Source: a virus. Taken from it: a stretch of DNA of 64,000 nucleotides. The DNA is taken from positions 1 through 64,000 of IMG/VR virus record IMGVR_UViG_3300009104_000008, one strand, 5' to 3'. This document shows positions 1 through 64,000 of this stretch, piece after piece (positions within the stretch are counted from its first letter, which is position 1; every line of letters starts with the position of its first letter). The notes beneath the pieces were generated by a model. The model was not told the DNA's origin. It worked only from the letters and a program-made list of their open reading frames with translations, and did no database searches. The translations under genes were made by a program, and so were the position numbers.

Positions 1-1826
1 CTACCAGATTGTCCAATTAGTGCTTTAGCAGTTCCTGATAAAGTAGCACCTTTATTTAATCCTGATGAAGTAATGCTACTACTAGTAATAGTAGGAACAT
101 CTAAGGTATTGGTGCTTGGATTGAATGTTATATTCTTATCATATTTTAATGTAATAGGTGTTCCACTATTAGTAAAAGTTAAAGATACAGTTCCATTTGT
201 TGCTGTTGCTGTTTTATCTAAAGTAATTTGTCCAGAACCAATCGAACTAATTATACTTCCCGCTTGAATTCCTGTTCCTTCTACTAACATTCCAGCAACA
301 AGATTAGTTATTGATATAGTAACAGTAGCACTACCACTAGTAATTGCACCAGTTCTAACTATTTCTGTTTGAGTGAAATAACCCATATAATTAGTTGCAT
401 TACTTTGTGCTTGGTCAAAAGTAGCATCTACTGTATCTGCTGAATCTACATTACCAATAAAAGATGTTGCTTCAATACTCTTATTCGCAACAAACTTAGT
501 TCCTCCATCTGAATAAGTAAAAGAAGCACTTGCTCCATCTATTACTAAACCAGCACCATCAGCCGCCGCAGAATTAGCAGCACCACTAGCGACAGTAATA
601 GTTTTATCCACCACATCTAAATCAGTTACTGTAGTAGTATTAATATCTCCTGTAATATTTAAATCGCCTGTAACTGCCAAATCACCTGTTACTGCTAAAT
701 CACCAGCAGCAGTAACTGTAACATCAGTTGCATCTCCTATTGTAACATTTTCAGAAATATCATCAAGTCTTGCTATTAAGTTTGCTACATTCACATCATC
801 ATTTGTATCTGTAGGAATAGCCCATGTAGAATCTCCCCTTAAGAATTTTACATTATCAGTAGCAGCAGGTTGTTTAACTAATCCTGTTGTTCCAGCATCA
901 CTTCCATCTGCCCCTGTAAATACTGAATATGTTGTATTAGTATAATTACCCGAATGTATTACTTCAGAAGCATGGTCAGCAGTCCAATCAATAATAGCAT
1001 TACCACTTGGAATGGTAGGTGTTCCGCTTATTTGTGAATAAGCAACTTGAGCGAATGCTCCGTCATGTGCTAAATAATGTCCTGCTGTTCCTTGTGCTGG
1101 AACTAAACCACTATTACCTGCTGATATTGCTGAAGTATATGCTATATTAGAAGTTAATGCAACAGTTCCACCAGCATTAGGGAAAACAATCGCTCTATCT
1201 CCAGTAGGGTCTGTAAAAGATAATGTAGTTTCATGTTCATCAGCAGTTCCTTCATAAGTTATTGTTCCTGCCGCATTGATAGATAATGTTTCCACACCGC
1301 TATTAATTGCAGAAAATTCTCTTGTTGCTTGAGCATATCCTAAGAATTGAATTGGCCTAGTTTTATCAGTAGCCGTAGAATTTGCGACATATTTAATTAC
1401 TGCAATTGGTATATCTCCAGCAGTTATAGCGGCTACAGTAGCATATGTTCCATCTAATTTACCTGTTGAAGTTGGTGATGTTGTTCCATGTCTCCATTTT
1501 AGAGTATTATCGCTACTTTGAACTACAATAACCCCATACCAATCAACAGAATTTGAAGTTCCCGTATTAGCATCAGTAGTTAATTCAGTAGCAACTATAT
1601 CAACTAATTTACCATTTCTTAATACTTTTCCTGCAGCAACATCATATCTTGTATAAGATAAACCAGTATTATATTGGTCAATATCAAAACCACTAATTGC
1701 TCTATTTTCACCAGATGCAGCATTTAATGCCATTATTATTGCAGAGTGTATAGAGTCTGTAGCATCATCTATTGGTGCAGTAGGTGAAGAACCTAATGTG
1801 CTAATAAAGCCTGTATTATCTACCAT
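1..1826 (-). CDS. Tail fibre / receptor-binding-like protein (runs off the window at its 3' end)
   Basis: Absent from the ORF track because it has no stop in the window. I read ATG at 1826 (MVDNTGFISTLGSS...) and an open frame to base 3. T/A/G/S-rich, with GDLAVTGDLAVTGDLNITGD repeats; last gene of the tail operon seen here. Confidence 0.7.
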   Translation of the reverse strand, partial: MVDNTGFISTLGSSPTAPIDDATDSIHSAIIMALNAASGENRAISGFDIDQYNTGLSYTRYDVAAGKVLRNGKLVDIVATELTTDANTGTSNSVDWYGVIVVQSSDNTLKWRHGTTSPTSTGKLDGTYATVAAITAGDIPIAVIKYVANSTATDKTRPIQFLGYAQATREFSAINSGVETLSINAAGTITYEGTADEHETTLSFTDPTGDRAIVFPNAGGTVALTSNIAYTSAISAGNSGLVPAQGTAGHYLAHDGAFAQVAYSQISGTPTIPSGNAIIDWTADHASEVIHSGNYTNTTYSVFTGADGSDAGTTGLVKQPAATDNVKFLRGDSTWAIPTDTNDDVNVANLIARLDDISENVTIGDATDVTVTAAGDLAVTGDLAVTGDLNITGDINTTTVTDLDVVDKTITVASGAANSAAADGAGLVIDGASASFTYSDGGTKFVANKSIEATSFIGNVDSADTVDATFDQAQSNATNYMGYFTQTEIVRTGAITSGSATVTISITNLVAGMLVEGTGIQAGSIISSIGSGQITLDKTATATNGTVSLTFTNSGTPITLKYDKNITFNPSTNTLDVPTITSSSITSSGLNKGATLSGTAKALIGQSG

Positions 1827-1827
1827 A

Positions 1828-2169
1828 CTAATTCACCTCTATTCTAATTGTGAAAGTTACCGTATCACTCGCGGCTACAACGCCTGTGCTTGTAAATGTT
1901 ACTCGGCTTAATAATATATCCGAAGTCTTATGAAAGACACCTAATTCAGATACACCTGAAGATGGTATATCAGAACCTAAGAAATCAACATTCCACACTA
2001 AAGTAGAACCTACTACTGTTGGTGTTATATCTTCTTTTTTAGCAACAAAATGGTCTAAATTAGTTTGTGATGCAGCAGTAGCATCTGCACCATCGCCTAT
2101 TTTAATTGTCGTATACTTGTCCTTGATATAGGTTGTTGCTATATCTTCCTTCGCGCTATTTGTTATCAT
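1828..2169 (-). CDS. Small tail/baseplate protein
   Basis: Beta-rich 113 aa (IKIGDG...SELGVF...LLSRVTF) resembling tail collar/fibre N-terminal domains; lies between tail genes. Confidence 0.5.
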   Translation of the reverse strand: MITNSAKEDIATTYIKDKYTTIKIGDGADATAASQTNLDHFVAKKEDITPTVVGSTLVWNVDFLGSDIPSSGVSELGVFHKTSDILLSRVTFTSTGVVAASDTVTFTIRIEVN

Positions 2170-5100
2170 ATTCCCTCACTCTTCTCACTTTCATATGTTT
2201 TTAATGTTGTTGTAGTAGAACTACCAAATCCTAATGTATTGCCAAATCCTATTGTATTGCCGAATCCTATTGTTGTTCCACCTGCTGATGCTATGGTATT
2301 AATGGTATAATTAATTCTATTTTGGTCAATATTGAGAGTATCAAAAATTGCTTTTCCTACTGATGAATTTGTCGAGTTTTTAGAGAATAATGTGAAGTTT
2401 GTATTTTTTGATTGAACATCCATTTCTGCTAATCTTTCTGCTATATTTTTATCAAATGTTCCCACCGCAATTTTAGTAGTTCCGGCCAATACATTTTCTA
2501 TTTCAAATACTAAATAATCCCCTCTTGGAATACCATGATTAGGAAAATCTAAAGTTAATATATCACCCGCTTCTAATAATTCTAAACCTTCTTTTTGTAA
2601 TGTTAATGTTGCTCTTTTTGATTCTTTCATATGAAGTGTTAATAATTGGTTTGCTTTAACCTTAGCCTCATTTAATGATTTAATAGAAGTGTCAATGTGT
2701 CTAATTACTTTTTTATTTGTTGAAGTAAGTGCTTCTACTTCTGCTTTTACCCCATCACCCTGAACTATTATTTTATTTGCTTCATCAAACAGGCTTTTAG
2801 TGCTATCAACAGAAATTAATCTATTATTCTTTTTATAGTCAATATAGTATTTTCTTGATGAGTAAATATCATCTAAATTCCTTAATGTAATTGTATTTCC
2901 TTTTATTTTATAATCTAATCCTTTTTTAGAGGCTAAATAATTAATTGCTGAAAAAGCATCAATATCGTTAAAATTATTAGTAGCAATGATTGTCTTTTTA
3001 TTACGAGTTGTTATTTCATCATATTGTGCAGGATTAAATATTATTCCACCGCCAATAGTTATTGTAAATGGGCTTGAAGTTGATTTAGCAGTTATTTTCC
3101 CAATTAAATATCCATGTTGATTATACACAACATCATTTACTGCTAAATTTAAGGGGCTATTTAATAATGTAATTACATTACCATTTACACCACTTACTAC
3201 TAATCCTGTATATTCTCTTAAACTATTTTCAACATCTATATCAAAATTAGATTCTTTAGCAATTTTTTCAATTTCTTCGTCAATTGTTGAGCCAATGGTA
3301 AATGTTGTTCCTAAATAACAATTTGTTGGTCTTATTTTTAATTTTTTAGGAATAGTAATATCAAATACTTTACCGAAAGAAACACAACCATCTCCTGTTA
3401 AAGTTCCTTCATATTCAAATTTTAATTCTGGAGCAGCGTTTGCCGTTTCATTGGTTAATGTAACTGTTAATGATTTTCTTTGTGAATTAATACCATCAGT
3501 AATATAACAATCTATTTCTTCTCCATCACTTACGGGGAAAACAGATGCAGAATTAGAAATAACCCTTCGCTCTAAGAAATTAGTAGCCTGATTAGTATCT
3601 ATTTCATCTATATTAAGTAACATATACATTGAGTATATTCCTTCACTATATTGATTTTTTTCACTAATTTCACCTGTTAATGAATTTTTTATCTTTGTAT
3701 TGTATTGTAACCCAGTGTCTTTTAAGGTATTTATTGAGAAACTATTAGGGGTTCTTTCAAAGGTAGTATCTGATATCCTCATTAACCTAAAATAATAACC
3801 TACTTCACTAACATCTATTGTTGTATCAAATTTTAATTTATGTTTAATATATGTTTCACTACCATCAATTGTATGTGAAATTATTTTACCAATATATTTA
3901 GGTATTCCTTCTTTAACCATATTAGGGTTTGGTGAATGTGAAGTTGGTAAGTATTTATGTGAACCAGATGAACCAGTTTCTATTTTATCAGACACAATGT
4001 AATATCCTTCTAAATTAGGAACATAATTTAACCAATGATGAACAGAAGTATTATCCATCGTATATGTTTTCTCATCTCCTACACTTACATCTGCATCTAT
4101 ATAAAATTGAGGCTTTATTAACATTTGTGCAGAATATAATTTTCCACCATCTTCTACGCTTAATGAGTGTTTAGATTTTGTTGTAGTAGTCAAGGTTGTA
4201 TCGGGAGCATCCTTATAAAAATACTCTTTAGTTTTAGTAGTAAGCAATGCTACATCTGGAATTGTTTGATTAGTATAATCATCATTACGAATGACCTGAA
4301 TATTTTGAGTGTGTTGGTCTAATAAAAGGCGGTCTGTTTGATTAGATGCAAGATTTGGAAAAGTATTTGTTGATAAAGGCGCACTAGTCATATCTATAAA
4401 TGAGAATTTATTATCTCCTGCCTCTTTTACATCTTTAAATATGGCAATACAATTTTCATAAATATCTTTTGATGGCCAATCAACAACAAAATATCTAACA
4501 GGGTAAGTAGAATAATCATCTGAGTGTGGTTTACATAAGGCGTGTAATACCTTAGAATGATGTTGTTTTTGGGTGCTAAGGCCACTATAACCTCCAATAT
4601 GAAATGCCGAAGTAATATATGCTTCTGATTTAACTGTTGAGCCTGCTGCAAAGTCTACACCCGTTGCCGGAATCCCTGTTAGCATCCAATCCCCATTAGC
4701 ATCTTGTTGTTTTCCTGTCCAAGTAAAGGTTAAAGTTTGAGATGAAGTAATTGTTCCAGTTCCAGCAGTAGGCCAATTACCTCCATTAGTTAGAGTTACA
4801 GTAGTATCGCTCATGTCAAATATATATTTATTTGTAGTTGAATATAGAGTTGCAGTATTTACTTCACTGATAACAGGCAATATTACATTTGGGGGGTTAT
4901 AAGAATTACCATTACCAGACAATAAACTAAACCCGTAATAATTTGATTTATAATTTGGCTTGGTTATATGCACTTGAGTCATATTAATTCCTTCATTACT
5001 TAATGATTCTATATCTATTAATGTATTGATTCCATCTCCCTCTTGGCTAAAAATATCAAAAGAAGTTGAACCTTTTTTATAGTTTTTAATAGGAACTCTA

Positions 5101-8100
5101 GGCATTTCATCTCTATCTTGTATTGCTTCAGCATCTACAGAATTAAAGTGCCAATCAAATGTGGCTTCAATTAATCTAATAACACCCCATCGTTTTATTT
5201 GCGTAGGATTAGTTATTGTAGAGGAAGATATTTCACTAGTTTCATAATTAGAGTCTGGTTTAATAATGGATTTTGTTTTTCCATGCCAGTCATGTTCTAT
5301 TTCTGCACCTTTAGTTCCTTCAGACTCAAACATTAATCCAAAATTATTAAGAGAATTGGTATTATGTGAAGCACCCATATTATTAAATCTTAAAAAAGAA
5401 TCTGGGTATAAATCACCCGTAGCAAACAATTTAAATGGTCTTGCACGATAATCATTATTTATTAGTTTTTTAATATCGTCATCTACACCACTTTTGAGGT
5501 TATCAAATCCATCAGGGTCTTTCCACCAATCTCCATCACTTATTACATTATTTATGGAAACCTTCCCATCACCTAATATCTTTGCTCCTTGCGAATAGGC
5601 CGTTATTTTAATAGGTCTATTGTTTATTCTATGTATAGTATTTTGAATTGTGTTCTTCGGTGGAGTTATTGTTCCAGCGTCAAATTTTTGCATATCTAAA
5701 TAACGATATGATTCTAAGCCTATATATTGGTTTTTAAATTTATCTGGTAATCTATGAATATAACCACCTAAAGGCATATTACAATTTACAAAATACATAC
5801 TGGGCGTAGAAGCATCAGTATTAAACTTAAATCTAGTATCACTACTATTACTTTCTGTTATACCTAATGCTACGGGGAAATTAGGAGCAACACTAATAAT
5901 ATTGGTAGAATCATCTATTTCTGAATTTGTAACAACATGGAGATATAAACTAGATAAAATATCTTTACCCAATATAGTAACATAATCATCTTGCTCTTTT
6001 CCAATTTTAAGTAAGAAATCATCAGTTTGGTTAGTTAGGTTTGTATTATTGCTTGCTTGTTCTAACCCCTTTGTTCTAATAATATCATATCCTAAATTTC
6101 CTGTGTTAAGATAATTTCCATCATTTGAAGTTAATTTTAAATCGGAATGTGAAAATGAATTTGACGCATATGTATAATTCATACCATTATTAAAAATAAG
6201 TCCTTTTTCTGATATATTAGTAAAACTTGTAGAATATTTAGTTATATTAGAATTAGAAGAAATTGCTTTTGCACCAGCAATATAATTTACTTCTTCAATT
6301 GGTCTATAATAATAAATTGCACTATTATCTGATATAGCATTTTGAATATAATCGTTTAAAGTTATGGCGGTATAGTTACCTGATGACACATAAATACTTC
6401 CATCAACTTCTCCAATTAAATTAAAACTAGAATCAAATAATAAAGTATATGGTTTTAATGTTCCTACTCTATTCCCAGTAACTTTAATTGAAGTGGCATC
6501 TACACTTGCAGCAGCACTAGTTGTAAATGTATTAGGTAAATCTAAAGAAGGAATTAATGTGGAATATACAATATCATCACTAAAATTTAAATTTCTATTT
6601 ACTGTGTTAGAAATTAATCTTGCTAATTTATCTCGGCCACTAAGAGTAAATGATATTTTTCCTCCTGTAGAATTATGATTTAAATATTCAATTTCACCTT
6701 CAAATACTTCTTCATGTAATGTAAAACCACCAGCATAATAATACATTCTATCTATTGCAGTGTTCTGATAATATTTTTTATTTGCTTCTTGGATAGCCAC
6801 ATATTTTAATGATTTATCTCCATAATCTACTTTAATATCATGCCCTTTAAAACCATTCATTGTTATTTTACTATTATATAATTTAGTATTTTCTTTATCA
6901 ATTGTATGGCCTTCTAACACTATTCTATTCGATTGCGCTTTTTTAATTTCAGTATCAGATGCAAACCCTAAATTAAATTTGCTGTTAGAATAAGGAACAA
7001 CATAAATATCTGCATCAGTTACTGTTGGCGGAGTAGCACTAGCAGCCCATATATTTGCAGTTTTTAATCTATTATGACTGACTGTGAATCCTTGTTTAAC
7101 ATTGTCTGCCTTATCATCTATCTCATCCACAAGATAATAATAATCTCCTATTTCTATAGTAGAGCCTTCGGTTAATATAGCAGTATAATCATAATCCCAA
7201 CCCTCATCTACATTTGCATTTGATTTATTATTAAATTCTAATTTAGTAGAATTAGTTGTAACTGTATGCAATAATTTTTGCATTTGCATTCTATTAGTAT
7301 ACAAACCATTTCTAACTACCATCTTATCTCCTTTTTTATATTTGAGATGTTGTATACCAGCAGTATCTATTGCTGTTATTTCAGCCACTTTACTTATTTT
7401 ATTTTTTGGGTTATTTACAATAGAAGATTCAACAAATGGTATTTTATCATTTTTTAATGCAGCAGATTCAAAAGTAATATATTTCAATGGGCCATTTAAT
7501 CCACCATCTATACTTACTGTTGTTGATGTGCTATCAGTTGCACTTCTTTTCATTTCTGGAAATGCTTTATGCCAAAAAATGGGATTAAAATTAGAATCAT
7601 CTTCATCATCTTCTAATCTCTTATCTACTAAAATAACATCTAATTTATTTCTTCCTAAATTTTGTATAGTATTATCATATTTTCTTTCTGTCTTGAATAC
7701 TACATTTTGAATAGTTGTTCCTATAGTTACTGTAATATCATTAGCAGTCGCAGTAATGTTCTGTCTTGCATAATCTAAATAAAATCTGTAAGTGGTATCT
7801 TGATATAAACTTTCAATATTCCCAAGATAATTTGCCCCATTAAAAATAGACATTCCTTCAGTTAATTTATCATGGTCAGTTTCACTTAACACATAATATT
7901 TACTAGTCGAGCCTTCTTCATATTGCGCTAAAGTGCCTACGGTATCTGTTAGTGTTATTGATTGAGAACCCCAATATCTAACAGAAGTTAGTGTATATTT
8001 TTCATTATAATCCAATTGATTTTCTTCTTCCAATTTATCATTATAGAAGTAAAAAGTTGGTGTATTTACTATACATATTTTATCATATTTATCAGTATCG

Positions 8101-8816
8101 GCATCAGTATCACCACGAAGTCCATAACTAATTGCTACTATATTCTCATTTGCCGTTGTTTTTTCTGGCCCTTTGTAAATCTCAAATTCAGTTCCAATAG
8201 GAATATTTCCTGTATATTTAGGAGAAAATTCTACACCATCCCCAAACTCATCAAAAGTAATTATTCTTGTAATTTTAGCAAAGTGTGGCCTTACAGTATC
8301 TTCACCATTACTATGAACATTCGGATTTAATAATATAAAATAATCATAACCTTCTATGTCTATACCTGTATTGCTGTCGGGAGTATTTGATGATGGATGA
8401 TATGTAACTTTTCTATTAGTGCTTGAAATGTCGTAATTCGCATCATATATTTTAACCTTATATGATGGAGTAGTTTGTTTATTAGTTGCTACATCACTTA
8501 TTGTAGTAGATTGATTTGGTATTAAACGATTTTGAATTGAACCGCTAATTGAAGTGGTTAATCCACCTGCATTTGGCCCTTTTCTAATTTCTGTAAATAT
8601 CATTGATGTTATAGGTGGATTTCCGCCATCAGCACTAACATAGTCAGTTTCCTCTTCTAACCCATTAGTTATAAGAAGGGGAGTTACTGAAACATTTTTA
8701 TATGCCTTTGCTTTTGAATTAGCATTAGATTTTGTAGTATATGTTTCTGTAAATGTAGATTCATTCTCTCCAACATTTAAAGGAAATATCATTCTTCCAG
8801 ACATATTACTCACCAA
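2166..8816 (-). CDS. Very large tail tip/baseplate hub-like protein (2216 aa)
   Basis: Downstream of tape measure; beta-rich; contains LSGRDKLARL and a C-terminal ANKIIVQGDG...LEAGDILTLDFP...VFEIE region like tail hub proteins. Confidence 0.6.
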   Translation of the reverse strand: MVSNMSGRMIFPLNVGENESTFTETYTTKSNANSKAKAYKNVSVTPLLITNGLEEETDYVSADGGNPPITSMIFTEIRKGPNAGGLTTSISGSIQNRLIPNQSTTISDVATNKQTTPSYKVKIYDANYDISSTNRKVTYHPSSNTPDSNTGIDIEGYDYFILLNPNVHSNGEDTVRPHFAKITRIITFDEFGDGVEFSPKYTGNIPIGTEFEIYKGPEKTTANENIVAISYGLRGDTDADTDKYDKICIVNTPTFYFYNDKLEEENQLDYNEKYTLTSVRYWGSQSITLTDTVGTLAQYEEGSTSKYYVLSETDHDKLTEGMSIFNGANYLGNIESLYQDTTYRFYLDYARQNITATANDITVTIGTTIQNVVFKTERKYDNTIQNLGRNKLDVILVDKRLEDDEDDSNFNPIFWHKAFPEMKRSATDSTSTTVSIDGGLNGPLKYITFESAALKNDKIPFVESSIVNNPKNKISKVAEITAIDTAGIQHLKYKKGDKMVVRNGLYTNRMQMQKLLHTVTTNSTKLEFNNKSNANVDEGWDYDYTAILTEGSTIEIGDYYYLVDEIDDKADNVKQGFTVSHNRLKTANIWAASATPPTVTDADIYVVPYSNSKFNLGFASDTEIKKAQSNRIVLEGHTIDKENTKLYNSKITMNGFKGHDIKVDYGDKSLKYVAIQEANKKYYQNTAIDRMYYYAGGFTLHEEVFEGEIEYLNHNSTGGKISFTLSGRDKLARLISNTVNRNLNFSDDIVYSTLIPSLDLPNTFTTSAAASVDATSIKVTGNRVGTLKPYTLLFDSSFNLIGEVDGSIYVSSGNYTAITLNDYIQNAISDNSAIYYYRPIEEVNYIAGAKAISSNSNITKYSTSFTNISEKGLIFNNGMNYTYASNSFSHSDLKLTSNDGNYLNTGNLGYDIIRTKGLEQASNNTNLTNQTDDFLLKIGKEQDDYVTILGKDILSSLYLHVVTNSEIDDSTNIISVAPNFPVALGITESNSSDTRFKFNTDASTPSMYFVNCNMPLGGYIHRLPDKFKNQYIGLESYRYLDMQKFDAGTITPPKNTIQNTIHRINNRPIKITAYSQGAKILGDGKVSINNVISDGDWWKDPDGFDNLKSGVDDDIKKLINNDYRARPFKLFATGDLYPDSFLRFNNMGASHNTNSLNNFGLMFESEGTKGAEIEHDWHGKTKSIIKPDSNYETSEISSSTITNPTQIKRWGVIRLIEATFDWHFNSVDAEAIQDRDEMPRVPIKNYKKGSTSFDIFSQEGDGINTLIDIESLSNEGINMTQVHITKPNYKSNYYGFSLLSGNGNSYNPPNVILPVISEVNTATLYSTTNKYIFDMSDTTVTLTNGGNWPTAGTGTITSSQTLTFTWTGKQQDANGDWMLTGIPATGVDFAAGSTVKSEAYITSAFHIGGYSGLSTQKQHHSKVLHALCKPHSDDYSTYPVRYFVVDWPSKDIYENCIAIFKDVKEAGDNKFSFIDMTSAPLSTNTFPNLASNQTDRLLLDQHTQNIQVIRNDDYTNQTIPDVALLTTKTKEYFYKDAPDTTLTTTTKSKHSLSVEDGGKLYSAQMLIKPQFYIDADVSVGDEKTYTMDNTSVHHWLNYVPNLEGYYIVSDKIETGSSGSHKYLPTSHSPNPNMVKEGIPKYIGKIISHTIDGSETYIKHKLKFDTTIDVSEVGYYFRLMRISDTTFERTPNSFSINTLKDTGLQYNTKIKNSLTGEISEKNQYSEGIYSMYMLLNIDEIDTNQATNFLERRVISNSASVFPVSDGEEIDCYITDGINSQRKSLTVTLTNETANAAPELKFEYEGTLTGDGCVSFGKVFDITIPKKLKIRPTNCYLGTTFTIGSTIDEEIEKIAKESNFDIDVENSLREYTGLVVSGVNGNVITLLNSPLNLAVNDVVYNQHGYLIGKITAKSTSSPFTITIGGGIIFNPAQYDEITTRNKKTIIATNNFNDIDAFSAINYLASKKGLDYKIKGNTITLRNLDDIYSSRKYYIDYKKNNRLISVDSTKSLFDEANKIIVQGDGVKAEVEALTSTNKKVIRHIDTSIKSLNEAKVKANQLLTLHMKESKRATLTLQKEGLELLEAGDILTLDFPNHGIPRGDYLVFEIENVLAGTTKIAVGTFDKNIAERLAEMDVQSKNTNFTLFSKNSTNSSVGKAIFDTLNIDQNRINYTINTIASAGGTTIGFGNTIGFGNTLGFGSSTTTTLKTYESEKSEGI
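2223..2276 (-). repeat. Three imperfect 18-nt tandem repeats encoding (T/N)T(I/L)GFG
   Basis: TTIGFG-NTIGFG-NTLGFG near the C-terminus of the 2216-aa protein. Confidence 0.8.
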
Positions 8817-9870
8817 ATCTGTAATAAAATAAGATATTACTATAACTTGGAGATAATGTATTAATAGTGGGCGATGGTTTTCTACCCTTAAACATCGCTA
8901 TTTCATACAATTCCCCCATAAATTGTGTATTTTTATTTGAACCACTTTGACCAATAAAACAATCATCTGCTTTAAATTCAAAAGTTGGAGCAGAAGAATA
9001 AGAATGCATTTCAATCATTTGATTATTCAAATAGATATTTACTGAACCTCCTACATTATACACGCAAGAAATCTTAAATGTTTGTTCAACATAAAAGGCT
9101 TCCTTTGGTTGTGAAACATATATCTTTGCTGTATGATTAGAAGCATCAGCAACAGTAATTGTATTGAGCGAGGGTATAGAAGCGACAGTTCCTAAACTAA
9201 CTCCATTACCATTAAATATTTCAGAACCCACAGCAAGTTTAGCAACAGAAGCATTACCTAACCAATCATTTGAAGACGAAGCAGGAAATGTAATTGTATT
9301 TCCACTTTTTGATGTGTCTGCCTGTAATAGTGTTTTATTTGTAGATATTCCTTCATAATATGCTTCTAATTTAGTATCTGCATCTGTTGCATCAACATAC
9401 CCATGTAATGTGTTAATTGGTTTAATAACCGCATTACTTTGGACAGTAGTATATACTGGTGAACCCGAAGATATATCAGCAATATAGGCAACAATTTTAT
9501 ATTCTGCTGGTTGGTTTTTATTATGAGTAGTAGTATTTTCTAAATATAATCTAAAATACTCATTATAAAATATCATCATTTTATGGGAATATCTATTTGA
9601 ACCAAAATAAGTTCCACTTTGAGTAGAATTGGTAGTTCCATTTGGAACTGTTTTAGTAGAATCTGTAACTTGAGTAATACCATTACCGTTTATATCGTAT
9701 GGGGTAATAATAGCCTCAACCACAAAACTCTCAGATAAGTTCCATAAACTACCTTTTGAAGTTGCTGTATTAGTATCATCATATTCCATCTTTAAATAAC
9801 CTTCGCTCATTACAGGAAAAACCAAAGCCTTAGATTCCCCTACATAGATATTAGCCATATAATCCCTCAA
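8806..9870 (-). CDS. Tail protein with LamG/concanavalin A-like domain
   Basis: SFVVEAIITP near the N-terminus and IYLN...FIGQ...FMGELYEIAMF near the C-terminus, a LamG-like signature split by an insertion. Confidence 0.6.
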   Translation of the reverse strand: MRDYMANIYVGESKALVFPVMSEGYLKMEYDDTNTATSKGSLWNLSESFVVEAIITPYDINGNGITQVTDSTKTVPNGTTNSTQSGTYFGSNRYSHKMMIFYNEYFRLYLENTTTHNKNQPAEYKIVAYIADISSGSPVYTTVQSNAVIKPINTLHGYVDATDADTKLEAYYEGISTNKTLLQADTSKSGNTITFPASSSNDWLGNASVAKLAVGSEIFNGNGVSLGTVASIPSLNTITVADASNHTAKIYVSQPKEAFYVEQTFKISCVYNVGGSVNIYLNNQMIEMHSYSSAPTFEFKADDCFIGQSGSNKNTQFMGELYEIAMFKGRKPSPTINTLSPSYSNILFYYRFGE

Positions 9871-10604
9871 TCGAAAAAGTTATCTGTTATAACTGTTGAT
9901 TCTTCAAATTCTAATTGGAATGCTACTGATGGGTATTCTACCCCAGAAATGGTAGTAGAAAATGAACGAATAAAACCTTCTAATCCTATATGCTCAGCAG
10001 TTTTAACTTTAGAATCAAACACCGTTGATGGGCTACTGGTTGTATTTCCAGACATAGCCGTGAATGCATTATCATATGCCCTATTCTTCCAATTCCAAGG
10101 AATTAAAGGAATATCTTCAATATCTAAGTTTTTCATTTCTTCGGCAGTAATAGTTTGTCCGTCACTATTAACAGTTCTATAATCAAAATTATTATCTACC
10201 CTACTAGGATAAAATACTAGGAGTTTATTGAGATTTTGGTCATCTTGGAATGTGCTTCCATCAACATAAGAATGTATTAGTTGTGCTAATTCAAAGGCAG
10301 TCAATTTTACTCCATCACCCGAAGCATCAGAAGTTACACCCGAATCATTATTTTTCTGTATTACTTGGTCTAATAGAAGACCTTGAATAGATACAGTCTT
10401 TTGTGTTATTCCCATATCAAATGCTAAATTAGTAGATTCACCACGAATAGCACCAGAAAAAGGAATACCAACATTAGGCACTGTTTTATTTGCCGCAAAA
10501 GTTATTTCTGTTACATAAAGTGGTATTCTATTAATATGACCGCCTCCTTTATCATCCCTTCTTGCTAATTCCAAAAACACATTTATTGTTTCTGCTACGC
10601 TCAT
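9867..10604 (-). CDS. Putative distal tail / tail structural protein
   Basis: Immediately after tape measure; beta-rich; position-based call. Confidence 0.45.
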   Translation of the reverse strand: MSVAETINVFLELARRDDKGGGHINRIPLYVTEITFAANKTVPNVGIPFSGAIRGESTNLAFDMGITQKTVSIQGLLLDQVIQKNNDSGVTSDASGDGVKLTAFELAQLIHSYVDGSTFQDDQNLNKLLVFYPSRVDNNFDYRTVNSDGQTITAEEMKNLDIEDIPLIPWNWKNRAYDNAFTAMSGNTTSSPSTVFDSKVKTAEHIGLEGFIRSFSTTISGVEYPSVAFQLEFEESTVITDNFFD

Positions 10605-12604
10605 AATACACTCACCGCCGAACCTGTCCTATTCATCCTATTGTTTAGTTCTCTTGATAGTTTGTTTGCTATATCTTTGATTTCAGAATCAGAAGCCCCA
10701 ACTCTGCCTGTTACTGTGATATTATTTTGTATTGTAGTTCCACCAGATAACATCTTTTGACTATCAGCATTTGAATAAACTCTTGAACCTGCTGGTAATT
10801 TAACCAATTCTGGGCCTTTTTCCCCAACTAAAGATAATCCAGTTCTTGTAATACCACCGTCAGCATAAGGCCATATTTTTGCCATAACAGTGTCAGCAAT
10901 AATAGCAACTAATCCTAAAAATGCTCCAGCAATTAATAGAGGGAAACTATATATTCCGCCCACTATAATAGCAATTGCTGCGGCTATATACAATAAAGAA
11001 GTTACTCCCCTAGCAATACTTTCAGCCGCTGTATCACCCTGAGTAAATATTCCTTTTAGCGTTGCCCACATTCCTGCTAACAATCCAAATATTACCCCTA
11101 CAAAAACACCCCAAGCCACAGTTAATAGGCCAATTGCTATTTGTATTAATCCCCATATTACTGCAGTAAAATCTCCAGTCTTAAAACCATGAATAATATC
11201 ACTTAACCCTTCACTTATTAAGGCAAAACCAATTCCAATAATTTCACGAAATACTTCCCACACATTTAAAAATGCCTCAAAGCCTTCTTTTAATGGTGCT
11301 TCTATCATTTTAAATGCTCTATATAAGAAAAATAAACCTGTAATGATTAAAGTAAAGTATAACATGAATTTACCTACTACTTTAAATATCATTTTCATTC
11401 CCTTAAAAAAACCTGTAAACCCTTTCCAAAGGTTTGAAGGTGCATTTGCTAAGAAATCTCTAGTCATTTTTCCATATTGCATTAATCCTTTAGCAACATT
11501 CAATCTATTAAAAACACTGAAAAACTTATTCATTTTTTCTGTGGCATTAGGGAACATTTCTGTTCCACCCTCATTTTCAGGATATTCAGGTATTAATTTG
11601 CCCGTAACTAAACGGCTCTCTAAAAGTTTATTTCCCCATTTTCCATAGTCTTCCGTCTTATCCGTTATATCTTTAAGATGCTCCAATGCGGCATCAGTGA
11701 TATTTTCTGGCATTGCGCCAGCCTTTAATAGAATGTCTTTAAATTTACTAGGCCTATCTGGCTTTTCTGAATCATGCTTTGATATCTTTTTCTTAAGTTC
11801 TGTTATCTTTTTAGTTCTTTCCTCATCGGCCCAAAATTCTATACTCTCAATATCACCTTGACCTTCTAATATGGAAAGTTCATTTTTTAATTTGTCATTT
11901 TTCTTATTCCACTTATTAAGGTCTTCATTAACTACTAACATATCTTTTAAATATTTATGGCTAAGAGTAAAACCACCAGTTAATATAGTGGCTTGCATTA
12001 AAGAAGAGTTTTTAATTGCATCCTTTAACATGATAGCAGATTTATTTCCTGTTGTTCCACCAGCCACTAAAGTTCCCGCTTTCTCTGAAAGAAACTCCTG
12101 CATTTTAGCAATGGGGCTTCTTTCATCTGTTGCTGCGGCTATTATATCTTGTTGTATCTCTAGTTGTTTAGTTGTTTTTTCTGCAATACTGGCTAAAACC
12201 TTCTCTTTACTTCCTAATATTTCAACCATTGCATCAAAATGCTTAAAATTTTCTTTAATTGCATCAATATTATCTGCTTCTAATGCTGCTTGTAAATTTT
12301 GTAATTTTTGTCTATCATCAAGTGCTTTAGTTAGTGATTCAAACCTTTTTGCTTCTTGTAATGATTTCCTTTCAGTCCTATCTATTAACTGAACCATAGT
12401 CATTACAGTTGCTTTTGCTTTGTTTAATATTTTCCAAGCACCTGTTCCTGAAAGAAATCGACTAAGAATTTGATAATTTTTTCCTTCAACAAACTCATTC
12501 ATGCCCATTATTTCATTCTTCATTTTAAAGGCTTCTCTAGAACTGCGAGTAAATAGACGAGTAATATCGTCTAAATCTTCCTTCATTTCCTTTAAATCAG
12601 ACAT
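10601..12604 (-). CDS. Tail tape measure protein
   Basis: Helical N-terminus, long hydrophobic segment and typical YADGG...LVGEKGPELVKLPAGSRVYSN motif; follows the chaperone pair. Confidence 0.85.
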   Translation of the reverse strand: MSDLKEMKEDLDDITRLFTRSSREAFKMKNEIMGMNEFVEGKNYQILSRFLSGTGAWKILNKAKATVMTMVQLIDRTERKSLQEAKRFESLTKALDDRQKLQNLQAALEADNIDAIKENFKHFDAMVEILGSKEKVLASIAEKTTKQLEIQQDIIAAATDERSPIAKMQEFLSEKAGTLVAGGTTGNKSAIMLKDAIKNSSLMQATILTGGFTLSHKYLKDMLVVNEDLNKWNKKNDKLKNELSILEGQGDIESIEFWADEERTKKITELKKKISKHDSEKPDRPSKFKDILLKAGAMPENITDAALEHLKDITDKTEDYGKWGNKLLESRLVTGKLIPEYPENEGGTEMFPNATEKMNKFFSVFNRLNVAKGLMQYGKMTRDFLANAPSNLWKGFTGFFKGMKMIFKVVGKFMLYFTLIITGLFFLYRAFKMIEAPLKEGFEAFLNVWEVFREIIGIGFALISEGLSDIIHGFKTGDFTAVIWGLIQIAIGLLTVAWGVFVGVIFGLLAGMWATLKGIFTQGDTAAESIARGVTSLLYIAAAIAIIVGGIYSFPLLIAGAFLGLVAIIADTVMAKIWPYADGGITRTGLSLVGEKGPELVKLPAGSRVYSNADSQKMLSGGTTIQNNITVTGRVGASDSEIKDIANKLSRELNNRMNRTGSAVSVL

Positions 12605-12608
12605 ATTA

Positions 12609-12815
12609 TCACTTTCCTTTACGGGCTTTTTCTATTTCTTCTGACTCAATTTTCTTAACTTGACCGTGTATCTCTAACATTTCTTTAACCAAAGCAGAAG
12701 GTGTGTTATATACTTCTGCGGGATTTACATGAAATGTGCTAGCATAAGTATATACCATTATTTTAGAAGCGACAATGGGCGATACAGAACCGCCCTTTAA
12801 TGCCCTTCTAATCAA
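12609..12815 (-). CDS. Tail assembly chaperone, -1 frame extension (lambda gpT-like)
   Basis: Only a TTG start; lies in the -1 frame of the upstream gene just after a G GGA AAC slippery site. Confidence 0.75.
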   Translation of the reverse strand: MIRRALKGGSVSPIVASKIMVYTYASTFHVNPAEVYNTPSALVKEMLEIHGQVKKIESEEIEKARKGK

Positions 12816-13177
12816 TTTTCGTTTCCCAAATCATCCCCCATTAAATCGGTGAATGGGTTGGGTAATATTTCTTTAAGTTGCGCCCCAACATAGGGGCTAA
12901 GTCGTAGTAAATCTATCGCAGTCAAACTAGGCTCAGTTTTTTCTACGAAGTTTTCTACCATGAATTTATACATTTTGTTTAAATCTAGACCAACAGATTG
13001 GTTACTAGAATTAATATCCATAACAGATGAAAGTGCTTGTTCAACTTGTAACCAAGTTGGTTCTTTAACCCACACTTTCAAATATTCATCTGTATCAGGA
13101 GATACCCTCAACAGATGGCATTCAGTTTCTATATTTGCAAATAACTTATTCTTTTCGCTTACAATTTTCTTTTCCAT
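12812..13177 (-). CDS. Tail assembly chaperone (lambda gpG-like)
   Basis: Between tail tube and tape measure; likely ATG at 13177 (MEKKIV) after an AGGTGG RBS. Confidence 0.75.
   Translation of the reverse strand: MEKKIVSEKNKLFANIETECHLLRVSPDTDEYLKVWVKEPTWLQVEQALSSVMDINSSNQSVGLDLNKMYKFMVENFVEKTEPSLTAIDLLRLSPYVGAQLKEILPNPFTDLMGDDLGNEN
12821..12827 (-). promoter_or_regulatory. -1 programmed ribosomal frameshift heptamer GGGAAAC
   Basis: Minus strand TTG GGA AAC GAA AAT TGA is an in-frame X XXY YYZ site; slippage gives GGG AAA CGA AAA TTG ATT AGA, joining the next ORF. Confidence 0.8.
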
Positions 13178-13304
13178 TTTTCCACCTAACCTACATACTA
13201 ACAAACAAACAATGTTAGTGGAATATGATTCAATTCTACGCTTTTTCCCATACTTTAGACTACTTTTTTCACCCCTACGATTTCGTCAATGCCCTTAGAT
13301 TGGT

Positions 13305-13338
13305 GGAGGGGGGGTAGAATTGCAGCCATTCCCCCTCC
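13305..13338 (-). terminator. GC-rich hairpin after the tail tube gene
   Basis: GGAGGGGG...CCCCCUCC stem; no clear U-tract, so it may stabilise or process the mRNA rather than terminate. Confidence 0.5.
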
Positions 13339-13380
13339 CTAAAATAAATAATCTCCAATCAAATACTGTTTAGCCTATGT

Positions 13381-14907
13381 TTAGACCATTATGGCCCACT
13401 TACCCTTGTAAGAAGCAGCCCCTAGAGTTCTTGCTGACAAAGTGACCTCAAATTCAATCGGGCCTTTGTCATCTGGGAAGGGAACATTTACACTTTGAAC
13501 TACATAATCCTGTAAATTAATGGATATCTGTTCTCCGCCGTCTTTAGTGAACTCTAATAAGATTTGCTTATTAGCACCGCTACTTTCTGATGATTCTCCA
13601 TCTTGTCTTAATTCATCCCATAGTTTAGTATCGGTAGCCAATACTGTTAATGATAATTCGTAAGTCCTTTGTGCTGGTATATGAGCAGACATAACTTGCC
13701 TGTTATTATTGAGAACAAATCTCTGCTGAGTAATATTGTTATTAATAGTTAAAGACCCAGTTTTAACCCTTCCTAGTGTTTGGCCAAATAATTTAATCGC
13801 ACCATCCGAATACATAAATGGATAGTTGTCTGCAACGGTTGCACTATAGTTTTGTAAGTGTGTTCCTATGCCTACTGCTTGCGACCTTCTAGGGATATAA
13901 TCATTAGCACCCGCTGTTTCTACATCATATGCCCTACGAGTTACAAGGTCTAAAGAAGTCTTTAATTCTTGACCTTCTTCAAAGTTAAGAGTTAATGTAT
14001 TCACTTGACAACCTGTAAATATTCTAGCAAATCTAGTTTCATTAGGGTTGTTATTATCTACAGGAGTTGTAGCGGTAACACCAGATTTATCATACATTAC
14101 TTCTAAAGCAAATGATGGTAATGTATCTCCATTCAATTCGCCTATTGTATATGTGAGTAAATTATCTGAATCAGGAGCATATAAATATAAATTTTGGCCA
14201 GCAGTTGTATCATTTACCCCTGCACCATCAGTTGTTATGCTTTCTTGGAAAGGAAATTCATTACCTCCTAATACTCTAATTAATTTAGTATTTGTAGTAT
14301 TTAATAAAAATCCATTTGAGTCGGCTGCCCAGTCTGTTGTAGTTGCAGTTTCTTGTGCAATACTAGAAATATTCCCTAAAGCATAATATAACCAAGAACC
14401 GTTGTTTAATGAAATATCCATTGAACCGCCACTAACTGTTTCTGCACCCTTAAATTGGTGTGCAAAATTTCGTGTTCCAGAAACAGCCAAATTAAGTTGT
14501 TTCATTTCAACTTCAACATTTGGTGGGGTAAGTGTATTAACTAATCCTAACCAATTATCTGATAATAATTGCGGACTTGACCCGTTTTTAGGTGCTGGAA
14601 CAGGCGCACCAAAAGCATATATTATTACTTCCGCATCTGTATCTGCACCTGTTGCTATATTATCTGTAAATGTAAATGATGTTCTATCATTTGACTTTAC
14701 AGTTGTGTAAGTAGTAGTAGAACCACTTTCAACCTTTGCTCTACAACCTACATACAAATTATCTAATAATTGAATTAATGCTGTTTCATTTATTGTTACT
14801 TTATTCAAAGTATTCGCGTCTACTGTTCCGTCATTATAGAACATATCCATTTCCGGCACAAATGTTGCCGATGTTCCTGCTCCTACAAATATCTCATTAC
14901 TTACCAT
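13381..14907 (-). CDS. Major tail (tube) protein
   Basis: 508 aa; FTGCQVNTLTLNF and SLTINNNI...RTYELSLT tube-like motifs; position before the chaperones. Confidence 0.75.
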   Translation of the reverse strand: MVSNEIFVGAGTSATFVPEMDMFYNDGTVDANTLNKVTINETALIQLLDNLYVGCRAKVESGSTTTYTTVKSNDRTSFTFTDNIATGADTDAEVIIYAFGAPVPAPKNGSSPQLLSDNWLGLVNTLTPPNVEVEMKQLNLAVSGTRNFAHQFKGAETVSGGSMDISLNNGSWLYYALGNISSIAQETATTTDWAADSNGFLLNTTNTKLIRVLGGNEFPFQESITTDGAGVNDTTAGQNLYLYAPDSDNLLTYTIGELNGDTLPSFALEVMYDKSGVTATTPVDNNNPNETRFARIFTGCQVNTLTLNFEEGQELKTSLDLVTRRAYDVETAGANDYIPRRSQAVGIGTHLQNYSATVADNYPFMYSDGAIKLFGQTLGRVKTGSLTINNNITQQRFVLNNNRQVMSAHIPAQRTYELSLTVLATDTKLWDELRQDGESSESSGANKQILLEFTKDGGEQISINLQDYVVQSVNVPFPDDKGPIEFEVTLSARTLGAASYKGKWAIMV

Positions 14908-14922
14908 TTTTCTTCACCTTTT

Positions 14923-15438
14923 TTATGTGTTTCTTCCAAACCTTTTAAGTTCTACTGAGATTTTATACCCCAATAATTTTTTCTTTCTATCATTCGCTTC
15001 ACTTCTTCCTGTTAATTTAATTAGTTCTGCACTTTCTTCATTAGCAGTTCCAACATTAACAGTAGGCCGCAACGCGTTATCTTCGATAATGAATCTTGCT
15101 ATACGATATAAGGCTTGCAGTCGGTCGTGTGAAAATGTTAATTCGGTAAAGTCTCTTCGGTGTAAAACGCGTAAATGTAAAGTAAATGTAAAGGTTTCAT
15201 TGCGAACCGAATAGTCAATTGTTGGATATTCAGTCGAACTACTATCTTCAAAAACTACAATTATTGACTGTGAATCCATATCCACCCTTCGCCCCTCATT
15301 TGGAGCAATAGACCTTACATCAATAAATCGTGGAGTTTCAATATGAGAAGTTGTTATGTCGCCTCTTGTTTGCAGCGTAGAAGCAGCCGCCGACCAATTA
15401 TCACTCAATAACTCAATGATAAAACTTACTTCATCCAT
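14923..15438 (-). CDS. Putative tail terminator/completion protein
   Basis: 171 aa just upstream of tail tube; alpha/beta pattern; position-based. Confidence 0.5.
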   Translation of the reverse strand: MDEVSFIIELLSDNWSAAASTLQTRGDITTSHIETPRFIDVRSIAPNEGRRVDMDSQSIIVVFEDSSSTEYPTIDYSVRNETFTFTLHLRVLHRRDFTELTFSHDRLQALYRIARFIIEDNALRPTVNVGTANEESAELIKLTGRSEANDRKKKLLGYKISVELKRFGRNT

Positions 15439-15623
15439 GTTGATATTTCCTCCGCAATCTTTTTATCTAACTGTAATGTGAATCTATCCATTGCATTTTT
15501 GAAAACTTGTTCATCTGAAAAACTAATATCAAAACCTATTTCTGCTTGTATCTCTTTTAAGGTTTCATTTCTTTCCTTTTCATTTTCTAATAAACGCTTA
15601 AAATCTGCTATTAAATCCTTCAT
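15426..15623 (-). CDS. Hypothetical protein
   Basis: In operon, overlapping neighbour. Confidence 0.55.
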   Translation of the reverse strand: MKDLIADFKRLLENEKERNETLKEIQAEIGFDISFSDEQVFKNAMDRFTLQLDKKIAEEISTWMK

Positions 15624-15627
15624 AATA

Positions 15628-16698
15628 TCACAGGCTATAAATTGTTATCTTTTTACCTTCTAATATTTCTGTTGCTTCTTTAAGAAGAATATCATGTTTA
15701 GTCTTCAAATCAATATTTGACCCTGTTTCTGCAATTAATATAGAATTATCATCATGTCTTATAACCTCTGCTGCTACTAATTTTGTTGCAGCATCATGAA
15801 TAACACCCGGAACTCTTGCATCACCACTCATATAGGTTATTTTACATGAATGATTTTGAACATAAGGATAGTTCTTTAAAAAGAATATCTTACCTTCCGA
15901 GTCAATAGTCCAATAATCTCCTAATCTTCTTTGGTCTTGATTATCAGTAAAATTAGTAGTGCTTCCAGCGGTCTTTGCTATAGTGCAATCAGAACCATCT
16001 TCTCCCGGCAAAAGAGAAGAAATAATTACTTTAGTGCCATCATCTGTAGCGGTAGAGGCATAGAAGAAATCTGAGATATTTCTAGTTAAAGAACCGCTTG
16101 TGGCAGTTTTAGATTTAGCAGAAGTTTCCCCTGTAAACTGAGCAGTTTTCTTTGGGAATACTTCATTAATTGCCGCTACTATTTCTTGGGCTGTGGTTTT
16201 CTTCCCATAAGAACCATAGAAATCAGTTCCTTCTGTTAAAACAAAACTAAAATTCCCAACACCCAATGTTAAGGTATAACCAGAACCGCTTTCGGGTGGA
16301 ATATAAGATGCAGTGGCTGATGCTAAATCAACATAATTATTTCCTTGCCAAACTTCTAATCTAATTATTTTCATTACTTTTGGTCGCTCTAATTGAATAA
16401 ACCCAACATAATCTTTGTATGGTTGGACAGGATAATATGAATGTTTAAAGAATTCAAAGTTATGAAATTCATCTTTGTATATTAAAGGTCTAAATGGATG
16501 GCCTACTTTATCATCTATCTTATCTTCAACCCTTCTAATTATTTTACCAACATCTGCTAAAGAAGGAGTAGTAGTAGAAGAAAATGAACCAATTTGTAAT
16601 AAATCAGCAACATCTTCTGCTCTAGTATAATATCCATTACCTTGTGCATAATTTACATTTATTGTTGTAAAATCGCTTGGTGAGGATGCTTTAGTCAA
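15628..16698 (-). CDS. Head-tail adaptor (connector) protein with beta insertion
   Basis: YTRAEDVADLL...IIRRVEDKID and ITYMSG...VPGVIHDAATKLVA motifs typical of gp6/gp15-like adaptors. Confidence 0.7.
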   Translation of the reverse strand: MTKASSPSDFTTINVNYAQGNGYYTRAEDVADLLQIGSFSSTTTPSLADVGKIIRRVEDKIDDKVGHPFRPLIYKDEFHNFEFFKHSYYPVQPYKDYVGFIQLERPKVMKIIRLEVWQGNNYVDLASATASYIPPESGSGYTLTLGVGNFSFVLTEGTDFYGSYGKKTTAQEIVAAINEVFPKKTAQFTGETSAKSKTATSGSLTRNISDFFYASTATDDGTKVIISSLLPGEDGSDCTIAKTAGSTTNFTDNQDQRRLGDYWTIDSEGKIFFLKNYPYVQNHSCKITYMSGDARVPGVIHDAATKLVAAEVIRHDDNSILIAETGSNIDLKTKHDILLKEATEILEGKKITIYSL

Positions 16699-18166
16699 AT
16701 CTATTCACCATCCTTTCTAATGCTCTATAAGAAGACTTTAATCTTCCCATTGTTGATATGTCAGATAAACTAATTGATTTATCTTTAGAACCTTTTATCC
16801 TTTCTTTCTTTTCCTTTGTTCCGCTCAATCCAATTCCCTCTTGTGGGCTATCTAAAAATGTTCCTTTTGTTACAGAGAAATCAATTTCCCATTCATTAAT
16901 AAGACTAACAGTTGAAATTACAACTAAAGGAATAGCCTTTGGTAATACTTCTTTTATATCAGGCAAATCAACTAAAGTTTCGCCATGTTCTTCTGCTTCT
17001 GCTTCTAATTTAGCCCTATCCTTTTGTTGTTTAGGTGATTCGTATTCAAAAACTTCAACATTTTCAGGGTCTTTAGTTTCTAATCTTGCTCTTTTATATC
17101 CCATACTACTTAGCATATTAACAATACTTAAGTCTTTAATCCCTTTATCAGAATATAAATTATTATTGCCAAATTTCTTAGGGAGGCTGATTTTTATATG
17201 TATTTCTCCTACACCTAATTTGCCCCGCTTAGGAGTTAAGGCATTCGCTATTGCAGAACTTATCGGATTTAAAGATGAACCAATAATATTTAATTTTTGT
17301 GCATCTAAATTCGCTACTTTAGTTTGTATATCTTTTAAAGACTGTATTATTTCTAAAATATCATCTGACTCTTTATTTAGAAACATACCTTCAAAAATTA
17401 CTTTATTTTCTTCAACTCTAAGTTCTTGTATTGGCTGTTTTGCCTTTCCAAGATTAATAGTTTTATTACTTTTTTTAACTTTTCCAACTTTTAAGGTTGC
17501 TAAACTATCACTTCTTTGGGGAACTAATCTTTGTTGTTTAAATAAATTTAACATATAATCATTTGTATTGACAGTAATAAAACTAGCATCAGTTTTAGTA
17601 AACTTGATGTAGTTTTTTAAAGTGTCATATATGATAGGTTTACTGTTCAAAAACATATCTATAAAAGAACTCTCAGTTCTTTCTATGCTTTCTAAGTCAT
17701 ATTTTAATGCTTTATTGTATTTACCATTATTCAGTAAATCTATCACTCTAAAATTCTTAAGGTTATTTTCTAACTCGGCTGAAAATAATGCTGGCGCATT
17801 AAATAGTTCTCTTTTAGTTAAATCTGAATATAATTTTAATAATTGTTGTTCTTCAATAGTTTGTAAAAAATGATTAATATATTCTTTAAAATCATCAGAA
17901 TCATAGGCAGGTTCAAATTCAGAAACTTCTATTTCTGATTCTGTTGTGTCTAAGTTCTTATAATGACTTGGATTTAATAAGTCATAAACTTCATCATCTA
18001 CTTTAGATAACTTATTATCAAATTCATGAAAAAGATATGTCGCCATCAATTCATATACTAAATTTTCTATTAACCTAACATGATTTTGTTCAATCATTTG
18101 CGGGTCTAAGATTATTTCACCGTTTATTGGGCTGGTATCATCATCAATTAAGATTTTATCAACCAT
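16691..18166 (-). CDS. Hypothetical protein (491 aa)
   Basis: Long ORF in operon; no recognised motif. Confidence 0.7.
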   Translation of the reverse strand: MVDKILIDDDTSPINGEIILDPQMIEQNHVRLIENLVYELMATYLFHEFDNKLSKVDDEVYDLLNPSHYKNLDTTESEIEVSEFEPAYDSDDFKEYINHFLQTIEEQQLLKLYSDLTKRELFNAPALFSAELENNLKNFRVIDLLNNGKYNKALKYDLESIERTESSFIDMFLNSKPIIYDTLKNYIKFTKTDASFITVNTNDYMLNLFKQQRLVPQRSDSLATLKVGKVKKSNKTINLGKAKQPIQELRVEENKVIFEGMFLNKESDDILEIIQSLKDIQTKVANLDAQKLNIIGSSLNPISSAIANALTPKRGKLGVGEIHIKISLPKKFGNNNLYSDKGIKDLSIVNMLSSMGYKRARLETKDPENVEVFEYESPKQQKDRAKLEAEAEEHGETLVDLPDIKEVLPKAIPLVVISTVSLINEWEIDFSVTKGTFLDSPQEGIGLSGTKEKKERIKGSKDKSISLSDISTMGRLKSSYRALERMVNRFD

Positions 18167-18187
18167 ATAATAACCCCCATGTTATCA

Positions 18188-18874
18188 TCACGCCAGCCAT
18201 TTAGCCCATGCAATTCCTTTACTAATTGCCCCACCTAATCCTAATCCACTCTGGGGCGGTGTATATGTCATTTGGCCTGTAGCGGGGTCTACCCAATATG
18301 GATTGTTATATTGGTCATATCCACTTGGAGGAATAGGATATCCACTTCCATTATTCATAGCCATTTGTTGTTGCATCATTTGCTGATTCATTCCACCCAT
18401 AGCAGGTGCGCCTTGAATGTTTGCAGGGTTTACTCCTTGTGGTGCAGTTAATTGGCCTTGTGGTTGTTGCCCTGCTCCTACATTAAATCCTTGAGATGCT
18501 AAATATTGCTCTTTAGCCATTTTCCTTTGCATAACTACTTCTGAATTAATTGCAGTAGCCAATAGTGTTTGTAAATCTAATTGGATATTTTCAGCAGTTA
18601 TGCTTTCATATTCTCTTAATGCATCAGGATGCACTTCTAATTCACCAGTAGTATTTTGCACAAATTTTAGTTTAACTAACATTTTGCTTACTACTCTTTC
18701 TATTACATCTTCAAATAATTTTTCAAAGGATGTTAAGAATGCTTCACCATGATAATAAAAGAATTCTTCTACATGATTTTCTTGTAAAGTCAATAAATTA
18801 TTCATTGACTTAAATTGTTCTTGATTATTGGCTGTCATCTGTTTTGCTAATGCGTTGTTACTTGTTCCCCACAT
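18188..18874 (-). CDS. Hypothetical helical protein with Q/M/P/G-rich low-complexity region and amphipathic C-terminus
   Basis: NQQMMQQQMAM, PPSGYDQY, ends GAISKGIAWAKWLA. Confidence 0.7.
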   Translation of the reverse strand: MWGTSNNALAKQMTANNQEQFKSMNNLLTLQENHVEEFFYYHGEAFLTSFEKLFEDVIERVVSKMLVKLKFVQNTTGELEVHPDALREYESITAENIQLDLQTLLATAINSEVVMQRKMAKEQYLASQGFNVGAGQQPQGQLTAPQGVNPANIQGAPAMGGMNQQMMQQQMAMNNGSGYPIPPSGYDQYNNPYWVDPATGQMTYTPPQSGLGLGGAISKGIAWAKWLA

Positions 18875-18876
18875 AA

Positions 18877-19536
18877 TTATTCCTCCACTTCTATTATTTT
18901 AGTGCCATCTTGTAATAGAGTTTTAACTCTATCATTTAATGCATTTGATTCTATAATCAATCTAAATAGTTCTTCTTCTCTAGATTCTGATAATCCCGCA
19001 GGAGGCCTAATTGTCCAGCCTAAAGAGGATAAACTACTTATATCACCTTCTTTAAGAGAAGTTAATGGGCCTGTTGCTAATGGATTTAAACTTTTAGCAG
19101 ATGGAATATACGCACTAAAAGATAAGCCGTGTTCTTCTGCTAACATTTGTTGTTCTAACATTTCATATTGTCTATGAAGGTGGGCGTGTTTTTCACAATA
19201 AGTTCCTCTCATTGGATAGCCTTTTCTAACCTTATGTAATGGAATTGGTGGCCTCATTGGGTCGCCCCCATCCCATATCTTCTGTGAGCCACAAACCACA
19301 CATCTATCTTTTATATTAAATGCAAATTTATATGGAAATTTTAGAAATGTTTTCTTTTCTGGCATTAAAACCTTAATTATTTCTTTAAGTTGTTTTCTTG
19401 GTTTTAATGATTTAAATTCATATTTCATCACACTACCAGCGGCTCTGGCCATTTGTTTTGGTGGTAAAAAGGCACTTGGTTCTACATAAGCATTAGAAGC
19501 ACCAATTAAACTAGGGGGTTGAAAGTTCATACTCAT
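18877..19536 (-). CDS. Hypothetical protein with putative Zn-binding motif
   Basis: CVVC...YCEKH. Confidence 0.65.
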   Translation of the reverse strand: MSMNFQPPSLIGASNAYVEPSAFLPPKQMARAAGSVMKYEFKSLKPRKQLKEIIKVLMPEKKTFLKFPYKFAFNIKDRCVVCGSQKIWDGGDPMRPPIPLHKVRKGYPMRGTYCEKHAHLHRQYEMLEQQMLAEEHGLSFSAYIPSAKSLNPLATGPLTSLKEGDISSLSSLGWTIRPPAGLSESREEELFRLIIESNALNDRVKTLLQDGTKIIEVEE

Positions 19537-19601
19537 TCTTCATCACTCCAAATTTCCCATACTCCACCTGATGAGTTTTCAAATTCAAAATATTTCCACA
19601 T
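19533..19601 (-). CDS. 22-aa micro-ORF MWKYFEFENSSGGVWEIWSDEE
   Basis: Fills the gap after the GTPase; AGGTG RBS; ATGA overlap with the next gene. Confidence 0.45.
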   Translation of the reverse strand: MWKYFEFENSSGGVWEIWSDEE

Positions 19602-19609
19602 TTTAACAC

Positions 19610-20281
19610 CTAATAATCTTTAATCATGGTTAATATTCCTCTATATACCATTTCTGAATCTGATTTTGCACTTACTATATATTTGAAACACGGTATTCCT
19701 GCATCATTTAATTTAGACATTCCACTTTTAAAAGGCTCAAATATTGGGTGTTCTTTTATTTCTCCATTATGATTATATCTATCTTTCCATATATCATATT
19801 TATTTGCCCACACTCCTACTGCTAATGGATAATCATGTGTTTTCTTTTTATTCTTTTTATTATTTTTATCCCAATAAGGAGAAACTATTGTATCTACTAA
19901 AAATGTCCAGCATAATTGTTGCTCAATATCATAATGCTTATTCATGTGCCTATCATCAATCATAAAGATAACATATTTTACTTTTCTATCATGCATATCT
20001 TTGAGCCATTCAGTCCAATAAATTGTTTCTCCGCCAACATCTGCTGTTTTTATTGTTCTAGCATCTCCATCTAATTTAATTGATTTTCTAGTTGCTCTTT
20101 CCTTTCCAATTGTTCTATTTGTTATATCAGGAACTTCTCCTCTTGTTCTTAATTGATGGTGTAATGTTGTTTTTCCCACCTGTGTTGCGCCATATACTCC
20201 AAAAGGAATTGAATGAACTCTATTCCAAAGCCTCCCTAAACTTTCTGCTACTACAACAATAAAGCCAGCCATTAGTGACAT
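19610..20281 (-). CDS. Small GTPase, Arf/Ras superfamily-like
   Basis: G1 GATQVGKT, G2 RTIG, G3 DVGGE, G4 NKYD, G5 SAK; hydrophobic/amphipathic N-terminus. Confidence 0.85.
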   Translation of the reverse strand: MSLMAGFIVVVAESLGRLWNRVHSIPFGVYGATQVGKTTLHHQLRTRGEVPDITNRTIGKERATRKSIKLDGDARTIKTADVGGETIYWTEWLKDMHDRKVKYVIFMIDDRHMNKHYDIEQQLCWTFLVDTIVSPYWDKNNKKNKKKTHDYPLAVGVWANKYDIWKDRYNHNGEIKEHPIFEPFKSGMSKLNDAGIPCFKYIVSAKSDSEMVYRGILTMIKDY

Positions 20282-20299
20282 GATATACCTCCATTATAT

Positions 20300-20533
20300 T
20301 CACCACAAATGTGACCAGAAATTAACCAATCCTCCCCAAATAGAACCATATATGTTTACCCCGTAAAAAGGTAAAGCATGGCCTAAAAGGAAACTAGCAA
20401 TAGATGCTACAGTTCCCCAAATAAAGAACCTAGCGCGAAGAAACCATACATCAGCAGAATGAGCGCGTTGTAGGTCATATGCTAATGTTGATTCATCAAA
20501 TCCCATTAGTATTTCTGATACCATATACCTCAC
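20300..20533 (-). CDS. Small membrane protein
   Basis: Hydrophobic FFIWGTVASIASFLLGHAL plus aromatic amphipathic C-terminus. Confidence 0.65.
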   Translation of the reverse strand: MRYMVSEILMGFDESTLAYDLQRAHSADVWFLRARFFIWGTVASIASFLLGHALPFYGVNIYGSIWGGLVNFWSHLW

Positions 20534-20952
20534 TCATTCATTGTTAAAAATGTTGGGCTAATCGTATTCTCATTCTCATAATTAGCACCATAATTAGCGG
20601 GGGGAGGGGGAGTTGGAAGGCCAAAAGTAGGATTATACTGTTGCTCGTATTGGCGCATAGTATCTCTAACTCTCTTTCTATTTTCCTCTTCTCTTTGTTT
20701 CCTTGCCCAATATTGGTCTATTTTTCTTTGAAGCAATGCATCTTCAATTCTATCGAATAGAGCCAAATCAAATACTGCCTTCAAAATCATTATCCCACCT
20801 ATGGTTAGGATGCCGAATAATAAGGCATGGCTATATCCCGCATATGGAAACAAAAATCCATATTGAGTATAGAAGTATATATTTACTCCACTAACTGCGC
20901 CCACAAATAAAATCGTCATTACTAATCTTGTATCATCTTCTAAACTTGGCAT
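20530..20952 (-). CDS. Two-TM membrane protein with coiled coil and Pro-rich tail
   Basis: Two hydrophobic stretches, then KQREEENRKR and PTPPPP. Confidence 0.7.
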   Translation of the reverse strand: MPSLEDDTRLVMTILFVGAVSGVNIYFYTQYGFLFPYAGYSHALLFGILTIGGIMILKAVFDLALFDRIEDALLQRKIDQYWARKQREEENRKRVRDTMRQYEQQYNPTFGLPTPPPPANYGANYENENTISPTFLTMNE

Positions 20953-20960
20953 TTAATCAC

Positions 20961-21260
20961 CTATGCAAAATTAACAGACACAGAACCAGAACCCGTTGAA
21001 AATTCAACATATAGCCCTTGCGCTAAGATTGCCCCATGAAAGTCATACTCAATAGATTGAGCAGTTCCACCCGCATGAAGATTTAAACGGGCTACTTCTT
21101 TCTTGCTTGTTGTCGTGCTGTTTGCGCTATCCCATATTTTAACAGTAAATAACGCGTTCGTGGTTGATGTAGCATAAATGCTAATTAACTTGGTTCTATC
21201 TGTTGATACCACTTTTGAGGCAGATATTACCCCGCTTGTGCTACATGATGGACTTCCCAT
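20961..21260 (-). CDS. Small beta-rich putative virion protein
   Basis: 99 aa, beta-sandwich-like pattern; downstream of capsid genes. Confidence 0.55.
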   Translation of the reverse strand: MGSPSCSTSGVISASKVVSTDRTKLISIYATSTTNALFTVKIWDSANSTTTSKKEVARLNLHAGGTAQSIEYDFHGAILAQGLYVEFSTGSGSVSVNFA

Positions 21261-21302
21261 TTACAACCCTCATCTCGTCAAAGTGGATTTGCCTTATCAA
21301 CC

Positions 21303-21707
21303 TTATGCTGAATCAGAAGATTCAACAGAGGGTTTGGCCTCCACCTTCGGTTTTAATTCCTTTTTAGGGGTTTCTTTAACCGTTTTTTTCTCAGCCTTTA
21401 TTGGCTTAGTTTTCTTAGGAATAATGGTTTTCTTTGTAGGAAACATTTTTTCTGCTACATCTTTAGCAGTTCCTGTTAAATTGAATTCTCTTTGTAATAG
21501 TGCTAAGTCATAATCAGACATTGTTAATATGGTTTTCTTATCATCTTCAATAAATTTTACTATTAACCCTGCATCACCTAACATACCTGCTGCTATATTT
21601 GCAGGTATATCAACATCTGAATCATATTTAATTTCATAGACTACTCCGCCTCTTCTTAATACAAGAGGGCCGTCATGTTTTGGTTTTGTTAATTTTACTT
21701 TACTCAT
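21303..21707 (-). CDS. Hypothetical protein with K/E/P-rich tail
   Basis: Likely start ATG 21707 (MSKVK) with GGTGA RBS; the upstream extension in the ORF track runs into a hairpin. Confidence 0.65.
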   Translation of the reverse strand: MSKVKLTKPKHDGPLVLRRGGVVYEIKYDSDVDIPANIAAGMLGDAGLIVKFIEDDKKTILTMSDYDLALLQREFNLTGTAKDVAEKMFPTKKTIIPKKTKPIKAEKKTVKETPKKELKPKVEAKPSVESSDSA

Positions 21708-21720
21708 TTTTTTCACCTTT

Positions 21721-21768
21721 AAAAAAATTAGCGACCCCACCCCTCCCATTTAGAAGGGATGAGGCCGC
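21721..21768 (-). terminator. Hairpin plus U-tract after the capsid/decoration genes
   Basis: GCGGCCUCAUCCCUUCU-AAAU-GGGAGGGGUGGGGUCGC is a 17-bp stem with five G:U pairs (minus strand only), followed by UAAUUUUUUU. Confidence 0.75.
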
Positions 21769-21801
21769 ATATTATTATGGTTTAATTTTCAGTTATCAGA
21801 G

Positions 21802-22155
21802 TCAAAGGTTGCCCCAAACTCTTACTCTAACAGAGCCGCCATTAGCGTCATTAGCCAAAGTAGCGTTAGTTCCGTCTAATGCTGTAAACATAAGAGCAAA
21901 AGATGTTGCGCTCTCATAAGCACCTGTAGCACCAATCTCTACTAAGGGTAATACTGCGTTAGCGTTATCAGAGCCAGTTATAGAAACAGCGTGAACTGAT
22001 GATAGACCTAATGCAGAGGCAGGTATTACTGAACCTGCCGCTACAATAGATGTTACATCAATTAATGCATCCACCATGTATTCATCGCCCATGACCTTTG
22101 GGGTTGTTACACCCTTATGGTCAGCAAGCAATGTTACTGTATATGCTAAAGCCAT
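21802..22155 (-). CDS. Putative capsid decoration / minor head protein
   Basis: Small A/V/S/T-rich protein directly after the MCP. Confidence 0.55.
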   Translation of the reverse strand: MALAYTVTLLADHKGVTTPKVMGDEYMVDALIDVTSIVAAGSVIPASALGLSSVHAVSITGSDNANAVLPLVEIGATGAYESATSFALMFTALDGTNATLANDANGGSVRVRVWGNL

Positions 22156-22166
22156 TCTTAATCAAC

Positions 22167-23543
22167 TCACGCACTCTTAATGTTGGTAATCTTACCCTGC
22201 CCTTTGAAGAAGGAACAGCAAGTTTCGCCCATTGTGCGATACATACCCTGATTCCCTAGTTTTCCGACACCAAATGGGTTTCCGTTGGTAATACCATCCT
22301 CAAAGTATTGAGTAGGCTTCATCACAGATAACCACAAATGGTCTGTATCTAAGAACAACATATCACTTAGAGTGTTTGTTGTGTTAGCACCAGTTGAACC
22401 CATATCCTTTGCAGGAATTAATGGGATATCAAAGTAAGTTGCTACCCTAAATCCAGCCTCAGTTCCCTTTACACCCTTTACACCATTATGGGTAGGAACA
22501 ATCTCTTTCCTGTCCATAAATCGCTCTTGGCTCTGTAGTAGGTCAGCAATATGCTGAATTGTATCATAGCCTGTTAAGATGCACTTCGGGTTTCCACCAT
22601 TCTGGCGGATTCTGCGAATCATGCTATTAATCATGCTTAAAGTTAGAACCCTAGCATCAGAAGCAGCATATCCATCACCGAAATCAACCTCAGCATCTAA
22701 GTAAGATGCAGTTCCGGTTGCGGCGTTAGATGAGATACTTACTGTTCTTGATGTTCCAAAGATATTCACTACATCTGCAACAACTGCAGAGTTATCTCCG
22801 TTGTTAGCACCTGTGTTTAATTCGTTAGCATTATACATTGCGGCAATTTCTCCTGCTGAAGATACAATCTTTAATAGAGAAGTGTAGTTTCTCTCAATGT
22901 CTGTTGCAGTTCCATCATCATAGTTCTCAAATGGCATTACTAACATTCTGCTCTGTGTTTCTGCGTGATGCTTACCCATATCCTCACGGATAATAGCGCG
23001 TATATCGCCTACTCCGTCATCAATAGCCGCTAATTCCATTCCAAGTTCTGAGAACTCAAACAGATGAGCAACTGTCTTAGGGCTAACATAAAGTTTAGCA
23101 TACTCAGGTGATAATGGCCTAAATCCATTTGCACCATCTAATGTTGCGTTTTCCTCAACTCCACCAATTTGGTCTGAGCGAGGGGTTGATAAATCTGCAG
23201 TATTTGCAGCAACCGCAGTTGTTCCTAGTCCAAAGGAAGAACCACTACCACCAGTAGGTCGGCTCTTTAGAACCCTCCAACCGCTTGAAGTGTATGGCCT
23301 CTTTGCTAAGATAGAAAGAGGATTAACCTCTTGATTTAGCATAGACCATACTTTCTGTCCGTAAAGAACATTGTATAGGTCGCCTAATCCACTAGCGGCA
23401 CTAAACGGGTTTGATGCGGCATCATGGGGCGTTCCGAATCCACCAACAACACCAGAACTCTTCAATAGAGCATTACCAGCAGGGCCAGTTAATCCGTATG
23501 TTGCGGCTTCTAAGTCTTTTAATGTGTTTGTATATCCTGTCAT
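22167..23543 (-). CDS. Major capsid protein (HK97 fold)
   Basis: Follows the protease; YGQKVWSMLNQEVNPLSILAKRP, PKTVAHLFEFSE, DIPLIP, MLFLDT motifs. Confidence 0.9.
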   Translation of the reverse strand: MTGYTNTLKDLEAATYGLTGPAGNALLKSSGVVGGFGTPHDAASNPFSAASGLGDLYNVLYGQKVWSMLNQEVNPLSILAKRPYTSSGWRVLKSRPTGGSGSSFGLGTTAVAANTADLSTPRSDQIGGVEENATLDGANGFRPLSPEYAKLYVSPKTVAHLFEFSELGMELAAIDDGVGDIRAIIREDMGKHHAETQSRMLVMPFENYDDGTATDIERNYTSLLKIVSSAGEIAAMYNANELNTGANNGDNSAVVADVVNIFGTSRTVSISSNAATGTASYLDAEVDFGDGYAASDARVLTLSMINSMIRRIRQNGGNPKCILTGYDTIQHIADLLQSQERFMDRKEIVPTHNGVKGVKGTEAGFRVATYFDIPLIPAKDMGSTGANTTNTLSDMLFLDTDHLWLSVMKPTQYFEDGITNGNPFGVGKLGNQGMYRTMGETCCSFFKGQGKITNIKSA

Positions 23544-23556
23544 TTAATTCATCTCC

Positions 23557-24750
23557 TTAAAATTTCCTCGCTAAATTGTGAATATCTCCCCATGACATAT
23601 CTGATAAATCATCTATGCTTGTTGGGAAGCCTTCAGGTAGAGAAACTGTTGATTCCTCTTTTACTATTTGCGAATTTTCTGTTGTTAATGATTTGCGTAG
23701 GTCTGCGAACTGCTCCTTTAGTTCGGCTACTTCTGAACGAGCGTCATATTCATTTCGCTCTACAGTTGCCTTTCTAACTGATTGCTCTGTAGCAAACCTT
23801 TCCTCAAATTGCTTGTTCATACTATCATAAGCAATCTTTTCTAGTTGTTCTGCCTTATACTGTTCGTATGCCTTTTCGACATTCTCTGCAGTTAAGTCAA
23901 GCGTGGTGAATTCAGCCGAATCCCATTCTTTTGAAACCTTTAGTGGAGCAGGTGTTGCAGTTGGCGTTCCACCACTTACTACTTCTTCTCCGGCTTCATA
24001 ATCACGGGTGCTATCTTCATCCAGTGCTTTTTCTGCTTCATCTTCGCCTAAAGACTCGTCAGATAACTCTAACTCCTCTTCGGCATCACTCTCAGTTTCC
24101 ATGTATTCCATGTCTGCCTCAAGTGGCGTTTCTTCCTCCTTTTGGAGTTCATTAACCTGCTTCATTAGGTCATTCAACTCCTCAAGGGCTTTTTCCAATT
24201 TTTCTGTCATTTTCTTTTCACCTTTGTTTTTTTCTTCTTTTAATATGTCAAATTTTGCTTCGGGGTTTATTCCTTTTTCACATATTGTGACTTCGTGTAA
24301 CTCTAACTCGTCAATTTCATTATATTCGCCAAAATCATCTGATTTTCTTTTGCGCTTTGAAATTGCTTGTCCTCCTATACTAAATGAGCGTAATGTGCCT
24401 TTTCTAATACTTCTTGATATTTCTTTGGCCTTTTCAATATCATCTCTTAATTTAATAACAACATAAAATCCTACATCATCAACATGAGATTTATGGACTA
24501 CTCCGTTCTTATCTCTATAAGAATCTACTACTTCTCCTACTTGAACATTTGAATGATTAGACATTACATTTCTGAATTTCTTTTCTCCCATGTAATCTTT
24601 AACTGCTTTTTGTAATGCTTGTAAAGTAATTAAATCATTTTGCTTGTCTACCATTTCTATTGAAGCATATCCACCTATAATTAAATCATCTGACTTTAGT
24701 ATTGTGAAGCCTTTGGTTTCTTGTTCCATTAGAACTGGTTGCTCTAACAT
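23557..24750 (-). CDS. Prohead protease fused to scaffold
   Basis: IGGYASIEMVDKQND, NH, SFSIGG (catalytic Ser), LHEVTICEKGINPEA are HK97-type protease motifs; acidic coiled-coil C-half. Confidence 0.9.
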   Translation of the reverse strand: MLEQPVLMEQETKGFTILKSDDLIIGGYASIEMVDKQNDLITLQALQKAVKDYMGEKKFRNVMSNHSNVQVGEVVDSYRDKNGVVHKSHVDDVGFYVVIKLRDDIEKAKEISRSIRKGTLRSFSIGGQAISKRKRKSDDFGEYNEIDELELHEVTICEKGINPEAKFDILKEEKNKGEKKMTEKLEKALEELNDLMKQVNELQKEEETPLEADMEYMETESDAEEELELSDESLGEDEAEKALDEDSTRDYEAGEEVVSGGTPTATPAPLKVSKEWDSAEFTTLDLTAENVEKAYEQYKAEQLEKIAYDSMNKQFEERFATEQSVRKATVERNEYDARSEVAELKEQFADLRKSLTTENSQIVKEESTVSLPEGFPTSIDDLSDMSWGDIHNLARKF

Positions 24751-24779
24751 GAACTACACTTCGACTTTCACTATATGAA

Positions 24780-27326
24780 CTAAGCGGGGTTGCCTTCGGG
24801 CAGGGGTAAATTTTTATACCTATCTTCAGTAATATCCCATAAACCATCGTCTTCTTTTGATTCTAACATAGTTTGTTTTGTTCCTGTCCAAACAACCCAA
24901 TGCTTTTTATCATTCAAAGGAACGACCCTAAGATGTAATCTAGTGTCAAATTTATCCCCTTGTATCTTAAATTCATGATAACCGTGTCTTTGAACGCCAA
25001 GAGTAATAATTCCTTTATCTAATATTTTACCTTCTCTAGCATTACCTAAAACAACTTTGGCAGGAAATTTATTAGATTTACCAAATAAGTTATAAACATC
25101 AGAAGTATCTTCAATATCTATTAACCACGCTAGTCTTTTTTCATTTACAATATAAATTAATAAAAGATTATCATCTTCAGTAGTTGTAATTGTGAATTTA
25201 CCTTTTTTTGGGTTAATTTTCTCATCTTTTGCTATTGCAGATGGGTTTGCTGAAAATTTATCATTAGCGCGGTCATAAACAATATCTTCTTGTTTAATTA
25301 GCCACTTTTTCAATTTCTTAGAATCTCCATCAAACGCTGGCCCTTCAAAATGTTCAATATAATTTTCTAACACAAATTCTTGTATTGTATCAAATTCTAC
25401 TTGGTCATCCCATTCAATTAATTTATTTTTAATGCCCATTCTTAATTCAGAACGCACACTTTTAAGCGCAATTTGTAAATCTTCTTTCCAAACATCTATA
25501 TCATATAGTGCTTGTTTCTCCATTAAACTATCACCATTAAAACCGTAAATAGTAAATCCATCTAAATTAGATTTCATAAGAATTTCTGCTTCCCCATGTA
25601 TTTCATCAGTAATATACATTTTCTTTACGCCTTTTAATTTATATTGAAATGGCTTATCTAAATCTTCCCAAATTGATTTCTTGGCTTTGTCTGATAACAA
25701 CTCTAAAGTCTCTAATTTATCTGATTGAGTTACTTCAGGGATTTCAATAACCTTTGCTGAAAATAAACTAAAACCTTCTTTAGTTTTCTTTACCTCATCC
25801 ACCTTAACTCTAACAATACTACCCACCTTAACAGATTGCTTAGTATTTAGTGCTTTACCTACAGAAAGATAGGCTTTATCTTTTAATTCTACAGTCTTAT
25901 ATGAACGGGCTTGTTCAGCAGTTAATGGGCCTATACCTAAAGTATATGAATGAAGCCCACTTTTTGTTTCTTTACTATCTAAAATAATAACATCTAAATC
26001 AACAAATTTCTTCCATTTAACCCACTTAGGGTTTTTCTTAGAACCTAACTGGTAAGTAGATTCAATGTCCTTAATTACAACTCCCTCAGAAGCAGGTAAA
26101 TTCATTATTTCCTCCGCATAATCACCTACTTCTTTTATAGAATCTGCAATTCTAGTATCTTTCTTTGAAGGATATGCCAATTCTTCAGATGAATGTTGGG
26201 CATATTGATATAGCAGAATATTAATTCTTTCTCTCAAAGGTTCATCTAATAAATCCTTATCATCATGTTCCATAATATCAAATACATGAAGCCTTAATTG
26301 ACCACCCTCAATGGGCTTCTTAAAAATGTGTGAAATTGTGGCGGCTCTATGAAGTGCTTTACCATTTTTAAATAGCATTAACTCCCCATCTAAAATACAA
26401 TTGCCTATATGTTTCTTATCTAACCTTTCTATTTGTTCTGAACATTTATCAGAAATATCTTTTTGATTATAAGAAAGGATTTTAATTGTTTTACCGTTTT
26501 TATGAATTTGCACTCTCATGCCGTCATATTTTTCTTGAATTACATATTCACCAGAAAAACCTTTCAGTTGCTCTAGGTCTTTTAATTCAAATATCCTATA
26601 CATTGGTTTATTAGGAACTAGGAAATTAATCTCTGACTTCTCAGCCTCGCTTTTCTCAGATTTTTTAATATCTATCTCAATTAACGCATTCCATTCCTTT
26701 TCATTATATTCCTCAAGAAACACCTTTTTTAGTATAGATAAAACACTCTTAAATTTGGTTTTGATGCGCTTAGTATCTTTATCTTCCCCATAGTGCTCTG
26801 AAATGTATAAGGGTATATCTTTCATCTCTAAATCTAATCCATTTGCATTTTGAGTTATTTCATCGGGCTTAAGGCCGTGTTTTTCCCATGCCGATGCGGG
26901 GATTGGTAGGGAATGTTTGCGAAGGGCATAGTGAATAAAGGCGGCGAAGACACTAGAATTACTGAGTAATACATCAATTACTTCTTCGCCTAACTGATTA
27001 GCGAATGGGTCGCCAACTTCTTTAGAATCAAACCTCATTTCTTTGACTGCATCATATAGCCTCTTGGCTTGAGTTGATTCAGGGTTTTCAGCCCCATCAT
27101 CAAATAAGTTATCTTCATCAATGTATTTCTTTAATACTCTAGTAAAAGAATCTAAACCATCAAACGACTCACGAATAGACTTAACTGTTGCTCTCCATTT
27201 TTTACCGTATTTATTTGGGTCTTCTTTTGCAGATAAGTAAGAATAGCGAGTCCTCTCAAAGAAATCTAAAACACGCTTGGATAGCGCATTTTTTTCTTTT
27301 TCAAAGGAAACGCCAGATATAGCCAT
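24780..27326 (-). CDS. lig: ATP-dependent DNA ligase with N- and C-terminal extensions
   Basis: EKYDGMR (motif I), LDGEL, VFDIM, EGVVIK, WVKWKK, then an OB-like domain. Confidence 0.9.
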   Translation of the reverse strand: MAISGVSFEKEKNALSKRVLDFFERTRYSYLSAKEDPNKYGKKWRATVKSIRESFDGLDSFTRVLKKYIDEDNLFDDGAENPESTQAKRLYDAVKEMRFDSKEVGDPFANQLGEEVIDVLLSNSSVFAAFIHYALRKHSLPIPASAWEKHGLKPDEITQNANGLDLEMKDIPLYISEHYGEDKDTKRIKTKFKSVLSILKKVFLEEYNEKEWNALIEIDIKKSEKSEAEKSEINFLVPNKPMYRIFELKDLEQLKGFSGEYVIQEKYDGMRVQIHKNGKTIKILSYNQKDISDKCSEQIERLDKKHIGNCILDGELMLFKNGKALHRAATISHIFKKPIEGGQLRLHVFDIMEHDDKDLLDEPLRERINILLYQYAQHSSEELAYPSKKDTRIADSIKEVGDYAEEIMNLPASEGVVIKDIESTYQLGSKKNPKWVKWKKFVDLDVIILDSKETKSGLHSYTLGIGPLTAEQARSYKTVELKDKAYLSVGKALNTKQSVKVGSIVRVKVDEVKKTKEGFSLFSAKVIEIPEVTQSDKLETLELLSDKAKKSIWEDLDKPFQYKLKGVKKMYITDEIHGEAEILMKSNLDGFTIYGFNGDSLMEKQALYDIDVWKEDLQIALKSVRSELRMGIKNKLIEWDDQVEFDTIQEFVLENYIEHFEGPAFDGDSKKLKKWLIKQEDIVYDRANDKFSANPSAIAKDEKINPKKGKFTITTTEDDNLLLIYIVNEKRLAWLIDIEDTSDVYNLFGKSNKFPAKVVLGNAREGKILDKGIITLGVQRHGYHEFKIQGDKFDTRLHLRVVPLNDKKHWVVWTGTKQTMLESKEDDGLWDITEDRYKNLPLPEGNPA

Positions 27327-27341
27327 TAACTACACTCTCAA

Positions 27342-27797
27342 TCAATTCTGAGCGTGACCGGATAATCCAGAAACATCTCTTAATTCAAATAATTGGTTAT
27401 TAAGTCGCTTTGCTTCTGCAAAAAATCTATCTTCTGATATTAACTTATTAGTGTATTTATTTACTAATTCACTATATTCTTCATGTAACATCGCTACCGT
27501 ATCTCGTAATTCATCTTCACCTGTATAATCATATTTTGCAAACGCATCAAATACAGCATTTAAAGATTTAATTATGTCATCTGCTTTACCAACATAACCA
27601 TATCCTTCATCACCTGTTGGATTTTTTATCTTTTCTTCAGATGGATTTTTCTTAGGTCTTTTTAATTTAATATCTTCACCCATTGTATCTGCATCATTAG
27701 CCACAGTAGTTCCATCTTGGAACTCGGCTAATACTTCCTTCGCTTTCATTATTGCTACTTCAACTAATTTTTCTTCTTTTGTTACTTTTTCAGGCAT
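27342..27797 (-). CDS. Hypothetical head-region protein
   Basis: In operon; charged and helical. Confidence 0.65.
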   Translation of the reverse strand: MPEKVTKEEKLVEVAIMKAKEVLAEFQDGTTVANDADTMGEDIKLKRPKKNPSEEKIKNPTGDEGYGYVGKADDIIKSLNAVFDAFAKYDYTGEDELRDTVAMLHEEYSELVNKYTNKLISEDRFFAEAKRLNNQLFELRDVSGLSGHAQN

Positions 27798-27798
27798 T

Positions 27799-28038
27799 TC
27801 AATTCACCCCTAATTGTTCAACGATTTTATGTATGTCATCCCATTCCATCTTAGAAATAATATCACCTGTTGGGGTTGCATTATTACCCATTGCTGGTTT
27901 AGGAGTATTAACCTTAACATAACCAGATTTCATTAATAGGTTATCTTGATTATACACCGTTTCTTCTAAACTTTTTACTTTTTCTACTAACTCTTTTAAG
28001 AGCATTAACATTTCATTTTCTTCTGTCATTTTATTCAC
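27799..28038 (-). CDS. Small coiled-coil protein with scaffold-like C-terminal motif
   Basis: Ends SKMEWDDIHKIVEQL, similar to the scaffold end SDMSWGDIHNLARKF. Confidence 0.65.
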   Translation of the reverse strand: MNKMTEENEMLMLLKELVEKVKSLEETVYNQDNLLMKSGYVKVNTPKPAMGNNATPTGDIISKMEWDDIHKIVEQLGVN

Positions 28039-28039
28039 C

Positions 28040-28360
28040 TCAATATCGTGGGTCTATTCCCAATTCCTTATAATCTCTTTCCATCAATTTTTCTAATAAA
28101 CGAAATTCTTTTGAGTTATCATCAAATGGGTTTTCATTCCAAATTTTTTCAAGTATTACTCTTCCACTATTTTGATATTTATCCTGCATATCATTTAGTT
28201 CTCTAAAATCTGCTTCTCTGCTTTCCATATATTCCTTCACTGATTTTTCTGTAGTTTGTCCTTCTTCAAATTCTGCTTGATTTAGTTCTAACCAAGTTTG
28301 AAACGAATACTCTTTCTTAATTGTTTTATCTTTTTTAACTGTTGTTTTCCAATCATTCAT
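28040..28360 (-). CDS. Hypothetical protein, W-tag family
   Basis: Likely start 28360, MNDWKTTVKK. Confidence 0.6.
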   Translation of the reverse strand: MNDWKTTVKKDKTIKKEYSFQTWLELNQAEFEEGQTTEKSVKEYMESREADFRELNDMQDKYQNSGRVILEKIWNENPFDDNSKEFRLLEKLMERDYKELGIDPRY

Positions 28361-28607
28361 GTTCTTCATCTTCCTCATATTCAAAATCTTCTAACAGCAT
28401 ATCTTCATATTCAGATAATCCTATTCTATATGCTGTGGAATCTACTTGTTCTAAAACCCAAGATGGAGAATAGGATAAACTACCTATTTTAATTTCACCT
28501 TGTTCATCTAACGCTTCATTAAATAAATCTCTAATATCTGATTCACTATATTCCTCACGAAACGCTTTCTCTTTTTTATCTTCTTTTAATATATCTTTCC
28601 AACTCAT
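28353..28607 (-). CDS. Acidic hypothetical protein, W-tag family
   Basis: Starts MSWKDILKE. Confidence 0.7.
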   Translation of the reverse strand: MSWKDILKEDKKEKAFREEYSESDIRDLFNEALDEQGEIKIGSLSYSPSWVLEQVDSTAYRIGLSEYEDMLLEDFEYEEDEEHE

Positions 28608-29149
28608 TTCATATCACCTTTACTTTTTGGATATACAATCCCTCTTAATTGATTGTATAGAGTTTCATAATCTTTTCTTAATTCTGCGGCAGATGCTACA
28701 ATATCTAAATTAGTTTCTTCAAAACCTTTCATCTTTTTAGATAATTTTTCATCTGACTTAATCAAATCTAACTTTTGCATTTCATCTATTAAATTAGATA
28801 GTTTAGTTAAATCTTGTCCAAAGTATTCAGTTGGTTGAGCAGACTGTAATACTTTCTTTAATCTCTTTTTCTCCTTACCTTCTAATTTAGAAAGAAGACC
28901 AATATCTGCCTTTTCAAGTGTTTTCTTTTTATCTGGCATAAATAAGAAAGGGTCAAGGTCTTTAGTCCAATCTTTAGTAGGTAAATCTAATTCATTATAA
29001 CAACTCTCACAAAGGGTTGCGCTTTCTCCTTTCTTGCCCGAATGAAAGTCTTTTGGCATAGACTCGACAGGATGGGATTCTCCATCTTCAATTCTATCCC
29101 CACATTCATCACAAAATTCATCTGCTTTTAATATATCTTTCCAACTCAT
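28604..29149 (-). CDS. Zn-finger hypothetical protein, W-tag family
   Basis: Starts MSWKDILKA; CDEC...CESC. Confidence 0.7.
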   Translation of the reverse strand: MSWKDILKADEFCDECGDRIEDGESHPVESMPKDFHSGKKGESATLCESCYNELDLPTKDWTKDLDPFLFMPDKKKTLEKADIGLLSKLEGKEKKRLKKVLQSAQPTEYFGQDLTKLSNLIDEMQKLDLIKSDEKLSKKMKGFEETNLDIVASAAELRKDYETLYNQLRGIVYPKSKGDMK

Positions 29150-30507
29150 TCTTTTTCCCCCATTTCTTCAAATGCTTCTTTAACATATTTGAATTTCTCT
29201 TCTAATTTATCTTCTGAATAATCATCAGAAATATCATTAACCAATAAAGAACTATCTAATTTTATTCCTCTTAATTTAGCAATATAATATATAAAAGCAT
29301 ACTGTTCTGTTGTGGCCTTTATTTCAGATTGATATTGAGGTTTCTGTAAATCTGCTATTCCAATTTCTAATTTTGGTTTCTTCTTTTCTTCACCAAATAA
29401 TTCTTCATATTCTTCTGGTTCAATTTCATCAGGAACAACATTGTAATAGTATTCCACTTCTTCTTCATCGTCTAATAAATCAAGTAGTCTCATTTCAATT
29501 GTTTCTCCATAATCTAAAAGTGTATTTTCTTTTATATTAAAGTAAAATTTAATTTCATCAAAACCTGCACTAGGATTTAGTGCCTTTTCAATATCTTTTA
29601 ATAATTTAGATAAACTAAGGTTAAAGAAATCATGTATTTTAACTTCTTCTGCAAACTTAAATCGCCTTGTTTTCATACCTACATCTTTTAATATAGCCTT
29701 AAATATTTCTATTCCTGTTTCACCATCAAATTCATCATTTAAAATAGCAAGAGTTGATTGTGCTAATTTACCATCTTCATAATTTTTTAAGAAAATATCA
29801 ATTGTTTTTTGTGAATTAAAACCAGAAGAATTAGACAAGTCTGTATAATGACCATACCAATTTTCTTTTAAATCACTTATTGCATATTCTTTAATTACTT
29901 TTTCTAACTTATTATTGAAATTAGTAAAGTCTTTCTTTTCAGGTTTTATACTTCTTTTATATCTCTTAATAAATTCCTTCAAAGTTCCTATGGCTTTATC
30001 TATCTCTTTAACAATTTTAGGATTTTCAATTAATAAATCTGCTATATCATCTGATACAAATTCACGAAGAGAATCAGGATTGTCTAATCTTCCTTCATTT
30101 AACACAATCAAATATGTATCTGGAATTTTATTTATCTCATTTAATACAGAAGAAAACACATCTATGTGATTGTTAATAGCAACAATAAGAGAATCTTTAT
30201 CCAAAACCTTTGGTGCAAGTTCTCCTGTTTTTGTATTTATTTTTCGCTCATTAGCATATTTTCCTTTTCTAGAAGGAACAACCATTAAATCGCTATCTGT
30301 AAATTTTCTTCTAACCTTTCCCATAAAGGAATCTGGAGTATTGTTTATTGTCCTTTCTAAATTGCGAATAAAATGTGGTTCTATATCCAACTCATCTCTT
30401 AATATATCTTTAACATTACCACTAAGTTCTTTTAAGATTTCATCTGAAGCAGGTCGGGAAATCTCCCTAAATAGTTCTGCTTTAGATAAAACTGGCATAT
30501 TCACCAC
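29146..30507 (-). CDS. Hypothetical protein (453 aa)
   Basis: Long charged ORF in operon. Confidence 0.7.
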   Translation of the reverse strand: MVNMPVLSKAELFREISRPASDEILKELSGNVKDILRDELDIEPHFIRNLERTINNTPDSFMGKVRRKFTDSDLMVVPSRKGKYANERKINTKTGELAPKVLDKDSLIVAINNHIDVFSSVLNEINKIPDTYLIVLNEGRLDNPDSLREFVSDDIADLLIENPKIVKEIDKAIGTLKEFIKRYKRSIKPEKKDFTNFNNKLEKVIKEYAISDLKENWYGHYTDLSNSSGFNSQKTIDIFLKNYEDGKLAQSTLAILNDEFDGETGIEIFKAILKDVGMKTRRFKFAEEVKIHDFFNLSLSKLLKDIEKALNPSAGFDEIKFYFNIKENTLLDYGETIEMRLLDLLDDEEEVEYYYNVVPDEIEPEEYEELFGEEKKKPKLEIGIADLQKPQYQSEIKATTEQYAFIYYIAKLRGIKLDSSLLVNDISDDYSEDKLEEKFKYVKEAFEEMGEKE

Positions 30508-30740
30508 TTATTTTCAGTTCGCCTTTTTTTCTTAGGCATTAGTATAACATCAGGAATATCATTAGAATCTGGAATCTTTTTCTCAACAGTTGTAGATATA
30601 TCAATACCTACTGCGTCTAAATTCCGATTTATTTCTACTCTGTTATTATTGTGCATTTCTGCTCTTGCGTCTGCTAATTGCTTTTCTAATTCTTTTACTT
30701 TTGTTTCATCCATAATCTCACCTATTTCTTTTTTCTTCAT
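30501..30740 (-). CDS. Hypothetical protein
   Basis: In operon. Confidence 0.6.
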   Translation of the reverse strand: MKKKEIGEIMDETKVKELEKQLADARAEMHNNNRVEINRNLDAVGIDISTTVEKKIPDSNDIPDVILMPKKKRRTENKW

Positions 30741-30978
30741 TTAAATTTCTTGTTGCCCTATCAATTAAACTTTGTTTTGGTTTAGGAAAATTACTAGCAT
30801 ATCTAGCATCAGGCAATGCAGGGCTTAAAGGGTTTTGAGTATACATTAAACAACTCCCATTATCACTAATAGTTACTTCTGACAAAGAACATTTAAATCC
30901 TTTATTATGTTTACATTTAGAAGCATAACAAACTGTTACTCGGCATTCAGCCTTATTTACTATATCTTTCCAACTCAT
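30718..30978 (-). CDS. Cys-rich small protein, W-tag family
   Basis: MSWKDIVNKA then C...C...CKHN...C...C (DUF1540-like spacing). Confidence 0.65.
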   Translation of the reverse strand: MSWKDIVNKAECRVTVCYASKCKHNKGFKCSLSEVTISDNGSCLMYTQNPLSPALPDARYASNFPKPKQSLIDRATRNLNEEKRNR

Positions 30979-30979
30979 A

Positions 30980-32632
30980 TTAACCTACTCTCCTTTCAGT
31001 TCTTTTATCCACATTTTCATTTCCAGCGTCTTTAGGTAAACCGCTAAATCTCTTGTCTGGCCCTACATTCATAGAGGGTTTATTCCTTGTGGCTGGCGGG
31101 TTCTCTTGGGGCTTACTTTTATTACCGGATAATGCTTCTTCTTGAAGTTGTCCTAATTGGGATGCATCTACATTAGTTCCTGCATAAGGGTCTGTTTCAA
31201 CTTCTCCCTCTTCTTCTTTTGGCCCTTGCATTTCAGGCTCAGGTTTAGTATAAGAAAATCTACCTTCATCATCCATTTCTATTTCAAATCCTAAATTTTT
31301 AATTGATGCAGCAATATTAACTTGCATTTCTCTTAACCTTAATTTAGCCATTTCATCTTCTTCTTCGGATGGTGGAAGTTTTAATTTCCAATCAGTAACT
31401 CCAAATTCTTTAGTTACAAAGGGGAATACATAATTATTCCAAATTGTCTGAGCCATTTCTACTGCTCGATTAGTAACAAGTATCTGCATACCTTCATTAT
31501 TTAGCCCACCGCTTGCAGAGTTATCGGCCATGAAGATTTTACTTACACCATAAAAACCAGAAACTCTATCCCTTAAGTCATCCTTCACAGATACATAATC
31601 CATTTCTTTTAGGCTATCCATGAATTTAATCCATTCAATAGACCCTTTCCCACCCTCTGATTCTATTCCCATGACAGGGATAAAGTGAGGGTCTTGTTCC
31701 ATCTTCTCTTTGACTCCACGCCAAAATGATTTCATAGATTCAATGTTTCTAGTTTGAACTGCTAACAATCCTCTCGGCATTCTTGCCTTAGTATAAGATG
31801 AATTGATATAGTTATCCATAGCAATTAAAGTGGTAACGCTATTCCATAATGTAATTATAGGAGATAGACCATATAAACGGCTTGGTGTATATTTACTAAA
31901 GTGTAATACTTCTCCTTCTAAGAAATATTGTTCTTCCCCGTTTACTCTATTAACATAATGAATAGGATAAAGAACACTTGTATCGCAATGCTGGCAACGC
32001 CCTACCGCATCGTCTGAAATAAAATCACGATGCCTTAAACAAGTAAATCCGTTATTCCCCCGCTCTCCTTTTTCATCAGCATAAATATGCATTGTTACGG
32101 GGTCGCCTCGATATACTTCATTAATGCGATGCATTGCGATTTCTGAATCGTTATCTAAGAAATATTCCTTTACTAGCACTAAATAAGCATCATCCATTAT
32201 GTTCAAATCATCTTCCATTTCTTTGAGAACATCAATAAACATTTGTTCTGAACTATTTATATATCCATCTAATAATTTTAGAACATATTTAAGTTGTTTA
32301 GGGTCGGGTTTACTTAACTTAGTCGAACCACATTCCACACATTCTACAGTAGGGGCTTGGTGTTCTTTACAACAACTATCACATTTAACTACGAATTTTT
32401 CTTCCCAAAAATAACCTCGCCTAAATACTTCATTCTTAAGTTGAGTTACACAAGTTCTAACAACAACAGATTGATTTGCTATATGATAAATAACTGGAGA
32501 AGTTAACATATAGGAGTTGTCTTTCTCTTGAATTCCCGGATTAAACACTTTCCTATCTACGGGCGTAGGAGTGCTTCTTCTGAATAAGTTAGTAATACTA
32601 AACCTACGCTTTTCTTCTACCATAGTTGCCAC
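30980..32632 (-). CDS. Portal protein
   Basis: EVLHFSKYTPSRLYGLSPI, MPRGLL, RVSGFYGVSKIFM portal motifs; two Cys/His insertions. Confidence 0.9.
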   Translation of the reverse strand: MATMVEEKRRFSITNLFRRSTPTPVDRKVFNPGIQEKDNSYMLTSPVIYHIANQSVVVRTCVTQLKNEVFRRGYFWEEKFVVKCDSCCKEHQAPTVECVECGSTKLSKPDPKQLKYVLKLLDGYINSSEQMFIDVLKEMEDDLNIMDDAYLVLVKEYFLDNDSEIAMHRINEVYRGDPVTMHIYADEKGERGNNGFTCLRHRDFISDDAVGRCQHCDTSVLYPIHYVNRVNGEEQYFLEGEVLHFSKYTPSRLYGLSPIITLWNSVTTLIAMDNYINSSYTKARMPRGLLAVQTRNIESMKSFWRGVKEKMEQDPHFIPVMGIESEGGKGSIEWIKFMDSLKEMDYVSVKDDLRDRVSGFYGVSKIFMADNSASGGLNNEGMQILVTNRAVEMAQTIWNNYVFPFVTKEFGVTDWKLKLPPSEEEDEMAKLRLREMQVNIAASIKNLGFEIEMDDEGRFSYTKPEPEMQGPKEEEGEVETDPYAGTNVDASQLGQLQEEALSGNKSKPQENPPATRNKPSMNVGPDKRFSGLPKDAGNENVDKRTERRVG

Positions 32633-32678
32633 TCTCCCTTATCAAGACGATAACGCAATTCCATATTAATGTTTGGAT

Positions 32679-34049
32679 TCATATTTCTTCATCCCTATTT
32701 TCCTTAGTAATTACGCCCGACTGTTCTAATTCATCCATAATAGCCATTTTATTATTTTCTTCTAACTTATGAATATTATCAACATCAATATCTAATTCAC
32801 TAAAATCAAATCTAGTATTATCACTATGATTATAGTATTTCATTAATTTATACAATTCTCGTAATCTATTCTTAGACCACTTTTCCTTTTTAAAATGTTT
32901 TTTAATCCTAACTAATTCTAATAGTGCCTGTGCATTTTTAGATTTGAGTTTAAAATGTGGTGCACATTTAGTCAATAAATCATGTATATCTCCTTGTGAA
33001 TAAAAATTTAATCTATTAACTGGTCTAGTATCTTGTGGAGATTTTTGGTCTAAATGCAACCTACCCATACCTAATGATTTATGCATCTCTAACATAAATG
33101 CTTTCCCTCTATCTCCAGTAGCAACTAATCCTACTCTAGGATTAAAATTCTTATCTATAGTAATAAACCCATCTGAATCAATAAATGCTGCGGTATATGC
33201 CCAAATGTTTTTCTTAATAGAATCATCTAATTTATAATATGCTCCATTTACATTTGTTATGTGTTGTGTCTTTGCTAATTTTGCAATCATATTAGGAGTG
33301 CTTTTAGATTGTAAATTAACAGGTAATGCTTCATGCATTTGTCTTGCAGAAATTCCGGGATTATTACAAACAGATTTTAATATTGACTCTTTAATCTTAG
33401 ACTTCATACCAACAGTAGTGCTTTGCTTTCTAATAATTGATTTAAAGTTCTTTTTGCTTTGTGACATTTCTTTATTTAATTTAGCATATTCACCATTAAA
33501 GGGTAAGTCTTTCTGTTCTAATTTAGATTCCCAATATTTACATAGATTATCTATAATTTCTCTTCTTGTAGGCTCATCATAAATATTACCTAGTTTAATT
33601 ATATCTTTTTCACTACAAACCATTTCTTTAACCAGAGGCTTATATTTATGAAGCCAATAAATACTATCAATGCTTTTATCTAAATGGTCAGTATAAGCAT
33701 CTATTAAATTATCAATAGACTTTGTTATATTTATTTTTGTGTCGCCCTTTAATGTTCTTCTAAACATACGCATATCTTTAATTATATCGGGTATATTCTT
33801 ATCCTCAATTATATATTCCTTTAATGGATTCTTTAATATGTTGTTTGCATTAGTGTAAGATAATTTAAACTCTTTAGCATAGTCCTTAACAATAGTAGCA
33901 TGGTCAATAAGAGGTTGCTCTAATAACCATTCTTTACGCTGTAAATCACTTTCAATATCTTTTTGTTCCTCAGTCAATCTCTCGACTTCTTCAACCTTAT
34001 CTGCTAATTCTCTTAATTTTTGAGACTTTTCTCCGACCATCTTATTCAC
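32679..34049 (-). CDS. Multidomain protein with C-terminal LAGLIDADG endonuclease domain
   Basis: WAYTAAFIDSDGFITI motif and LLTKCAPHFKLK; N-terminal coiled coil and wHTH-like NNPGISARQM. Confidence 0.8.
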   Translation of the reverse strand: MNKMVGEKSQKLRELADKVEEVERLTEEQKDIESDLQRKEWLLEQPLIDHATIVKDYAKEFKLSYTNANNILKNPLKEYIIEDKNIPDIIKDMRMFRRTLKGDTKINITKSIDNLIDAYTDHLDKSIDSIYWLHKYKPLVKEMVCSEKDIIKLGNIYDEPTRREIIDNLCKYWESKLEQKDLPFNGEYAKLNKEMSQSKKNFKSIIRKQSTTVGMKSKIKESILKSVCNNPGISARQMHEALPVNLQSKSTPNMIAKLAKTQHITNVNGAYYKLDDSIKKNIWAYTAAFIDSDGFITIDKNFNPRVGLVATGDRGKAFMLEMHKSLGMGRLHLDQKSPQDTRPVNRLNFYSQGDIHDLLTKCAPHFKLKSKNAQALLELVRIKKHFKKEKWSKNRLRELYKLMKYYNHSDNTRFDFSELDIDVDNIHKLEENNKMAIMDELEQSGVITKENRDEEI

Positions 34050-34057
34050 CTCATGCT

Positions 34058-35497
34058 TTAAAAATTTAAACCCAATAAACCCGCATTTGGGGCAGTTTGT
34101 TGGCTAGTTGGGCCATCGAATATCCCTATGTCATCGAGCAGTATGAAGGTATCTGTAGCCACTTGAGAAGCGGCGTTAGCAAGTGCTAATCCCATCACCA
34201 AATCGTCATGCGCACCTACTCCTTCAAACCTTCCAGATTCAGTAATAGAGAACATTGAGAGTTCTTCTATTAATGCGCTTGTCATTTTTTTGCTATTATT
34301 ATCCCCATAAGGGAAGATTAACTTACCATTTTCAATGTTCATTTGTAAGTTGAGAATTATCTCCTGTTTCTTTTTTCTAGTTGTATTAAAATCCTTAATA
34401 TTCAAATCAGATATATTTCGTAATTCTTGAGTAAATGCCTTAGCAAAGGTATTAGTTTCATATAATATTGCTTCGGGTTGATAGAGTTTCCCAATTAATC
34501 TAATTTTTTCTATATTTTCTCTAAACTCTACATTCTTAGACCTATCAACATGAACAATCGCCTTATTCATTTCTTCATCTACTTCTAGCACCATAATTAC
34601 ATTATAGTCACCATCAGTAGATATAGCAGGGTCTACACCAACATAATATTTATATCCCTTATCCCTTCTATTGCCTAACTTAAGTATATATTCTTTATTC
34701 TTACAAGCATTAACATAGTCAGGGTCGAATAAAGCAGTTCCGGTTGATACAGGAATACACAAGTATTCTCTTGTGAATTTCAACGAGCCTATTTCTGACT
34801 TTCTTTGCATTAAAGCATCATAAGCCCAACGCTCAGGCCATAGTGGTTCATTAAGGGAATTTAGACAAGGGTATTTCCTTACAGTATAGGCTTCATTTTC
34901 TTCTAATTGTGAGAAAATATCAGTATATGTAAAGGGAGTGCCTATCATTCTTAATGAAGCAGTATGATGAAGAGTAGGAATCATATCTCCAAAGAACCAA
35001 TCTGTTACTCTTTGAATACCCGACATACTAAACTCCTTCAAGGGGTCGTCAATAATAATCTCTTGAGGGTGAAGACCACGAATCTGAGAACCGATTGAAC
35101 GCTCTAATATAGCATTACCATTAGTTAATTGAATATTTCCGATAGCCCATCCTCTTGAAGGTTTATATTTTTTAAGGGCTGGTAAGTTAAAGTATCTATC
35201 AATCTCTCTCATATGAACAAGTGTCTGCTTTTGGTTAGAGGATATGTATAGCATTTGAAATGGGGGCTCTTCAAACACTAATTTCCAAACTACCCATGAA
35301 TGCATAAATACTGATTTTCCGTGGTCACGACTACATACAATTACAGTTCTATCAGTTGTTTCCATTAATTCTTTCCACTCTTGCATATAGTCAGGATATT
35401 GCATTCCTAATACATTTTGAAAGAAATATGGGAATGAATTTTTAGATAACTCCATGTCCATTGCAGACATAAAATCTAATTGCGCTACTTCAGCCAT
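34058..35497 (-). CDS. terL: Terminase large subunit
   Basis: Walker A SRDHGKS, Walker B IIIDD, IGTP, nuclease YVGVDPA and HDDLVM. Confidence 0.92.
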   Translation of the reverse strand: MAEVAQLDFMSAMDMELSKNSFPYFFQNVLGMQYPDYMQEWKELMETTDRTVIVCSRDHGKSVFMHSWVVWKLVFEEPPFQMLYISSNQKQTLVHMREIDRYFNLPALKKYKPSRGWAIGNIQLTNGNAILERSIGSQIRGLHPQEIIIDDPLKEFSMSGIQRVTDWFFGDMIPTLHHTASLRMIGTPFTYTDIFSQLEENEAYTVRKYPCLNSLNEPLWPERWAYDALMQRKSEIGSLKFTREYLCIPVSTGTALFDPDYVNACKNKEYILKLGNRRDKGYKYYVGVDPAISTDGDYNVIMVLEVDEEMNKAIVHVDRSKNVEFRENIEKIRLIGKLYQPEAILYETNTFAKAFTQELRNISDLNIKDFNTTRKKKQEIILNLQMNIENGKLIFPYGDNNSKKMTSALIEELSMFSITESGRFEGVGAHDDLVMGLALANAASQVATDTFILLDDIGIFDGPTSQQTAPNAGLLGLNF

Positions 35498-35501
35498 ATA
35501 A

Positions 35502-36053
35502 TCATCTCCTATATATTAATACTTTATTACCATGCTTAAGAGTCATCCACCAATTATTAAGTTTCAACTTTTGTAATGCGCCAATAGTGCCGTTTGCCTT
35601 TGCTTCTTCTAATTCATCTAAAATATCTTCTGGTAATTTTTCTTCATTGATTTCTTTAAAACCATACTGTCTATATTTTTCCATTGCTTTAGGGTGTGAA
35701 AAGGCTACCACCATTGTTTTACTTCCTTTTTGTTTTAATAATTCATTAAGAAGCAAATCGAATACTCCATCATATCCATCGCTTTTTCTATATCCCCTTC
35801 TAACATGAACGCCAGAACCCAATAAGAAATTTTGAAACTTAGAAAAACCTACTACGCCAATTGGTTGTTCCGTTTTTGTTAAAAACGCAACAAATTGTGT
35901 TTCAGGTGAATTAGCAAATATTCCATCAGTAGGTAACTTCTGGTATCTATTTATTCTAGTTTTATATTCATTATACCCATCATCCTGAAATACCTTAACG
36001 GCATTTTCTTCAGACATATCTTCAAAATATATGTCTTCTTGAGTAAGTTTCAT
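35502..36053 (-). CDS. GNAT-like acetyltransferase, C-terminal W-tag
   Basis: PIGVVG, GVHVRRGYRK, AMEKYRQYGFKE; near C-terminus NWWMTLKH. Confidence 0.6.
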   Translation of the reverse strand: MKLTQEDIYFEDMSEENAVKVFQDDGYNEYKTRINRYQKLPTDGIFANSPETQFVAFLTKTEQPIGVVGFSKFQNFLLGSGVHVRRGYRKSDGYDGVFDLLLNELLKQKGSKTMVVAFSHPKAMEKYRQYGFKEINEEKLPEDILDELEEAKANGTIGALQKLKLNNWWMTLKHGNKVLIYRR

Positions 36054-36057
36054 TTAA

Positions 36058-38772
36058 TCACCTAAAGTTTGCTTTAATAAAATACACCACTTCAGCAGAA
36101 ACACCGTGTTTTCTACCTATGTCTTTGTATGCACCAAATTCAGAATTAATATTTTCTACATCTAAAGCAGTTAAATTAATATTATAATCCTCTTTAGCAA
36201 CATCAATTGTTTTAGTTATATCATCAAAACTATCAATGTTTCCTAATCCATAATATATAGGTTTATTTATCATCTTTCGTATTGAATCATGAGCCTCAAG
36301 AATTTTATATTCTAAATCACTTTTAATTAATAATTTCTTTCTAATAAGATTATCATAAGCCTGAATAACTCGGCCTATTAAATCTTCATCTTTTGTTTCT
36401 CCTTCTTCGGTTGCTGCACCACGACCTAATCCTTTATCTTGTTTTCTTCCCGATAAATGTTTATCAGTTCTAAATAATGACTCTTGTTTCTTTATGGTTT
36501 TAATTAAAGCCGCAAGCGGATAAATTTGTGCTTCTCTTTTACTTTGATATTTCTTATATAGTTTATTTACATTTACACCATTAAATTCTAAATCAACATC
36601 AAGGTTATTCTTAGCACGAATCTCATAAAGAGATGCTCCAAATTCTTCAGCAATATCATCTGTATGTTGGAAATCATATATTCTATCTAATTGCTTTGCT
36701 AGTTGTTCCATTGAAATTTTAATTCCCTGTAAATTTTCTCCAACTTTAATATTTCCTAACTGAGTTAATAAATTTGCTATCTGTTTTAACGCCTTTTTTG
36801 GCAGTATTGCTGTTCCCATATCATTCATTCTATGGGTTAAAGTAGATAAAGCATCACCAGTAGATTCTGCATTTTCTGTTATAACTTTTAATTGCTTATT
36901 AGTTATAAACGCAAATTCAGTTTCATCAAAAGGCATATATTCGCTTTGTAATGGCCTAACCATAGAAGAATAAAGCACATCAATAAGTTCTTTTAATTGT
37001 TCTATAAGAGCATCAACGCTTTCATCAGAACTTTGCTGTCTACCCCTATCAAAAATATCTGCTAGGCCTTCTCCCTTTCTTCTAGCAACAAAAGATTGAT
37101 ACTTGGTTCTTCTTGCGCTTTTTTCTCCCACTTTACCAGAAGAAATATCAGTAGCAAGTTCGCTCCTACTTTTCCCACCCAAATCATATAATTGTGTAAC
37201 TAATTCAAAATAGGTCTTTAATTTCTTTTCAATTTGTTTTTCTCTTGGTATTTTAAATTCAGACATAACCTTATCAGTTAATGGTAAATAATAATTTGCA
37301 TCTGCTTCTCCAGAAAATGCTTCTCTACTTAAACCCTCAATATATTTATCTAATTCTTCTAATTCACTTTCATCTAATTCAACAGTTAATCTTTTACTTG
37401 CTGATTTTATTCTCCTGTGTATTTTAGATATATCTTTTTTAAACATCGGAACTCTATCAAATGCTCCTTGTGACCAAGCATAATAAAATAGCGGGTCAGT
37501 TTCCTTTGTTGTTTTGATATTATTTATCCCATCTAATATTGATTTGACCTTTTCAGTAGTGGGCATTATTTCTGCCCTTTCAGTTTCAGTTCGGGTTTCT
37601 TCTACTCCTTTACCCCTTGCTGTTATAGCACCCTCTTCTGGGTCTTTATCTATATCTTCATCATCAGCAAAAACAAACTCAACATCATTAGAATCAATTG
37701 ATAAAAAGTCTTCTAATAAAATTGCTGCTGTATAATTTAAATTGTCTTTATCTACTTTTTGCTTTGGAACACTAACAATATAATTATCTGCTTCTGTTAA
37801 TTTATTAGCCTCAATTTCTTTAATTAAATCAACAATTATTGTTTCTTCTGCATCTGCTAATATTTTTAATAAACCTTTTAATGCCCTATTTTGGATATAA
37901 ATAAAATCATCAAATGATTTATGTTTCTGCCGCCAATATTCATAAATTTTATCTCTCCTATCAAATGACTTTAGAGATAATGAACCAACTAATAAATCAA
38001 CTTCGCTTGTTTTTATTTCATGTTTATTAGCACCAGCAATATATTTTAATTTAGACACGAATGGCTTAAGTCTACTTGCAAGTGTAGTATATTGATTCAT
38101 AGTTTCTGTTAATACATCAATGTCTAATTTAATGTTATCGCGGGTTGAATATTCTGTTTTCCCAAATTCATTAAGTGTTATTTCATGAACTGATACAGGA
38201 GAAACTCGCTTTAGTTTTTCATATGAAATTTTCATTCCTCTCACTTTAAATTTCTTAAGCACATCTTTAATTGCATCTTTTTGAACTTGTGATGAAGTAA
38301 TCGGCCCTATATCCTTATAAGAAGCAGATAATAAATTGTAAAATACAATTTGTAATTCTCTCTTTTTTGATGTAGCCATTAGTGTTAAATTATAACTATC
38401 TAACATATCTCTAACCATAGATTTGTATTTATGTATATCTGCTTCTTGAATACTTGATTTACCTTCTAATATTTTAGCAAGAACTTGAGGGGTAATAATT
38501 AGTTTATTGCCGCTACTATCAACTTGAATTAAACCCTCTGGTTTTTTAGATTCAACATCTGCAATAGACACACTTAGATACTTAGCAGATTTATCTTTAA
38601 ATATAGTGGATAATAATTCTCTTTTATTAGGCCTAAATCTTCCCTCTAATATTTCTGGATAAGTTTGTTTTAAATAATCATTAATTCCTCTATCATCTGT
38701 AAGATACATCTCTAATATTTTATCAACTGCCTCATGGTCAGTTTTTATTTGGTTATATATTGCTTGTGTCAT
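36058..38772 (-). CDS. Large hypothetical protein (904 aa), possible C-terminal HTH
   Basis: Charged and helical; ends YKDIGRKHGVSAEVVYFIK. Confidence 0.7.
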   Translation of the reverse strand: MTQAIYNQIKTDHEAVDKILEMYLTDDRGINDYLKQTYPEILEGRFRPNKRELLSTIFKDKSAKYLSVSIADVESKKPEGLIQVDSSGNKLIITPQVLAKILEGKSSIQEADIHKYKSMVRDMLDSYNLTLMATSKKRELQIVFYNLLSASYKDIGPITSSQVQKDAIKDVLKKFKVRGMKISYEKLKRVSPVSVHEITLNEFGKTEYSTRDNIKLDIDVLTETMNQYTTLASRLKPFVSKLKYIAGANKHEIKTSEVDLLVGSLSLKSFDRRDKIYEYWRQKHKSFDDFIYIQNRALKGLLKILADAEETIIVDLIKEIEANKLTEADNYIVSVPKQKVDKDNLNYTAAILLEDFLSIDSNDVEFVFADDEDIDKDPEEGAITARGKGVEETRTETERAEIMPTTEKVKSILDGINNIKTTKETDPLFYYAWSQGAFDRVPMFKKDISKIHRRIKSASKRLTVELDESELEELDKYIEGLSREAFSGEADANYYLPLTDKVMSEFKIPREKQIEKKLKTYFELVTQLYDLGGKSRSELATDISSGKVGEKSARRTKYQSFVARRKGEGLADIFDRGRQQSSDESVDALIEQLKELIDVLYSSMVRPLQSEYMPFDETEFAFITNKQLKVITENAESTGDALSTLTHRMNDMGTAILPKKALKQIANLLTQLGNIKVGENLQGIKISMEQLAKQLDRIYDFQHTDDIAEEFGASLYEIRAKNNLDVDLEFNGVNVNKLYKKYQSKREAQIYPLAALIKTIKKQESLFRTDKHLSGRKQDKGLGRGAATEEGETKDEDLIGRVIQAYDNLIRKKLLIKSDLEYKILEAHDSIRKMINKPIYYGLGNIDSFDDITKTIDVAKEDYNINLTALDVENINSEFGAYKDIGRKHGVSAEVVYFIKANFR

Positions 38773-40568
38773 GTTATCACCTGTATTGCCCCTAAACTCT
38801 GTAGTTTTACTAGGGGTTCTATTACTCCCTTTTCTTTAATAGAATAATTTGTATCAACTAAATGCCTAATTGAATCATTAACTTCTTCACGCATATTTTT
38901 TCTAATTTTAGCATAGTGATGATTATTAACAAGTTCATACATAATTTTGTCAAATAATTCACCTTTATCATCCCTACTATTTCTTCGCTTAAATCGTGTC
39001 CATAATTTAGAAAATTCTGATTTTTCTTCTTCATCCAAATCATCTAAAGTAATTAATATATCTTTGAATTGTCTAAATGTAGCATCAACTGTTTCAGTTG
39101 TTTTATTTGGGCCAGCAGAATAAAGTTCTAATAGTGTTTGTTTAATGTCTTTATCAGGAGTGCCAAATAATCTAGATAATAACCCCTTATGGCTTGTAGT
39201 AACTGGCATAACAACTGTTGCTTTTTCACCATCTAATTTCCATTTTTTAAACATAGCATCCCACGCTATTTCTCTTTCGCTATCTTCTTCTAACCATTTT
39301 TCAAAATCTTGGCCATCTTCAAACCCATATTCTATAGCCATAGTATTATCTAATTTATCTAATTTATCATAATCTTCTATTGGGATTTTATATATCTTAA
39401 CATCAAGTTTAGAATTCATAATAGCAAACTGGCGTTTCTCATCAGTATTTAAGGAATCTATAAAACGAAGGTCTATTTTATTTCTTTTATTCTTTACTTT
39501 TTTATCTGAATAATATTTTTGCACCTTAGCCATTTTAGTTTGTAAATTAGAATATTCGGATTCTTGTTTGTTTTCTCTTAATATGCGTAGTGCTTTTATT
39601 TTAGCAATAGATTCTTTAACAGGTGGATTTTCAAAAGTATTGGTATCATATTTTAATTCAGGTTCTTTTAAGATATAATCTAATGCTCTTGGTAATTCTG
39701 TATAGTCCTTACCAAATACCCCTCCTAATTCAGGAAGTAAATCCTTTCTATATTTTCTTGGAACATTACCAAACACAACATATTTAATATATTTATTTAG
39801 GTTTTCTGCACTAAGACCCGAACCTCGCATTAAGTATTTGGGTTTAGAAGGGGCTGCAAACCCGTATTTCTCTTGGAGAACTGCGGATAACTTTTTTCTA
39901 TCTGTGTCATTTAATTCCTTAAGACCATTTAATATTTTATTCTTATTTTTCTTTACAAGTGATTTTATGAAATCAGTATTTTGCCTATTAACTTCTTTAG
40001 TAAGTAACCCTAACATTTTATCTACTTTACCACTATTCAAATCTTCTATTGCTGCTTTCATGCTAGGTTCATATTTAGCACTAGTAGTTTCCATCTCTTC
40101 CAGCATATCAATAGTTTCTGCAACTCTCTCTTCAAAACCCGGAACTTGAGATAGAGGATATTTGTCTTTATCTTTCATAAACTCTTCAAGTGCTCTTTTT
40201 AGATTTGCTCTTCTTAATGGTTTGATATCTTCAATAAAAGTATCTCTAGCGTTATCAGTAGTCATTTGATTTAAGTAATCTTCGACTCCTTTATTAATAT
40301 CCATCTCCCCTACTTCAAACTCTCTTTCTTCCCCTAAATGATTAAACTTGTAGTTAAAATTAACCATAACAAAACCATGAGCATCTTCTACAGAATCATT
40401 TATTGCATCTAAAACATCGTCATCATTATCTAAATCAGTAGTGCTTGGAATGTAATAGACTCCAACATCAGGTAAAGGCATTCTATCTTTTTCATACTCC
40501 GTAGCATCCCATTCAATATCATACACATATATTTCATATGTGGATTTTAGGGTAGCAAACCAAGTCAT
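38769..40568 (-). CDS. Large hypothetical protein, W-tag family
   Basis: Starts MTWFATLKS. Confidence 0.7.
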   Translation of the reverse strand: MTWFATLKSTYEIYVYDIEWDATEYEKDRMPLPDVGVYYIPSTTDLDNDDDVLDAINDSVEDAHGFVMVNFNYKFNHLGEEREFEVGEMDINKGVEDYLNQMTTDNARDTFIEDIKPLRRANLKRALEEFMKDKDKYPLSQVPGFEERVAETIDMLEEMETTSAKYEPSMKAAIEDLNSGKVDKMLGLLTKEVNRQNTDFIKSLVKKNKNKILNGLKELNDTDRKKLSAVLQEKYGFAAPSKPKYLMRGSGLSAENLNKYIKYVVFGNVPRKYRKDLLPELGGVFGKDYTELPRALDYILKEPELKYDTNTFENPPVKESIAKIKALRILRENKQESEYSNLQTKMAKVQKYYSDKKVKNKRNKIDLRFIDSLNTDEKRQFAIMNSKLDVKIYKIPIEDYDKLDKLDNTMAIEYGFEDGQDFEKWLEEDSEREIAWDAMFKKWKLDGEKATVVMPVTTSHKGLLSRLFGTPDKDIKQTLLELYSAGPNKTTETVDATFRQFKDILITLDDLDEEEKSEFSKLWTRFKRRNSRDDKGELFDKIMYELVNNHHYAKIRKNMREEVNDSIRHLVDTNYSIKEKGVIEPLVKLQSLGAIQVIT

Positions 40569-40570
40569 AA

Positions 40571-40762
40571 TTATTCCTCTGTATATCTATCTAATGATAT
40601 TTGTTTTGTAGAATCATCTAATTTTTGTGGCTTAGATTTTGAAGGCTTCTTTTTGAACCATTGTTCTATAGGAACTTTTGAAACATGAGCACCTTCAACT
40701 AACTCTTTAGGTAACTTACCTTGTTTAGTTTTATCTTCTTTAAGTGTATTAAACCAACTCAT
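40571..40762 (-). CDS. Small basic protein, W-tag family
   Basis: Starts MSWFNTLKE. Confidence 0.65.
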   Translation of the reverse strand: MSWFNTLKEDKTKQGKLPKELVEGAHVSKVPIEQWFKKKPSKSKPQKLDDSTKQISLDRYTEE

Positions 40763-41415
40763 TGTAACTTCTCCTCCATCTTACTTTTAACATCTAACCA
40801 TACTTGAGGGTGATTTTGAGCCAATACTTCTTGAACAATTTGCATTTGGGCAACAATAACAGTATCTTGCCTTCGATGCACTAATTTACCCTTAAATTCC
40901 ATAACATATTTTAATGATTCCCTAACTTCTCTTGCTAACTTAGTCAAACTGTCAATATATTTAGGGTCAGTTCCACCTTCATTGAATAATTCGTCTAATT
41001 TTGTGTCTAAACGATTAATACTGTGTTCTAAAGTTGCAATTTCATCAACTTGTTTCTGTGCAATGATATTTGCCGCTGATTTTTGAACTAAAGGCTGTAA
41101 ATGTCGGCTTAAATGCCTTAAAATCTGGTCTTCTGAGCATAATAACATTTCTGACACCATTTTCGTGTCTAATCTGCCCTCTTCTATCTCCTTTTCAAGG
41201 TCTATTCGTGCAGGGCTTATGCAAAAAGCGCATCTTGGGTTAGAAGAATTGTGATAATCACCCATATGATTTCTTTGATGCCTAGATGTAGTGCCACTAG
41301 GCCAATTATTGTCAATATCAATACTATCTGCATCTACTTGCATATTTTCAAGCATATCTTCTATGCCCTCTCTATCATCATGGTTGCATACTACGCATCT
41401 TTTTCGTGTTACCAT
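40759..41415 (-). CDS. Putative terminase small subunit / Zn-HTH protein
   Basis: Two repeats of CxxC...RHxxxH followed by a coiled coil; upstream of terL in the same operon. Confidence 0.45.
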   Translation of the reverse strand: MVTRKRCVVCNHDDREGIEDMLENMQVDADSIDIDNNWPSGTTSRHQRNHMGDYHNSSNPRCAFCISPARIDLEKEIEEGRLDTKMVSEMLLCSEDQILRHLSRHLQPLVQKSAANIIAQKQVDEIATLEHSINRLDTKLDELFNEGGTDPKYIDSLTKLAREVRESLKYVMEFKGKLVHRRQDTVIVAQMQIVQEVLAQNHPQVWLDVKSKMEEKLQ

Positions 41416-41443
41416 TTTATCACCTATCTCGCACCGTGTGTCG

Positions 41444-41725
41444 TCAATAACTTGAGTCTGGTGGGCCTTTCCTTTTCATTTCATCAATACTATATTGTAT
41501 TTCTTCTTTTACAGTATTTAGAAAAGACTCAGGAATATCTTCAAACTTAAATCCATGTCTAAATTCATACATGAATTTATCAGTTAAATCTTCAATAATA
41601 TAGTCATATACTTCACCTTCATTTAGAGGCATATTACTTTTTTTCCACATTTCTTTCACAACTTCTCTATATTTATTCGCATCTTCTAATTCATCATACT
41701 TTCTTAATGTATTTTTCCAACTCAC
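41444..41725 (-). CDS. Hypothetical protein, W-tag family
   Basis: Likely GTG start at 41725 with GGTGA RBS, giving MSWKNTLRK. Confidence 0.65.
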   Translation of the reverse strand: MSWKNTLRKYDELEDANKYREVVKEMWKKSNMPLNEGEVYDYIIEDLTDKFMYEFRHGFKFEDIPESFLNTVKEEIQYSIDEMKRKGPPDSSY

Positions 41726-42846
41726 GCAATCACCTTCATTACAGTTCTCCAATCTCTAACATCTCTATTAGCACTTGTTAATTTCTCACCCTCGTCTTCT
41801 TTAGGTTGTTCTTCTTCTTTCTCTTTATTTTTCATATATGCAGATTCAGGGTGAGGTTTCCATCCTGCTAATTTAGCCATATGATTGAGTTGTCTTCTTG
41901 AGATGTAAATATAAAAGTCCTCTACTTGGCCCGGAGTTCCTTTTGCAGCCAATAATGTTTTAACATTTTCACTTTCTTTATTATTTCGGACATTATATGG
42001 TATCTTCATTAATCTAGTCCTTGCAGCCTTTGTTGAGAAATTGCCCATTTTAGTTGTATATCTTGGGTCTTTTACCATTCTATCCATAGCAGTCTTTACT
42101 TCGGACAATCCTTCATATGCGAATTTAGCAGCACCTGCACTTTCTATTGCTACAGGGTCACTTTGAATAATATGATGTTTTACATTTAATAATCCTTTAA
42201 CCGCTTCTGTAACAACTGCAGTTAATCCCTGAGTTGAAAAGGGTTCTTTAGTTCCATCTCCATATACTGCTTGCCACATTGGAGGCTCTGCTGTTCCCTT
42301 TTGTTGATTCCACCAAGTATCGTCTACAGCCTCTAATTCATTTTTATCCTTGTAAGTTTCTCTATATTCAACATAATCATCTGTGCGATAATGCCCGTAG
42401 ATAGGTTTCTTTATTGGCTTTCCACCCCTAATACGAACAATTCCCTCAAATGCTATATTTCTTGGATTTAAGTCGCTTTGTTCTCCACCATAATTATTCA
42501 GTGTTTGAATAATGCCTTCTAATTGTTTCATCTCTGATGGCTTAAATTTGGGTTTCTTTGCTAAACTCGCTAAGAATTTTAATTCCTTCCCAATTCCGGG
42601 AGTTTCTTTAGGGCCAGAATTACCCATTATTCTTCCTGTTATTCCGTGTTCGGCTAACATTTCATATAAACTCCCCTTAAACTTACTAATTCCCATATCA
42701 GTTGCTGAAATGCCTCTTGCAGTTGTTTCCCATTCTTTCCATAATTCTACAAATGATTCTCCTTTGTATTCAACGCGAGAAGTTCCTTTACCCATAGTAA
42801 TTTTAGGTTGTCTTTTTGTTACACTTTTTGCATCTTTCTTTGCCAC
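41722..42846 (-). CDS. Hypothetical protein, C-terminal W-tag
   Basis: GTG start with GGAGGTG RBS; ends RDWRTVMKVIA. Confidence 0.7.
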   Translation of the reverse strand: MAKKDAKSVTKRQPKITMGKGTSRVEYKGESFVELWKEWETTARGISATDMGISKFKGSLYEMLAEHGITGRIMGNSGPKETPGIGKELKFLASLAKKPKFKPSEMKQLEGIIQTLNNYGGEQSDLNPRNIAFEGIVRIRGGKPIKKPIYGHYRTDDYVEYRETYKDKNELEAVDDTWWNQQKGTAEPPMWQAVYGDGTKEPFSTQGLTAVVTEAVKGLLNVKHHIIQSDPVAIESAGAAKFAYEGLSEVKTAMDRMVKDPRYTTKMGNFSTKAARTRLMKIPYNVRNNKESENVKTLLAAKGTPGQVEDFYIYISRRQLNHMAKLAGWKPHPESAYMKNKEKEEEQPKEDEGEKLTSANRDVRDWRTVMKVIA

Positions 42847-42949
42847 AAATACACCTCCCCATTACTGATTGATTATTGAATAGATTACTTGTTCCTGCGG
42901 AAGTTGTTGTTACTGCGCCAGTCATTTTTAATTGGTCAAACCAATTCAT
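42803..42949 (-). CDS. 48-aa ORF, W-tag family (not in ORF track)
   Basis: MNWFDQLKMTGAVTTTSAG...CICGKERCKKC; ATGA overlap with the upstream stop. Confidence 0.55.
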   Translation of the reverse strand: MNWFDQLKMTGAVTTTSAGTSNLFNNQSVMGRCICGKERCKKCNKKTT

Positions 42950-43206
42950 TTCTTATTCCTCCTTTTAGCCCTACGAGCCTCTCGCTTCTTTCTATTTCTC
43001 ATTTTCTTAGAAGGTGTTTTTGATGCTCCCATTTTTTTATCGTAATACTTTTGCTGATTAGCAGTAAACGGGCGTTTATGATGTTCACTACCAAACCCAC
43101 AATCTTTACAATGGTGAGTATATCGCTCATGTTTTGGCGTTTCTTCAAAATTCTCCCCACGACATAAATCGCATTTTTTATTTTTTATTACAGTAAACCA
43201 CTTCAT
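42946..43206 (-). CDS. Basic Zn-ribbon protein, W-tag family
   Basis: MKWFTVIKN; CDLC...CKDC; R/K-rich tail. Confidence 0.65.
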   Translation of the reverse strand: MKWFTVIKNKKCDLCRGENFEETPKHERYTHHCKDCGFGSEHHKRPFTANQQKYYDKKMGASKTPSKKMRNRKKREARRAKRRNKK

Positions 43207-43257
43207 TGTCTAAATCTCCCCCAACACCATATTCCATATAGTAAATCCCAAATAAAT

Positions 43258-43521
43258 CTAATCATTATTATTCAATATATTCCTAGCCGTCTGACAGCAA
43301 AATCTAATTTTTTGAGTTGATTGTAATGTCCAAAAAGAATCTTTTTCTAATTTAAATTTATTTTCAATATGATTACATAATTCATATCTACTCATTAATT
43401 CAAAATCATCATCTATTTTTAATCCTAAAATTGGACCTACTTCATGTTCTATTCTTTTATCCAGCCAAACATAAGTATTACCCATAAACGAGATTAACTT
43501 TTTAATTAACCATTGTTTCAT
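43258..43521 (-). CDS. Hypothetical protein
   Basis: In operon. Confidence 0.55.
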   Translation of the reverse strand: MKQWLIKKLISFMGNTYVWLDKRIEHEVGPILGLKIDDDFELMSRYELCNHIENKFKLEKDSFWTLQSTQKIRFCCQTARNILNNND

Positions 43522-43919
43522 ATTAACCCTGCCTGTCTTTGAATATCTTTATTCTCAATCATTTTTTTGAATATTATTACTTGCACATTATACATTGCAA
43601 TCCTATTAATCATAGTTTCAGTGTTTGCTATTTGATAATATTCTTCTTTGTGTCTGCCCATATATTTATTGTCCGGTAATTCTATTACTTGATACGCGTC
43701 TGGTAATTTAATGGGTTCTAAAGTGTCCGGTAGATTTTCATTATACTTTTCAACTAATTTAATTAAGTATTTTTTATGATTATCTAATTGGTCATGAATA
43801 TGGGCTATTAATTTCTTTTCTGAACTTACTGTATATTGGTTCATCAATTTGCTGCGGGCTATTAATTCCCTAAATGGAAGTGCATCAACATCTTCTTTAA
43901 AAACATTAAACCACTTCAT
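43518..43919 (-). CDS. Hypothetical protein, W-tag family
   Basis: Likely ATG 43919, MKWFNVFKE, after GGGGGA. Confidence 0.6.
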   Translation of the reverse strand: MKWFNVFKEDVDALPFRELIARSKLMNQYTVSSEKKLIAHIHDQLDNHKKYLIKLVEKYNENLPDTLEPIKLPDAYQVIELPDNKYMGRHKEEYYQIANTETMINRIAMYNVQVIIFKKMIENKDIQRQAGLI

Positions 43920-43961
43920 ACTTAATCCCCCATGTAAATGTAAATCCACCAATTTAAATAA

Positions 43962-44126
43962 TCATTCGCCACTATTCCAATACCATTCATAAAGCGCATC
44001 AATAATTTCTTTAGTTTCATTTCTATAATCACGCCAAATCTTCTTCTTTTTCTTTAATAATTTATATCCTTCTATTTGCGCTTTCCAATACTCATCCATT
44101 TGACTAGTCATTCTTCCCAATTCCAT
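43962..44126 (-). CDS. Small hypothetical protein (54 aa)
   Basis: Read by hand: MELGRMTSQMDEYWKAQ...WNSGE; first ORF of the late arm. Confidence 0.45.
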   Translation of the reverse strand: MELGRMTSQMDEYWKAQIEGYKLLKKKKKIWRDYRNETKEIIDALYEWYWNSGE

Positions 44127-44627
44127 TAATTATCCAAATTATCGGTTTGGGTAACATTAATAGAAATGTCCGACTTATCATAAAATACCCCATATAATTT
44201 TTACTATTGAATTTAAAGAAAAAGTCTCAAAAAATGGGCTGTAATTTATTTGGCACTTGCGAAATTTTTATTTTTAGTTTAATTGCATTACCAGAATAAA
44301 AATAGTCTTTCAGTTTTATATACATAATAACATCATAATAGAATCATATTAGGCGAAAAAAACAAGTTTTTTTCTTTGGCTTATTTATATTTAATTAGAA
44401 TATTTATGTAGTCTATATGAGCCAATAATACATATCTACAGCCGTCTAATCTTGGGATATATTAGAGGAACATAAAGGTAATCTTCAAGAGGATTAAATT
44501 TTATGCCCACAACACATAAAAAGAAATTAATTTAATTGTTTTAATAAATCAAATAAAAAAAATTTGTTCCCCTGCTACGCACCCATTCCCCAGTTACTCC
44601 CATATGATAGGATAATTGTATTATCAC

Positions 44628-44666
44628 ACCATATGGTTGGTGCTTTGCTACCACCCCATTTTAATT
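44628..44666 (+). promoter_or_regulatory. Repeated promoter motif, copy 1
   Basis: ACCATATGGT-N5-CTTTG-N5-ACCCC-A-TTTTAATT. Confidence 0.6.
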
Positions 44667-44680
44667 AAATGAAAATTCGT

Positions 44681-44753
44681 GAGCAGGGGCGATAAGCATA
44701 CTAAAAGCCTACTAAAGGCCTATTTCGCGCTTGTTTCACTTATCGTCTTACTC
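44681..44753 (+). ncRNA. Candidate small structured RNA
   Basis: GGGGCGAUAAG pairs with CUUAUCGUCUU (G:U pairs); inner GCCU/AGGC hairpin; begins just downstream of promoter copy 1. Confidence 0.4.
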
Positions 44754-44795
44754 AGTCATTTCCGTATGGTGGCAGCCATGCTTCATATTGGAATC

Positions 44796-45020
44796 TTATT
44801 CTTCTTCTTGTATAGGATGCCCATTTTCATCAACTATTTCTATGGTATCTATCTCAACAACATCACCATACTCACTATCTAACACATCTATCCATTCAAT
44901 ATCCATTTCATGTAAATCGTCAATAGTTAATGTAAGAGGGTCTTTATCAGTCTTTAAAACTACAAACCGCTTATTCCATATTATTTGCTTTTCCCAGAAA
45001 GTTAAATGATATTCTTTCAT
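44796..45020 (-). CDS. Small acidic hypothetical protein
   Basis: End of a minus-strand small-gene operon. Confidence 0.6.
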   Translation of the reverse strand: MKEYHLTFWEKQIIWNKRFVVLKTDKDPLTLTIDDLHEMDIEWIDVLDSEYGDVVEIDTIEIVDENGHPIQEEE

Positions 45021-45153
45021 TCTTCTTCATCTCCAAATATAAATCTATATAATTCATCTACAAATGTGTCATCAAACATATGAATTGCAATATGTTGTTG
45101 TATTCTATATATTTTCCACTCAGATTCTTCCCATTCTTCATAATTTTCGTCTT

Positions 45154-45420
45154 TCATTCTTCTTCCTCTTGTAGCATCTCTATCAATTGGTCGCGTGTAA
45201 ATTGGGCATTACAAGTTTGACAATAATAACCTGTGATTTCGCCATCAATAGCATCAACAGTTCCAAACTCCCATTCATATTCAATATTCCCATCAACTAA
45301 ATATGAATATGGAAATATCTCTGTATTACAGTATTGAGTTTCTAAAGCCACTATGCGACATATATCACCATCATTCTTATTTTCTCCACATTCAAACTCT
45401 AATGGTTTAACTTTACTCAT
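45154..45420 (-). CDS. Small hypothetical protein (CxxC)
   Basis: Overlapping-gene operon. Confidence 0.6.
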   Translation of the reverse strand: MSKVKPLEFECGENKNDGDICRIVALETQYCNTEIFPYSYLVDGNIEYEWEFGTVDAIDGEITGYYCQTCNAQFTRDQLIEMLQEEEE

Positions 45421-45604
45421 TATTTCCTCTCCTTTTTATTTGAATAGTTTCTATAAATTTACTTCTATTGTAATTAGGATTAGACCCTACTAATAGTTTA
45501 GATAAGTTATACACTTGATGATTAGTTAATTCCAAATCAACACACATATCAACTAACCATTCATAATGCCTTCTTGTAAATAAATTACTCTTGTATTCTC
45601 TCAT
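45413..45604 (-). CDS. Small hypothetical protein
   Basis: Overlapping-gene operon. Confidence 0.6.
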   Translation of the reverse strand: MREYKSNLFTRRHYEWLVDMCVDLELTNHQVYNLSKLLVGSNPNYNRSKFIETIQIKRRGNNE

Positions 45605-45789
45605 TCTATCACATCATATCCATTTAACTTTAAACAACCTTCACAACATTCAGTTGTATCGGGATGGCAATTATGACCTTCTATTGTTTTAAACATCTTT
45701 TTATCCTCCAATCTGCATTGTTTTAAATGCTCTCTCCACGCTATTATTTCCAAATGAATGCTCATTTCATAATCACCCATCTGCAACAA
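45601..45789 (-). CDS. Small Cys-rich hypothetical protein
   Basis: Operon; start probably at the internal MSIHLE. Confidence 0.5.
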   Translation of the reverse strand: MLQMGDYEMSIHLEIIAWREHLKQCRLEDKKMFKTIEGHNCHPDTTECCEGCLKLNGYDVIE

Positions 45790-45949
45790 TCTTCGGTTTT
45801 AATTCGTAATTCTGTTATTTTCATTCCACAGTTTTCACACTTCATATTATTCACCTCTTAATTCCACATGATGTGGGTTCTCATAATATTGTTTAATTAA
45901 ATATTTCCAATAACAATTAATGCACATATCTTTATGATAAATTTCTTTA

Positions 45950-46282
45950 TCACACTTGCACATCAAATACACGCCCCAAATAACCATCACTAAAACAATT
46001 ATCACATATGGGGGTATCATATTCTGGCCATGCAGGATTAGCCCCATTCCAATTATCTACATAAATCAATTTATTACATTGACCGCATCTAAATCTAACT
46101 CTATCATTCATAATAGTTAGACATTGAGTAATATAAAACTTAGCAGGGGCATAATCTCTAACATCAATTAAAGCATAACCCCGTTCTGAATTATCGGGAA
46201 CTTTCAAAAGATACATTCCTATCTTATAACTTCCCACACCATCTTTATCTAATAAATTAAACATACCATATTTAGCCATCAA
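45950..46282 (-). CDS. Hypothetical Zn-finger protein
   Basis: CGQC...CDNC. Confidence 0.6.
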   Translation of the reverse strand: MMAKYGMFNLLDKDGVGSYKIGMYLLKVPDNSERGYALIDVRDYAPAKFYITQCLTIMNDRVRFRCGQCNKLIYVDNWNGANPAWPEYDTPICDNCFSDGYLGRVFDVQV

Positions 46283-46482
46283 AGCATCTCCGGCAAATTA
46301 AGTTGTTTTATGATTGGTTCAATATCACGCATTACAATAAGAGTTGCATCATTTAACTCATCGGTGCAATCTGCTCTTATTTTAACGCTCTTAACAATCC
46401 AAACATGATAAGAACCAGATTTTGATTGCCCGAATTCAACTGTATATCTAAAATTATCTTCTTTAACTTCTATATTGTTCAT
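46279..46482 (-). CDS. Small hypothetical protein
   Basis: ATGA-coupled in operon. Confidence 0.6.
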   Translation of the reverse strand: MNNIEVKEDNFRYTVEFGQSKSGSYHVWIVKSVKIRADCTDELNDATLIVMRDIEPIIKQLNLPEML

Positions 46483-47201
46483 TCCATTACCTCCGTTATT
46501 CTATGTAATGTAGCATCTGCAATATCTTGAGAACAAGCCTGAGATGTATGATTCATACACTCAAACCTACAATCTAATACAGGCTCATTAACTATAATAT
46601 CATATTTTAACAATGAATCAACAAGAACCTGTTGAATATGTGCTATCTCAGAAATAAAATAATCATTCATTCTGCTTTCTATTTCTTTAGGTGCTCTTTT
46701 CTCATCAGTAGTCCATTCAACCTTATAATTAATAGTTAATTCGTTGCGCCAACTATAGGTGGTTAAATATACATTAAGAACCATATCTTCCCCTACAATA
46801 GTATAATGTGTAAGTTCATCACTATCTGTAAGATATAATGAAGCCAAAGAAGGAATTTCATTTTCAACTATCTTTGTCTTTTCTTCAACTCTTTCAACCA
46901 CTTCATGAATAAAACCGTTGTTAGTTAATTGCTCAGATATATTTCCTGCCTCATATTCATAAGATGTTGAAAACATTTCATCTCCCTCTTCATTAGTGGA
47001 TAAAGAGTCTTTTATGAAAAAAACATAATGCGACTTTAATTGCTGTTCTGTAGTAGGCACATAATAATCCTCTTTCTCACAATTCTTAAATTCACCCAAA
47101 AAGAAATCTTGTTTTTGCATTTCAATAAAGAAATCTCTTATTTTCTCTTCTTCTTTTATTGGGAATTCAATGCTTATGCTTCTTTCATATCTCAAACTCA
47201 T
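46479..47201 (-). CDS. Acidic hypothetical protein, probably leaderless
   Basis: ATG about 24 nt downstream of the TATA-like box of promoter copy 2. Confidence 0.7.
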   Translation of the reverse strand: MSLRYERSISIEFPIKEEEKIRDFFIEMQKQDFFLGEFKNCEKEDYYVPTTEQQLKSHYVFFIKDSLSTNEEGDEMFSTSYEYEAGNISEQLTNNGFIHEVVERVEEKTKIVENEIPSLASLYLTDSDELTHYTIVGEDMVLNVYLTTYSWRNELTINYKVEWTTDEKRAPKEIESRMNDYFISEIAHIQQVLVDSLLKYDIIVNEPVLDCRFECMNHTSQACSQDIADATLHRITEVME

Positions 47202-47224
47202 ATACTACACCAACAACGATAGGG

Positions 47225-47260
47225 GTTATCAAGGGTAATAGCAAAGCATTACCATATGGT
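47225..47260 (-). promoter_or_regulatory. Repeated promoter motif, copy 2
   Basis: Minus strand ACCATATGGT-N4-CTTTG-N5-ACCC-TTGATAAC. Confidence 0.65.
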
Positions 47261-47321
47261 TGGATAATGGAACTTTGTGAATGCTTAAACCCCAATATGG
47301 CCCAGAAGGGCCAATTGAGGC

Positions 47322-47910
47322 GTAGGCGGGGAAATCACGCTTATTCGGAATCCTCCGAATCTGCCGATGGTTGGGTTAGAACAACGGGTAATTCTCCATC
47401 CCACCAATACTCGGCTTCTGTGTCGTTTGCGGCCATAGATGAATAGGCCTTCTTGAGTCTTGCATTTACAGGCTTTGAAACTGCTTCGCCATATTCGGAA
47501 GCATCCTCATAAAGACCGCCACCACTGCGCCCATGTCGGGTCATCAGTGAAGCGACTATCTCATTATCGCTGTATGTTGCGACCATTACCGCATTTAGGT
47601 CTTGAGTCGCACTGTCTGCATTTGCTACAACTTGTGCTGGTAGGCTTGAAGTCTTGCCCTTTCGGAAGGGTGCGCCCTCAATACCAGCGAAACAAGCCCT
47701 AATAGCGTCATACATTGACTGTGCTGATTCATCGCTTGTGCGACCAATAGTCAGCAGTTGGCTCAATACCGCCAACTTAGGGTATTCTGTCGAGTAGTCT
47801 GGATTAACATTCATCCAAGCCTCGATTTCTTCTGCTTTGTTATCAAATTTCACTCTAATATCTGTCATATTTCTTCTCTCCTTATCTCCCGTAGGTTATT
47901 CCCCGCCTAC
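47322..47910. repeat. 12-bp perfect inverted repeat bracketing paralog A
   Basis: GTAGGCGGGGAA (47322-47333) and TTCCCCGCCTAC (47899-47910). Confidence 0.9.
47341..47868 (-). CDS. Hypothetical protein, paralog A
   Basis: Shares P[FW]RKG...LPA, HGRS, YxDxxxYG, WDGxL and an acidic end with 48325-48828. Confidence 0.8.
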   Translation of the reverse strand: MTDIRVKFDNKAEEIEAWMNVNPDYSTEYPKLAVLSQLLTIGRTSDESAQSMYDAIRACFAGIEGAPFRKGKTSSLPAQVVANADSATQDLNAVMVATYSDNEIVASLMTRHGRSGGGLYEDASEYGEAVSKPVNARLKKAYSSMAANDTEAEYWWDGELPVVLTQPSADSEDSE

Positions 47911-47929
47911 ATCTAATGGCCGAGTATAG

Positions 47930-47967
47930 GGGTTATAGGGTGTTACTCAAAGTTCACACCATATGGT
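47930..47967 (-). promoter_or_regulatory. Repeated promoter motif, copy 3
   Basis: Minus strand ACCATATGGT-N5-CTTTG-N6-ACCC-TATAACCC. Confidence 0.65.
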
Positions 47968-48220
47968 AGTAATTGGTTTAATTAGATTAATTTAATTATT
48001 ATGTCTAACTTTTGCAGTCGGGCAGGAAGCAGATAAGGTATGACAACAGGAGATTACAATGTTGCTATTGGTTATGATGCTGGAATTGCATATATTTGCA
48101 GTGTAGAAATTGCACTAAGAATAATAACTTGGATTTTCAATATGTTAGCGTCATCCGTCAATGAAAAACGCTACTTTCTTTTGAATACCACTTTTCCACT
48201 TTTCCAATGTTTCCAACCCT

Positions 48221-48257
48221 ATCATATGGTTCGACTTTGTTCCGAACCCTTCATATA
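48221..48257 (+). promoter_or_regulatory. Repeated promoter motif, copy 4
   Basis: ATCATATGGT-N4-CTTTG-N6-ACCC-TTCATATA. Confidence 0.65.
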
Positions 48258-48277
48258 GGCTTACTCGATGGGATATA

Positions 48278-48851
48278 TTGCCCCTACAAGGCGACAGATA
48301 ACTCAGTTATCAGAGGTAATTATTATGGCAGAAAGTTGGAATGATACACTATTAAAGGCACAACAAATGATTGACGCAGATGAGGCTGGAAACATCACTA
48401 ATGATGTTAGACAGGCTTTTGAGATGCTAAGTAATGTTGGTAATCAACAGTATGAAGCAACAGGAGAAACACCTGAATCTATACAAAAGGCGATTAAGGA
48501 GACATTAAGGAATTATCCCGGATATCCTTGGAGAAAGGGCGGTGGCGGCGTATTGCCAGCAACTGCACTTAGCGTTGTTGATTCACTCGGCACAGATGCC
48601 GCCAATTCATTTGGTCGCGCATTCGATGAGTGTGGGGAGGGTATTCGTGCTTTCCTTACACCACACGGTCGTAGCAGTAAACAATCCTATTCGGATGGTG
48701 CTGACTATGGAGCATATATTAGCAAGTCTATCAAAAAGACTGCAACAAGCCTATACAAGGCTGGAACATGGGATGGAACATTAGACGGTCTATCCTCCGC
48801 TATTATGGAGGATGACGAATCAGAGTGATTCTGTTGACCTTGTAGGGGCAA
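48278..48851. repeat. 14-bp perfect inverted repeat bracketing paralog B
   Basis: TTGCCCCTACAAGG (48278-48291) and CCTTGTAGGGGCAA (48838-48851). Confidence 0.9.
48325..48828 (+). CDS. Hypothetical protein, paralog B
   Basis: Likely ATG 48325 (MAESW) after GAGGT; motifs shared with paralog A. Confidence 0.8.
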   Translation: MAESWNDTLLKAQQMIDADEAGNITNDVRQAFEMLSNVGNQQYEATGETPESIQKAIKETLRNYPGYPWRKGGGGVLPATALSVVDSLGTDAANSFGRAFDECGEGIRAFLTPHGRSSKQSYSDGADYGAYISKSIKKTATSLYKAGTWDGTLDGLSSAIMEDDESE

Positions 48852-49428
48852 CACACTCTTTTTATTCAATTCATAATATAATCAAATTATGAGGTGTTTA
48901 TATTTCAAAGCAATATAACACCATATGATTGTATTTACTTAAAATTAACATTAGGTCGGAGTCGCGGGAGCATCTTTTATAACCCCCTTCGTGAATCTTG
49001 TATTGTTAATCAATACCAACCAATTCCAAGAGAAGGTTTAATCAGAACATATCTTATAAGGTATCTTAATTATGTTTCTAAATTTCTCTTCCAAATTAAC
49101 AGGTATTTCTAACACCTTCATTAACAGATGAATATCTATAAGATATTAATATGTATACCAATATCCTATATTGTATATCCTATATATTATACTATAAGAA
49201 CAATCAAATGTGGGTCAATATGCAACACTTCCAGTTTTCCAGTATCGTTGGAAAAGATAAAGTGAAGCAAAATGAACCACATATAAAAGATATCTTATAC
49301 AATATAATCATTATTCTAATTTCCAATTATTACAATACTATATACCCCTCCTTCTCTCTCCCTTCTCTCTCTCCCTATTCTCTATGGGGTGGGCTGGAAA
49401 AGTCGGAATAGTGGAATAGACGAGAATC

Positions 49429-50448
49429 ATGCTCAATATGAATCACATATACCATAATATGTATAACAAAATGAAGTTTCTAACCGATTGGAAAGATAGC
49501 AGAAAAGTCGAGATGGCTAAAATGACAGACAAAAAATATAAATTAACATTAGAAGAATTTAAGAGTATTCAACAGCGAAAAGCCAAAGGTAGTTCTTGGG
49601 CTGCTATTAGAGATGATATGTTTTACACATATACAGAAGGATATCTGATTACTATTTCAGATTTATCAAGACAATATTATCAATTGAAATATAAACAAAA
49701 TGACCCAGTTAAACCAACAAGAGGTCAATGGTCTATGTCTGAAACTCAAGCACTTATTGGTATGTTCAATACTGGAATACCCCGAAAACACATGATGGCG
49801 GCTCTTAATAGAACTTATGCTCAAGTAGCGTCTAAAATTGCTAATCTTAAGAAGGGTAATAAATTAGTTGGGAATGACATAAGAGAAAGGAACGCTAAGG
49901 AAGTAAGGGCATTACCTGCATCAACAATAGAAAAGAGGGCAATGATGTTTCATGGTCTATATTCAACAGTTCCAATTGGAAATGTAGATACTTTAAAAGA
50001 AAAATCTGAACAGGTTATAGCAGATGTAAAAGAAATGCTTAAAGAAACACCACCTGATGTAAATTTAGATGAAAAGAATAATCCATTCCTTTACAATCTA
50101 ATGAAACCAGAAATTCAAAATACTGAGGTAAAAACATCATTTAAACAAAGTAATCCTACAGTTGTAGATAACGAAGGTAATCAATTGAATAAGGTTTCTC
50201 AAGATATTGTAGAACAATGTCAATATATTTGCGACCTATTATTATCAAAGAATAAACAATATGGTAATTCAGTATCAGAACCTGTAAGAATTTTCTCAAA
50301 GGCTGATACTAGTGAGCAAATCAAAGTTAGAATTGATGATAAGATTAGCAGGTTAATTAGGGGCGATGATTCCTTAGAACCTGATGAAGATATAGTTGAT
50401 GATTTAATCGGATATTTAATCTTATTAAAGATTCAAATGGATAAGTAA
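49429..50448 (+). CDS. Myb/HTH-like N-terminus plus DUF1599 (Nmad1)-like C-terminal domain
   Basis: QWSMSETQAL...LNRTYAQV; KNKQYGNS...VRIDDKISRL...DLIGYLIL. Start may be MAKM. Confidence 0.65.
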   Translation: MLNMNHIYHNMYNKMKFLTDWKDSRKVEMAKMTDKKYKLTLEEFKSIQQRKAKGSSWAAIRDDMFYTYTEGYLITISDLSRQYYQLKYKQNDPVKPTRGQWSMSETQALIGMFNTGIPRKHMMAALNRTYAQVASKIANLKKGNKLVGNDIRERNAKEVRALPASTIEKRAMMFHGLYSTVPIGNVDTLKEKSEQVIADVKEMLKETPPDVNLDEKNNPFLYNLMKPEIQNTEVKTSFKQSNPTVVDNEGNQLNKVSQDIVEQCQYICDLLLSKNKQYGNSVSEPVRIFSKADTSEQIKVRIDDKISRLIRGDDSLEPDEDIVDDLIGYLILLKIQMDK

Positions 50449-51007
50449 CATTCACATGGTCTTAGAGTGGCCAAGACGCAACTATGGCGTTTTTAAAGAA
50501 ATTTTTAAACAGATTTAGGGGCAACTATGTGGAATAGTAGGTTTATCAAACATAAAAAGATTCAAAGATATAAAAAAGAGGAAAAACGAAGGCCAATCGT
50601 TCTTAGGCAACTAAGGAGTATGAAGGTGAAGACTTTACTAATCCCTATCAAAGTTCCAATGTAAAGCGGTTACTATGGTATGGTATGGCGACTCTAGGTT
50701 TATTAGAAAATCTCAATCCTCTAACCCAGATACGGGCATAGAACCGGAATCTTCCTACATCACACTTTAGTGGTTTTATCAAGTAATAAATGCAAACTCC
50801 TTCTTTAATTAGATAATTGGGCCTTTCTTCTCCAATGCATTTTTCCACATTACACTCAAAATACCACACGGGATTAATTTCCACGCGGGTATACTGGGTA
50901 GAGTTTACCAAATAAAAAAGATAAATTACTTCATATTTTGTTAGGCATAATCATATAAATGGTAAGGGGATTACTCAAGTTCCTATCTTTCTCTATCCGA
51001 TTAATAA

Positions 51008-51094
51008 TGCGAGATACCCAAGTTTGGTCAAAGGGGCAGGACTTAAGATTCTGTGCGTAGTGCTTCGGGAGTTCAAATCTCCCTCTCGCAACCA
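51008..51094 (+). tRNA. tRNA-Leu(UAA)
   Basis: Acceptor TGCGAGA/TCTCGCA+A+CCA; anticodon arm CAGGA-CTTAAGA-TTCTG; long variable region; GGGAG-TTCAAAT-CTCCC. Confidence 0.9.
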
Positions 51095-51339
51095 TTAAAC
51101 TCCAAAGGCCCGTATAGCAGCCTACTTTCATTTAATAGGGAATGGTGGAGAAAACCTATCAAGTTGGGTGAGAAGCCCACATTACCTATTCAAAACAGGC
51201 GTTAACCCTGTTCAATAATTAAAAGTTAAAGTAACCTATATAAGGAAACGCAAGTATGTAGTCTTACCTAAGACAAACAATATCACTCGTCAAAGTTAAA
51301 CATAATGAAAAAGAAGGGAATAAAAAATGAGGAAGAAAT

Positions 51340-51990
51340 ATGCCAACAAGAGAATGTAATTATCAATTAGAAAACGGATTTAGATGTAAAAAAACATTTA
51401 CTGTTCCGAGTAATACTTGGAAAAAATATAGATGTCCAGAACACGAACATCATAGTGCTAATCGAGGAAACCTTCGTGCGGCAAGTGCAACTTTAAGTCA
51501 ACAAAAAATAGACTTAAGAAAATTTGTTCAAGATTTTAAAGATGATACCTTACCTGACATTCAAGTTAAATTGTTAGAGGGCATTCACGAAAGAGAAGAA
51601 CTATCAAAAAGAATAGATGAAATTACTGAAGGAGAATGGCAAGGTTCACTAGCACCAACATCATTAGAAGACCTTATTCGTAGTGCGCCAGAACTAAGTT
51701 TAGATTTTGCTGAGTATAAAGTGCAAGTAGATGAATTTTATGACGAAATGAGTAAAGTTCATAGTGCTTATATTAAGCAAACAAAAACAGCACATTCTAA
51801 TTCTATGTCAGACTTTAGGACATTAAAGAAAGAAATTGATGATAAAATAAATGATAAGTTAGATTCATTTTCATTAAAGGCAGAAGTAATTAATAGATTC
51901 GCTAATCAAATAAATATTATTAATAATCGTAATATTGGTTATGAAAAGCGTATTGCTGAATTAGAGAATAAAATTGAAAAATTAAGTTAA
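51340..51990 (+). CDS. Zn-finger plus coiled-coil protein
   Basis: C-x9-C...CPEH then a long coiled coil. Confidence 0.7.
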   Translation: MPTRECNYQLENGFRCKKTFTVPSNTWKKYRCPEHEHHSANRGNLRAASATLSQQKIDLRKFVQDFKDDTLPDIQVKLLEGIHEREELSKRIDEITEGEWQGSLAPTSLEDLIRSAPELSLDFAEYKVQVDEFYDEMSKVHSAYIKQTKTAHSNSMSDFRTLKKEIDDKINDKLDSFSLKAEVINRFANQINIINNRNIGYEKRIAELENKIEKLS

Positions 51991-52067
51991 AGGTCTGTGG
52001 CGCAGTCAGGTAGCGCAACGGGCTTTTAACCCGTTGGTCGCGGGTTCAAATCCTGCCAGACCTACCA
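51991..52067 (+). tRNA. tRNA-Lys(UUU)
   Basis: AGGTCTG/CAGACCT+A+CCA; ACGGG-CTTTTAA-CCCGT; GCGGG-TTCAAAT-CCTGC. Confidence 0.93.
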
Positions 52068-52084
52068 ATTCAAGAGGAATAAAT

Positions 52085-52228
52085 ATGATAAAGATATGTG
52101 TAATATGTAAAAAGAAATATGAGGGTTATGGAAATAATGCCGCACCATTCACAATAGGAAGATGTTGTGATAATTGTAATTTAGCAAAAGTTCTCCCTTA
52201 TAGAATGAAAAAGGAGTTTGGAATATGA
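52085..52228 (+). CDS. Small Cys-rich protein
   Basis: MIKICVIC...GNNAAP...CCDNCN; start moved downstream of the tRNA. Confidence 0.6.
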   Translation: MIKICVICKKKYEGYGNNAAPFTIGRCCDNCNLAKVLPYRMKKEFGI

Positions 52229-52431
52229 AGAATAAAACATTATGTAGATGGTGTGGAGTAAAAGTTCATTGGGGTCATGATAGGACAAGAAAATGCGAGG
52301 CTTGCAAATGAAATGTAAGAAATGTATTAAAGGAGTAATCATGAAACAAATTTCATTAGGGGAATTTGAACCAATTCCCTGCGATTGCTCAATAGAAAAA
52401 TGGTTCGAAGGATTAAAGAAGAGTTGAAGAA

Positions 52432-52677
52432 ATGAAAAATACACATTATGAAGTATTTAAGGAGTTATATGATAAAATCATGAAGAAAGAACTCTCAATA
52501 TGTGAAACCTGCGATACATTTTTCAAATATACTCCTCAAAAAATATTCTGTGATGAATGTGCGCATGAGAGGAGAAAATCGAGAAAACTCAAGTATAGCG
52601 AAAAGAATCGTGAGAAGAAAGCGGCGTATGACCGCAAGTATTACGCAAAGAAAAAACAAAAGAGGGATAAAAAATGA
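52432..52677 (+). CDS. Basic Zn-finger protein
   Basis: CETC...CDEC, K/R-rich tail. Confidence 0.6.
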   Translation: MKNTHYEVFKELYDKIMKKELSICETCDTFFKYTPQKIFCDECAHERRKSRKLKYSEKNREKKAAYDRKYYAKKKQKRDKK

Positions 52678-52913
52678 GTTTGACAATTTATACGGCTACA
52701 TGGTGTGGGCCATGTAAACAAATAAAAGCATGGTTAGTTCACACTAATGGCGATTTGGATAAGGTTCATTTTGTAGATATTGATAATCCGAATGAAACTA
52801 TTCCACTAGAGATTAAAAGTGTTCCAACTTTAATTGACACAGAAAGTGAAAAGATTATTTCAGGTGCTAATGCGATTATTGATTATTTAAAAGAATGGAG
52901 AGATGAAGAATGA
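52674..52913 (+). CDS. Thioredoxin/glutaredoxin-like protein
   Basis: TWCGPCK active site and SVPTL cis-Pro motif. Confidence 0.85.
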   Translation: MSLTIYTATWCGPCKQIKAWLVHTNGDLDKVHFVDIDNPNETIPLEIKSVPTLIDTESEKIISGANAIIDYLKEWRDEE

Positions 52914-53122
52914 GTGAAGAAACAATTAAGAAATTCGAGGAAGTAAAATTCCATTTTAATAGAATGATAGAAGCATATGAGGAATTACCTATGTTAGCAA
53001 GTAATGTTCAACGGGTAATTTTAGAAGATGCAATGACTGCAATAGCGGCAGTATTTGAAGGTATTAACCAACAGATATTAGATGTTATTGAAATTATAGA
53101 TGTAGAGGTGAAAGAAAAATGA
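52910..53122 (+). CDS. Hypothetical protein
   Basis: ATGA-coupled operon. Confidence 0.6.
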   Translation: MSEETIKKFEEVKFHFNRMIEAYEELPMLASNVQRVILEDAMTAIAAVFEGINQQILDVIEIIDVEVKEK

Positions 53123-53478
53123 ATAAATGTATTAGATGCGGTGAGTCAACAAATATTAATTTATATGAAGATAGAAAAAATATTTATTACGGTGAGTATT
53201 TATGTTACGATTGTAATTCAATAATAACTGCTGAGTGGGGATTGGATAAAGAAACGCAAGAAACCATGATGAGATTTGTGAAAGAAGATGATATTAGTGT
53301 AATGGAATATGTAGCCATCGCAGTGCGAAGGCAAATAAATAGATTGAACAATATGACGAATATTGTTGGTAACACAGAAGAAGCGTTGGATTTAATAGCG
53401 GTGGATGATGAAGCGACCTACAAAGAATACATTAAACTCAAATCATTAGTGGAAAAAATGAAAGGTGAAGAAGAATGA
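53119..53478 (+). CDS. Zn-finger hypothetical protein
   Basis: CIRC...CYDC. Confidence 0.6.
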   Translation: MNKCIRCGESTNINLYEDRKNIYYGEYLCYDCNSIITAEWGLDKETQETMMRFVKEDDISVMEYVAIAVRRQINRLNNMTNIVGNTEEALDLIAVDDEATYKEYIKLKSLVEKMKGEEE

Positions 53479-53705
53479 TGAGTAAAGAATATTATGAAAT
53501 GAAGACAGACAGTGGCTTAACAACAATTAGATTAAGTGATATATCAGCAGTAACAACAGAAGGTTCTGGTGGTATATTAACAAAAGAAACTTTTAAGATT
53601 GCTATACATTTAGTTAGTGGAACTATATTCACTGGACAAATGAGTAAAGACGATAAAGATTCTTTTATGAAAGCATGGAAAGAGGCATGGAAATATGCAG
53701 TATGA
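53475..53705 (+). CDS. Hypothetical protein
   Basis: ATGA-coupled operon. Confidence 0.6.
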   Translation: MMSKEYYEMKTDSGLTTIRLSDISAVTTEGSGGILTKETFKIAIHLVSGTIFTGQMSKDDKDSFMKAWKEAWKYAV

Positions 53706-53949
53706 TATAGCAATAGTATCTGCAATAGTATTATTAGGAATGATTATTGAATATAAACTAGGAATATTATTCAGAATAATATTAACTTTTAGAGTCCATA
53801 AAATGCTAAAAGAATCAGGCGAATTTACATTTAATGTAAAAGAAAGGTTTGAGTTTCAAGAATCATTAGAAGAGCCAGAAGTATTAGATACTTTAGATTC
53901 AGATGAAGAAAATAAAACGATAATAGATAATTGGGATAGAGGTGAGTAA
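53695..53949 (+). CDS. Small membrane protein
   Basis: Hydrophobic N-terminus, acidic tail. Confidence 0.6.
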   Translation: MQYDIAIVSAIVLLGMIIEYKLGILFRIILTFRVHKMLKESGEFTFNVKERFEFQESLEEPEVLDTLDSDEENKTIIDNWDRGE

Positions 53950-54211
53950 AATGAAAGGCATATTAGATATAAATAATGATGGTCAAGTAGATTACAAAGA
54001 CTTTAGACATATGCTTATGAGATATGAATGGATTGTGGTAACTGGTTTAGCACTGACAATTATACCAATGGGTAATGTGTTGGGCTATACCAATATTGAT
54101 TCTGATTTCTTTTGGGCTTTGGCCGGATTGTGTTTAACAGTTGAAGGAGTAATCGAATTGTATTACGAGCAGAAATACTGGGATAAGCAGAAGAAGGGGG
54201 AACAAGAATGA
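53942..54211 (+). CDS. EF-hand-like loop plus two-TM membrane protein
   Basis: DINNDGQVDYKD; two hydrophobic helices. Confidence 0.65.
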   Translation: MSKMKGILDINNDGQVDYKDFRHMLMRYEWIVVTGLALTIIPMGNVLGYTNIDSDFFWALAGLCLTVEGVIELYYEQKYWDKQKKGEQE

Positions 54212-54410
54212 ACATAAAACCCTATGGTAACTGCAAAAACCCTATTGCTCATGGTAGAGTCAATGGAGAATCTCATTGTAGGATATGTAAAAAAATGGAG
54301 GAAGAGGAATGAATAAAATAGTATGTAAAACTTGTTTGGAGAAGGTTATAACAATTCGCTCAAAGCGAGGCAATATAATCTGCACAAGATGTAATGGAAT
54401 AGTGATGTAA

Positions 54411-54653
54411 ATGATGGAACTACCAAAGAAAGAAATTGAATTAAGAATAGTTAGAGATGAAGAATTACCGCCAATTGTAATCACAATGGATGAAAATGAT
54501 GAGATTAAGGTTATGATAAATGAAAACCATAAGACTTGGTTAGCAATTCATAGGAAAACAATCGGTGGATTATCTCCTGTAATTTATGAGAAAATAGATG
54601 AACTTTTATTGGCTACCTTAAAAGAAACAAGAGCATTTGAGAGGTTGGAATAA
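54411..54653 (+). CDS. Hypothetical protein
   Basis: In operon. Confidence 0.6.
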   Translation: MMELPKKEIELRIVRDEELPPIVITMDENDEIKVMINENHKTWLAIHRKTIGGLSPVIYEKIDELLLATLKETRAFERLE

Positions 54654-54737
54654 TGGCCAAACGAAATTGTAAAGTTTGTGGATATGGTTTAGCACGAAAT
54701 GCTAGGTCATGTTCACAATGTAGAAAGAGGAATAGAA

Positions 54738-55898
54738 ATGGATGAAGAATGGAAAAGAGAATTAGGAAATGGTAGATGGGATAAAATCCTAAAAAGAAAA
54801 ATGACAGAATTATCTGTATCAGATGATTACGATGAGGCTAAACATGAATGGGTAGCAACAGGTAATGTTTGGTGGAGAGGTTGTGGAGAAGAACGCCCAC
54901 ATTGGGCTATGGAACACCCTGACCAATGTTTATGCACACATAATATTGTATATCATTTTGAAATTCATAATACTGAAAATCATATTAGAGAGTGTGTGGG
55001 TTCAGACCACATAAACTCATATTTGATTATTAGGGCTATTGAAGAAGAGCAGAATATTTCCAGAGAAGCAATCACTGAAGAAATGATTGAAGAATGGGTT
55101 AAAGTTAATGTTGCCACTATGAAGAAAAATGCTTGGTGGAATAATAACGGCGAGCGATTTGAATCAATGTTTAATGAAATTAAAGACTTAGATTTGAGAG
55201 TTAATGTTAGGACAAAGGGAAATTATTATGACCCTAAAGTTAAAAAATATGTTCCTAAAACAGTAATTAGAAAAACTAGTTCTGGCCAATATGGGAGTGC
55301 GTTATATAAAATGGGTTCAATTGTTTGGAGATGGAATCATCCTGATAACCCTAAAGCACAAATTCATTCAAGAGGTTATCCTACTGAGAAACTAATGAAT
55401 GATTTGAGTTTATTCTTTGCACTTCTTCAACAACATAAAGACAAAACCGAAGCAGAAGATAAGGAATATCAAGATAGAGTCATTGAGGTTCAAAAGCAGG
55501 TTGCTTTACTTAAAGAGCAAAATGTGGCTAACCAAAGAAGAATAGCCGAAAACCGCGTATTGGCTGAAAATATGAGGGCTGATACTGAAGATGCTGAATT
55601 TACAGAGAATTGTAAAAGGTATGGTTTATTGCCTTTTAGTGAAGAAAGTGCTTCTAATGATTGGGAACGAAAGTTCTTAAGGTCGGTTCGGAGTTGGATT
55701 CTTAGCGACAGAGAGCCTACAACGGCGCAAGTTGCTACCCTTGAGAAAATTATCAATAGCGAAAGAGATTTTGTTAGTGCAACAGATAAGCAATGTGCAT
55801 TCTTATTAAAGTTAGGATTTGATGGCGATATATCAAAACTATCTAAAAGACAAGCATCAAATGAAATTGATAATTTATTAAAAGAAAGGGAGGATTAA
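54738..55898 (+). CDS. Hypothetical protein with CxCxH...CVGSDH metal motif and coiled coil
   Basis: Likely ATG 54738 (MDEEW). Confidence 0.7.
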   Translation: MDEEWKRELGNGRWDKILKRKMTELSVSDDYDEAKHEWVATGNVWWRGCGEERPHWAMEHPDQCLCTHNIVYHFEIHNTENHIRECVGSDHINSYLIIRAIEEEQNISREAITEEMIEEWVKVNVATMKKNAWWNNNGERFESMFNEIKDLDLRVNVRTKGNYYDPKVKKYVPKTVIRKTSSGQYGSALYKMGSIVWRWNHPDNPKAQIHSRGYPTEKLMNDLSLFFALLQQHKDKTEAEDKEYQDRVIEVQKQVALLKEQNVANQRRIAENRVLAENMRADTEDAEFTENCKRYGLLPFSEESASNDWERKFLRSVRSWILSDREPTTAQVATLEKIINSERDFVSATDKQCAFLLKLGFDGDISKLSKRQASNEIDNLLKERED

Positions 55899-55942
55899 TA
55901 TGAGCAAATTAGGAAACTTAGCAAGATTTGCAGTAGGTGTAG

Positions 55943-56239
55943 TTGTTGTATCAACATTATGGCCTATTGGATTATTTGGAGATGAGTAAAATGGTAAAAC
56001 AAAAGAAAACAGACAACACTGAAAACGAAAAGCCTAAACTAACTAAGGCCGAACTAGAAGAATTAGTAGCAGAAATGAACGGACAGTTGATGAATGCTCA
56101 ATCTATAGTTAATGATTTGGTTAGTCAAGTAAATGCACATAAAGCATTGTGTGCTCATTATGAGAAAACAATGAATGTGCTAACAGGGCGTTTACTTGGA
56201 TTAGAACAAGAATTACAACAGCAAAACGAGGTGCAATAA
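55943..56239 (+). CDS. Coiled-coil protein
   Basis: Heptad-rich; start probably MSKMVK. Confidence 0.6.
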   Translation: MLYQHYGLLDYLEMSKMVKQKKTDNTENEKPKLTKAELEELVAEMNGQLMNAQSIVNDLVSQVNAHKALCAHYEKTMNVLTGRLLGLEQELQQQNEVQ

Positions 56240-56240
56240 T

Positions 56241-56441
56241 ATGAAACTAAAAATATTAAATGAAACAGGACACACTGAATTAGAAGTAACACAGAAAGAA
56301 GTCATAGACCAAATTAATGAACACCCTACACATTGGGTATTCTTAGATGGTGAAATGGTTTCTCGTCAAGAAATTACACAAGTTTCTTGGGATGATGTAG
56401 AAGTAGTTACACTAACTCAGGCTATTGTCGGTGGACAATAA
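56241..56441 (+). CDS. Ubiquitin-like (beta-grasp, ThiS/MoaD/SAMP-type) protein
   Basis: 66 aa; MKLKIL, VFLDGEMV, VVTLTQAIVGG-Q-stop; GAGGTG RBS. Confidence 0.75.
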   Translation: MKLKILNETGHTELEVTQKEVIDQINEHPTHWVFLDGEMVSRQEITQVSWDDVEVVTLTQAIVGGQ

Positions 56442-56901
56442 ACAAATTAAATTGAAAGGTTGGGGGCATAGCCCTATGTTCCCTCCTTTCTTTTTTGGGG
56501 GGATAGCGTTGCTATTAGATAATAATAATTTTATACCAATCAATACAATAGGAGTAGTTTTAAATGCTTTTGGTTGGTCACATTCAGAATCAAAAAACTA
56601 TACTACTAATGAAGAATTAGTAACAATAGTTAAACCAGACTTTTATCCTAATGGTCATGTATTGGCCGTTAGTAAAAAAGCAGTCATTATTTGCGATGGT
56701 GAAAGTCAGTTTGAATATCAAGGTAAAGAATATAATGATGTTCAAGAAATAATCGGAGAATACGGAATAAAAATAATAGAAACATTCCCAGAATGGAATT
56801 TCACCATTGAAAAGGAATGGACAATAATGAGAAATGGACAATATGTTCATTCATTTAGTTCTTTAAAAGAACTAAGACACAGAAAAAAATTAAGGTGTTA
56901 A
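56425..56901 (+). CDS. Hypothetical protein
   Basis: Real start probably downstream of the hairpin (near LLLDNNN). Confidence 0.55.
   Translation: MSVDNKQIKLKGWGHSPMFPPFFFGGIALLLDNNNFIPINTIGVVLNAFGWSHSESKNYTTNEELVTIVKPDFYPNGHVLAVSKKAVIICDGESQFEYQGKEYNDVQEIIGEYGIKIIETFPEWNFTIEKEWTIMRNGQYVHSFSSLKELRHRKKLRC
56462..56496 (+). terminator. Hairpin plus U-tract after the Ubl gene
   Basis: GGGGGCAUA-GCCC-UAUGUUCCC then UCCUUUCUUUUUU. Confidence 0.65.
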
Positions 56902-56904
56902 ATA

Positions 56905-64000: not shown

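Follow-up and report, generated by a model that had tools for sequence, protein, structure and literature searches.

A conserved viral cassette combining a divergent Arf-like small GTPase with two predicted membrane proteins and two orphan proteins

The magrovirus IMGVR_UViG_3300009104_000008, a tailed virus of abundant ocean archaea, carries what is, by its sequence, a strongly conserved and very divergent Arf-type GTPase. It forms a conserved block with two small proteins predicted to lie in the membrane and with two orphan proteins. The window analyzed here comprises positions 1 to 64,000 of this record, and the cassette occupies positions 18,188 to 20,952. We consider it very probable that a real GTPase lies within a functional conserved cassette, and probable, with less confidence, that this GTPase acts as a GTP switch at the membrane. 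Our preferred reading, to which we give slightly less than an even chance, is that the cassette encodes a viral GTP switch, expressed late and active at the cytoplasmic membrane of the host, whose likely output is timed virion exit. Taken by itself, egress is the leading guess for this output, and a doubtful one. No description of the cassette was found in the searchable literature.

The five cassette ORFs and a 22-aa ORF all lie on the minus strand, where the sequence-only reading had placed them (Table 1). That reading located them inside the virion arm, and rightly so: the cassette is flanked by the genes for the MCP (22167-23543) and the tail tube (13381-14907). The gaps between genes, counting the cassette and the neighboring structural genes, were 8, -4, 18, 73, 2, and 21 nt on a single strand, so the cassette is co-oriented and tightly packed with the late structural genes. 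These small gaps on a strand shared with structural genes suggest that the cassette is expressed late. A place within the structural arm would also suit virion-borne ejection proteins, with the TM proteins and the GTPase packaged and opening the membrane of the new host at entry; some podovirus ejection proteins do carry membrane-active segments. We find this extremely unlikely, since a nucleotide switch inside a capsid would be without a nucleotide supply and the 667-aa tape-measure-like protein of this virus, with its three hydrophobic segments, could serve entry instead.

Table 1. Features of the cassette and of its GTPase in the window, in order along the minus strand
Feature	Coordinates	Strand	Remarks
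TM140, first cassette gene, 140-aa membrane protein	20530..20952	-	ORF listing
TM77, second cassette gene, 77-aa small membrane protein	20300..20533	-	ORF listing
Arf-like small GTPase, third cassette gene, 223 aa	19610..20281	-	
Predicted N-terminal hydrophobic/amphipathic helix, codons 2-22, putative membrane anchor	20216..20278	-	
G1/P-loop GATQVGKT, residues 31-38	20168..20191	-	G31 kept in 124/125, K37 in 120/125
G3 DVGG (residues 81-84) plus E85 at the Arf catalytic Gln position	20027..20041	-	
Lys-rich insert between G3 and G4, residues 134-153	19823..19882	-	6 K in 20 residues
G4 NKYD, residues 160-163, guanine specificity motif	19793..19804	-	
22-aa ORF in the gap between the GTPase and Cys/His genes, doubtful	19533..19601	-	
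Cys/His protein, fourth cassette gene, 219 aa, of no known family	18877..19536	-	
Gln-rich protein, fifth cassette gene, 228 aa	18188..18874	-	

The G1-G5 motifs announced by the sequence-only reading, with an Arf-style TIG and a DVGG followed by E in place of Q, were all recovered, and conservation of motif residues was counted over 125 distinct family members. In addition to the motifs of Table 1, the GTPase shows TIG at residues 57 to 59 and SAK at residues 204 to 206. Motif residues were retained overall in 118 to 125 of the 125 members, far above chance: T57, D81, K161, and D163 in 119 each, G84 in 122, and N160 in every one. The motifs G1 (GxxxxGK[ST]), G3 (DxxG), and G4 (NKxD) occur in the order characteristic of the Ras superfamily (TRAFAC), and the predicted model (pLDDT of 81) has the G-domain fold of a small GTPase of this superfamily. 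Guanine nucleotide binding is putative, as suggested by the motifs and the model. At position 85, which corresponds to the Arf catalytic glutamine, the family has Q (57 members), E (54), D (7), Y (4), or H (3); because Q and E are almost equally frequent, the glutamate of this virus reads as a lineage variant. Of the residues that correspond to the Arf-type switch motifs (T-[IV]-G in switch I and DxGGQ followed by a conserved Trp), T57 and W92 were kept in 119/125 members each and G59 in 58/125. The Lys-rich insert was disordered in the model, with a pLDDT below 50 at residues 144 to 148, and a basic stretch was present at this position in all 17 aligned members.

The likeness to Arf was seen in profiles and structure comparisons. 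No Pfam threshold was passed by the GTPase of this virus, the scores being 19.0 bits for MMR_HSR1 (threshold, 21.9), 17.4 for SRPRB (25), 17.6 for Roc (27), and 15.4 for Ras (21.6), and Pfam Arf (PF00025) was absent among its five sub-threshold families (E values up to 1). Among 17 family members, Pfam Arf matched 5 at an E value of ≤0.01 (best, 3.1e-6), and SRPRB gave sub-threshold matches in 6. The best PDB profile match was GerdArfR1 of Asgard archaea (8oun_A; E = 5.6e-9), in which PTIG aligns with the viral RT[IV]G and DLGGQ...W with DxGG[EQ]...W. The single predicted model resembles GTP-type Arf structures, and in structure comparison Arf scored better than Rag, Rab, and G-alpha by only about 2 Z units. 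A search of 1.84 billion representatives returned only 57 proteins at an E value of ≤0.001, of which 7 aligned ones carry the family motifs and the other 50 are short pieces or low-identity matches.

As in the Arf family, a predicted amphipathic helix precedes the G domain. It spans residues 2 to 22 in the model, and the best 18-residue window (residues 8 to 25) has a hydrophobic moment of 0.53 and a mean hydrophobicity of 0.62, a moment reached in 15 of 2,000 shuffles. The amphipathic N terminus seen in the sequence-only reading is thus borne out by both model and moment, and a comparable extension occurs in all four virus branches discussed below. Membrane binding by this helix is putative. 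We link the GTPase to the membrane because the amphipathic helix recurs in the four branches and because two genes for TM proteins lie directly upstream.

The partner proteins matched no Pfam family, and for the two downstream proteins this extended to E values of up to 1 and to sets of 21 and 17 relatives. Nor did any protein of the cassette match a holin, PHROG, or PADLOC family. TM140 has two N-terminal hydrophobic segments (peaks at residues 10 to 28 and 39 to 67), a charged helical stretch at residues 67 to 110 (11 K/R and 9 D/E), and a tail rich in Pro, Asn, and Tyr, with 17.5% Pro in the final 40 aa; this corresponds to the two-TM, Pro-rich protein of the sequence-only reading. The small TM protein of that reading is TM77, which overlaps the stop of the upstream TM140 gene by 4 nt and has a single hydrophobic segment above the threshold and a C terminus rich in Trp and other aromatic residues. 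Outside the cassette, three hydrophobic segments were seen in the tape-measure-like protein, and further small TM ORFs are present elsewhere in the genome, where a separate lysis function may lie.

Three other descriptions had to be amended. The proposed zinc protein does have the Cys/His residues (C79, C82, C114, and H117), but the full CxxC...CxxH site is not family-wide: it was found in 43/43 proteins of its own lineage and in 12/64 of a second lineage, and it is lost in a third, where C114 and H117 occur in 0/3 proteins. This protein had no Pfam, PHROG, PADLOC, or PDB match. The protein described as rich in Gln, Met, and Pro with an amphipathic tail has that composition in its C-terminal half (Q, 14%; G, 16%; P, 11%; M, 7%), but its tail is hydrophobic and not clearly amphipathic (moment of 0.25 and hydrophobicity of 0.64 over the last 14 residues). 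The protein comprises a conserved core of about 100 aa, the region rich in Gln, Gly, Pro, and Met, and a hydrophobic tail with many Gly residues, and no Pfam or PDB match was found. The 22-aa micro-ORF is present in this virus, yet conservation does not mark it as part of the cassette: the gap between the GTPase and the next gene ranged from -4 to 106 nt across 63 loci, and any ATG ORF of at least 15 aa was found there in only 16 of them.

The sequence-only reading had named the breakup of the cluster among related viruses as a finding that would count against it; the cassette instead recurs in four diverged virus branches, at differing genome positions. Within this lineage, gene order was identical in the 20 loci listed of 80, and the partners were found in 68 to 80 of the 80 loci, including TM140 in 79 (by tblastn) and TM77 in all. 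Between branches, profile homology reached 99.9% for the GTPase and 96.5 to 100% for the Cys/His protein (hhalign, 97.7%, E = 2e-12, and 96.5%, E = 1e-9), and the Gln-rich protein gave hhalign values of 93.8% (E = 1.7e-7) and 94.8% (E = 5e-8). For the two TM proteins, homology holds within the set of the three other branches (97.9% and 93.7%). Those of this lineage are not demonstrably homologous to them: TM140 matched the same-position genes at hhalign E values of 0.001 to 0.019, compared with 0.07 to 0.7 for cross-component controls, which is suggestive of homology, and the comparison of TM77 with the other branches was not significant (best E, 0.0019). The counterparts of TM77 nevertheless have the same size, position, and architecture.

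The GTPase is single-copy and was found in 19 of 20 records chosen by the likeness of their terminase, including all 16 that were at least 90% complete, and in 10 of 13 records of the second lineage, where the three misses have the expected place off the contig. All five cassette genes are under purifying selection (dN/dS of 0.03 to 0.20 overall and of 0.05 to 0.20 against the two nearest loci). The median identity over 47 loci was 72.6% for the GTPase and 72.5% for the MCP, and the divergence of the GTPase correlated with that of the terminase in 12 records (Mantel r = 0.90, reached by 0 of 2,000 permutations). Here the cassette follows the MCP gene at a distance of 1.9 kb, whereas in two records of another branch it precedes the terminase gene by 8 to 12 kb and the MCP gene by 23 kb; it is on the terminase and MCP strand in all three records compared. 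In these viruses, the cassette belongs to the core genome in a single copy, always oriented with the structural genes and inherited as a block.

These observations bear on two further readings. The cassette may help morphogenesis, building or marking a membrane site for the assembly of heads or for head-tail joining, with the GTPase as a checkpoint and with no role in exit. In phage T4, proheads start to assemble at the inner membrane, aided by a helper associated with it, and in this lineage the cassette lies between the MCP gene, with its small head-side genes, and the tail tube gene, a position that fits such a helper equally well as it fits our reading; the codivergence of the GTPase with the terminase and its MCP-like conservation point the same way. 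The position differs between lineages, however, being upstream of the terminase gene and 23 kb from the MCP gene in the other one, so the cassette is not tied to any single structural neighbor. In addition, the 22 features annotated near the MCP and tail genes of a related halovirus, HVTV-1, include no GTPase, indicating that this morphogenetic plan works without one, and no cassette protein matched a structural PHROG. We judge this reading unlikely. Alternatively, the cassette may serve host takeover or exclusion by blocking superinfection, host division, or vesicle traffic or by countering a membrane-linked defense. Phage modules for exclusion and host control commonly combine small TM proteins with a switch protein, and the cassette does shift as a unit between genome positions, like accessory modules. 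Its core, single-copy nature and MCP-like conservation are not those of a patchy accessory, though, its genes lie among the late structural genes on their strand, and PADLOC assigned 0 families to nine cassette proteins from two lineages, making this quite unlikely.

Returning to a late GTP switch at the membrane, we can outline how it might work. In the GTP form, the N-terminal helix would be freed and the GTPase would dock on the membrane in the manner of Arf and Sar1, possibly beside the cytoplasmic charged tail of the two-TM protein. The soluble orphan Cys/His and Gln-rich proteins would be regulator and effector. The presence of either Q or E at the catalytic position suggests that hydrolysis may depend on a partner. 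At the end of assembly, a timed membrane change would release virions, with the TM proteins forming a lesion or portal and the GTPase acting as its gate or clock. A bolder version, which we think rather unlikely, is that ocean head-tailed archaeal viruses have in this cassette their long-sought exit machine, a GTP-gated and GTP-timed TM lesion or portal whose switch reads the GTP state of the cell; the Cys/His protein would regulate the switch in a GAP-like way, and the Gln-rich protein would be an effector that associates with itself. Because the host has never been cultured, lytic exit of the virus is itself assumed.

Few ocean viruses are as abundant as magroviruses, which infect the uncultured archaea of Marine Group II. 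According to PMC10791045, the exit route of any head-tailed archaeal virus is unknown and the players in egress are "completely uncharacterized." The cassette provides this question with a concrete gene set that can be tested in heterologous hosts. If the exit machine were real, Arf-style membrane switching would operate outside Asgard archaea and eukaryotes, in very abundant viruses of the sea; if the function were assembly or host control, the cassette would still be a rare instance of a tailed virus with a small GTPase in its core genome.

The cassette shares features with several known systems. The lysis genes of lambda are located just upstream of the terminase block, as is the cassette in the second lineage. 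Like phage holin/antiholin cassettes, it has small membrane proteins on the late strand with a charged cytoplasmic C-terminal domain; TM140 fits the description of holins in PMC10791045, which asks for one or more TM domains and a charged, hydrophilic domain at the C terminus and is a loose criterion. Phage lysis cassettes differ in having no counterpart for the GTPase and the two soluble orphan proteins, and no endolysin gene is adjacent here. The absence of a recognizable holin or endolysin, remarked on in the sequence-only reading, held for the 40 genome proteins scanned with Pfam, among which no lysozyme, amidase, muralytic, or holin family was found; neither Pfam nor PHROG revealed a holin or cell wall hydrolase in the 10 genes around the cassette or in 30 further proteins. 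With Sar1/COPII and SR-beta, the putative common element is a GTP-dependent N-terminal helix or anchor at the membrane. A TM partner activates Sar1, and its GAP carries a Zn finger. The likeness is in layout only; all SRPRB matches were sub-threshold, and no coat-like or longin-like partner was detectable in the cassette.

In the euryarchaeon Haloferax volcanii, ArvA is a small GTPase whose N terminus carries an amphipathic helix. It drives vesicle formation, a demonstrated membrane-deforming role, and its operon includes a Zn-ribbon protein for which a GAP function has been proposed (PMC10927574). By analogy, the viral GTPase, which has such a helix and likewise precedes a Cys/His protein with Zn-type cysteines, could drive the budding of vesicles carrying virions, viral DNA, or decoys. 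The analogy did not extend to the partners: the sole genome match to ArvC/OapC (PF09845) lies outside the cassette, at 33939-34097 (15.6 bits; cutoff, 23), and the protein directly downstream of the GTPase, where ArvB/OapB (DUF2073) would be expected, matched no Pfam family at E values of up to 1. Moreover, the ArvA-ArvB-ArvC (OapABC) operon as described has no TM proteins, whereas the viral cassette has two; ArvA is named an Era/EngA type (PMC10927574), whereas the closest structures of the viral GTPase belong to the Arf family; and budding, according to PMC10791045, is not known for head-tailed virions. Vesicle release is thus very unlikely.

The closest likeness is to Arf and ArfR proteins (GerdArfR1, 8OUN/8OUM; HodArfR1, 8OUK), which appear to share with the viral GTPase, at least in part, a T-[IV]-G switch I and a DxGG[QE] motif followed by a conserved Trp. 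As described for Asgard ArfR (bioRxiv 10.1101/2024.02.28.582541), both have an amphipathic N-terminal helix without a myristoylation signal. The viral GTPase differs from the Arf family in its low identity (17 to 23%), a beta2-beta3 hairpin longer by 7 residues, the Lys-rich insert ahead of G4, another insert between G4 and G5, and, in about half of the viral proteins, E instead of Q at the catalytic position. ArfR has been described as almost exclusive to Asgard archaea (bioRxiv 10.1101/2024.02.28.582541), whereas the viral GTPase comes from a lineage linked to Marine Group II; with it, the range of Arf-type switches would come to include viruses of a euryarchaeal lineage, a point of interest for the origin and spread of these switches.

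The cassette holds a real, selected Arf-like GTPase that is fixed in a block with membrane proteins and is core to two virus lineages. Its genes follow one another closely (table below), with spacings of 8, -4, 18, 73, 2 and 21 nt when those to the flanking genes are included, and four of the five starts are preceded by purine-rich GGAGG-like boxes. The first product, TM140, has two hydrophobic segments and then a charged stretch (11 K/R and 9 D/E in 44 residues), with proline making up 17.5% of its last 40 residues, and the second, TM77, has a single segment over the hydrophobicity threshold.

Genes of the cassette and the short ORF between them, with positions in the window
Product	Position	Strand	Remark
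140-aa protein (TM140)	20530-20952	-	first cassette gene in transcription order
77-aa protein (TM77)	20300-20533	-	4-nt overlap with the preceding stop
223-aa protein (GTPase)	19610-20281	-	
22-aa ORF	19533-19601	-	
219-aa protein (Cys/His)	18877-19536	-	
228-aa protein (Gln-rich)	18188-18874	-	

A relative of the GTPase was encoded in 337 of 338 candidate stretches of IMG/VR, and 80 loci, at 62 to 95% identity, were retained. Searched by tblastn with the window proteins, all 80 loci yielded TM77; TM140 turned up in 79 of them, the Cys/His protein in 77 and the Gln-rich protein in 68, counts that include loci ending early. The order prohead protease, major capsid protein (MCP), g117, (g148), g99, TM140, TM77, GTPase, Cys/His, Gln-rich was identical in all 20 of the 80 loci that were printed. 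A second branch, with GTPases of about 30% identity, was confirmed in 81 of 82 stretches (80 retained). The GTPase aside, tblastn found nothing that it has in common with the window, and its layout is the same: genes for a TM/coiled-coil and a small TM protein precede the GTPase gene, and those for a Cys-containing and a Gln-rich protein come after it. The gene of an 80-aa protein with two TM segments usually comes next. The IMG/VR scans for the remoter GTPases P0130, P0146 and P0154 gave no locus; two more branches sharing the layout were found later, one P0130-like (in metagenome contigs) and one P0136-like (in IMG/VR), and no genomic context was found for P0146, P0154 and P0174. The P0130-like branch has an additional acidic gene of about 250 aa ahead of the GTPase; its product (248 to 260 aa, with a long poly-Asp/Glu tail) is encoded between the small TM gene and the GTPase (L168 7229-7999, L173 6435-7181, L177 7217-7999). 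A protein of about 510 to 550 aa, encoded a few genes from the cassette in other branches (L085 3073-4644 (-), L164 5250-6785, L167 4820-6481), resembles by eye a group II chaperonin (thermosome).

Profile-profile comparisons of the window's lineage with the other branches related the GTPases (99.9%, E = 3e-35), the Cys/His proteins (97.7%, E = 2e-12; 96.5%, E = 1e-9) and the Gln-rich proteins (93.8%, E = 1.7e-7; 94.8%, E = 5e-8). The scores were weak for the larger (E = 0.001 to 0.019) and the small TM protein (E = 0.0019 to 0.1), with cross-component controls at E = 0.07 to 0.7, so TM140 and TM77 are either highly diverged homologues or like-built replacements. The TM proteins of the three other branches are homologous to each other (larger, 97.9% and 97.4%; small, 93.7%).

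For an estimate of prevalence that does not depend on the cassette, records were picked by the likeness of their terminases. In the first lineage, which is that of the window, the GTPase was present in 19 of 20 such records, including 16 of the 16 that were at least 90% complete; the sole miss is a 75%-complete record with its terminase at the contig end expected to bear the cassette. In the second lineage it was present in 10 of 13, and in the three misses the contig extends less than about 5.2 kb beyond the terminase in the upstream direction. The GTPase was single-copy in all four long records. In the L229 record (G013, 184,733 bases) two copies lie at about 67.2 and 159.0 kb; at roughly twice the usual genome length, it is likely a concatemer, or else assembly has fused two related genomes. 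In the L341 record (G029), the GTPase match at 44485-45192 carries one in-frame TGA, which could reflect a broken copy, a sequencing error or recoding. Median identity to the window, taken over the 47 loci in which no gene is missing, was 72.6% for the GTPase, 72.5% for the MCP and 60.6% to 67.8% for the four partners, and dN/dS against the two nearest loci was 0.05 to 0.20 for all five cassette genes. Divergence of the GTPase followed that of the terminase in the first lineage (12 records; Mantel r = 0.90, reached by 0 of 2,000 permutations), a pattern consistent with vertical inheritance alongside the virus backbone; the value for the second lineage (r = 0.18) is unreliable, coming from only 5 records, one with an apparently wrong ORF call (GTPase identity 0.10). 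A scan of cellular contigs gave one real match, at 63% identity on a contig of 12.2 kb, probably viral and mis-binned, in a MAG labelled Maricaulis, and three weak ones in Bacteroidetes MAGs (29% over 90 residues); its patterns were specific to close relatives and it therefore says nothing on absence from cells.

The GTPase carries the motifs GATQVGKT (31-38), TIG (57-59), DVGG-E (81-85), NKYD (160-163) and SAK (204-206), with motif residues conserved in 118 to 125 of the 125 distinct sequences from the four branches. The glutamate noted by the sequence-only reading at the position of the Arf catalytic glutamine is real; since the 125 sequences are split between Q (57) and E (54), with D in 7, Y in 4 and H in 3, it is a lineage variant. 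Such variability at a catalytic position hints, from the alignment, that GTP hydrolysis may depend on a partner. A word-indexed search gave 352 proteins at E ≤ 0.001 out of 696 candidates, and an exhaustive phmmer search of 1.84 billion representatives only 57, many of them short pieces. The seven of these 57 that were aligned, all full-length, share the G motifs of the family, and none of the seven was recognisable as a member of another GTPase family. No match was found by tblastn in 50,697 phage records, a set that may omit records near the window, and 3 of the 120 relatives listed carry the JGI label "GTPase SAR1 family protein".

Assignment to a known family was less sharp. The window's GTPase is under every Pfam threshold; the 17 members scanned singly matched MMR_HSR1 (10), Roc (8), SRPRB (6), Arf (5, best E = 3.1e-6) and Ras (5), and in NCBIfam only the generic small_GTP domain, below threshold, in 13 of the 17. 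Because it falls below the Pfam Arf threshold, the sole formal family test available, we call the viral protein Arf-like and not an Arf. A phmmer search against PDB sequences gave nothing meaningful (best E = 0.62), and the family profile placed the Asgard GerdArfR1 (8oun_A, E = 5.6e-9) ahead of Rab33B (1.1e-7) and KRas (5.7e-7). With the AlphaFold2 model (pLDDT 81.2, pTM 0.81), Foldseek returned Arf/Arl, Rab, Ras and G-alpha chains mixed in one list; in the structure comparison, the first non-Arf family was an Asgard RagA-like GTPase (17.1), followed by Rab5 (16.4); the lead of the Arf family in these model-based comparisons is consistent but small. The model has a predicted N-terminal helix (2-22) and a disordered Lys-rich loop (144-148). 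With 11 uncharged residues ahead of E13, the N-terminal extension, comparable across all four branches, is not long enough to span a membrane; in its best 18-residue window the hydrophobicity is 0.62 and the hydrophobic moment 0.53, a moment reached by 15 of 2,000 shuffles.

None of the four partners has a Pfam, PHROG, PADLOC or PDB-sequence relative, and PDB profile searches gave no match for the Gln-rich protein and a single chance-level one (E = 0.26) for the Cys/His protein. The nearest Atlas clusters of the Cys/His protein are unnamed viral ones (0.89 to 0.90). Those resembling the Gln-rich protein were all below 0.8, with portal/connector names on a minority of cluster members, and were treated as noise. 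The sequence-only reading had a zinc protein, an amphipathic tail on the Gln-rich protein and a 22-aa micro-ORF. The window's Cys/His protein does carry C79, C82, C114 and H117, and the putative zinc site is not family-wide: position 82 is Cys in 43 of 43 members of the window's lineage and Asp in 51 of 64 of the second, C114 and H117 are missing in 3 of 3 P0130-like proteins, and only C79, G83 and G106 are universal. The Gln-rich protein has a conserved core (about 100 residues), scattered F-G pairs in low-complexity stretches rich in Q, M, G and P and, in most branches, an N-terminal M-G-[LF]-F-G-x-S/N-N; in the window's copy, the C-terminal half contains 14% Q, 16% G, 11% P and 7% M. The end of the protein is Gly-rich and hydrophobic, and not clearly amphipathic as had been proposed. 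The micro-ORF exists and is not a conserved cassette member, since the gap between GTPase and Cys/His genes holds an ORF of at least 15 aa in 16 of 63 loci. Micro-ORFs of 20 to 33 aa occur where this gap is about 70 nt or longer (window 19537-19609 and its equivalent in L001-L027); all 16 printed peptides have an N-x-S/T triplet and several end in C-x-C-x-x-C, and the micro-ORF may be a small lineage-specific gene.

The virus record of the window has 87,384 bases (estimated 92% complete) and a GC content of about 32%. Upstream of the cassette, on the same strand, are genes for a prohead protease, an HK97-type MCP (SU10_MCP, 26.3 bits; phrog_24667, E = 2.9e-19), an ATP-dependent ligase, the portal and the large terminase, and downstream a tail tube protein (Phage_tube_2, E = 4.8e-16). 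Elsewhere are a second ligase, an RFC-like AAA protein, family B polymerase pieces and a ribonucleotide reductase. The ATP-dependent DNA ligases are an 848-aa protein in the head operon (window 24780-27326 (-), DNA_ligase_A_M, E = 4e-31) and a conventional three-domain protein of 520 aa in the genome beyond the window (G000 65456-67018 (+)). Two ORFs match the polymerase: a 564-aa one with the exonuclease and the start of the polymerase domain (G000 73130-74824 (+)) and a 306-aa one covering profile positions 220-327 (75734-76654 (+)), which could be a split gene, an intein or other intervening element, or a frameshift. Relatives of the MCP among the 50,697 phage records were only haloarchaeal HVTV-1-like and methanogen viruses (22 to 28% identity), and marine metagenomes, Tara among them, supplied those of the GTPase, the contigs being at most about 104 kb long. 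Gene content, relatives and GC together fit a magrovirus; magroviruses have been linked to Marine Group II archaea (PMC5434244).

In the window, the distance downstream from the MCP gene is 1.2 kb to the start of the cassette and 1.9 kb to the GTPase gene. Two records of the second branch, one of 118 kb (100% complete) and one of 96 kb, have the GTPase upstream of both the terminase (by 8 to 12 kb) and the MCP (by about 23 kb), and in all three records it is on the strand of both. Past the tail tube gene, a 667-aa protein (window 10601-12604 (-)) with three strong hydrophobic segments (residues 409-558) and no Pfam match is probably, by its sequence, tape-measure-like with membrane-active parts. 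Seawater RNA libraries from two studies covered small shares of the window. Contigs of relatives from them (85% likeness) cover chiefly the MCP and the protease, with, in run X2, also short pieces over 20442-21013 and thin cover in bins 18363-18976 and 19284-19590; such contigs give no reading of transcription, its level or its timing, and DNA can be present in these libraries.

The viral GTPase would cycle on and off the cytoplasmic membrane via its N-terminal helix, as described for Arf, Sar1 and ArfR (bioRxiv 10.1101/2024.02.28.582541), and might act together with the cytoplasmic tail of TM140, the Cys/His and Gln-rich proteins regulating or reading out its state. No recognisable lysis enzyme was found in the 40 proteins scanned of this genome, and the egress of head-tailed archaeal viruses is described as an open question (PMC10791045). 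Given these two points, the late-strand position and the holin-like TM140, our leading, still doubtful, guess for the output is a timed membrane breach for egress. Less probable are, in falling order, a role in morphogenesis at the membrane, host control or exclusion, ArvA-like vesiculation and virion-borne entry proteins, the last very improbable. Small ORFs with predicted TM segments also occur outside the cassette, on the early/replication side (window 53492-54211 and 62451-62807; G000 64104-64646 and 82112-82267), and could bear on the lysis question.

Among the papers listed by full-text searches, none describes a GTPase in these viruses, and those that combine Poseidoniales, GTPase and virus all concerned Asgard archaea. 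The word GTPase is missing from the main text of the first magrovirus paper (PMC5434244), the 2023 diversity study (PMC10160649), the 2025 Poseidoniales virus paper (PMC11706807) and the 2021 archaeal tailed virus paper (PMC8651126), though an annotation of single genes in the supplementary tables of the magrovirus papers could list one; holins were proposed solely for another order in the Poseidoniales virus paper (PMC11706807). OapC (PF09845) matched with only 15.6 bits (cut-off 23), outside the cassette at window 33939-34097 (-), where the match straddles the junction of a 456-aa gene and the terminase gene. Within Euryarchaeota, the ArvABC operon of Haloferax, reported to comprise an amphipathic-helix GTPase and a Zn-ribbon protein and shown to drive vesicles (PMC10927574), is the closest functional precedent. 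The ArvABC partners are unrelated to those of the cassette. The cassette GTPase would work like an Arf/Sar-type switch.

Follow-up and report, generated by a model that had tools for sequence, protein, structure and literature searches.

The window analyzed here is a 64,000-nucleotide stretch (positions 1 to 64,000) of IMG/VR virus record IMGVR_UViG_3300009104_000008, an ocean archaeal magrovirus. The features of its head region that bear on this analysis, with the terminal residues of interest, are listed below.

22167..23543, minus strand: major capsid protein (MCP), by tblastn to the annotated MCPs of HVTV-1 and HCTV-1
23557..24750, minus strand: prohead serine protease (Peptidase_S78) with a long acidic/coiled scaffold-like tail; ends MSWGDIHNLARKF
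24780..27326, minus strand: 848-aa protein with an ATP-dependent DNA ligase domain (PF01068, E 4e-31)
27799..28038, minus strand: conserved helical 79-aa protein (p79), a candidate small scaffold; C-terminal MEWDDIHKIV plus 6 residues
28040..28360, minus strand: tagged 106-aa ORFan; starts MNDWKTTVKK, with W at residue 4
28353..28607, minus strand: tagged acidic 84-aa ORFan; starts MSWKDILKE
28604..29149, minus strand: tagged 181-aa protein; starts MSWKDILKA
30718..30978, minus strand: tagged Cys-rich 86-aa protein, DUF1540 (PF07561, E 5.7e-05); starts MSWKDIVNKA
30980..32632, minus strand: portal, untagged core gene (PF04860, below family cutoff)
34058..35497, minus strand: terminase large subunit (TerL), untagged core gene (Terminase_6C)
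35502..36053, minus strand: GNAT acetyltransferase (weak Pfam match plus Foldseek) with a tag-like C-terminal tail, NNWWMTLK
38769..40568, minus strand: tagged 599-aa ORFan; starts MTWFATLKS
40571..40762, minus strand: tagged 63-aa ORF; starts MSWFNTLKE
41444..41725, minus strand: tagged 93-aa ORFan with a GTG start; reads (M)SWKNTLRK
41722..42846, minus strand: 374-aa protein (p374); C-terminal tag DWRTVMKVIA, then stop
42803..42949, minus strand: tagged 48-aa ORF, left out by the automatic gene caller owing to overlap; starts MNWFDQLKM
42946..43206, minus strand: tagged basic 86-aa Zn-ribbon-like protein; starts MKWFTVIKN
43518..43919, minus strand: tagged 133-aa ORFan; starts MKWFNVFKE

The interval from 28040 to 43952 holds 20 genes, of which ten carry an N-terminal tag; there are two C-terminal tags in addition, in line with the roughly 12 tagged proteins of the earlier note. 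All ten N-terminal tags that it listed were recovered on the minus strand, at 28360, 28607, 29149, 30978, 40568, 40762, 41725 (GTG), 42949, 43206 and 43919. Both of its C-terminal tags are also present, but the GNAT motif lies 16 residues ahead of the protein end, and MEWDDIHKIV, said to end the frame at 27799-28038, is there but is followed by six more residues. Two identifications required correction: the supposed scaffold at 23557-24750 is the prohead protease with its scaffold-like tail, and the 848-aa gene upstream of it encodes an ATP-dependent DNA ligase, the portal being the gene at 30980-32632. The W-tag is absent from the MCP, portal and TerL. The MCP, which is ∼24% identical to the HVTV-1 and HCTV-1 proteins from residue 58 onward (tblastn), has a tag-like N-terminus, MTGYTNTLKD, in which Tyr replaces Trp, followed at about residue 28 by a conserved GNALLK-S (N-termini of 64 relatives); MCPs of distant groups retain [ED]-L-L-K-[AS]-D at about residue 34. 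The ligase, situated between a tag island and the protease, contains W-[RK]-x-T-V-K internally, near residue 43, with 40 internal W-motif matches over 78 family members.

Relatives of the 106-aa ORFan begin MSWQNILK or MSWKEILK, and those of the 599-aa ORFan, which has no Pfam or PHROG match, begin MNWFSALKS or the short form MTNLLKALP. The 84-aa ORFan has a single homologue, in L001, and the start of the 93-aa ORFan overlaps the upstream stop by 4 nt. In the 181-aa protein, the tag and a Zn-ribbon module are fused N-terminal to a conserved helical domain of ∼105 aa that is itself a tagged ∼110-aa protein in 55 relatives; W3 is invariant in 56 sequences of this family, and the predicted model is helical over residues 88–176 (pLDDT 74–85) and below 50 over residues 1–84. 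For the tag, AF2 predicts only a low-confidence helical turn at residues 4–7 (pLDDT ∼33). The p374 tag is preceded by an acidic low-complexity linker, and the strict motif falls within the last 20 residues of 11 of the 14 family members. The GNAT (Foldseek matches to SpeG, GCN5, Ard1 and NAA50, E ∼1e-5) is modeled by AF2 as a folded domain of residues 1–163 and a tail, residues 164–183, that lacks regular structure (pLDDT below 50). Its W168 is invariant in 20 homologues of 21–99% identity, most of which stop 0–4 residues past the K/R.

The evidence for the tag is much stronger in related genomes than in the single genome first examined. Loci were anchored on the portal, and 80 of the 122 relatives found in viral_contigs were kept, giving with this genome a close set of 81 sources. 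In this set the tag is found on 409 of 1694 ORFs from ∼130 unrelated families, 408 of them on the portal strand. Every one of the 80 related loci has at least one tag (counting 10 kb to each side of the portal, the median is 5), and there are 8–20 per genome. The consensus is M-S-W-x-D-[IV]-[LIV]-K, or, in refined form, M-[S>T,N,K]-W-[K/E/F/Q]-[D>N,E]-[I/V]-[L/I/V]-K. When residue frequencies were conditioned on W3 alone (101 families, family-weighted), residue 8 was K in 85%, residue 7 was L/I/V in 96%, residue 6 was I/V in 77%, residue 2 was S in 63% and residue 5 was D in 52%. Several counts rule out chance. Trp is at residue 3 of 53 of the 636 called genes in five complete genomes, where it makes up 1.24% of residues, and at residue 3 from the first start codon in 294 of 1559 portal-strand genes of the 81 close sources. 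Within the first five residues there are 317 instances of the strict 6-mer W-x-x-[ILVTM]-[ILVMF]-K, where its internal rate predicts 2.3. Between unrelated tagged families, conservation stops at about residue 10: identity is 0.23–0.77 over residues 2–8 and 0.06 past residue 12, which bears out the claim that the proteins are otherwise unrelated. Only 8 of 129 tagged family representatives have any Pfam match.

The tag is strictly limited to the head-upstream part of the late arm. A motif scan for confinement, set beforehand as a refuting test, found the strict tag in none of the 297 opposite-strand genes (replication or early) and none of the 125 tail-side genes of the five complete genomes, as opposed to 62 of the 214 head-upstream genes (Fisher p = 5e-33). 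The tags form two islands, one ahead of p374/p218/p904/TerL and the other between the portal and p79, both ending right ahead of p79-p151-ligase-protease-MCP; half of them are upstream of TerL, amid genes without known role. Tag bearers are soluble, a TM-like segment being found in 0 of 126 tagged families and in 5 of 103 untagged ones. On the other hand, 75 of 126 tagged and 67 of 104 untagged accessory families are confined to a single locus, so that turnover is not a property of the tag, and the two kinds of accessory protein are alike in charge, giving no sign of DNA-binding "internal protein" character. The tag is portable: ∼130 unrelated families bear it, and it can sit at the N- or the C-terminus or where modules are fused.

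At the level of sequence, the tag resembles the tails of the protease-scaffold and p79. The protease-scaffold C-terminal motif [ML]-S-W-x-[DE]-[IL]-[HNA] runs throughout the 14 commonest C-termini of a 75-member family and reads N-M-S-W-[DE]-E-V-H-x-L-A in distant groups. In the p79 family (64 members), the 14 commonest C-termini fit M-[DSEN]-W-x-[DE]-I-[HGNRS], and distant groups have S-W-E-E-I-H-E-M-A. A related M-S-W-x-[DE]-I-H tail is common to both proteins across divergent magrovirus groups, and when a scoring matrix built from the tag was applied to ∼478,000 non-N-terminal positions, these C-termini ranked 7–130. The likeness to the scaffold C-terminus proposed in the earlier note holds over M-S-W-x-[DE]-[IV] but not beyond, where the scaffold has His-x-Leu and the tag Leu-Lys; the two motifs may accordingly bind different sites. 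Sister magrovirus groups retain the same protease-scaffold and p79 tails but have almost no W-tags: the scanner that gave 409 tagged ORFs in the close set found 5 among 1370 genes (96 distant loci), and ∼20 of the 1370 carry an extended M-N-P-x3-A-W-x-hydrophobic-L-K tag. The scaffold motif alone does not, therefore, imply cargo tags.

Selection acts on the tag as a peptide, not as DNA. Position 7 uses ten codons (TTA, CTA, TTG, CTG, CTT, CTC, ATT, ATA, GTA and GTT), K is encoded by AAA and AAG and D by GAT and GAC, and the Ser of the protease-scaffold tail motif uses five codons (TCA, TCT, TCG, AGT and AGC). If the shared gene start were instead a nucleic-acid feature, for translation initiation or coupling or as a recombination site for cassette shuffling, with the peptide a by-product, several observations would fit. 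AGT serves as codon 2 in 180 of 322 distinct tag starts but makes up 24% of all Ser codons (7467 of 31155), ∼85% of tag second codons (top-ten list) have a final T, of 398 tagged starts 155 share 4 nt (ATGA) with the stop of the preceding gene, three tagged starts in the window have 18 identical bases in common, and tagged modules occur fused at tag positions. However, past ATG-AGT-TGG the tag DNA is degenerate with amino-acid class retained, tagged starts share no upstream DNA, and C-termini as well as the scaffold tail, with its five Ser codons, preserve the motif. Nine conserved bases are also insufficient for homologous recombination, and we consider a nucleic-acid origin of the pattern highly improbable. 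There is similarly little to recommend the conserved Lys as a modification site, either as a hydrophobic-K-x-[DE] acceptor for ubiquitin-like conjugation or as a target of the GNAT. The GNAT is encoded within the head module and 5 of the 10 N-terminal tags here read hydrophobic-K-x-[DE], but D/E at K+2 occurs in only ∼35% of tags across families, the GNAT is present in just 20 of 81 close loci and missing from G003 and G005, which have 15 and 20 tags, and Lys is absent from the corresponding place in the scaffold and p79 motifs.

Clipping after the K, as the earlier note envisaged, is weakly suggested by sequence. In all magrovirus groups the MCP and the protease both keep a hydrophobic-L-K close to the N-terminus, as LLK-[AS] or LLK-[SG], and the S78 prohead protease might remove the tag after Lys, although we lean somewhat against it. 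The residue after K is A/G/S in 54% of tagged proteins of at least 300 aa; in small tagged proteins it is K/E/N/R, as opposed to A/S/G at the candidate MCP and protease sites, which makes one common cleavage rule less credible. The tag might even be mainly a processing signal, a short N-terminal propeptide that ends in hydrophobic-L-K and is removed by the prohead or another protease so that the protein becomes active or gains a new N-terminus, without a targeting role of its own. Hydrophobic-L-K is its most constant part (K 85%, hydrophobic position 7 96%), the W can be exchanged for F or dropped (MSFMDVLKA, MTNLLKALP), the LLK sites near the MCP and protease N-termini are conserved, and an N-terminal x(1-5)-hydrophobic-hydrophobic-K-[ASG] is seen in 113 of the 1286 portal-strand genes of distant groups. 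Against this, p374 and most GNAT homologues stop 0–4 residues after the K/R, where a cut would be pointless, no K occupies the equivalent position of the scaffold and p79 tails, and the post-K residues of the small proteins are unlike those of the MCP and protease sites. Since prohead proteases usually work within the procapsid, processed substrates would still need targeting there; a processing role by itself seems very unlikely. A better candidate, though still an unlikely one, is that the tag docks accessory proteins on some other shared late-phase partner, such as the portal-terminase complex, an assembly or replication factory, a viral or host chaperone, or a host target, and that they act unpackaged in the infected cell. 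The data describe a portable terminal peptide whose common reader may be one of these, the tag departs from the scaffold tail past W+3, and the island upstream of TerL, with half of the tags amid genes of unknown role, could consist of middle or late non-virion genes. On the other side, the tag is missing from all of the opposite-strand and tail-side genes scanned, the only other related terminal motifs belong to the protease-scaffold and p79, the two likeliest internal procapsid proteins, and the MCP, portal and TerL, whose need for a chaperone would be greatest, lack the W-tag.

We give about an even chance to the reading that the tag is a docking peptide, placed at a protein terminus, through which the procapsid takes in variable soluble proteins. 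The peptide would probably form a short amphipathic helix, with the W and two hydrophobic residues on one face and the Lys closing it. Borne by fast-turning soluble accessory proteins encoded on the same strand as the head genes and directly upstream of them, it would dock on a conserved part of the procapsid during assembly. The likeliest partner would be one that also reads the M-S-W-x-[DE]-I-H tail of the protease-scaffold and p79, possibly the HK97-fold MCP, through its inner face or its N-arm, or else the scaffold core, and the tagged proteins would become enclosed in the head. Loading a fast-changing set of proteins into the capsid is, judging from these patterns, the most likely use of such a label. 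That the cargo also enters the host along with the DNA is a further step that we consider rather unlikely. Cargo of 10–20 species, some of 600–870 aa, would be a heavy capsid load for an 87–99 kb genome. The magrovirus papers searched make no mention of the tag, and no magrovirus virion proteome was found.

There are precedents for such a system. N-terminal capsid-targeting sequences are described in excerpts of reports on T4 (PMC7411985) and on DarB of P1 (PMC9024508), and the former report also has a proposed targeting role for the C-terminus of a prohead protease. The internal proteins of T4 are, in an excerpted account, "a highly diverse set" in which the targeting sequence alone is conserved (PMC3012670), and the tagged families are likewise diverse with a conserved tag. 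The magrovirus tag would work like the T4 capsid-targeting sequence without being homologous to it.

The window covers the first 64 kb of a viral record of 87,384 bp. A late arm occupies its minus strand between about 47.9 kb and position 1, and the plus strand beyond about 48 kb is taken up by replication genes. The head-region genes referred to below are as follows.

22167-23543, minus strand: major capsid protein (MCP), 458 aa, about 24% identity to annotated MCPs of haloarchaeal tailed viruses
23557-24750, minus strand: prohead protease (Peptidase_S78, Pfam) with a long acidic tail, hereafter the protease-scaffold
24780-27326, minus strand: 848-aa gene with a DNA ligase domain (Pfam)
27799-28038, minus strand: p79, a conserved 79-aa protein and candidate small scaffold
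30980-32632: portal (Pfam, score under the family's cutoff)
32679-34049, minus strand: 456-aa gene between TerL and portal, LAGLIDADG-like by eye, with an I-D-S-D-G-F-I stretch
34058-35497: TerL (Pfam)
35502-36053, minus strand: GNAT (Pfam, weak match)
41722-42846, minus strand: p374, a 374-aa protein

Having one ligase in the structural module and another in the replication arm, the window matches the description given by Philosof et al. (PMC5434244) of magrovirus groups A and B, in which a ligase sits inside the structural module and a second one in the replication arm. The same account places an inserted LAGLIDADG nuclease gene in the magrovirus structural module; ORF 32679-34049 occupies a comparable position, and a Pfam search with it returned no match. 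It also ranks magroviruses among the most abundant archaeal viruses of the surface ocean. In distant magrovirus groups, the ligase slot was found to be occupied by a giant protein of 1860-1930 aa.

The earlier note had described a short tryptophan-containing tag on otherwise unrelated head-region proteins. The note's ten N-terminal examples, the pair at C-termini, and the two scaffold-type tails were all confirmed in the sequence. The N-terminal form, with the consensus M-S-W-x-D-[IV]-[LIV]-K, opens 10 of the 20 genes that lie from 28040 to 43952, and a six-frame scan of the window detected it nowhere beyond these ten starts, with only two near misses.

One near miss is a 165-aa replication-arm ORF (62794-63291, plus strand, ATG at about 62812) that starts M-E-N-K-W-K-D-E-I-R, with the tryptophan at residue 5 and an incomplete hydrophobic pair. 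It is the window's sole tag-like N-terminus outside the head arm. The other is a spurious 45-aa ORF. Two plus-arm resemblances may be due to chance: a 44-aa ORF (52293-52427, plus strand) ends E-K-W-F-E-G-L-K-K-S, and a 399-aa ORF (54699-55898, plus strand) contains G-R-W-D-K-I-L-K-R about 28 residues past the preceding in-frame stop. Further along the same record, past the end of the window, lies a 293-aa replication-arm ORF (71480-72361, plus strand) with an internal start M-S-W-N-T-S-E-N-K, which has W at residue 3 and lacks the rest of the tag.

A portal search of IMG/VR returned 122 relatives, the best 80 of which (69-96% identity) were kept with 10 kb on each side. These best 80 of 122, together with the window's own record, contain 1694 ORFs of at least 40 aa. 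The tag was found on 409, and 408 of the tagged ORFs lie on the portal strand. No locus among the 80 is without a tag; the median per locus is 5 and the maximum 13. BLAST clustering yielded 336 clusters, about 130 of which contain tags (134, or 126 with at least half of their members tagged). Tryptophan makes up 1.24% of residues, yet it occupies residue 3 in 53 of 636 genes from five complete genomes and in 294 of 1559 portal-strand genes from the 81 close sources. Given a tryptophan at this position, five of the other positions had a preferred residue or class across 101 families (S2 63%, D5 52%, I/V6 77%, L/I/V7 96%, and K8 85%). The strict 6-mer was observed 317 times at N-termini versus 2.3 expected. 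As a control, the identical scanner was run on 96 distant loci, where the tryptophan tag proved essentially absent (5 of 1370 genes).

The tag is also restricted in its location. In the five complete genomes (the window's record and four others), the strict form opens 62 of the 214 MCP-strand genes from the MCP upstream, the MCP counted in, versus none of the 125 MCP-strand genes downstream of it and none of the 297 opposite-strand genes that served as a control (Fisher p = 5e-33). An equal frequency on non-structural ORFs was looked for and, with these counts, is not what was found, so that the proposed confinement to the head arm was borne out. Gene maps show two tag islands, one before p374, p218, p904, and TerL and the other between portal and p79, and both stop just ahead of the p79-p151-ligase-protease-MCP series. 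The core genes themselves (portal, TerL, ligase, protease, MCP, p904, p453, p151, and p79) all lack the tryptophan tag. Families found in a single locus account for 75 of 126 tagged and 67 of 104 untagged accessory families, and fast turnover is thus common to both classes at about equal rates. Tagged families are ORFans almost throughout: only 8 of 129 family representatives had a Pfam match (PAP2, DUF1540, DUF5754, DUF6943, a Zn ribbon, and three weak others), and none of the ten largest tagged proteins matched PHROGs. A transmembrane-like segment was detected in none of the 126 tagged families.

Synonymous codons, and codons for residues of the same class, are all in use where the tag has its hydrophobic, Asp, and Lys residues, and no upstream DNA common to tagged genes was found. 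Selection therefore acts on the peptide. A DNA-level element was rejected as the main cause on the same grounds, its fixed part being ATG-AGT-TGG only with the remaining codons degenerate. A nucleotide-level bias is real at codon 2: of 322 distinct tag starts, 180 have AGT there, versus 24% of all Ser codons, and 155 of the 398 tagged starts in the 80 related loci overlap the upstream stop codon as ATGA. The Ser preference is therefore partly due to start-stop overlap or common ancestry, and the bias and overlaps together suggest tight translational coupling along the tag islands. The equivalent Ser of the scaffold tail is encoded by TCA, TCT, TCG, AGT, and AGC.

Two conserved head proteins end in a motif related to the tag. 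Among the commonest C-termini listed, the protease-scaffold family (75 members) has [ML]-S-W-x-[DE]-[IL]-[HNA] and the p79 family (64 members) has M-[DSEN]-W-x-[DE]-I-[HGNRS], and the two therefore have in common a conserved near-C-terminal M-S/D-W-x-[DE]-I-H. Both tails are kept in portal relatives at 33-47% identity, as N-M-S-W-[DE]-E-V-H-x-L-A and S-W-E-E-I-H-E-M-A. When a scoring matrix made from the tags was run over about 478,000 non-N-terminal positions, the p79 C-terminus (Met included) ranked 7 and the scaffold C-terminus ranked 30; other top matches were at ligase residue ~42 and at the C-termini of p374 and GNAT. The MCP begins M-S/T-G-Y-x-x-T-hydrophobic-K-D, a tag-like N-terminus in which Tyr replaces Trp, and MCPs of the distant groups lack the Lys at the corresponding position. 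The 848-aa ligase has an internal tag-like W-[RK]-x-T-V-K-S near residue 43, with 40 matches over 78 family members.

The tag is not limited to N-termini. In p374, the protein ends D-W-R-x-I-[MV]-K plus 2-3 residues behind an acidic linker, and 11 of 14 family members have the strict motif. For GNAT, W168 is invariant in 20 homologues (21-99% identity), most of which end 0-4 residues past K/R. An AF2 model folds residues 1-163 (mean pLDDT 78.7; Foldseek matches to SpeG, GCN5, Ard1, and NAA50) yet leaves residues 164-183 unstructured with pLDDT below 50, and the tail is therefore an appended linear motif. The possibility that the invariant W168 belongs to a structural strand of the enzyme was rejected on the basis of this disordered tail. 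The idea that GNAT reads or modifies the tag was likewise rejected, as the gene occurs in 20 of the 81 close loci and in none of the 96 distant ones, and two genomes (G003 and G005) are tag-rich without it.

Tag-like motifs are also found at fusion joints in relatives. A soluble PAP2-like domain is joined through K-W-Q-D-I-L-H-K-K to a basic module that is elsewhere a separate tagged 67-aa gene, and in another case a GNAT is fused via its W-motif to that same module. The 181-aa protein at 28604-29149 (minus strand) has a tagged Zn-ribbon module fused ahead of a conserved, helical tagged family of about 110 aa with 55 distinct homologues; in this fusion the internalized ancestral tag of the family has decayed at the joint, with loss of the Trp. 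Residues 1-84 of its AF2 model are below 50 pLDDT, leaving the tag without a usable model. Soluble PAP2-like phosphatases with N-terminal tags were seen in three related portal loci (L014:2121-2714, L046:11730-12530, and L067:11730-12698), where they have the motifs K-x6-R-P, P-S-G-H, and S-R-x5-H-x3-D and no TM segment. In longer PAP2-like forms, an internal tag-like motif joins the basic module, a separate tagged gene in other genomes.

Members of tagged families that score as untagged often have F for W (M-S-F-M-D-V-L-K-A) or a short M-T-N-L-L-K-A-L-P. In the distant groups, about 20 N-terminal tags of the form M-N-P-x3-A-W-x-hydrophobic-L-K were found in 1370 genes, and the A-W-x-hydrophobic-L-K motif is also internal to a protein of about 600 aa. 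Starts of the form x(1-5)-hydrophobic-hydrophobic-K-[ASG] occur in 113 of 1286 distant portal-strand genes versus 3 of 297 opposite-strand genes in five close-clade genomes, and L-L-K-[AS] or L-L-K-[SG] near the N-termini of MCP and protease is kept in all groups. Hydrophobic-L-K is therefore the old common element, and the S-W-x-D part is an elaboration particular to the close clade.

Hydrophobic-L-K, which closes the tag and is also conserved near the N-termini of both MCP and protease, could be a protease site. In small tagged proteins the K is followed by K/E/N/R, and in 54% of tagged proteins of at least 300 aa it is followed by A/G/S, a difference that speaks against one simple cutting rule. 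Several other explanations were weighed. The giant proteins of the distant groups (1860-1930 aa) could be cargo polyproteins cut at hydrophobic-hydrophobic-K-[ASG], and this was not supported, such sites being rarer in them than in the other proteins (1.36 vs 2.06 per 1000 residues). A SUMO-like acceptor (hydrophobic-K-x-[DE]) was rejected, as D plus E reach only about 35% at K+2. Tat signals have the consensus S/T-R-R-x-F-L-K, a twin Arg followed by a hydrophobic h-region. A signal of this type was dismissed since R-R is missing at W and W+1 and the 126 tagged families lack a TM-like hydrophobic stretch. Finally, a character as basic internal DNA-binding proteins was not supported for the tagged proteins, whose median pI is 5.5 vs 5.7 for untagged accessory proteins, with an equal basic fraction.

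Of the readings considered, the best supported, at about even odds, is that the tag serves as a docking peptide at protein termini. A conserved component of head assembly would recognize it, and accessory proteins would thereby be enclosed in the procapsid, much as with the T4 targeting sequence and the P1 DarB signal. Removal of the tag by cleavage after K, as the earlier note had proposed, is a tentative addition and rather doubtful. Slightly more doubtful is the full chain of events. In it, a transferable address of 8 residues at a protein terminus, either descended from the coat-binding tail of the virus's own scaffold or convergent with that tail, would load 8-20 soluble proteins into an HK97-fold capsid for delivery into the host with the DNA. 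The rapidly changing arsenal so delivered would include enzymes such as GNAT and the soluble PAP2-like phosphatase, alongside Zn-ribbon proteins and 600-870-aa ORFans. Encapsidation, cleavage, and ejection of the tagged proteins are all steps that we infer.

A keyword search of the magrovirus papers PMC5434244 and PMC11706807, whose supplementary files might hold annotations, turned up no mention of the tag. A literature search found no paper linking capsid targeting with an archaeal virus and, judged by titles and abstracts, no magrovirus virion proteome. If true, the load-and-deliver scheme would have no described precedent among archaeal viruses, would exceed that of T4 in repertoire, and would offer a ready-made, very short natural tag for loading HK97-fold shells. 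Most magrovirus genes are ORFans. Around the head module, about a quarter of the genes bear one and the same 8-residue label, so that otherwise uninterpretable genes become one testable functional class. Should the label load capsids, the logic of T4 targeting and of encapsulin cargo peptides would also operate in archaeal tailed viruses, and candidate early-acting host-takeover and counter-defense proteins of an uncultured virus-host pair would have been identified.

Encapsulins take diverse cargo into an HK97-fold shell by means of a short peptide at either terminus of the cargo protein. Their cargo peptides are Gly/Ser/Leu-rich and not known to contain Trp, the shells have no portal, terminase, or DNA, and there are usually one or a few cargo types. 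The tag resembles them in being a terminal peptide encoded near an HK97-fold shell gene: tags lie about 5-21 kb upstream of the MCP, which is homologous to annotated HK97-like MCPs. Unlike encapsulin systems, portal and TerL are present and the consensus is Trp-based, which sets the tag apart from them.

The HK97 gp4 prohead protease reportedly has a C-terminal capsid-incorporation tail, as is said to have been described by Duda et al. in 2013. Such tails also occur in lambda C/Nu3, the staphylococcal 80alpha scaffold, and SaPI1 CpmB. Another example is SPN3US gp245, a prohead protease for which a C-terminal targeting role has been proposed (PMC7411985). The single C-terminal motif of the protease-scaffold and p79 is what would be expected of a shell-anchoring tail, and here unrelated proteins copy it. 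Unlike in those tails, the copy is mostly at the N-termini of many accessory proteins and has diverged, with L-K for H-x-L.

The internal proteins of T4 (IPI-III and Alt), otherwise diverse, have in common a short N-terminal peptide that attaches to the prohead core and that gp21 cleaves off (PMC7411985, PMC3012670). The tag likewise is a short N-terminal peptide on otherwise unrelated proteins, its bearer genes are highly variable among relatives, and it closes with a possible cutting motif for the head protease, all as described for T4 in these sources. However, sequence similarity to the T4 targeting sequence is absent, the virus is archaeal, and an HK97/S78-type protease (Peptidase_S78) fused to its own scaffold tail takes the place of the gp21/gp22 core. 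The tag is also shorter (8 residues vs about 10-20) and has more bearers per genome (8-20 vs 4), can be C-terminal, and mimics the tail of the scaffold itself. For T4, targeting, cleavage, and ejection have all been shown; for the tag they are proposed. In phage P1, the N-terminal signal of DarB suffices for packaging of both the 250 kDa anti-restriction protein and a reporter in the capsid (PMC9024508), so large cargo is feasible. As presented in that source, the P1 Dar proteins have no common consensus, in contrast to the single consensus over about 130 families here. With no sequence likeness, another protease type, an archaeal host, use at either end, and mimicry of the scaffold tail, the tag lies outside the T4 and DarB families of targeting signals.

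Follow-up and report, generated by a model that had tools for sequence, protein, structure and literature searches.

A conserved helix between the 5' and 3' untranslated ends of paralogous genes in a putative magrovirus

The window analysed here, 64,000 nucleotides of DNA covering positions 1 to 64,000 of the 87-kb IMG/VR virus record IMGVR_UViG_3300009104_000008, contains two divergently oriented genes that differ from their surroundings in composition. Gene A (47341-47868, minus strand) encodes a protein of 175 aa and gene B (48325-48828, plus strand) one of 167 aa, the ATG of B at 48325 having been set by alignment with relatives. As the initial annotation of this region had claimed, the two are GC-rich paralogs: their products share 32% identity over 115 aa (E 1e-12), and GC content peaks at 0.50-0.52 in 200-nt windows over the pair, against about 0.30 in the surroundings. 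The coding sequences have a GC content of 0.47 (A) and 0.44 (B), compared with 0.33 for the genome, and their GC3 (0.40 and 0.33) lies near the genome value, which indicates that the excess stems from amino acid composition. On the same ground, a foreign origin of A and B was rejected.

The products of A and B represent an unannotated helical protein family, A having an acidic C-terminus. A profile search gathered 232 related clusters, and the AF2 model of A reached a pLDDT of 86.7. Nothing above threshold was found for either protein in Pfam or PHROGs. The fold search suggested alongside the initial annotation brought up no known fold, the best Foldseek match of the model in the PDB having an E of 1.7; a wide VIA-align comparison gave Z of at most 6.7, to generic helical bundles and over residues 1-70 only. 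BFVD contained a single unnamed relative, and a search of the ESM Atlas gave no usable match. There were zero matches by tblastn of the proteins against phage records and by blastn of the region, and zero families in an Rfam scan of 46000-50000 at E up to 1. The models suggest that A and B are soluble helical proteins of 167-175 aa. Four virus lineages retain the gene pair, and its orientation is identical in all nine loci that have both genes. A search for further loci with an alignment of A2, one of the paralog types discussed below, returned just three viral contigs already in the set and zero loci in genome contigs.

The 87-kb record has matches to tube, capsid, portal and terminase proteins. 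Compared with 50,697 phage records, the capsid matched 11, every one an archaeal virus, and the PolB gene is split over two frames (74324-76090 of the record), an arrangement described for magrovirus group B (PMC5434244). Judged from gene content, the morphogenesis genes, the archaeal kinship of the capsid and the split family-B DNA polymerase would place the virus among the tailed viruses of magrovirus group B, with a Marine Group II archaeon as the probable host.

Each paralog is enclosed by its own perfect inverted repeat, 12 nt long around A (47322-47333 and 47899-47910) and 14 nt long around B (48278-48291 and 48838-48851), exactly as the initial annotation had it. In A, the 5' arm at 47899-47910 (minus strand) reads GUAGGCGGGGAA in mRNA sense and lies at the predicted transcript start, while the 3' arm at 47322-47333 (minus strand) reads UUCCCCGCCUAC and occupies +8 to +19 past the stop codon. 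In B, the helix does extend inward as had been noticed, past one bulged A, through CGACAGA/UCUGUUG with one G.U pair, to a total of 21 bp. Its 5' arm (48278-48298, plus strand) thus consists of the 14-nt outer segment and a 7-nt inner one (48292-48298), and includes the covarying positions 17, 21, 22 and 23 of alignment A7; its 3' arm (48830-48851, plus strand) begins 2 nt past the stop with the inner UCUGUUG (48830-48836), followed by the bulged A (48837) and the outer 14 nt. The repeats exceed what is expected by chance. When the longest perfect complement between 70-nt flanks was surveyed for 98 crude ORFs, it measured 4-8 nt in 97 of them and 12 nt in A (the 14 nt of B come from a direct inverted-repeat search, separate from this survey); besides A and B, the complement never exceeded 8 nt around the crude ORFs of the 87-kb virus.

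The arms stand in a constant relation to promoter-like sequences. The putative promoter of A (47911-47967, minus strand) comprises the palindrome ACCATATGGT (47958-47967), CTTTG, an ACCC box (47938-47941) and a TATA-like box; that of B (48221-48277, plus strand) has the same order of elements, with a palindrome carrying one mismatch and the ACCC box at 48246-48249. The palindrome is enriched in the window (seven matches vs two expected), its spacing to the arm is constant, and the copy adjoining A also serves the next gene. From the ACC(C/T) box to the 5' arm there are 31-34 nt in 10/10 units (31 in A, 32 in B). Taken with the typical archaeal distance between TATA box and start, by which the transcript start was placed, this spacing predicts that transcription begins at the 5' arm.

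The smaller structures reported around the genes fared unevenly. An outer GGCCA/UGGCC pairing of A was rejected: the relatives L003 and L013 do not retain it, and its 3' half belongs to a covarying local 6-bp hairpin, UGGCCC/GGGCCA, located 3' of A's 3' arm (47298-47313, minus strand). In this hairpin 97% of cells are paired in 14 units, two pairs have changed on both sides, and sense-strand G.U pairs occur in rows L011, L012, L015 and L016, which amount to two distinct rows. The hairpin GAUAAC-UCA-GUUAUC in the 5' UTR of B (48297-48311, plus strand), directly upstream of the AGAGG ribosome site, has 98% of cells paired and shows one compensatory change, A:U to U:A, in two of the nine units; the proposed GAAUCA/UGAUUC hairpin of B is intact in just one of nine aligned units. 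The two small hairpins of A are invariant across the aligned units. A T-rich tract had also been seen beyond B: the T5 at 48859-48863 (plus strand), 7 nt past the 3' arm, is likely, from its sequence and position, to be the transcription stop. There is no direct repeat outside the arms in the sequence.

Relatives were available as a small set of 14 A units and nine B units, many of them near-identical, which form three sequence groups each. In the nine B units, 96% of cells pair, vs 33-47% with the partner slid, and five pairs have changed on both sides, a kind of change absent from the slid controls. Covariation scored 0.213 vs 0.082 (0/500 shuffles). The A helix retains 11-12 of its 12 pairs in all eight close relatives and shows one double change, G:C to A:U, in L003 and L013. 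A-like genes at 65% protein identity have another helix in that position, 18 bp long, with 18/18 pairs in its own register and 5-6/12 in the register of the window. Even at 95% protein identity the arms diverge quickly, yet they remain complementary. Helices of 12-28 bp are present in 12 units, and the non-Watson-Crick pairs inside the core helices (0-4 per helix) are all G.U or U.G on the sense strand of the gene, for A and for B alike, though the two are encoded on opposite DNA strands.

The energy of pairing between flanks is in keeping with this picture. An RNAduplex calculation with 130-nt flanks gave values exaggerated by palindromes in the promoter motifs at either end and was therefore repeated with flanks of -65 to -8 and +1 to +50. 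Cognate 5' and 3' flanks then paired at -33 to -43 kcal/mol, and 110 off-diagonal pairings had a mean of -18.1 kcal/mol (sd 5.9), those across different paralog types being about -9 to -26 kcal/mol and those among close relatives of one type as strong as the cognate ones (to -43.2 kcal/mol). A comparison of sense and antisense duplex energies, in which the sense strand was the better in 7/10 panhandle units, was dropped as a test of strand because extra outer pairs blur it; the strand argument rests on the pair types in the core helices.

The helix is not essential to the family, since one paralog type lacks it. A2 has its own helix of 14-19 bp, in which L005 and L006 differ by two double changes, and type C its own 17-bp helix; the 3' strand of the type C helix and of the main A2 helix has its first nucleotide at +12 to +22. 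The most numerous type is B2, to which 109 of the 120 listed relatives belong; its flanks pair at -10 to -12 kcal/mol, and it is without a 5'-3' helix, carrying instead a cUNCGg hairpin at the 5' end, and hairpins and a U-tract at the 3' end. Taken together, the compensatory changes, the lineage-specific helices in four paralog types and the wobbles confined to the sense strand strongly support the view that each transcript pairs its untranslated 5' end with its untranslated 3' end, and these comparisons bear out the earlier suggestion that structure is kept rather than sequence. At the level of the alignments, selection on the sense RNA is shown to have maintained the helix.

Folding of the full-length transcripts agrees with the alignments. 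The terminal helix closes both the minimum free energy (MFE) and the centroid structure of the 603-nt RNA of A and is formed in both structures of B; the helix, set at a fixed distance from the promoter, dominates the predicted fold. The Shine-Dalgarno-like (SD) sequence of A, AAGGAGAG (47876-47883, minus strand), and the AUG are open in A's MFE and centroid and in B's centroid; in the MFE of B, part of the SD is paired. Both 5' strands stop before the SD is reached, at -31 in A and at -27 in B. Folding-tool z-scores were -6.95 for A and -6.45 for B, and shuffles of the CDS only gave -3.4 and -2.8, vs -2.4 to +0.7 for eight control ORFs.

RNA contigs from four libraries and three studies (P8, P1 and P9) cover 47327-47903 and 48286-48849 only, and the A and B mRNAs are apparently well expressed. 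These contigs are strandless, do not resolve transcript ends, are prone to drop rare forms and may include DNA carry-over. Cover is zero at 47100-47291, 47932-48251 and 48892-49000, which in contigs is no sign of silence. Contig cover breaks off within the arms, 2-8 nt from their outer limits (47327/47329, 47903, 48286 and 48849), and one adaptor-flanked insert ends at 47329; taken as genuine transcript ends, these stops would leave the RNA without the greater part of A's helix. No back-joined or inversion joints were detected in the contigs of the four RNA runs, in which rare forms are dropped, and the circularisation or DNA inversion raised by the initial annotation gains no support there.

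Our favoured interpretation, to which we assign a probability of about 0.5, is that the terminal helix stabilises translatable A and B mRNAs of a tailed Marine Group II virus. A and B would each be transcribed as a monocistronic, well-expressed mRNA whose first nucleotides pair with the stretch right after the stop codon, and the resulting terminal helix of 12-21 bp would close the 0.6-kb message compactly while leaving the ribosome-binding site single-stranded. The helix would shield the 5' end from archaeal 5'-3' exonucleases of the aRNase J or aCPSF2 type (Euryarchaeota possess the 5'-3' exonuclease aRNase J; PMC7144898). Together with the downstream hairpin or U-tract, it would also protect the 3' region from 3'-5' decay; with both ends shielded, the message would be long-lived and efficiently translated. 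In the B2 paralogs, separate hairpins at the 5' and 3' ends would do the same job. Among the functions put forward in the initial annotation, stability would fit best; a translational lock of the type I toxin kind fits poorly with an open ribosome site and soluble proteins, and circularisation fares no better.

Several other explanations compete with stabilisation. The footprint of a ribosome reaches beyond the stop codon, and a terminating ribosome should therefore melt part of a helix whose 3' arm starts 2-8 nt after the stop; this closeness fits a role linked to translation as well as it fits a pure stabiliser. The helix might accordingly form a closed loop that brings the stop beside the ribosome-binding site, favouring re-initiation, or that is opened by ribosome traffic, coupling decay to translation. 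In all helix-bearing units the 3' strand begins +1 to +12 past the stop and 13-33 nt lie between the end of the 5' strand and the AUG, and the ribosome-binding site is open in predicted folds; translational control in Haloferax needs 5' and 3' UTRs jointly (PMC2636863), and the stability of hbs is coupled to initiation (PMC5737220). In type C and the main A2 helix, however, the 3' strand does not start until +12 to +22, and B2 has structured ends yet no 5'-3' pairing; we regard this explanation as unlikely. Quite unlikely, in our estimation, are closed-loop messages built of RNA only, in which a near-blunt 5'-triphosphate helix would guard the ends and return terminating ribosomes to the start, the virus's second ligase perhaps sealing circles. 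That the helix is a processing or ligation signal, to be cut by a double-strand-specific or splicing-type endonuclease or to hold the ends for ligation into circular mRNA, we consider distinctly improbable. Its layout resembles that of rRNA leader-trailer stems, the outermost cover of run X18 around A (47903 and 47329) falls on base-pair partners, and an ATP-dependent ligase of 848 aa among the viral genes has a further match to the RNA_ligase family (E 3.8e-7). Against this, the helices have single-nucleotide bulges only and the bulge-helix-bulge motif (two 3-nt bulges, 4 bp apart) is absent; the virus is without RNase III and RtcB (RNase III was also unmatched in four archaeal control genomes); the RNA contigs hold zero joints, rare forms being dropped; and the fixed distance of the arm from the promoter suggests a primary 5' end.

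Two further explanations remain. Inverted copies of promoter and start could bracket each gene as convergent sense and antisense units, the arms being the shared first transcribed bases and the antisense RNA acting as regulator. Inward promoter-like copies do exist downstream of A (47251-47321, plus strand, with palindrome, CTTTG, ACCCC and, after 33 nt, the arm), of B (48929 to about 48870, minus strand) and of the type C gene of L007. This arrangement leaves the lineage-specific compensatory changes and the sense-only G.U pairs unexplained, and a 110-nt insertion parts B's downstream copy from the arm in relatives; the contigs give zero cover at 48892-49000 or 47228-47291, and the palindrome near A is shared with the neighbouring gene. 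We judge it very unlikely. An element acting in the DNA itself, with the repeats serving either for recombination of an invertible gene switch or as the termini of a mobile cassette, would account for inverted repeats around each gene, for GC above the flanks and for the resemblance of A's arm to the complement-side arm of B, but it must be deemed extremely improbable: mismatches are confined to sense-strand G.U and bulges are tolerated, the arms change quickly without losing complementarity, all nine two-gene loci have a single orientation, and the ribosome-binding site follows the promoter-side arm in 23/23 units. GC3 is at the genome value, direct repeats beyond the arms are lacking, the enclosed proteins are without Pfam family, the RNA contigs show zero joints, and the 87-kb record has no Resolvase or Phage_integrase match, although a host enzyme could serve.

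Pairing of message ends has counterparts elsewhere. In hok-type mRNAs an element termed fbi pairs the 5' end with the 3' end to give a stable, compact molecule, and the full-length mRNAs of A and B would likewise be paired end to end; hok, for its part, encodes a membrane toxin of roughly 50 aa on an mRNA that sequesters its own ribosome site and is the target of an antisense RNA, unlike A and B with their larger predicted soluble products and their open SD and AUG (in B, in the centroid). Long-range helices formed from the flanks of a whole functional RNA are also known from rRNA leader-trailer stems and archaeal bulge-helix-bulge stems, from which the present helices differ in their protein-coding content, in the absence of the motif and in the zero circular junctions in RNA contigs. 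In Staphylococcus aureus, the 5' and 3' UTRs of icaR pair, and the 3' UTR masks the Shine-Dalgarno sequence, makes an RNase III site and represses (PMC3868564); in the present units, 13 nt or more separate the end of the 5' arm from the AUG, the SD lies outside the arm, and the virus is without RNase III. The Bacillus subtilis hbs mRNA offers another parallel, a 14-bp pairing of 5' and 3' UTRs that encloses one short ORF for a small protein and modulates RNase attack on the mRNA (Braun, Durand & Condon 2017, PMC5737220). As that work describes it, hbs is a bacterial case involving RNase Y and J1, with the helix overlapping a cleavage site inside a long structured leader, away from the very 5' end; the system described here appears to belong to an archaeal virus, with the helix at the predicted transcript start and an own helix per paralog lineage. 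Translational control in Haloferax volcanii is likewise archaeal and requires both UTRs jointly, but base pairing is not shown there (the text has 0 instances of 'base pair' or 'complementar'; PMC2636863), whereas the pairing itself, as read from the alignments, is the direct evidence here. In the literature covered, our searches returned no report of 5'-3' mRNA pairing in archaea or their viruses, and promoters and inverted repeats go unmentioned in two magrovirus papers.

Little is known of mRNA stabilisation and end-to-end communication in archaea, where the haloarchaeal work cited above showed the joint need for both UTRs (PMC2636863). Against this background, a 5'-3' helix that compensatory changes have preserved in four or more paralog lineages of abundant uncultured ocean viruses, together with a sister lineage in which local hairpins may answer the same problem, offers a compact and testable element, two arms of 12-21 nt, for archaeal reporter and decay assays. 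Should the closed-loop reading of RNA-only messages hold true, the helix would be an archaeal-virus counterpart of the eukaryotic cap-poly(A) bridging, and joining mRNA ends simply through base pairs would be a strategy that evolved across a whole family within the archaeal virosphere. The finding also marks an unannotated and apparently well-expressed magrovirus protein family for study.

Gene A occupies 47341-47868 on the minus strand (175 aa) and gene B 48325-48828 on the plus strand (167 aa). The two lie next to each other in divergent orientation and are 32% identical across 115 aa (E 1e-12), in agreement with the initial annotation of back-to-back paralogs. The inverted repeats described around them were present: a repeat search returned two perfect repeats, one of 12 nt enclosing A (47322-47333 / 47899-47910) and one of 14 nt enclosing B (48278-48291 / 48838-48851), the latter extending inward beyond one bulged A by seven further pairs, including one G.U, to reach 21 bp. 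To gauge chance, a crude set of 98 ORFs (70 aa or longer) was drawn from the entire record, and the 70 nt upstream of each were compared with the 70 nt downstream. The longest perfect complement was 4-8 nt in 97 ORFs and 12 nt in A; this count does not apply to B, whose 14 nt derive from the separate repeat search. End complementarity of such length is thus specific to A and B within this genome. Both coding sequences are, as had been noted, GC-richer (0.47 for A and 0.44 for B) than the genome (0.33). Their third-codon-position GC is 0.40 and 0.33, respectively, so the excess was attributed to amino-acid composition and a foreign origin was rejected.

The relatives available for comparison comprise one close viral contig (L003/L004), three distant viral contigs (L005-L007, plus L026/L027) and 13 metagenome loci (L011-L023), yielding a small covariation sample of nine B units (one gene with its flanks; alignment A7) and 14 A units (alignment A6). 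In B, a 19-pair helix together with a 6-pair leader hairpin gives 96.0% paired cells, against 32.7-47.5% in controls that offset the 3' partner by 1-3 columns. Five pairs are changed on both sides (14 cells), with none in any such control, and the covariation score is 0.213 versus 0.082 +- 0.017 for shuffled alignments (0/500 shuffles). Relative to the window, the B helix of L003/L013 has four pairs with both strands altered and a fifth position altered in the 5' strand alone, although the encoded protein is 95% identical. The eight window-type A units have 11-12 of 12 positions paired; L003/L013 carries the one double change, from G:C to A:U. The six remaining A units, a group of 65% identity, pair at only 5-6 of 12 positions in the window register and at 18 of 18 once the register is moved by three columns, with unrelated arm sequence; this shift accounts for an overall A helix count of only 75%. 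After the 3' arm of A, a 6-bp hairpin has 97% of its cells paired and two pairs in which both sides changed (A6).

The distant contigs each carry two or three paralogs. Type A2 possesses a separate helix of 14-19 bp, in which L005 differs from L006 by two double changes, and type C a 17-bp helix in which one U.G became U-A in the relative L027. Complementary flanks, whose lack in homologs had been named as a refuting result, are present in types A, B, A2 and C. When flanks limited to -65..-8 and +1..+50 were paired in all combinations among 11 units, the cognate 5' and 3' flanks of the nine helix-bearing units gave -33.2 to -42.6 kcal/mol, as compared with a mean of -18.1 kcal/mol (sd 5.9) for the 110 off-diagonal pairings. 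Pairings across paralog types ranged from about -9 to -26 kcal/mol, and those between close relatives of one type were as strong as cognate ones (to -43.2 kcal/mol). Despite their differing arms, A2 and C share CUAUGAAC(A/G) directly before the 5' arm and GGCCACC directly after the 3' arm (L005-L007, L027). Relatives also carry approximately 110 nt downstream of the T-tract of B, containing CCTCCTTTGG, that are missing in the window (48866-48872 versus L004 about 3560-3670, alignment A1).

All non-Watson-Crick pairs in the core helices are G.U or U.G on the sense strand of the gene itself (A, 1; B, 1-3; A2, 1-3 in the main and 2 in the inner helix; C, 4), and would read as A.C mismatches on the opposite strand. 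The sole A.C found, a 1x1 mismatch, belongs to the outer part of A, which is not conserved. As the two genes occupy opposite strands of the DNA, a single replication strand does not explain this bias. The position of single-nucleotide bulges along the helix varies between lineages, gene orientation is identical in all nine loci carrying both genes, no resolvase- or integrase-family gene was found within the viral record, and contigs from the RNA-library runs X15-X18 contain no joints. On these observations an invertible switch or mobile cassette, and with it DNA inversion at the repeats, was rejected as the main reading, although a recombinase of the host might still act there. Comparison of the sequences shows a conserved helix that, in the sense-strand RNA, would join the start of the message to the region beyond its stop codon.

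Among the genes of the record containing the window (87,384 bp, an estimated 92% complete) are those for tail tube, HK97-like capsid, portal and terminase proteins. All 11 matches of the capsid protein among 50,697 phage records are tailed archaeal viruses (Haloarcula, Methanomassiliicoccales, Methanofastidiosa). The family-B DNA polymerase is split over two frames (74324-76090 in record coordinates, outside the window), as Philosof et al. describe for group B magroviruses (PMC5434244). We infer that the host is a Marine Group II archaeon. A profile search placed 232 of 2914 candidate clusters in the A/B family at E <=1e-3, all from marine data and several on 77-98-kb contigs; none of the 232 carries a Pfam domain. 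An AlphaFold model built with 55 sequences (mean pLDDT 86.7) is all-helical with two short strand pairs, and the proposed fold searches gave no convincing match among solved structures. Residues R69, G71, P77, A78, H112, W156 and G158 are invariant and the C-terminus is acidic. Our guess is a small, abundant nucleic-acid-binding or structural protein, which would fit the expression features. Downstream of A, a 240-aa protein (46479-47201, minus strand) matches the PBECR4 nuclease family weakly and below threshold (E 0.0093; 16.8 bits, where the cut-off is 27).

A common composite promoter precedes A, B, A2 and C. It contains CTTTG, an ACC(C/T) box and a TATA-like box, with the palindrome ACCATATGGT at its front in A, B and C; this palindrome is over-represented in the window (seven matches with at most one mismatch, 1.98 expected). 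The distance from the ACC(C/T) box to the first arm nucleotide is 31 nt in three units, 32 nt in six and 34 nt in one (10/10 units), while CATATG lies 53-57 nt upstream of the arm in the seven units having it. An archaeal TATA box is centred approximately 26-27 nt before the transcript start. The box spacing, combined with this usual distance, would place the start within about 2 nt of the arm, where it had been expected. The 3' arm begins at +2 after the stop codon in B, +8 in A and +12 in C; in A2 the main helix begins at +18 to +22 and the inner helix at +1. Four or more consecutive T residues follow the 3' arm by 6-10 nt in three units and 16-46 nt in three, with no such run within 60 nt in two (window A, L007 C). 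The composite promoter with ACCATATGGT recurs at 44628, 47251, 47958, 48221 and 48920, within a 4.3-kb stretch, and the palindrome suggests a dimeric regulator common to A, B and the 240-aa gene.

In the 603-nt A RNA and the 587-nt B RNA, the terminal helix closes both the MFE and centroid structures, as the proposed fold check had anticipated (folding-tool z-scores of -6.95 and -6.45). Against 30 shuffles, z is -4.4 for A and -6.2 for B as full units, -3.4 and -2.8 for the coding part only, and -2.4 to +0.7 for eight other ORFs of the genome. Both A structures and the B centroid leave the Shine-Dalgarno sequence and the AUG unpaired, and the B MFE structure has the Shine-Dalgarno sequence partly paired. 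These models show an end-paired message in which the ribosome site would be accessible and the fold unusually compact.

Part of the stretch occurs in 20 of the 22 sequencing runs listed, six being RNA libraries. Four of the six (X15-X18) were compared as contigs, which carry neither strand nor true ends, giving 11 pieces: 47327-47638, 47400-47607, 47329-47464, 47609-47733 and 47753-47903 for A, and 48286-48487, 48304-48542, 48399-48587, 48514-48770, 48590-48849 and 48598-48771 for B. No contigs from these runs fall at 47100-47291, 47932-48251 or 48892-49000. Such cover, from contigs of this kind, fits two discrete, abundant, arm-bounded messages. The pieces end 2-8 nt inside the arms. In run X18 an adaptor-flanked insert ends at 47329, whose base-pair partner, 47903, is the outermost position on the other side of A. 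These ends provisionally count as evidence against a full-length helix, and may reflect coincidence, coverage loss, the alignment edge of a diverged relative (contigs about 88-90% identical) or a real cut within the helix.

A terminal helix would deny single-stranded ends to exonucleases of both polarities. Conservation of aRNase J is described for Euryarchaeota (PMC7144898), and single-stranded RNA is a substrate of the archaeal exosome, which works in the 3' to 5' direction (PMC7667871). Support for end protection comes from the paralog type B2 (109 of the 120 relatives listed), which lacks the 5'-3' helix (-10 to -12 kcal/mol) and carries local hairpins at its ends: a 5' hairpin with a UACG/UUCG tetraloop cap and, on the 3' side, two more, one of 9-10 bp and a GC-rich one of 13-14 bp that leads into UUUU (L005 2958-2985 and 3499-3556; L006 and L007 alike). 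Structured ends appear to be the common denominator of B2 and the helix-bearing types. The AT-rich 3' hairpin of B2 covaries between L005 and L006.

Alternatively, the helix could create a translation-linked closed loop, which could coexist with stabilisation, or it could be a processing or ligation signal. The head-gene block contains an 848-aa ATP-dependent ligase (24780-27326, minus strand; RNA_ligase family match, E 3.8e-7), which bears only on the speculative idea of circular mRNA. A further alternative is that of convergent sense/antisense units. Promoter-like copies face inward 3' of A (47251-47321, plus strand), B (48929-48870, minus strand) and L007 type C (3603-3652, minus strand), and each of these genes is thus flanked by convergent promoter motifs. 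These copies may give rise to antisense RNAs, or they may be duplicates that have decayed; no RNA-library contigs were seen at those of A and B.

Long-range 5'/3' pairing is also a feature of the hok mRNA. It is known in a few bacterial mRNAs, among them hbs (PMC5737220) and icaR (PMC3868564). The nearest parallel in the literature is B. subtilis hbs, in which RNase Y cleavage is modulated by 14 bp of pairing between the two UTRs (PMC5737220). For archaea, one article describes functional UTR interplay only, with pairing not demonstrated (PMC2636863). The literature searched on panhandle and long-range mRNA pairing yielded no archaeal or archaeal-virus mRNA with paired 5'/3' ends, and the magrovirus papers examined mention no promoter, inverted repeat or palindrome. 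The end pairing predicted for A and B would therefore represent an archaeal-virus variant of the long-range UTR pairing known from bacterial mRNAs.
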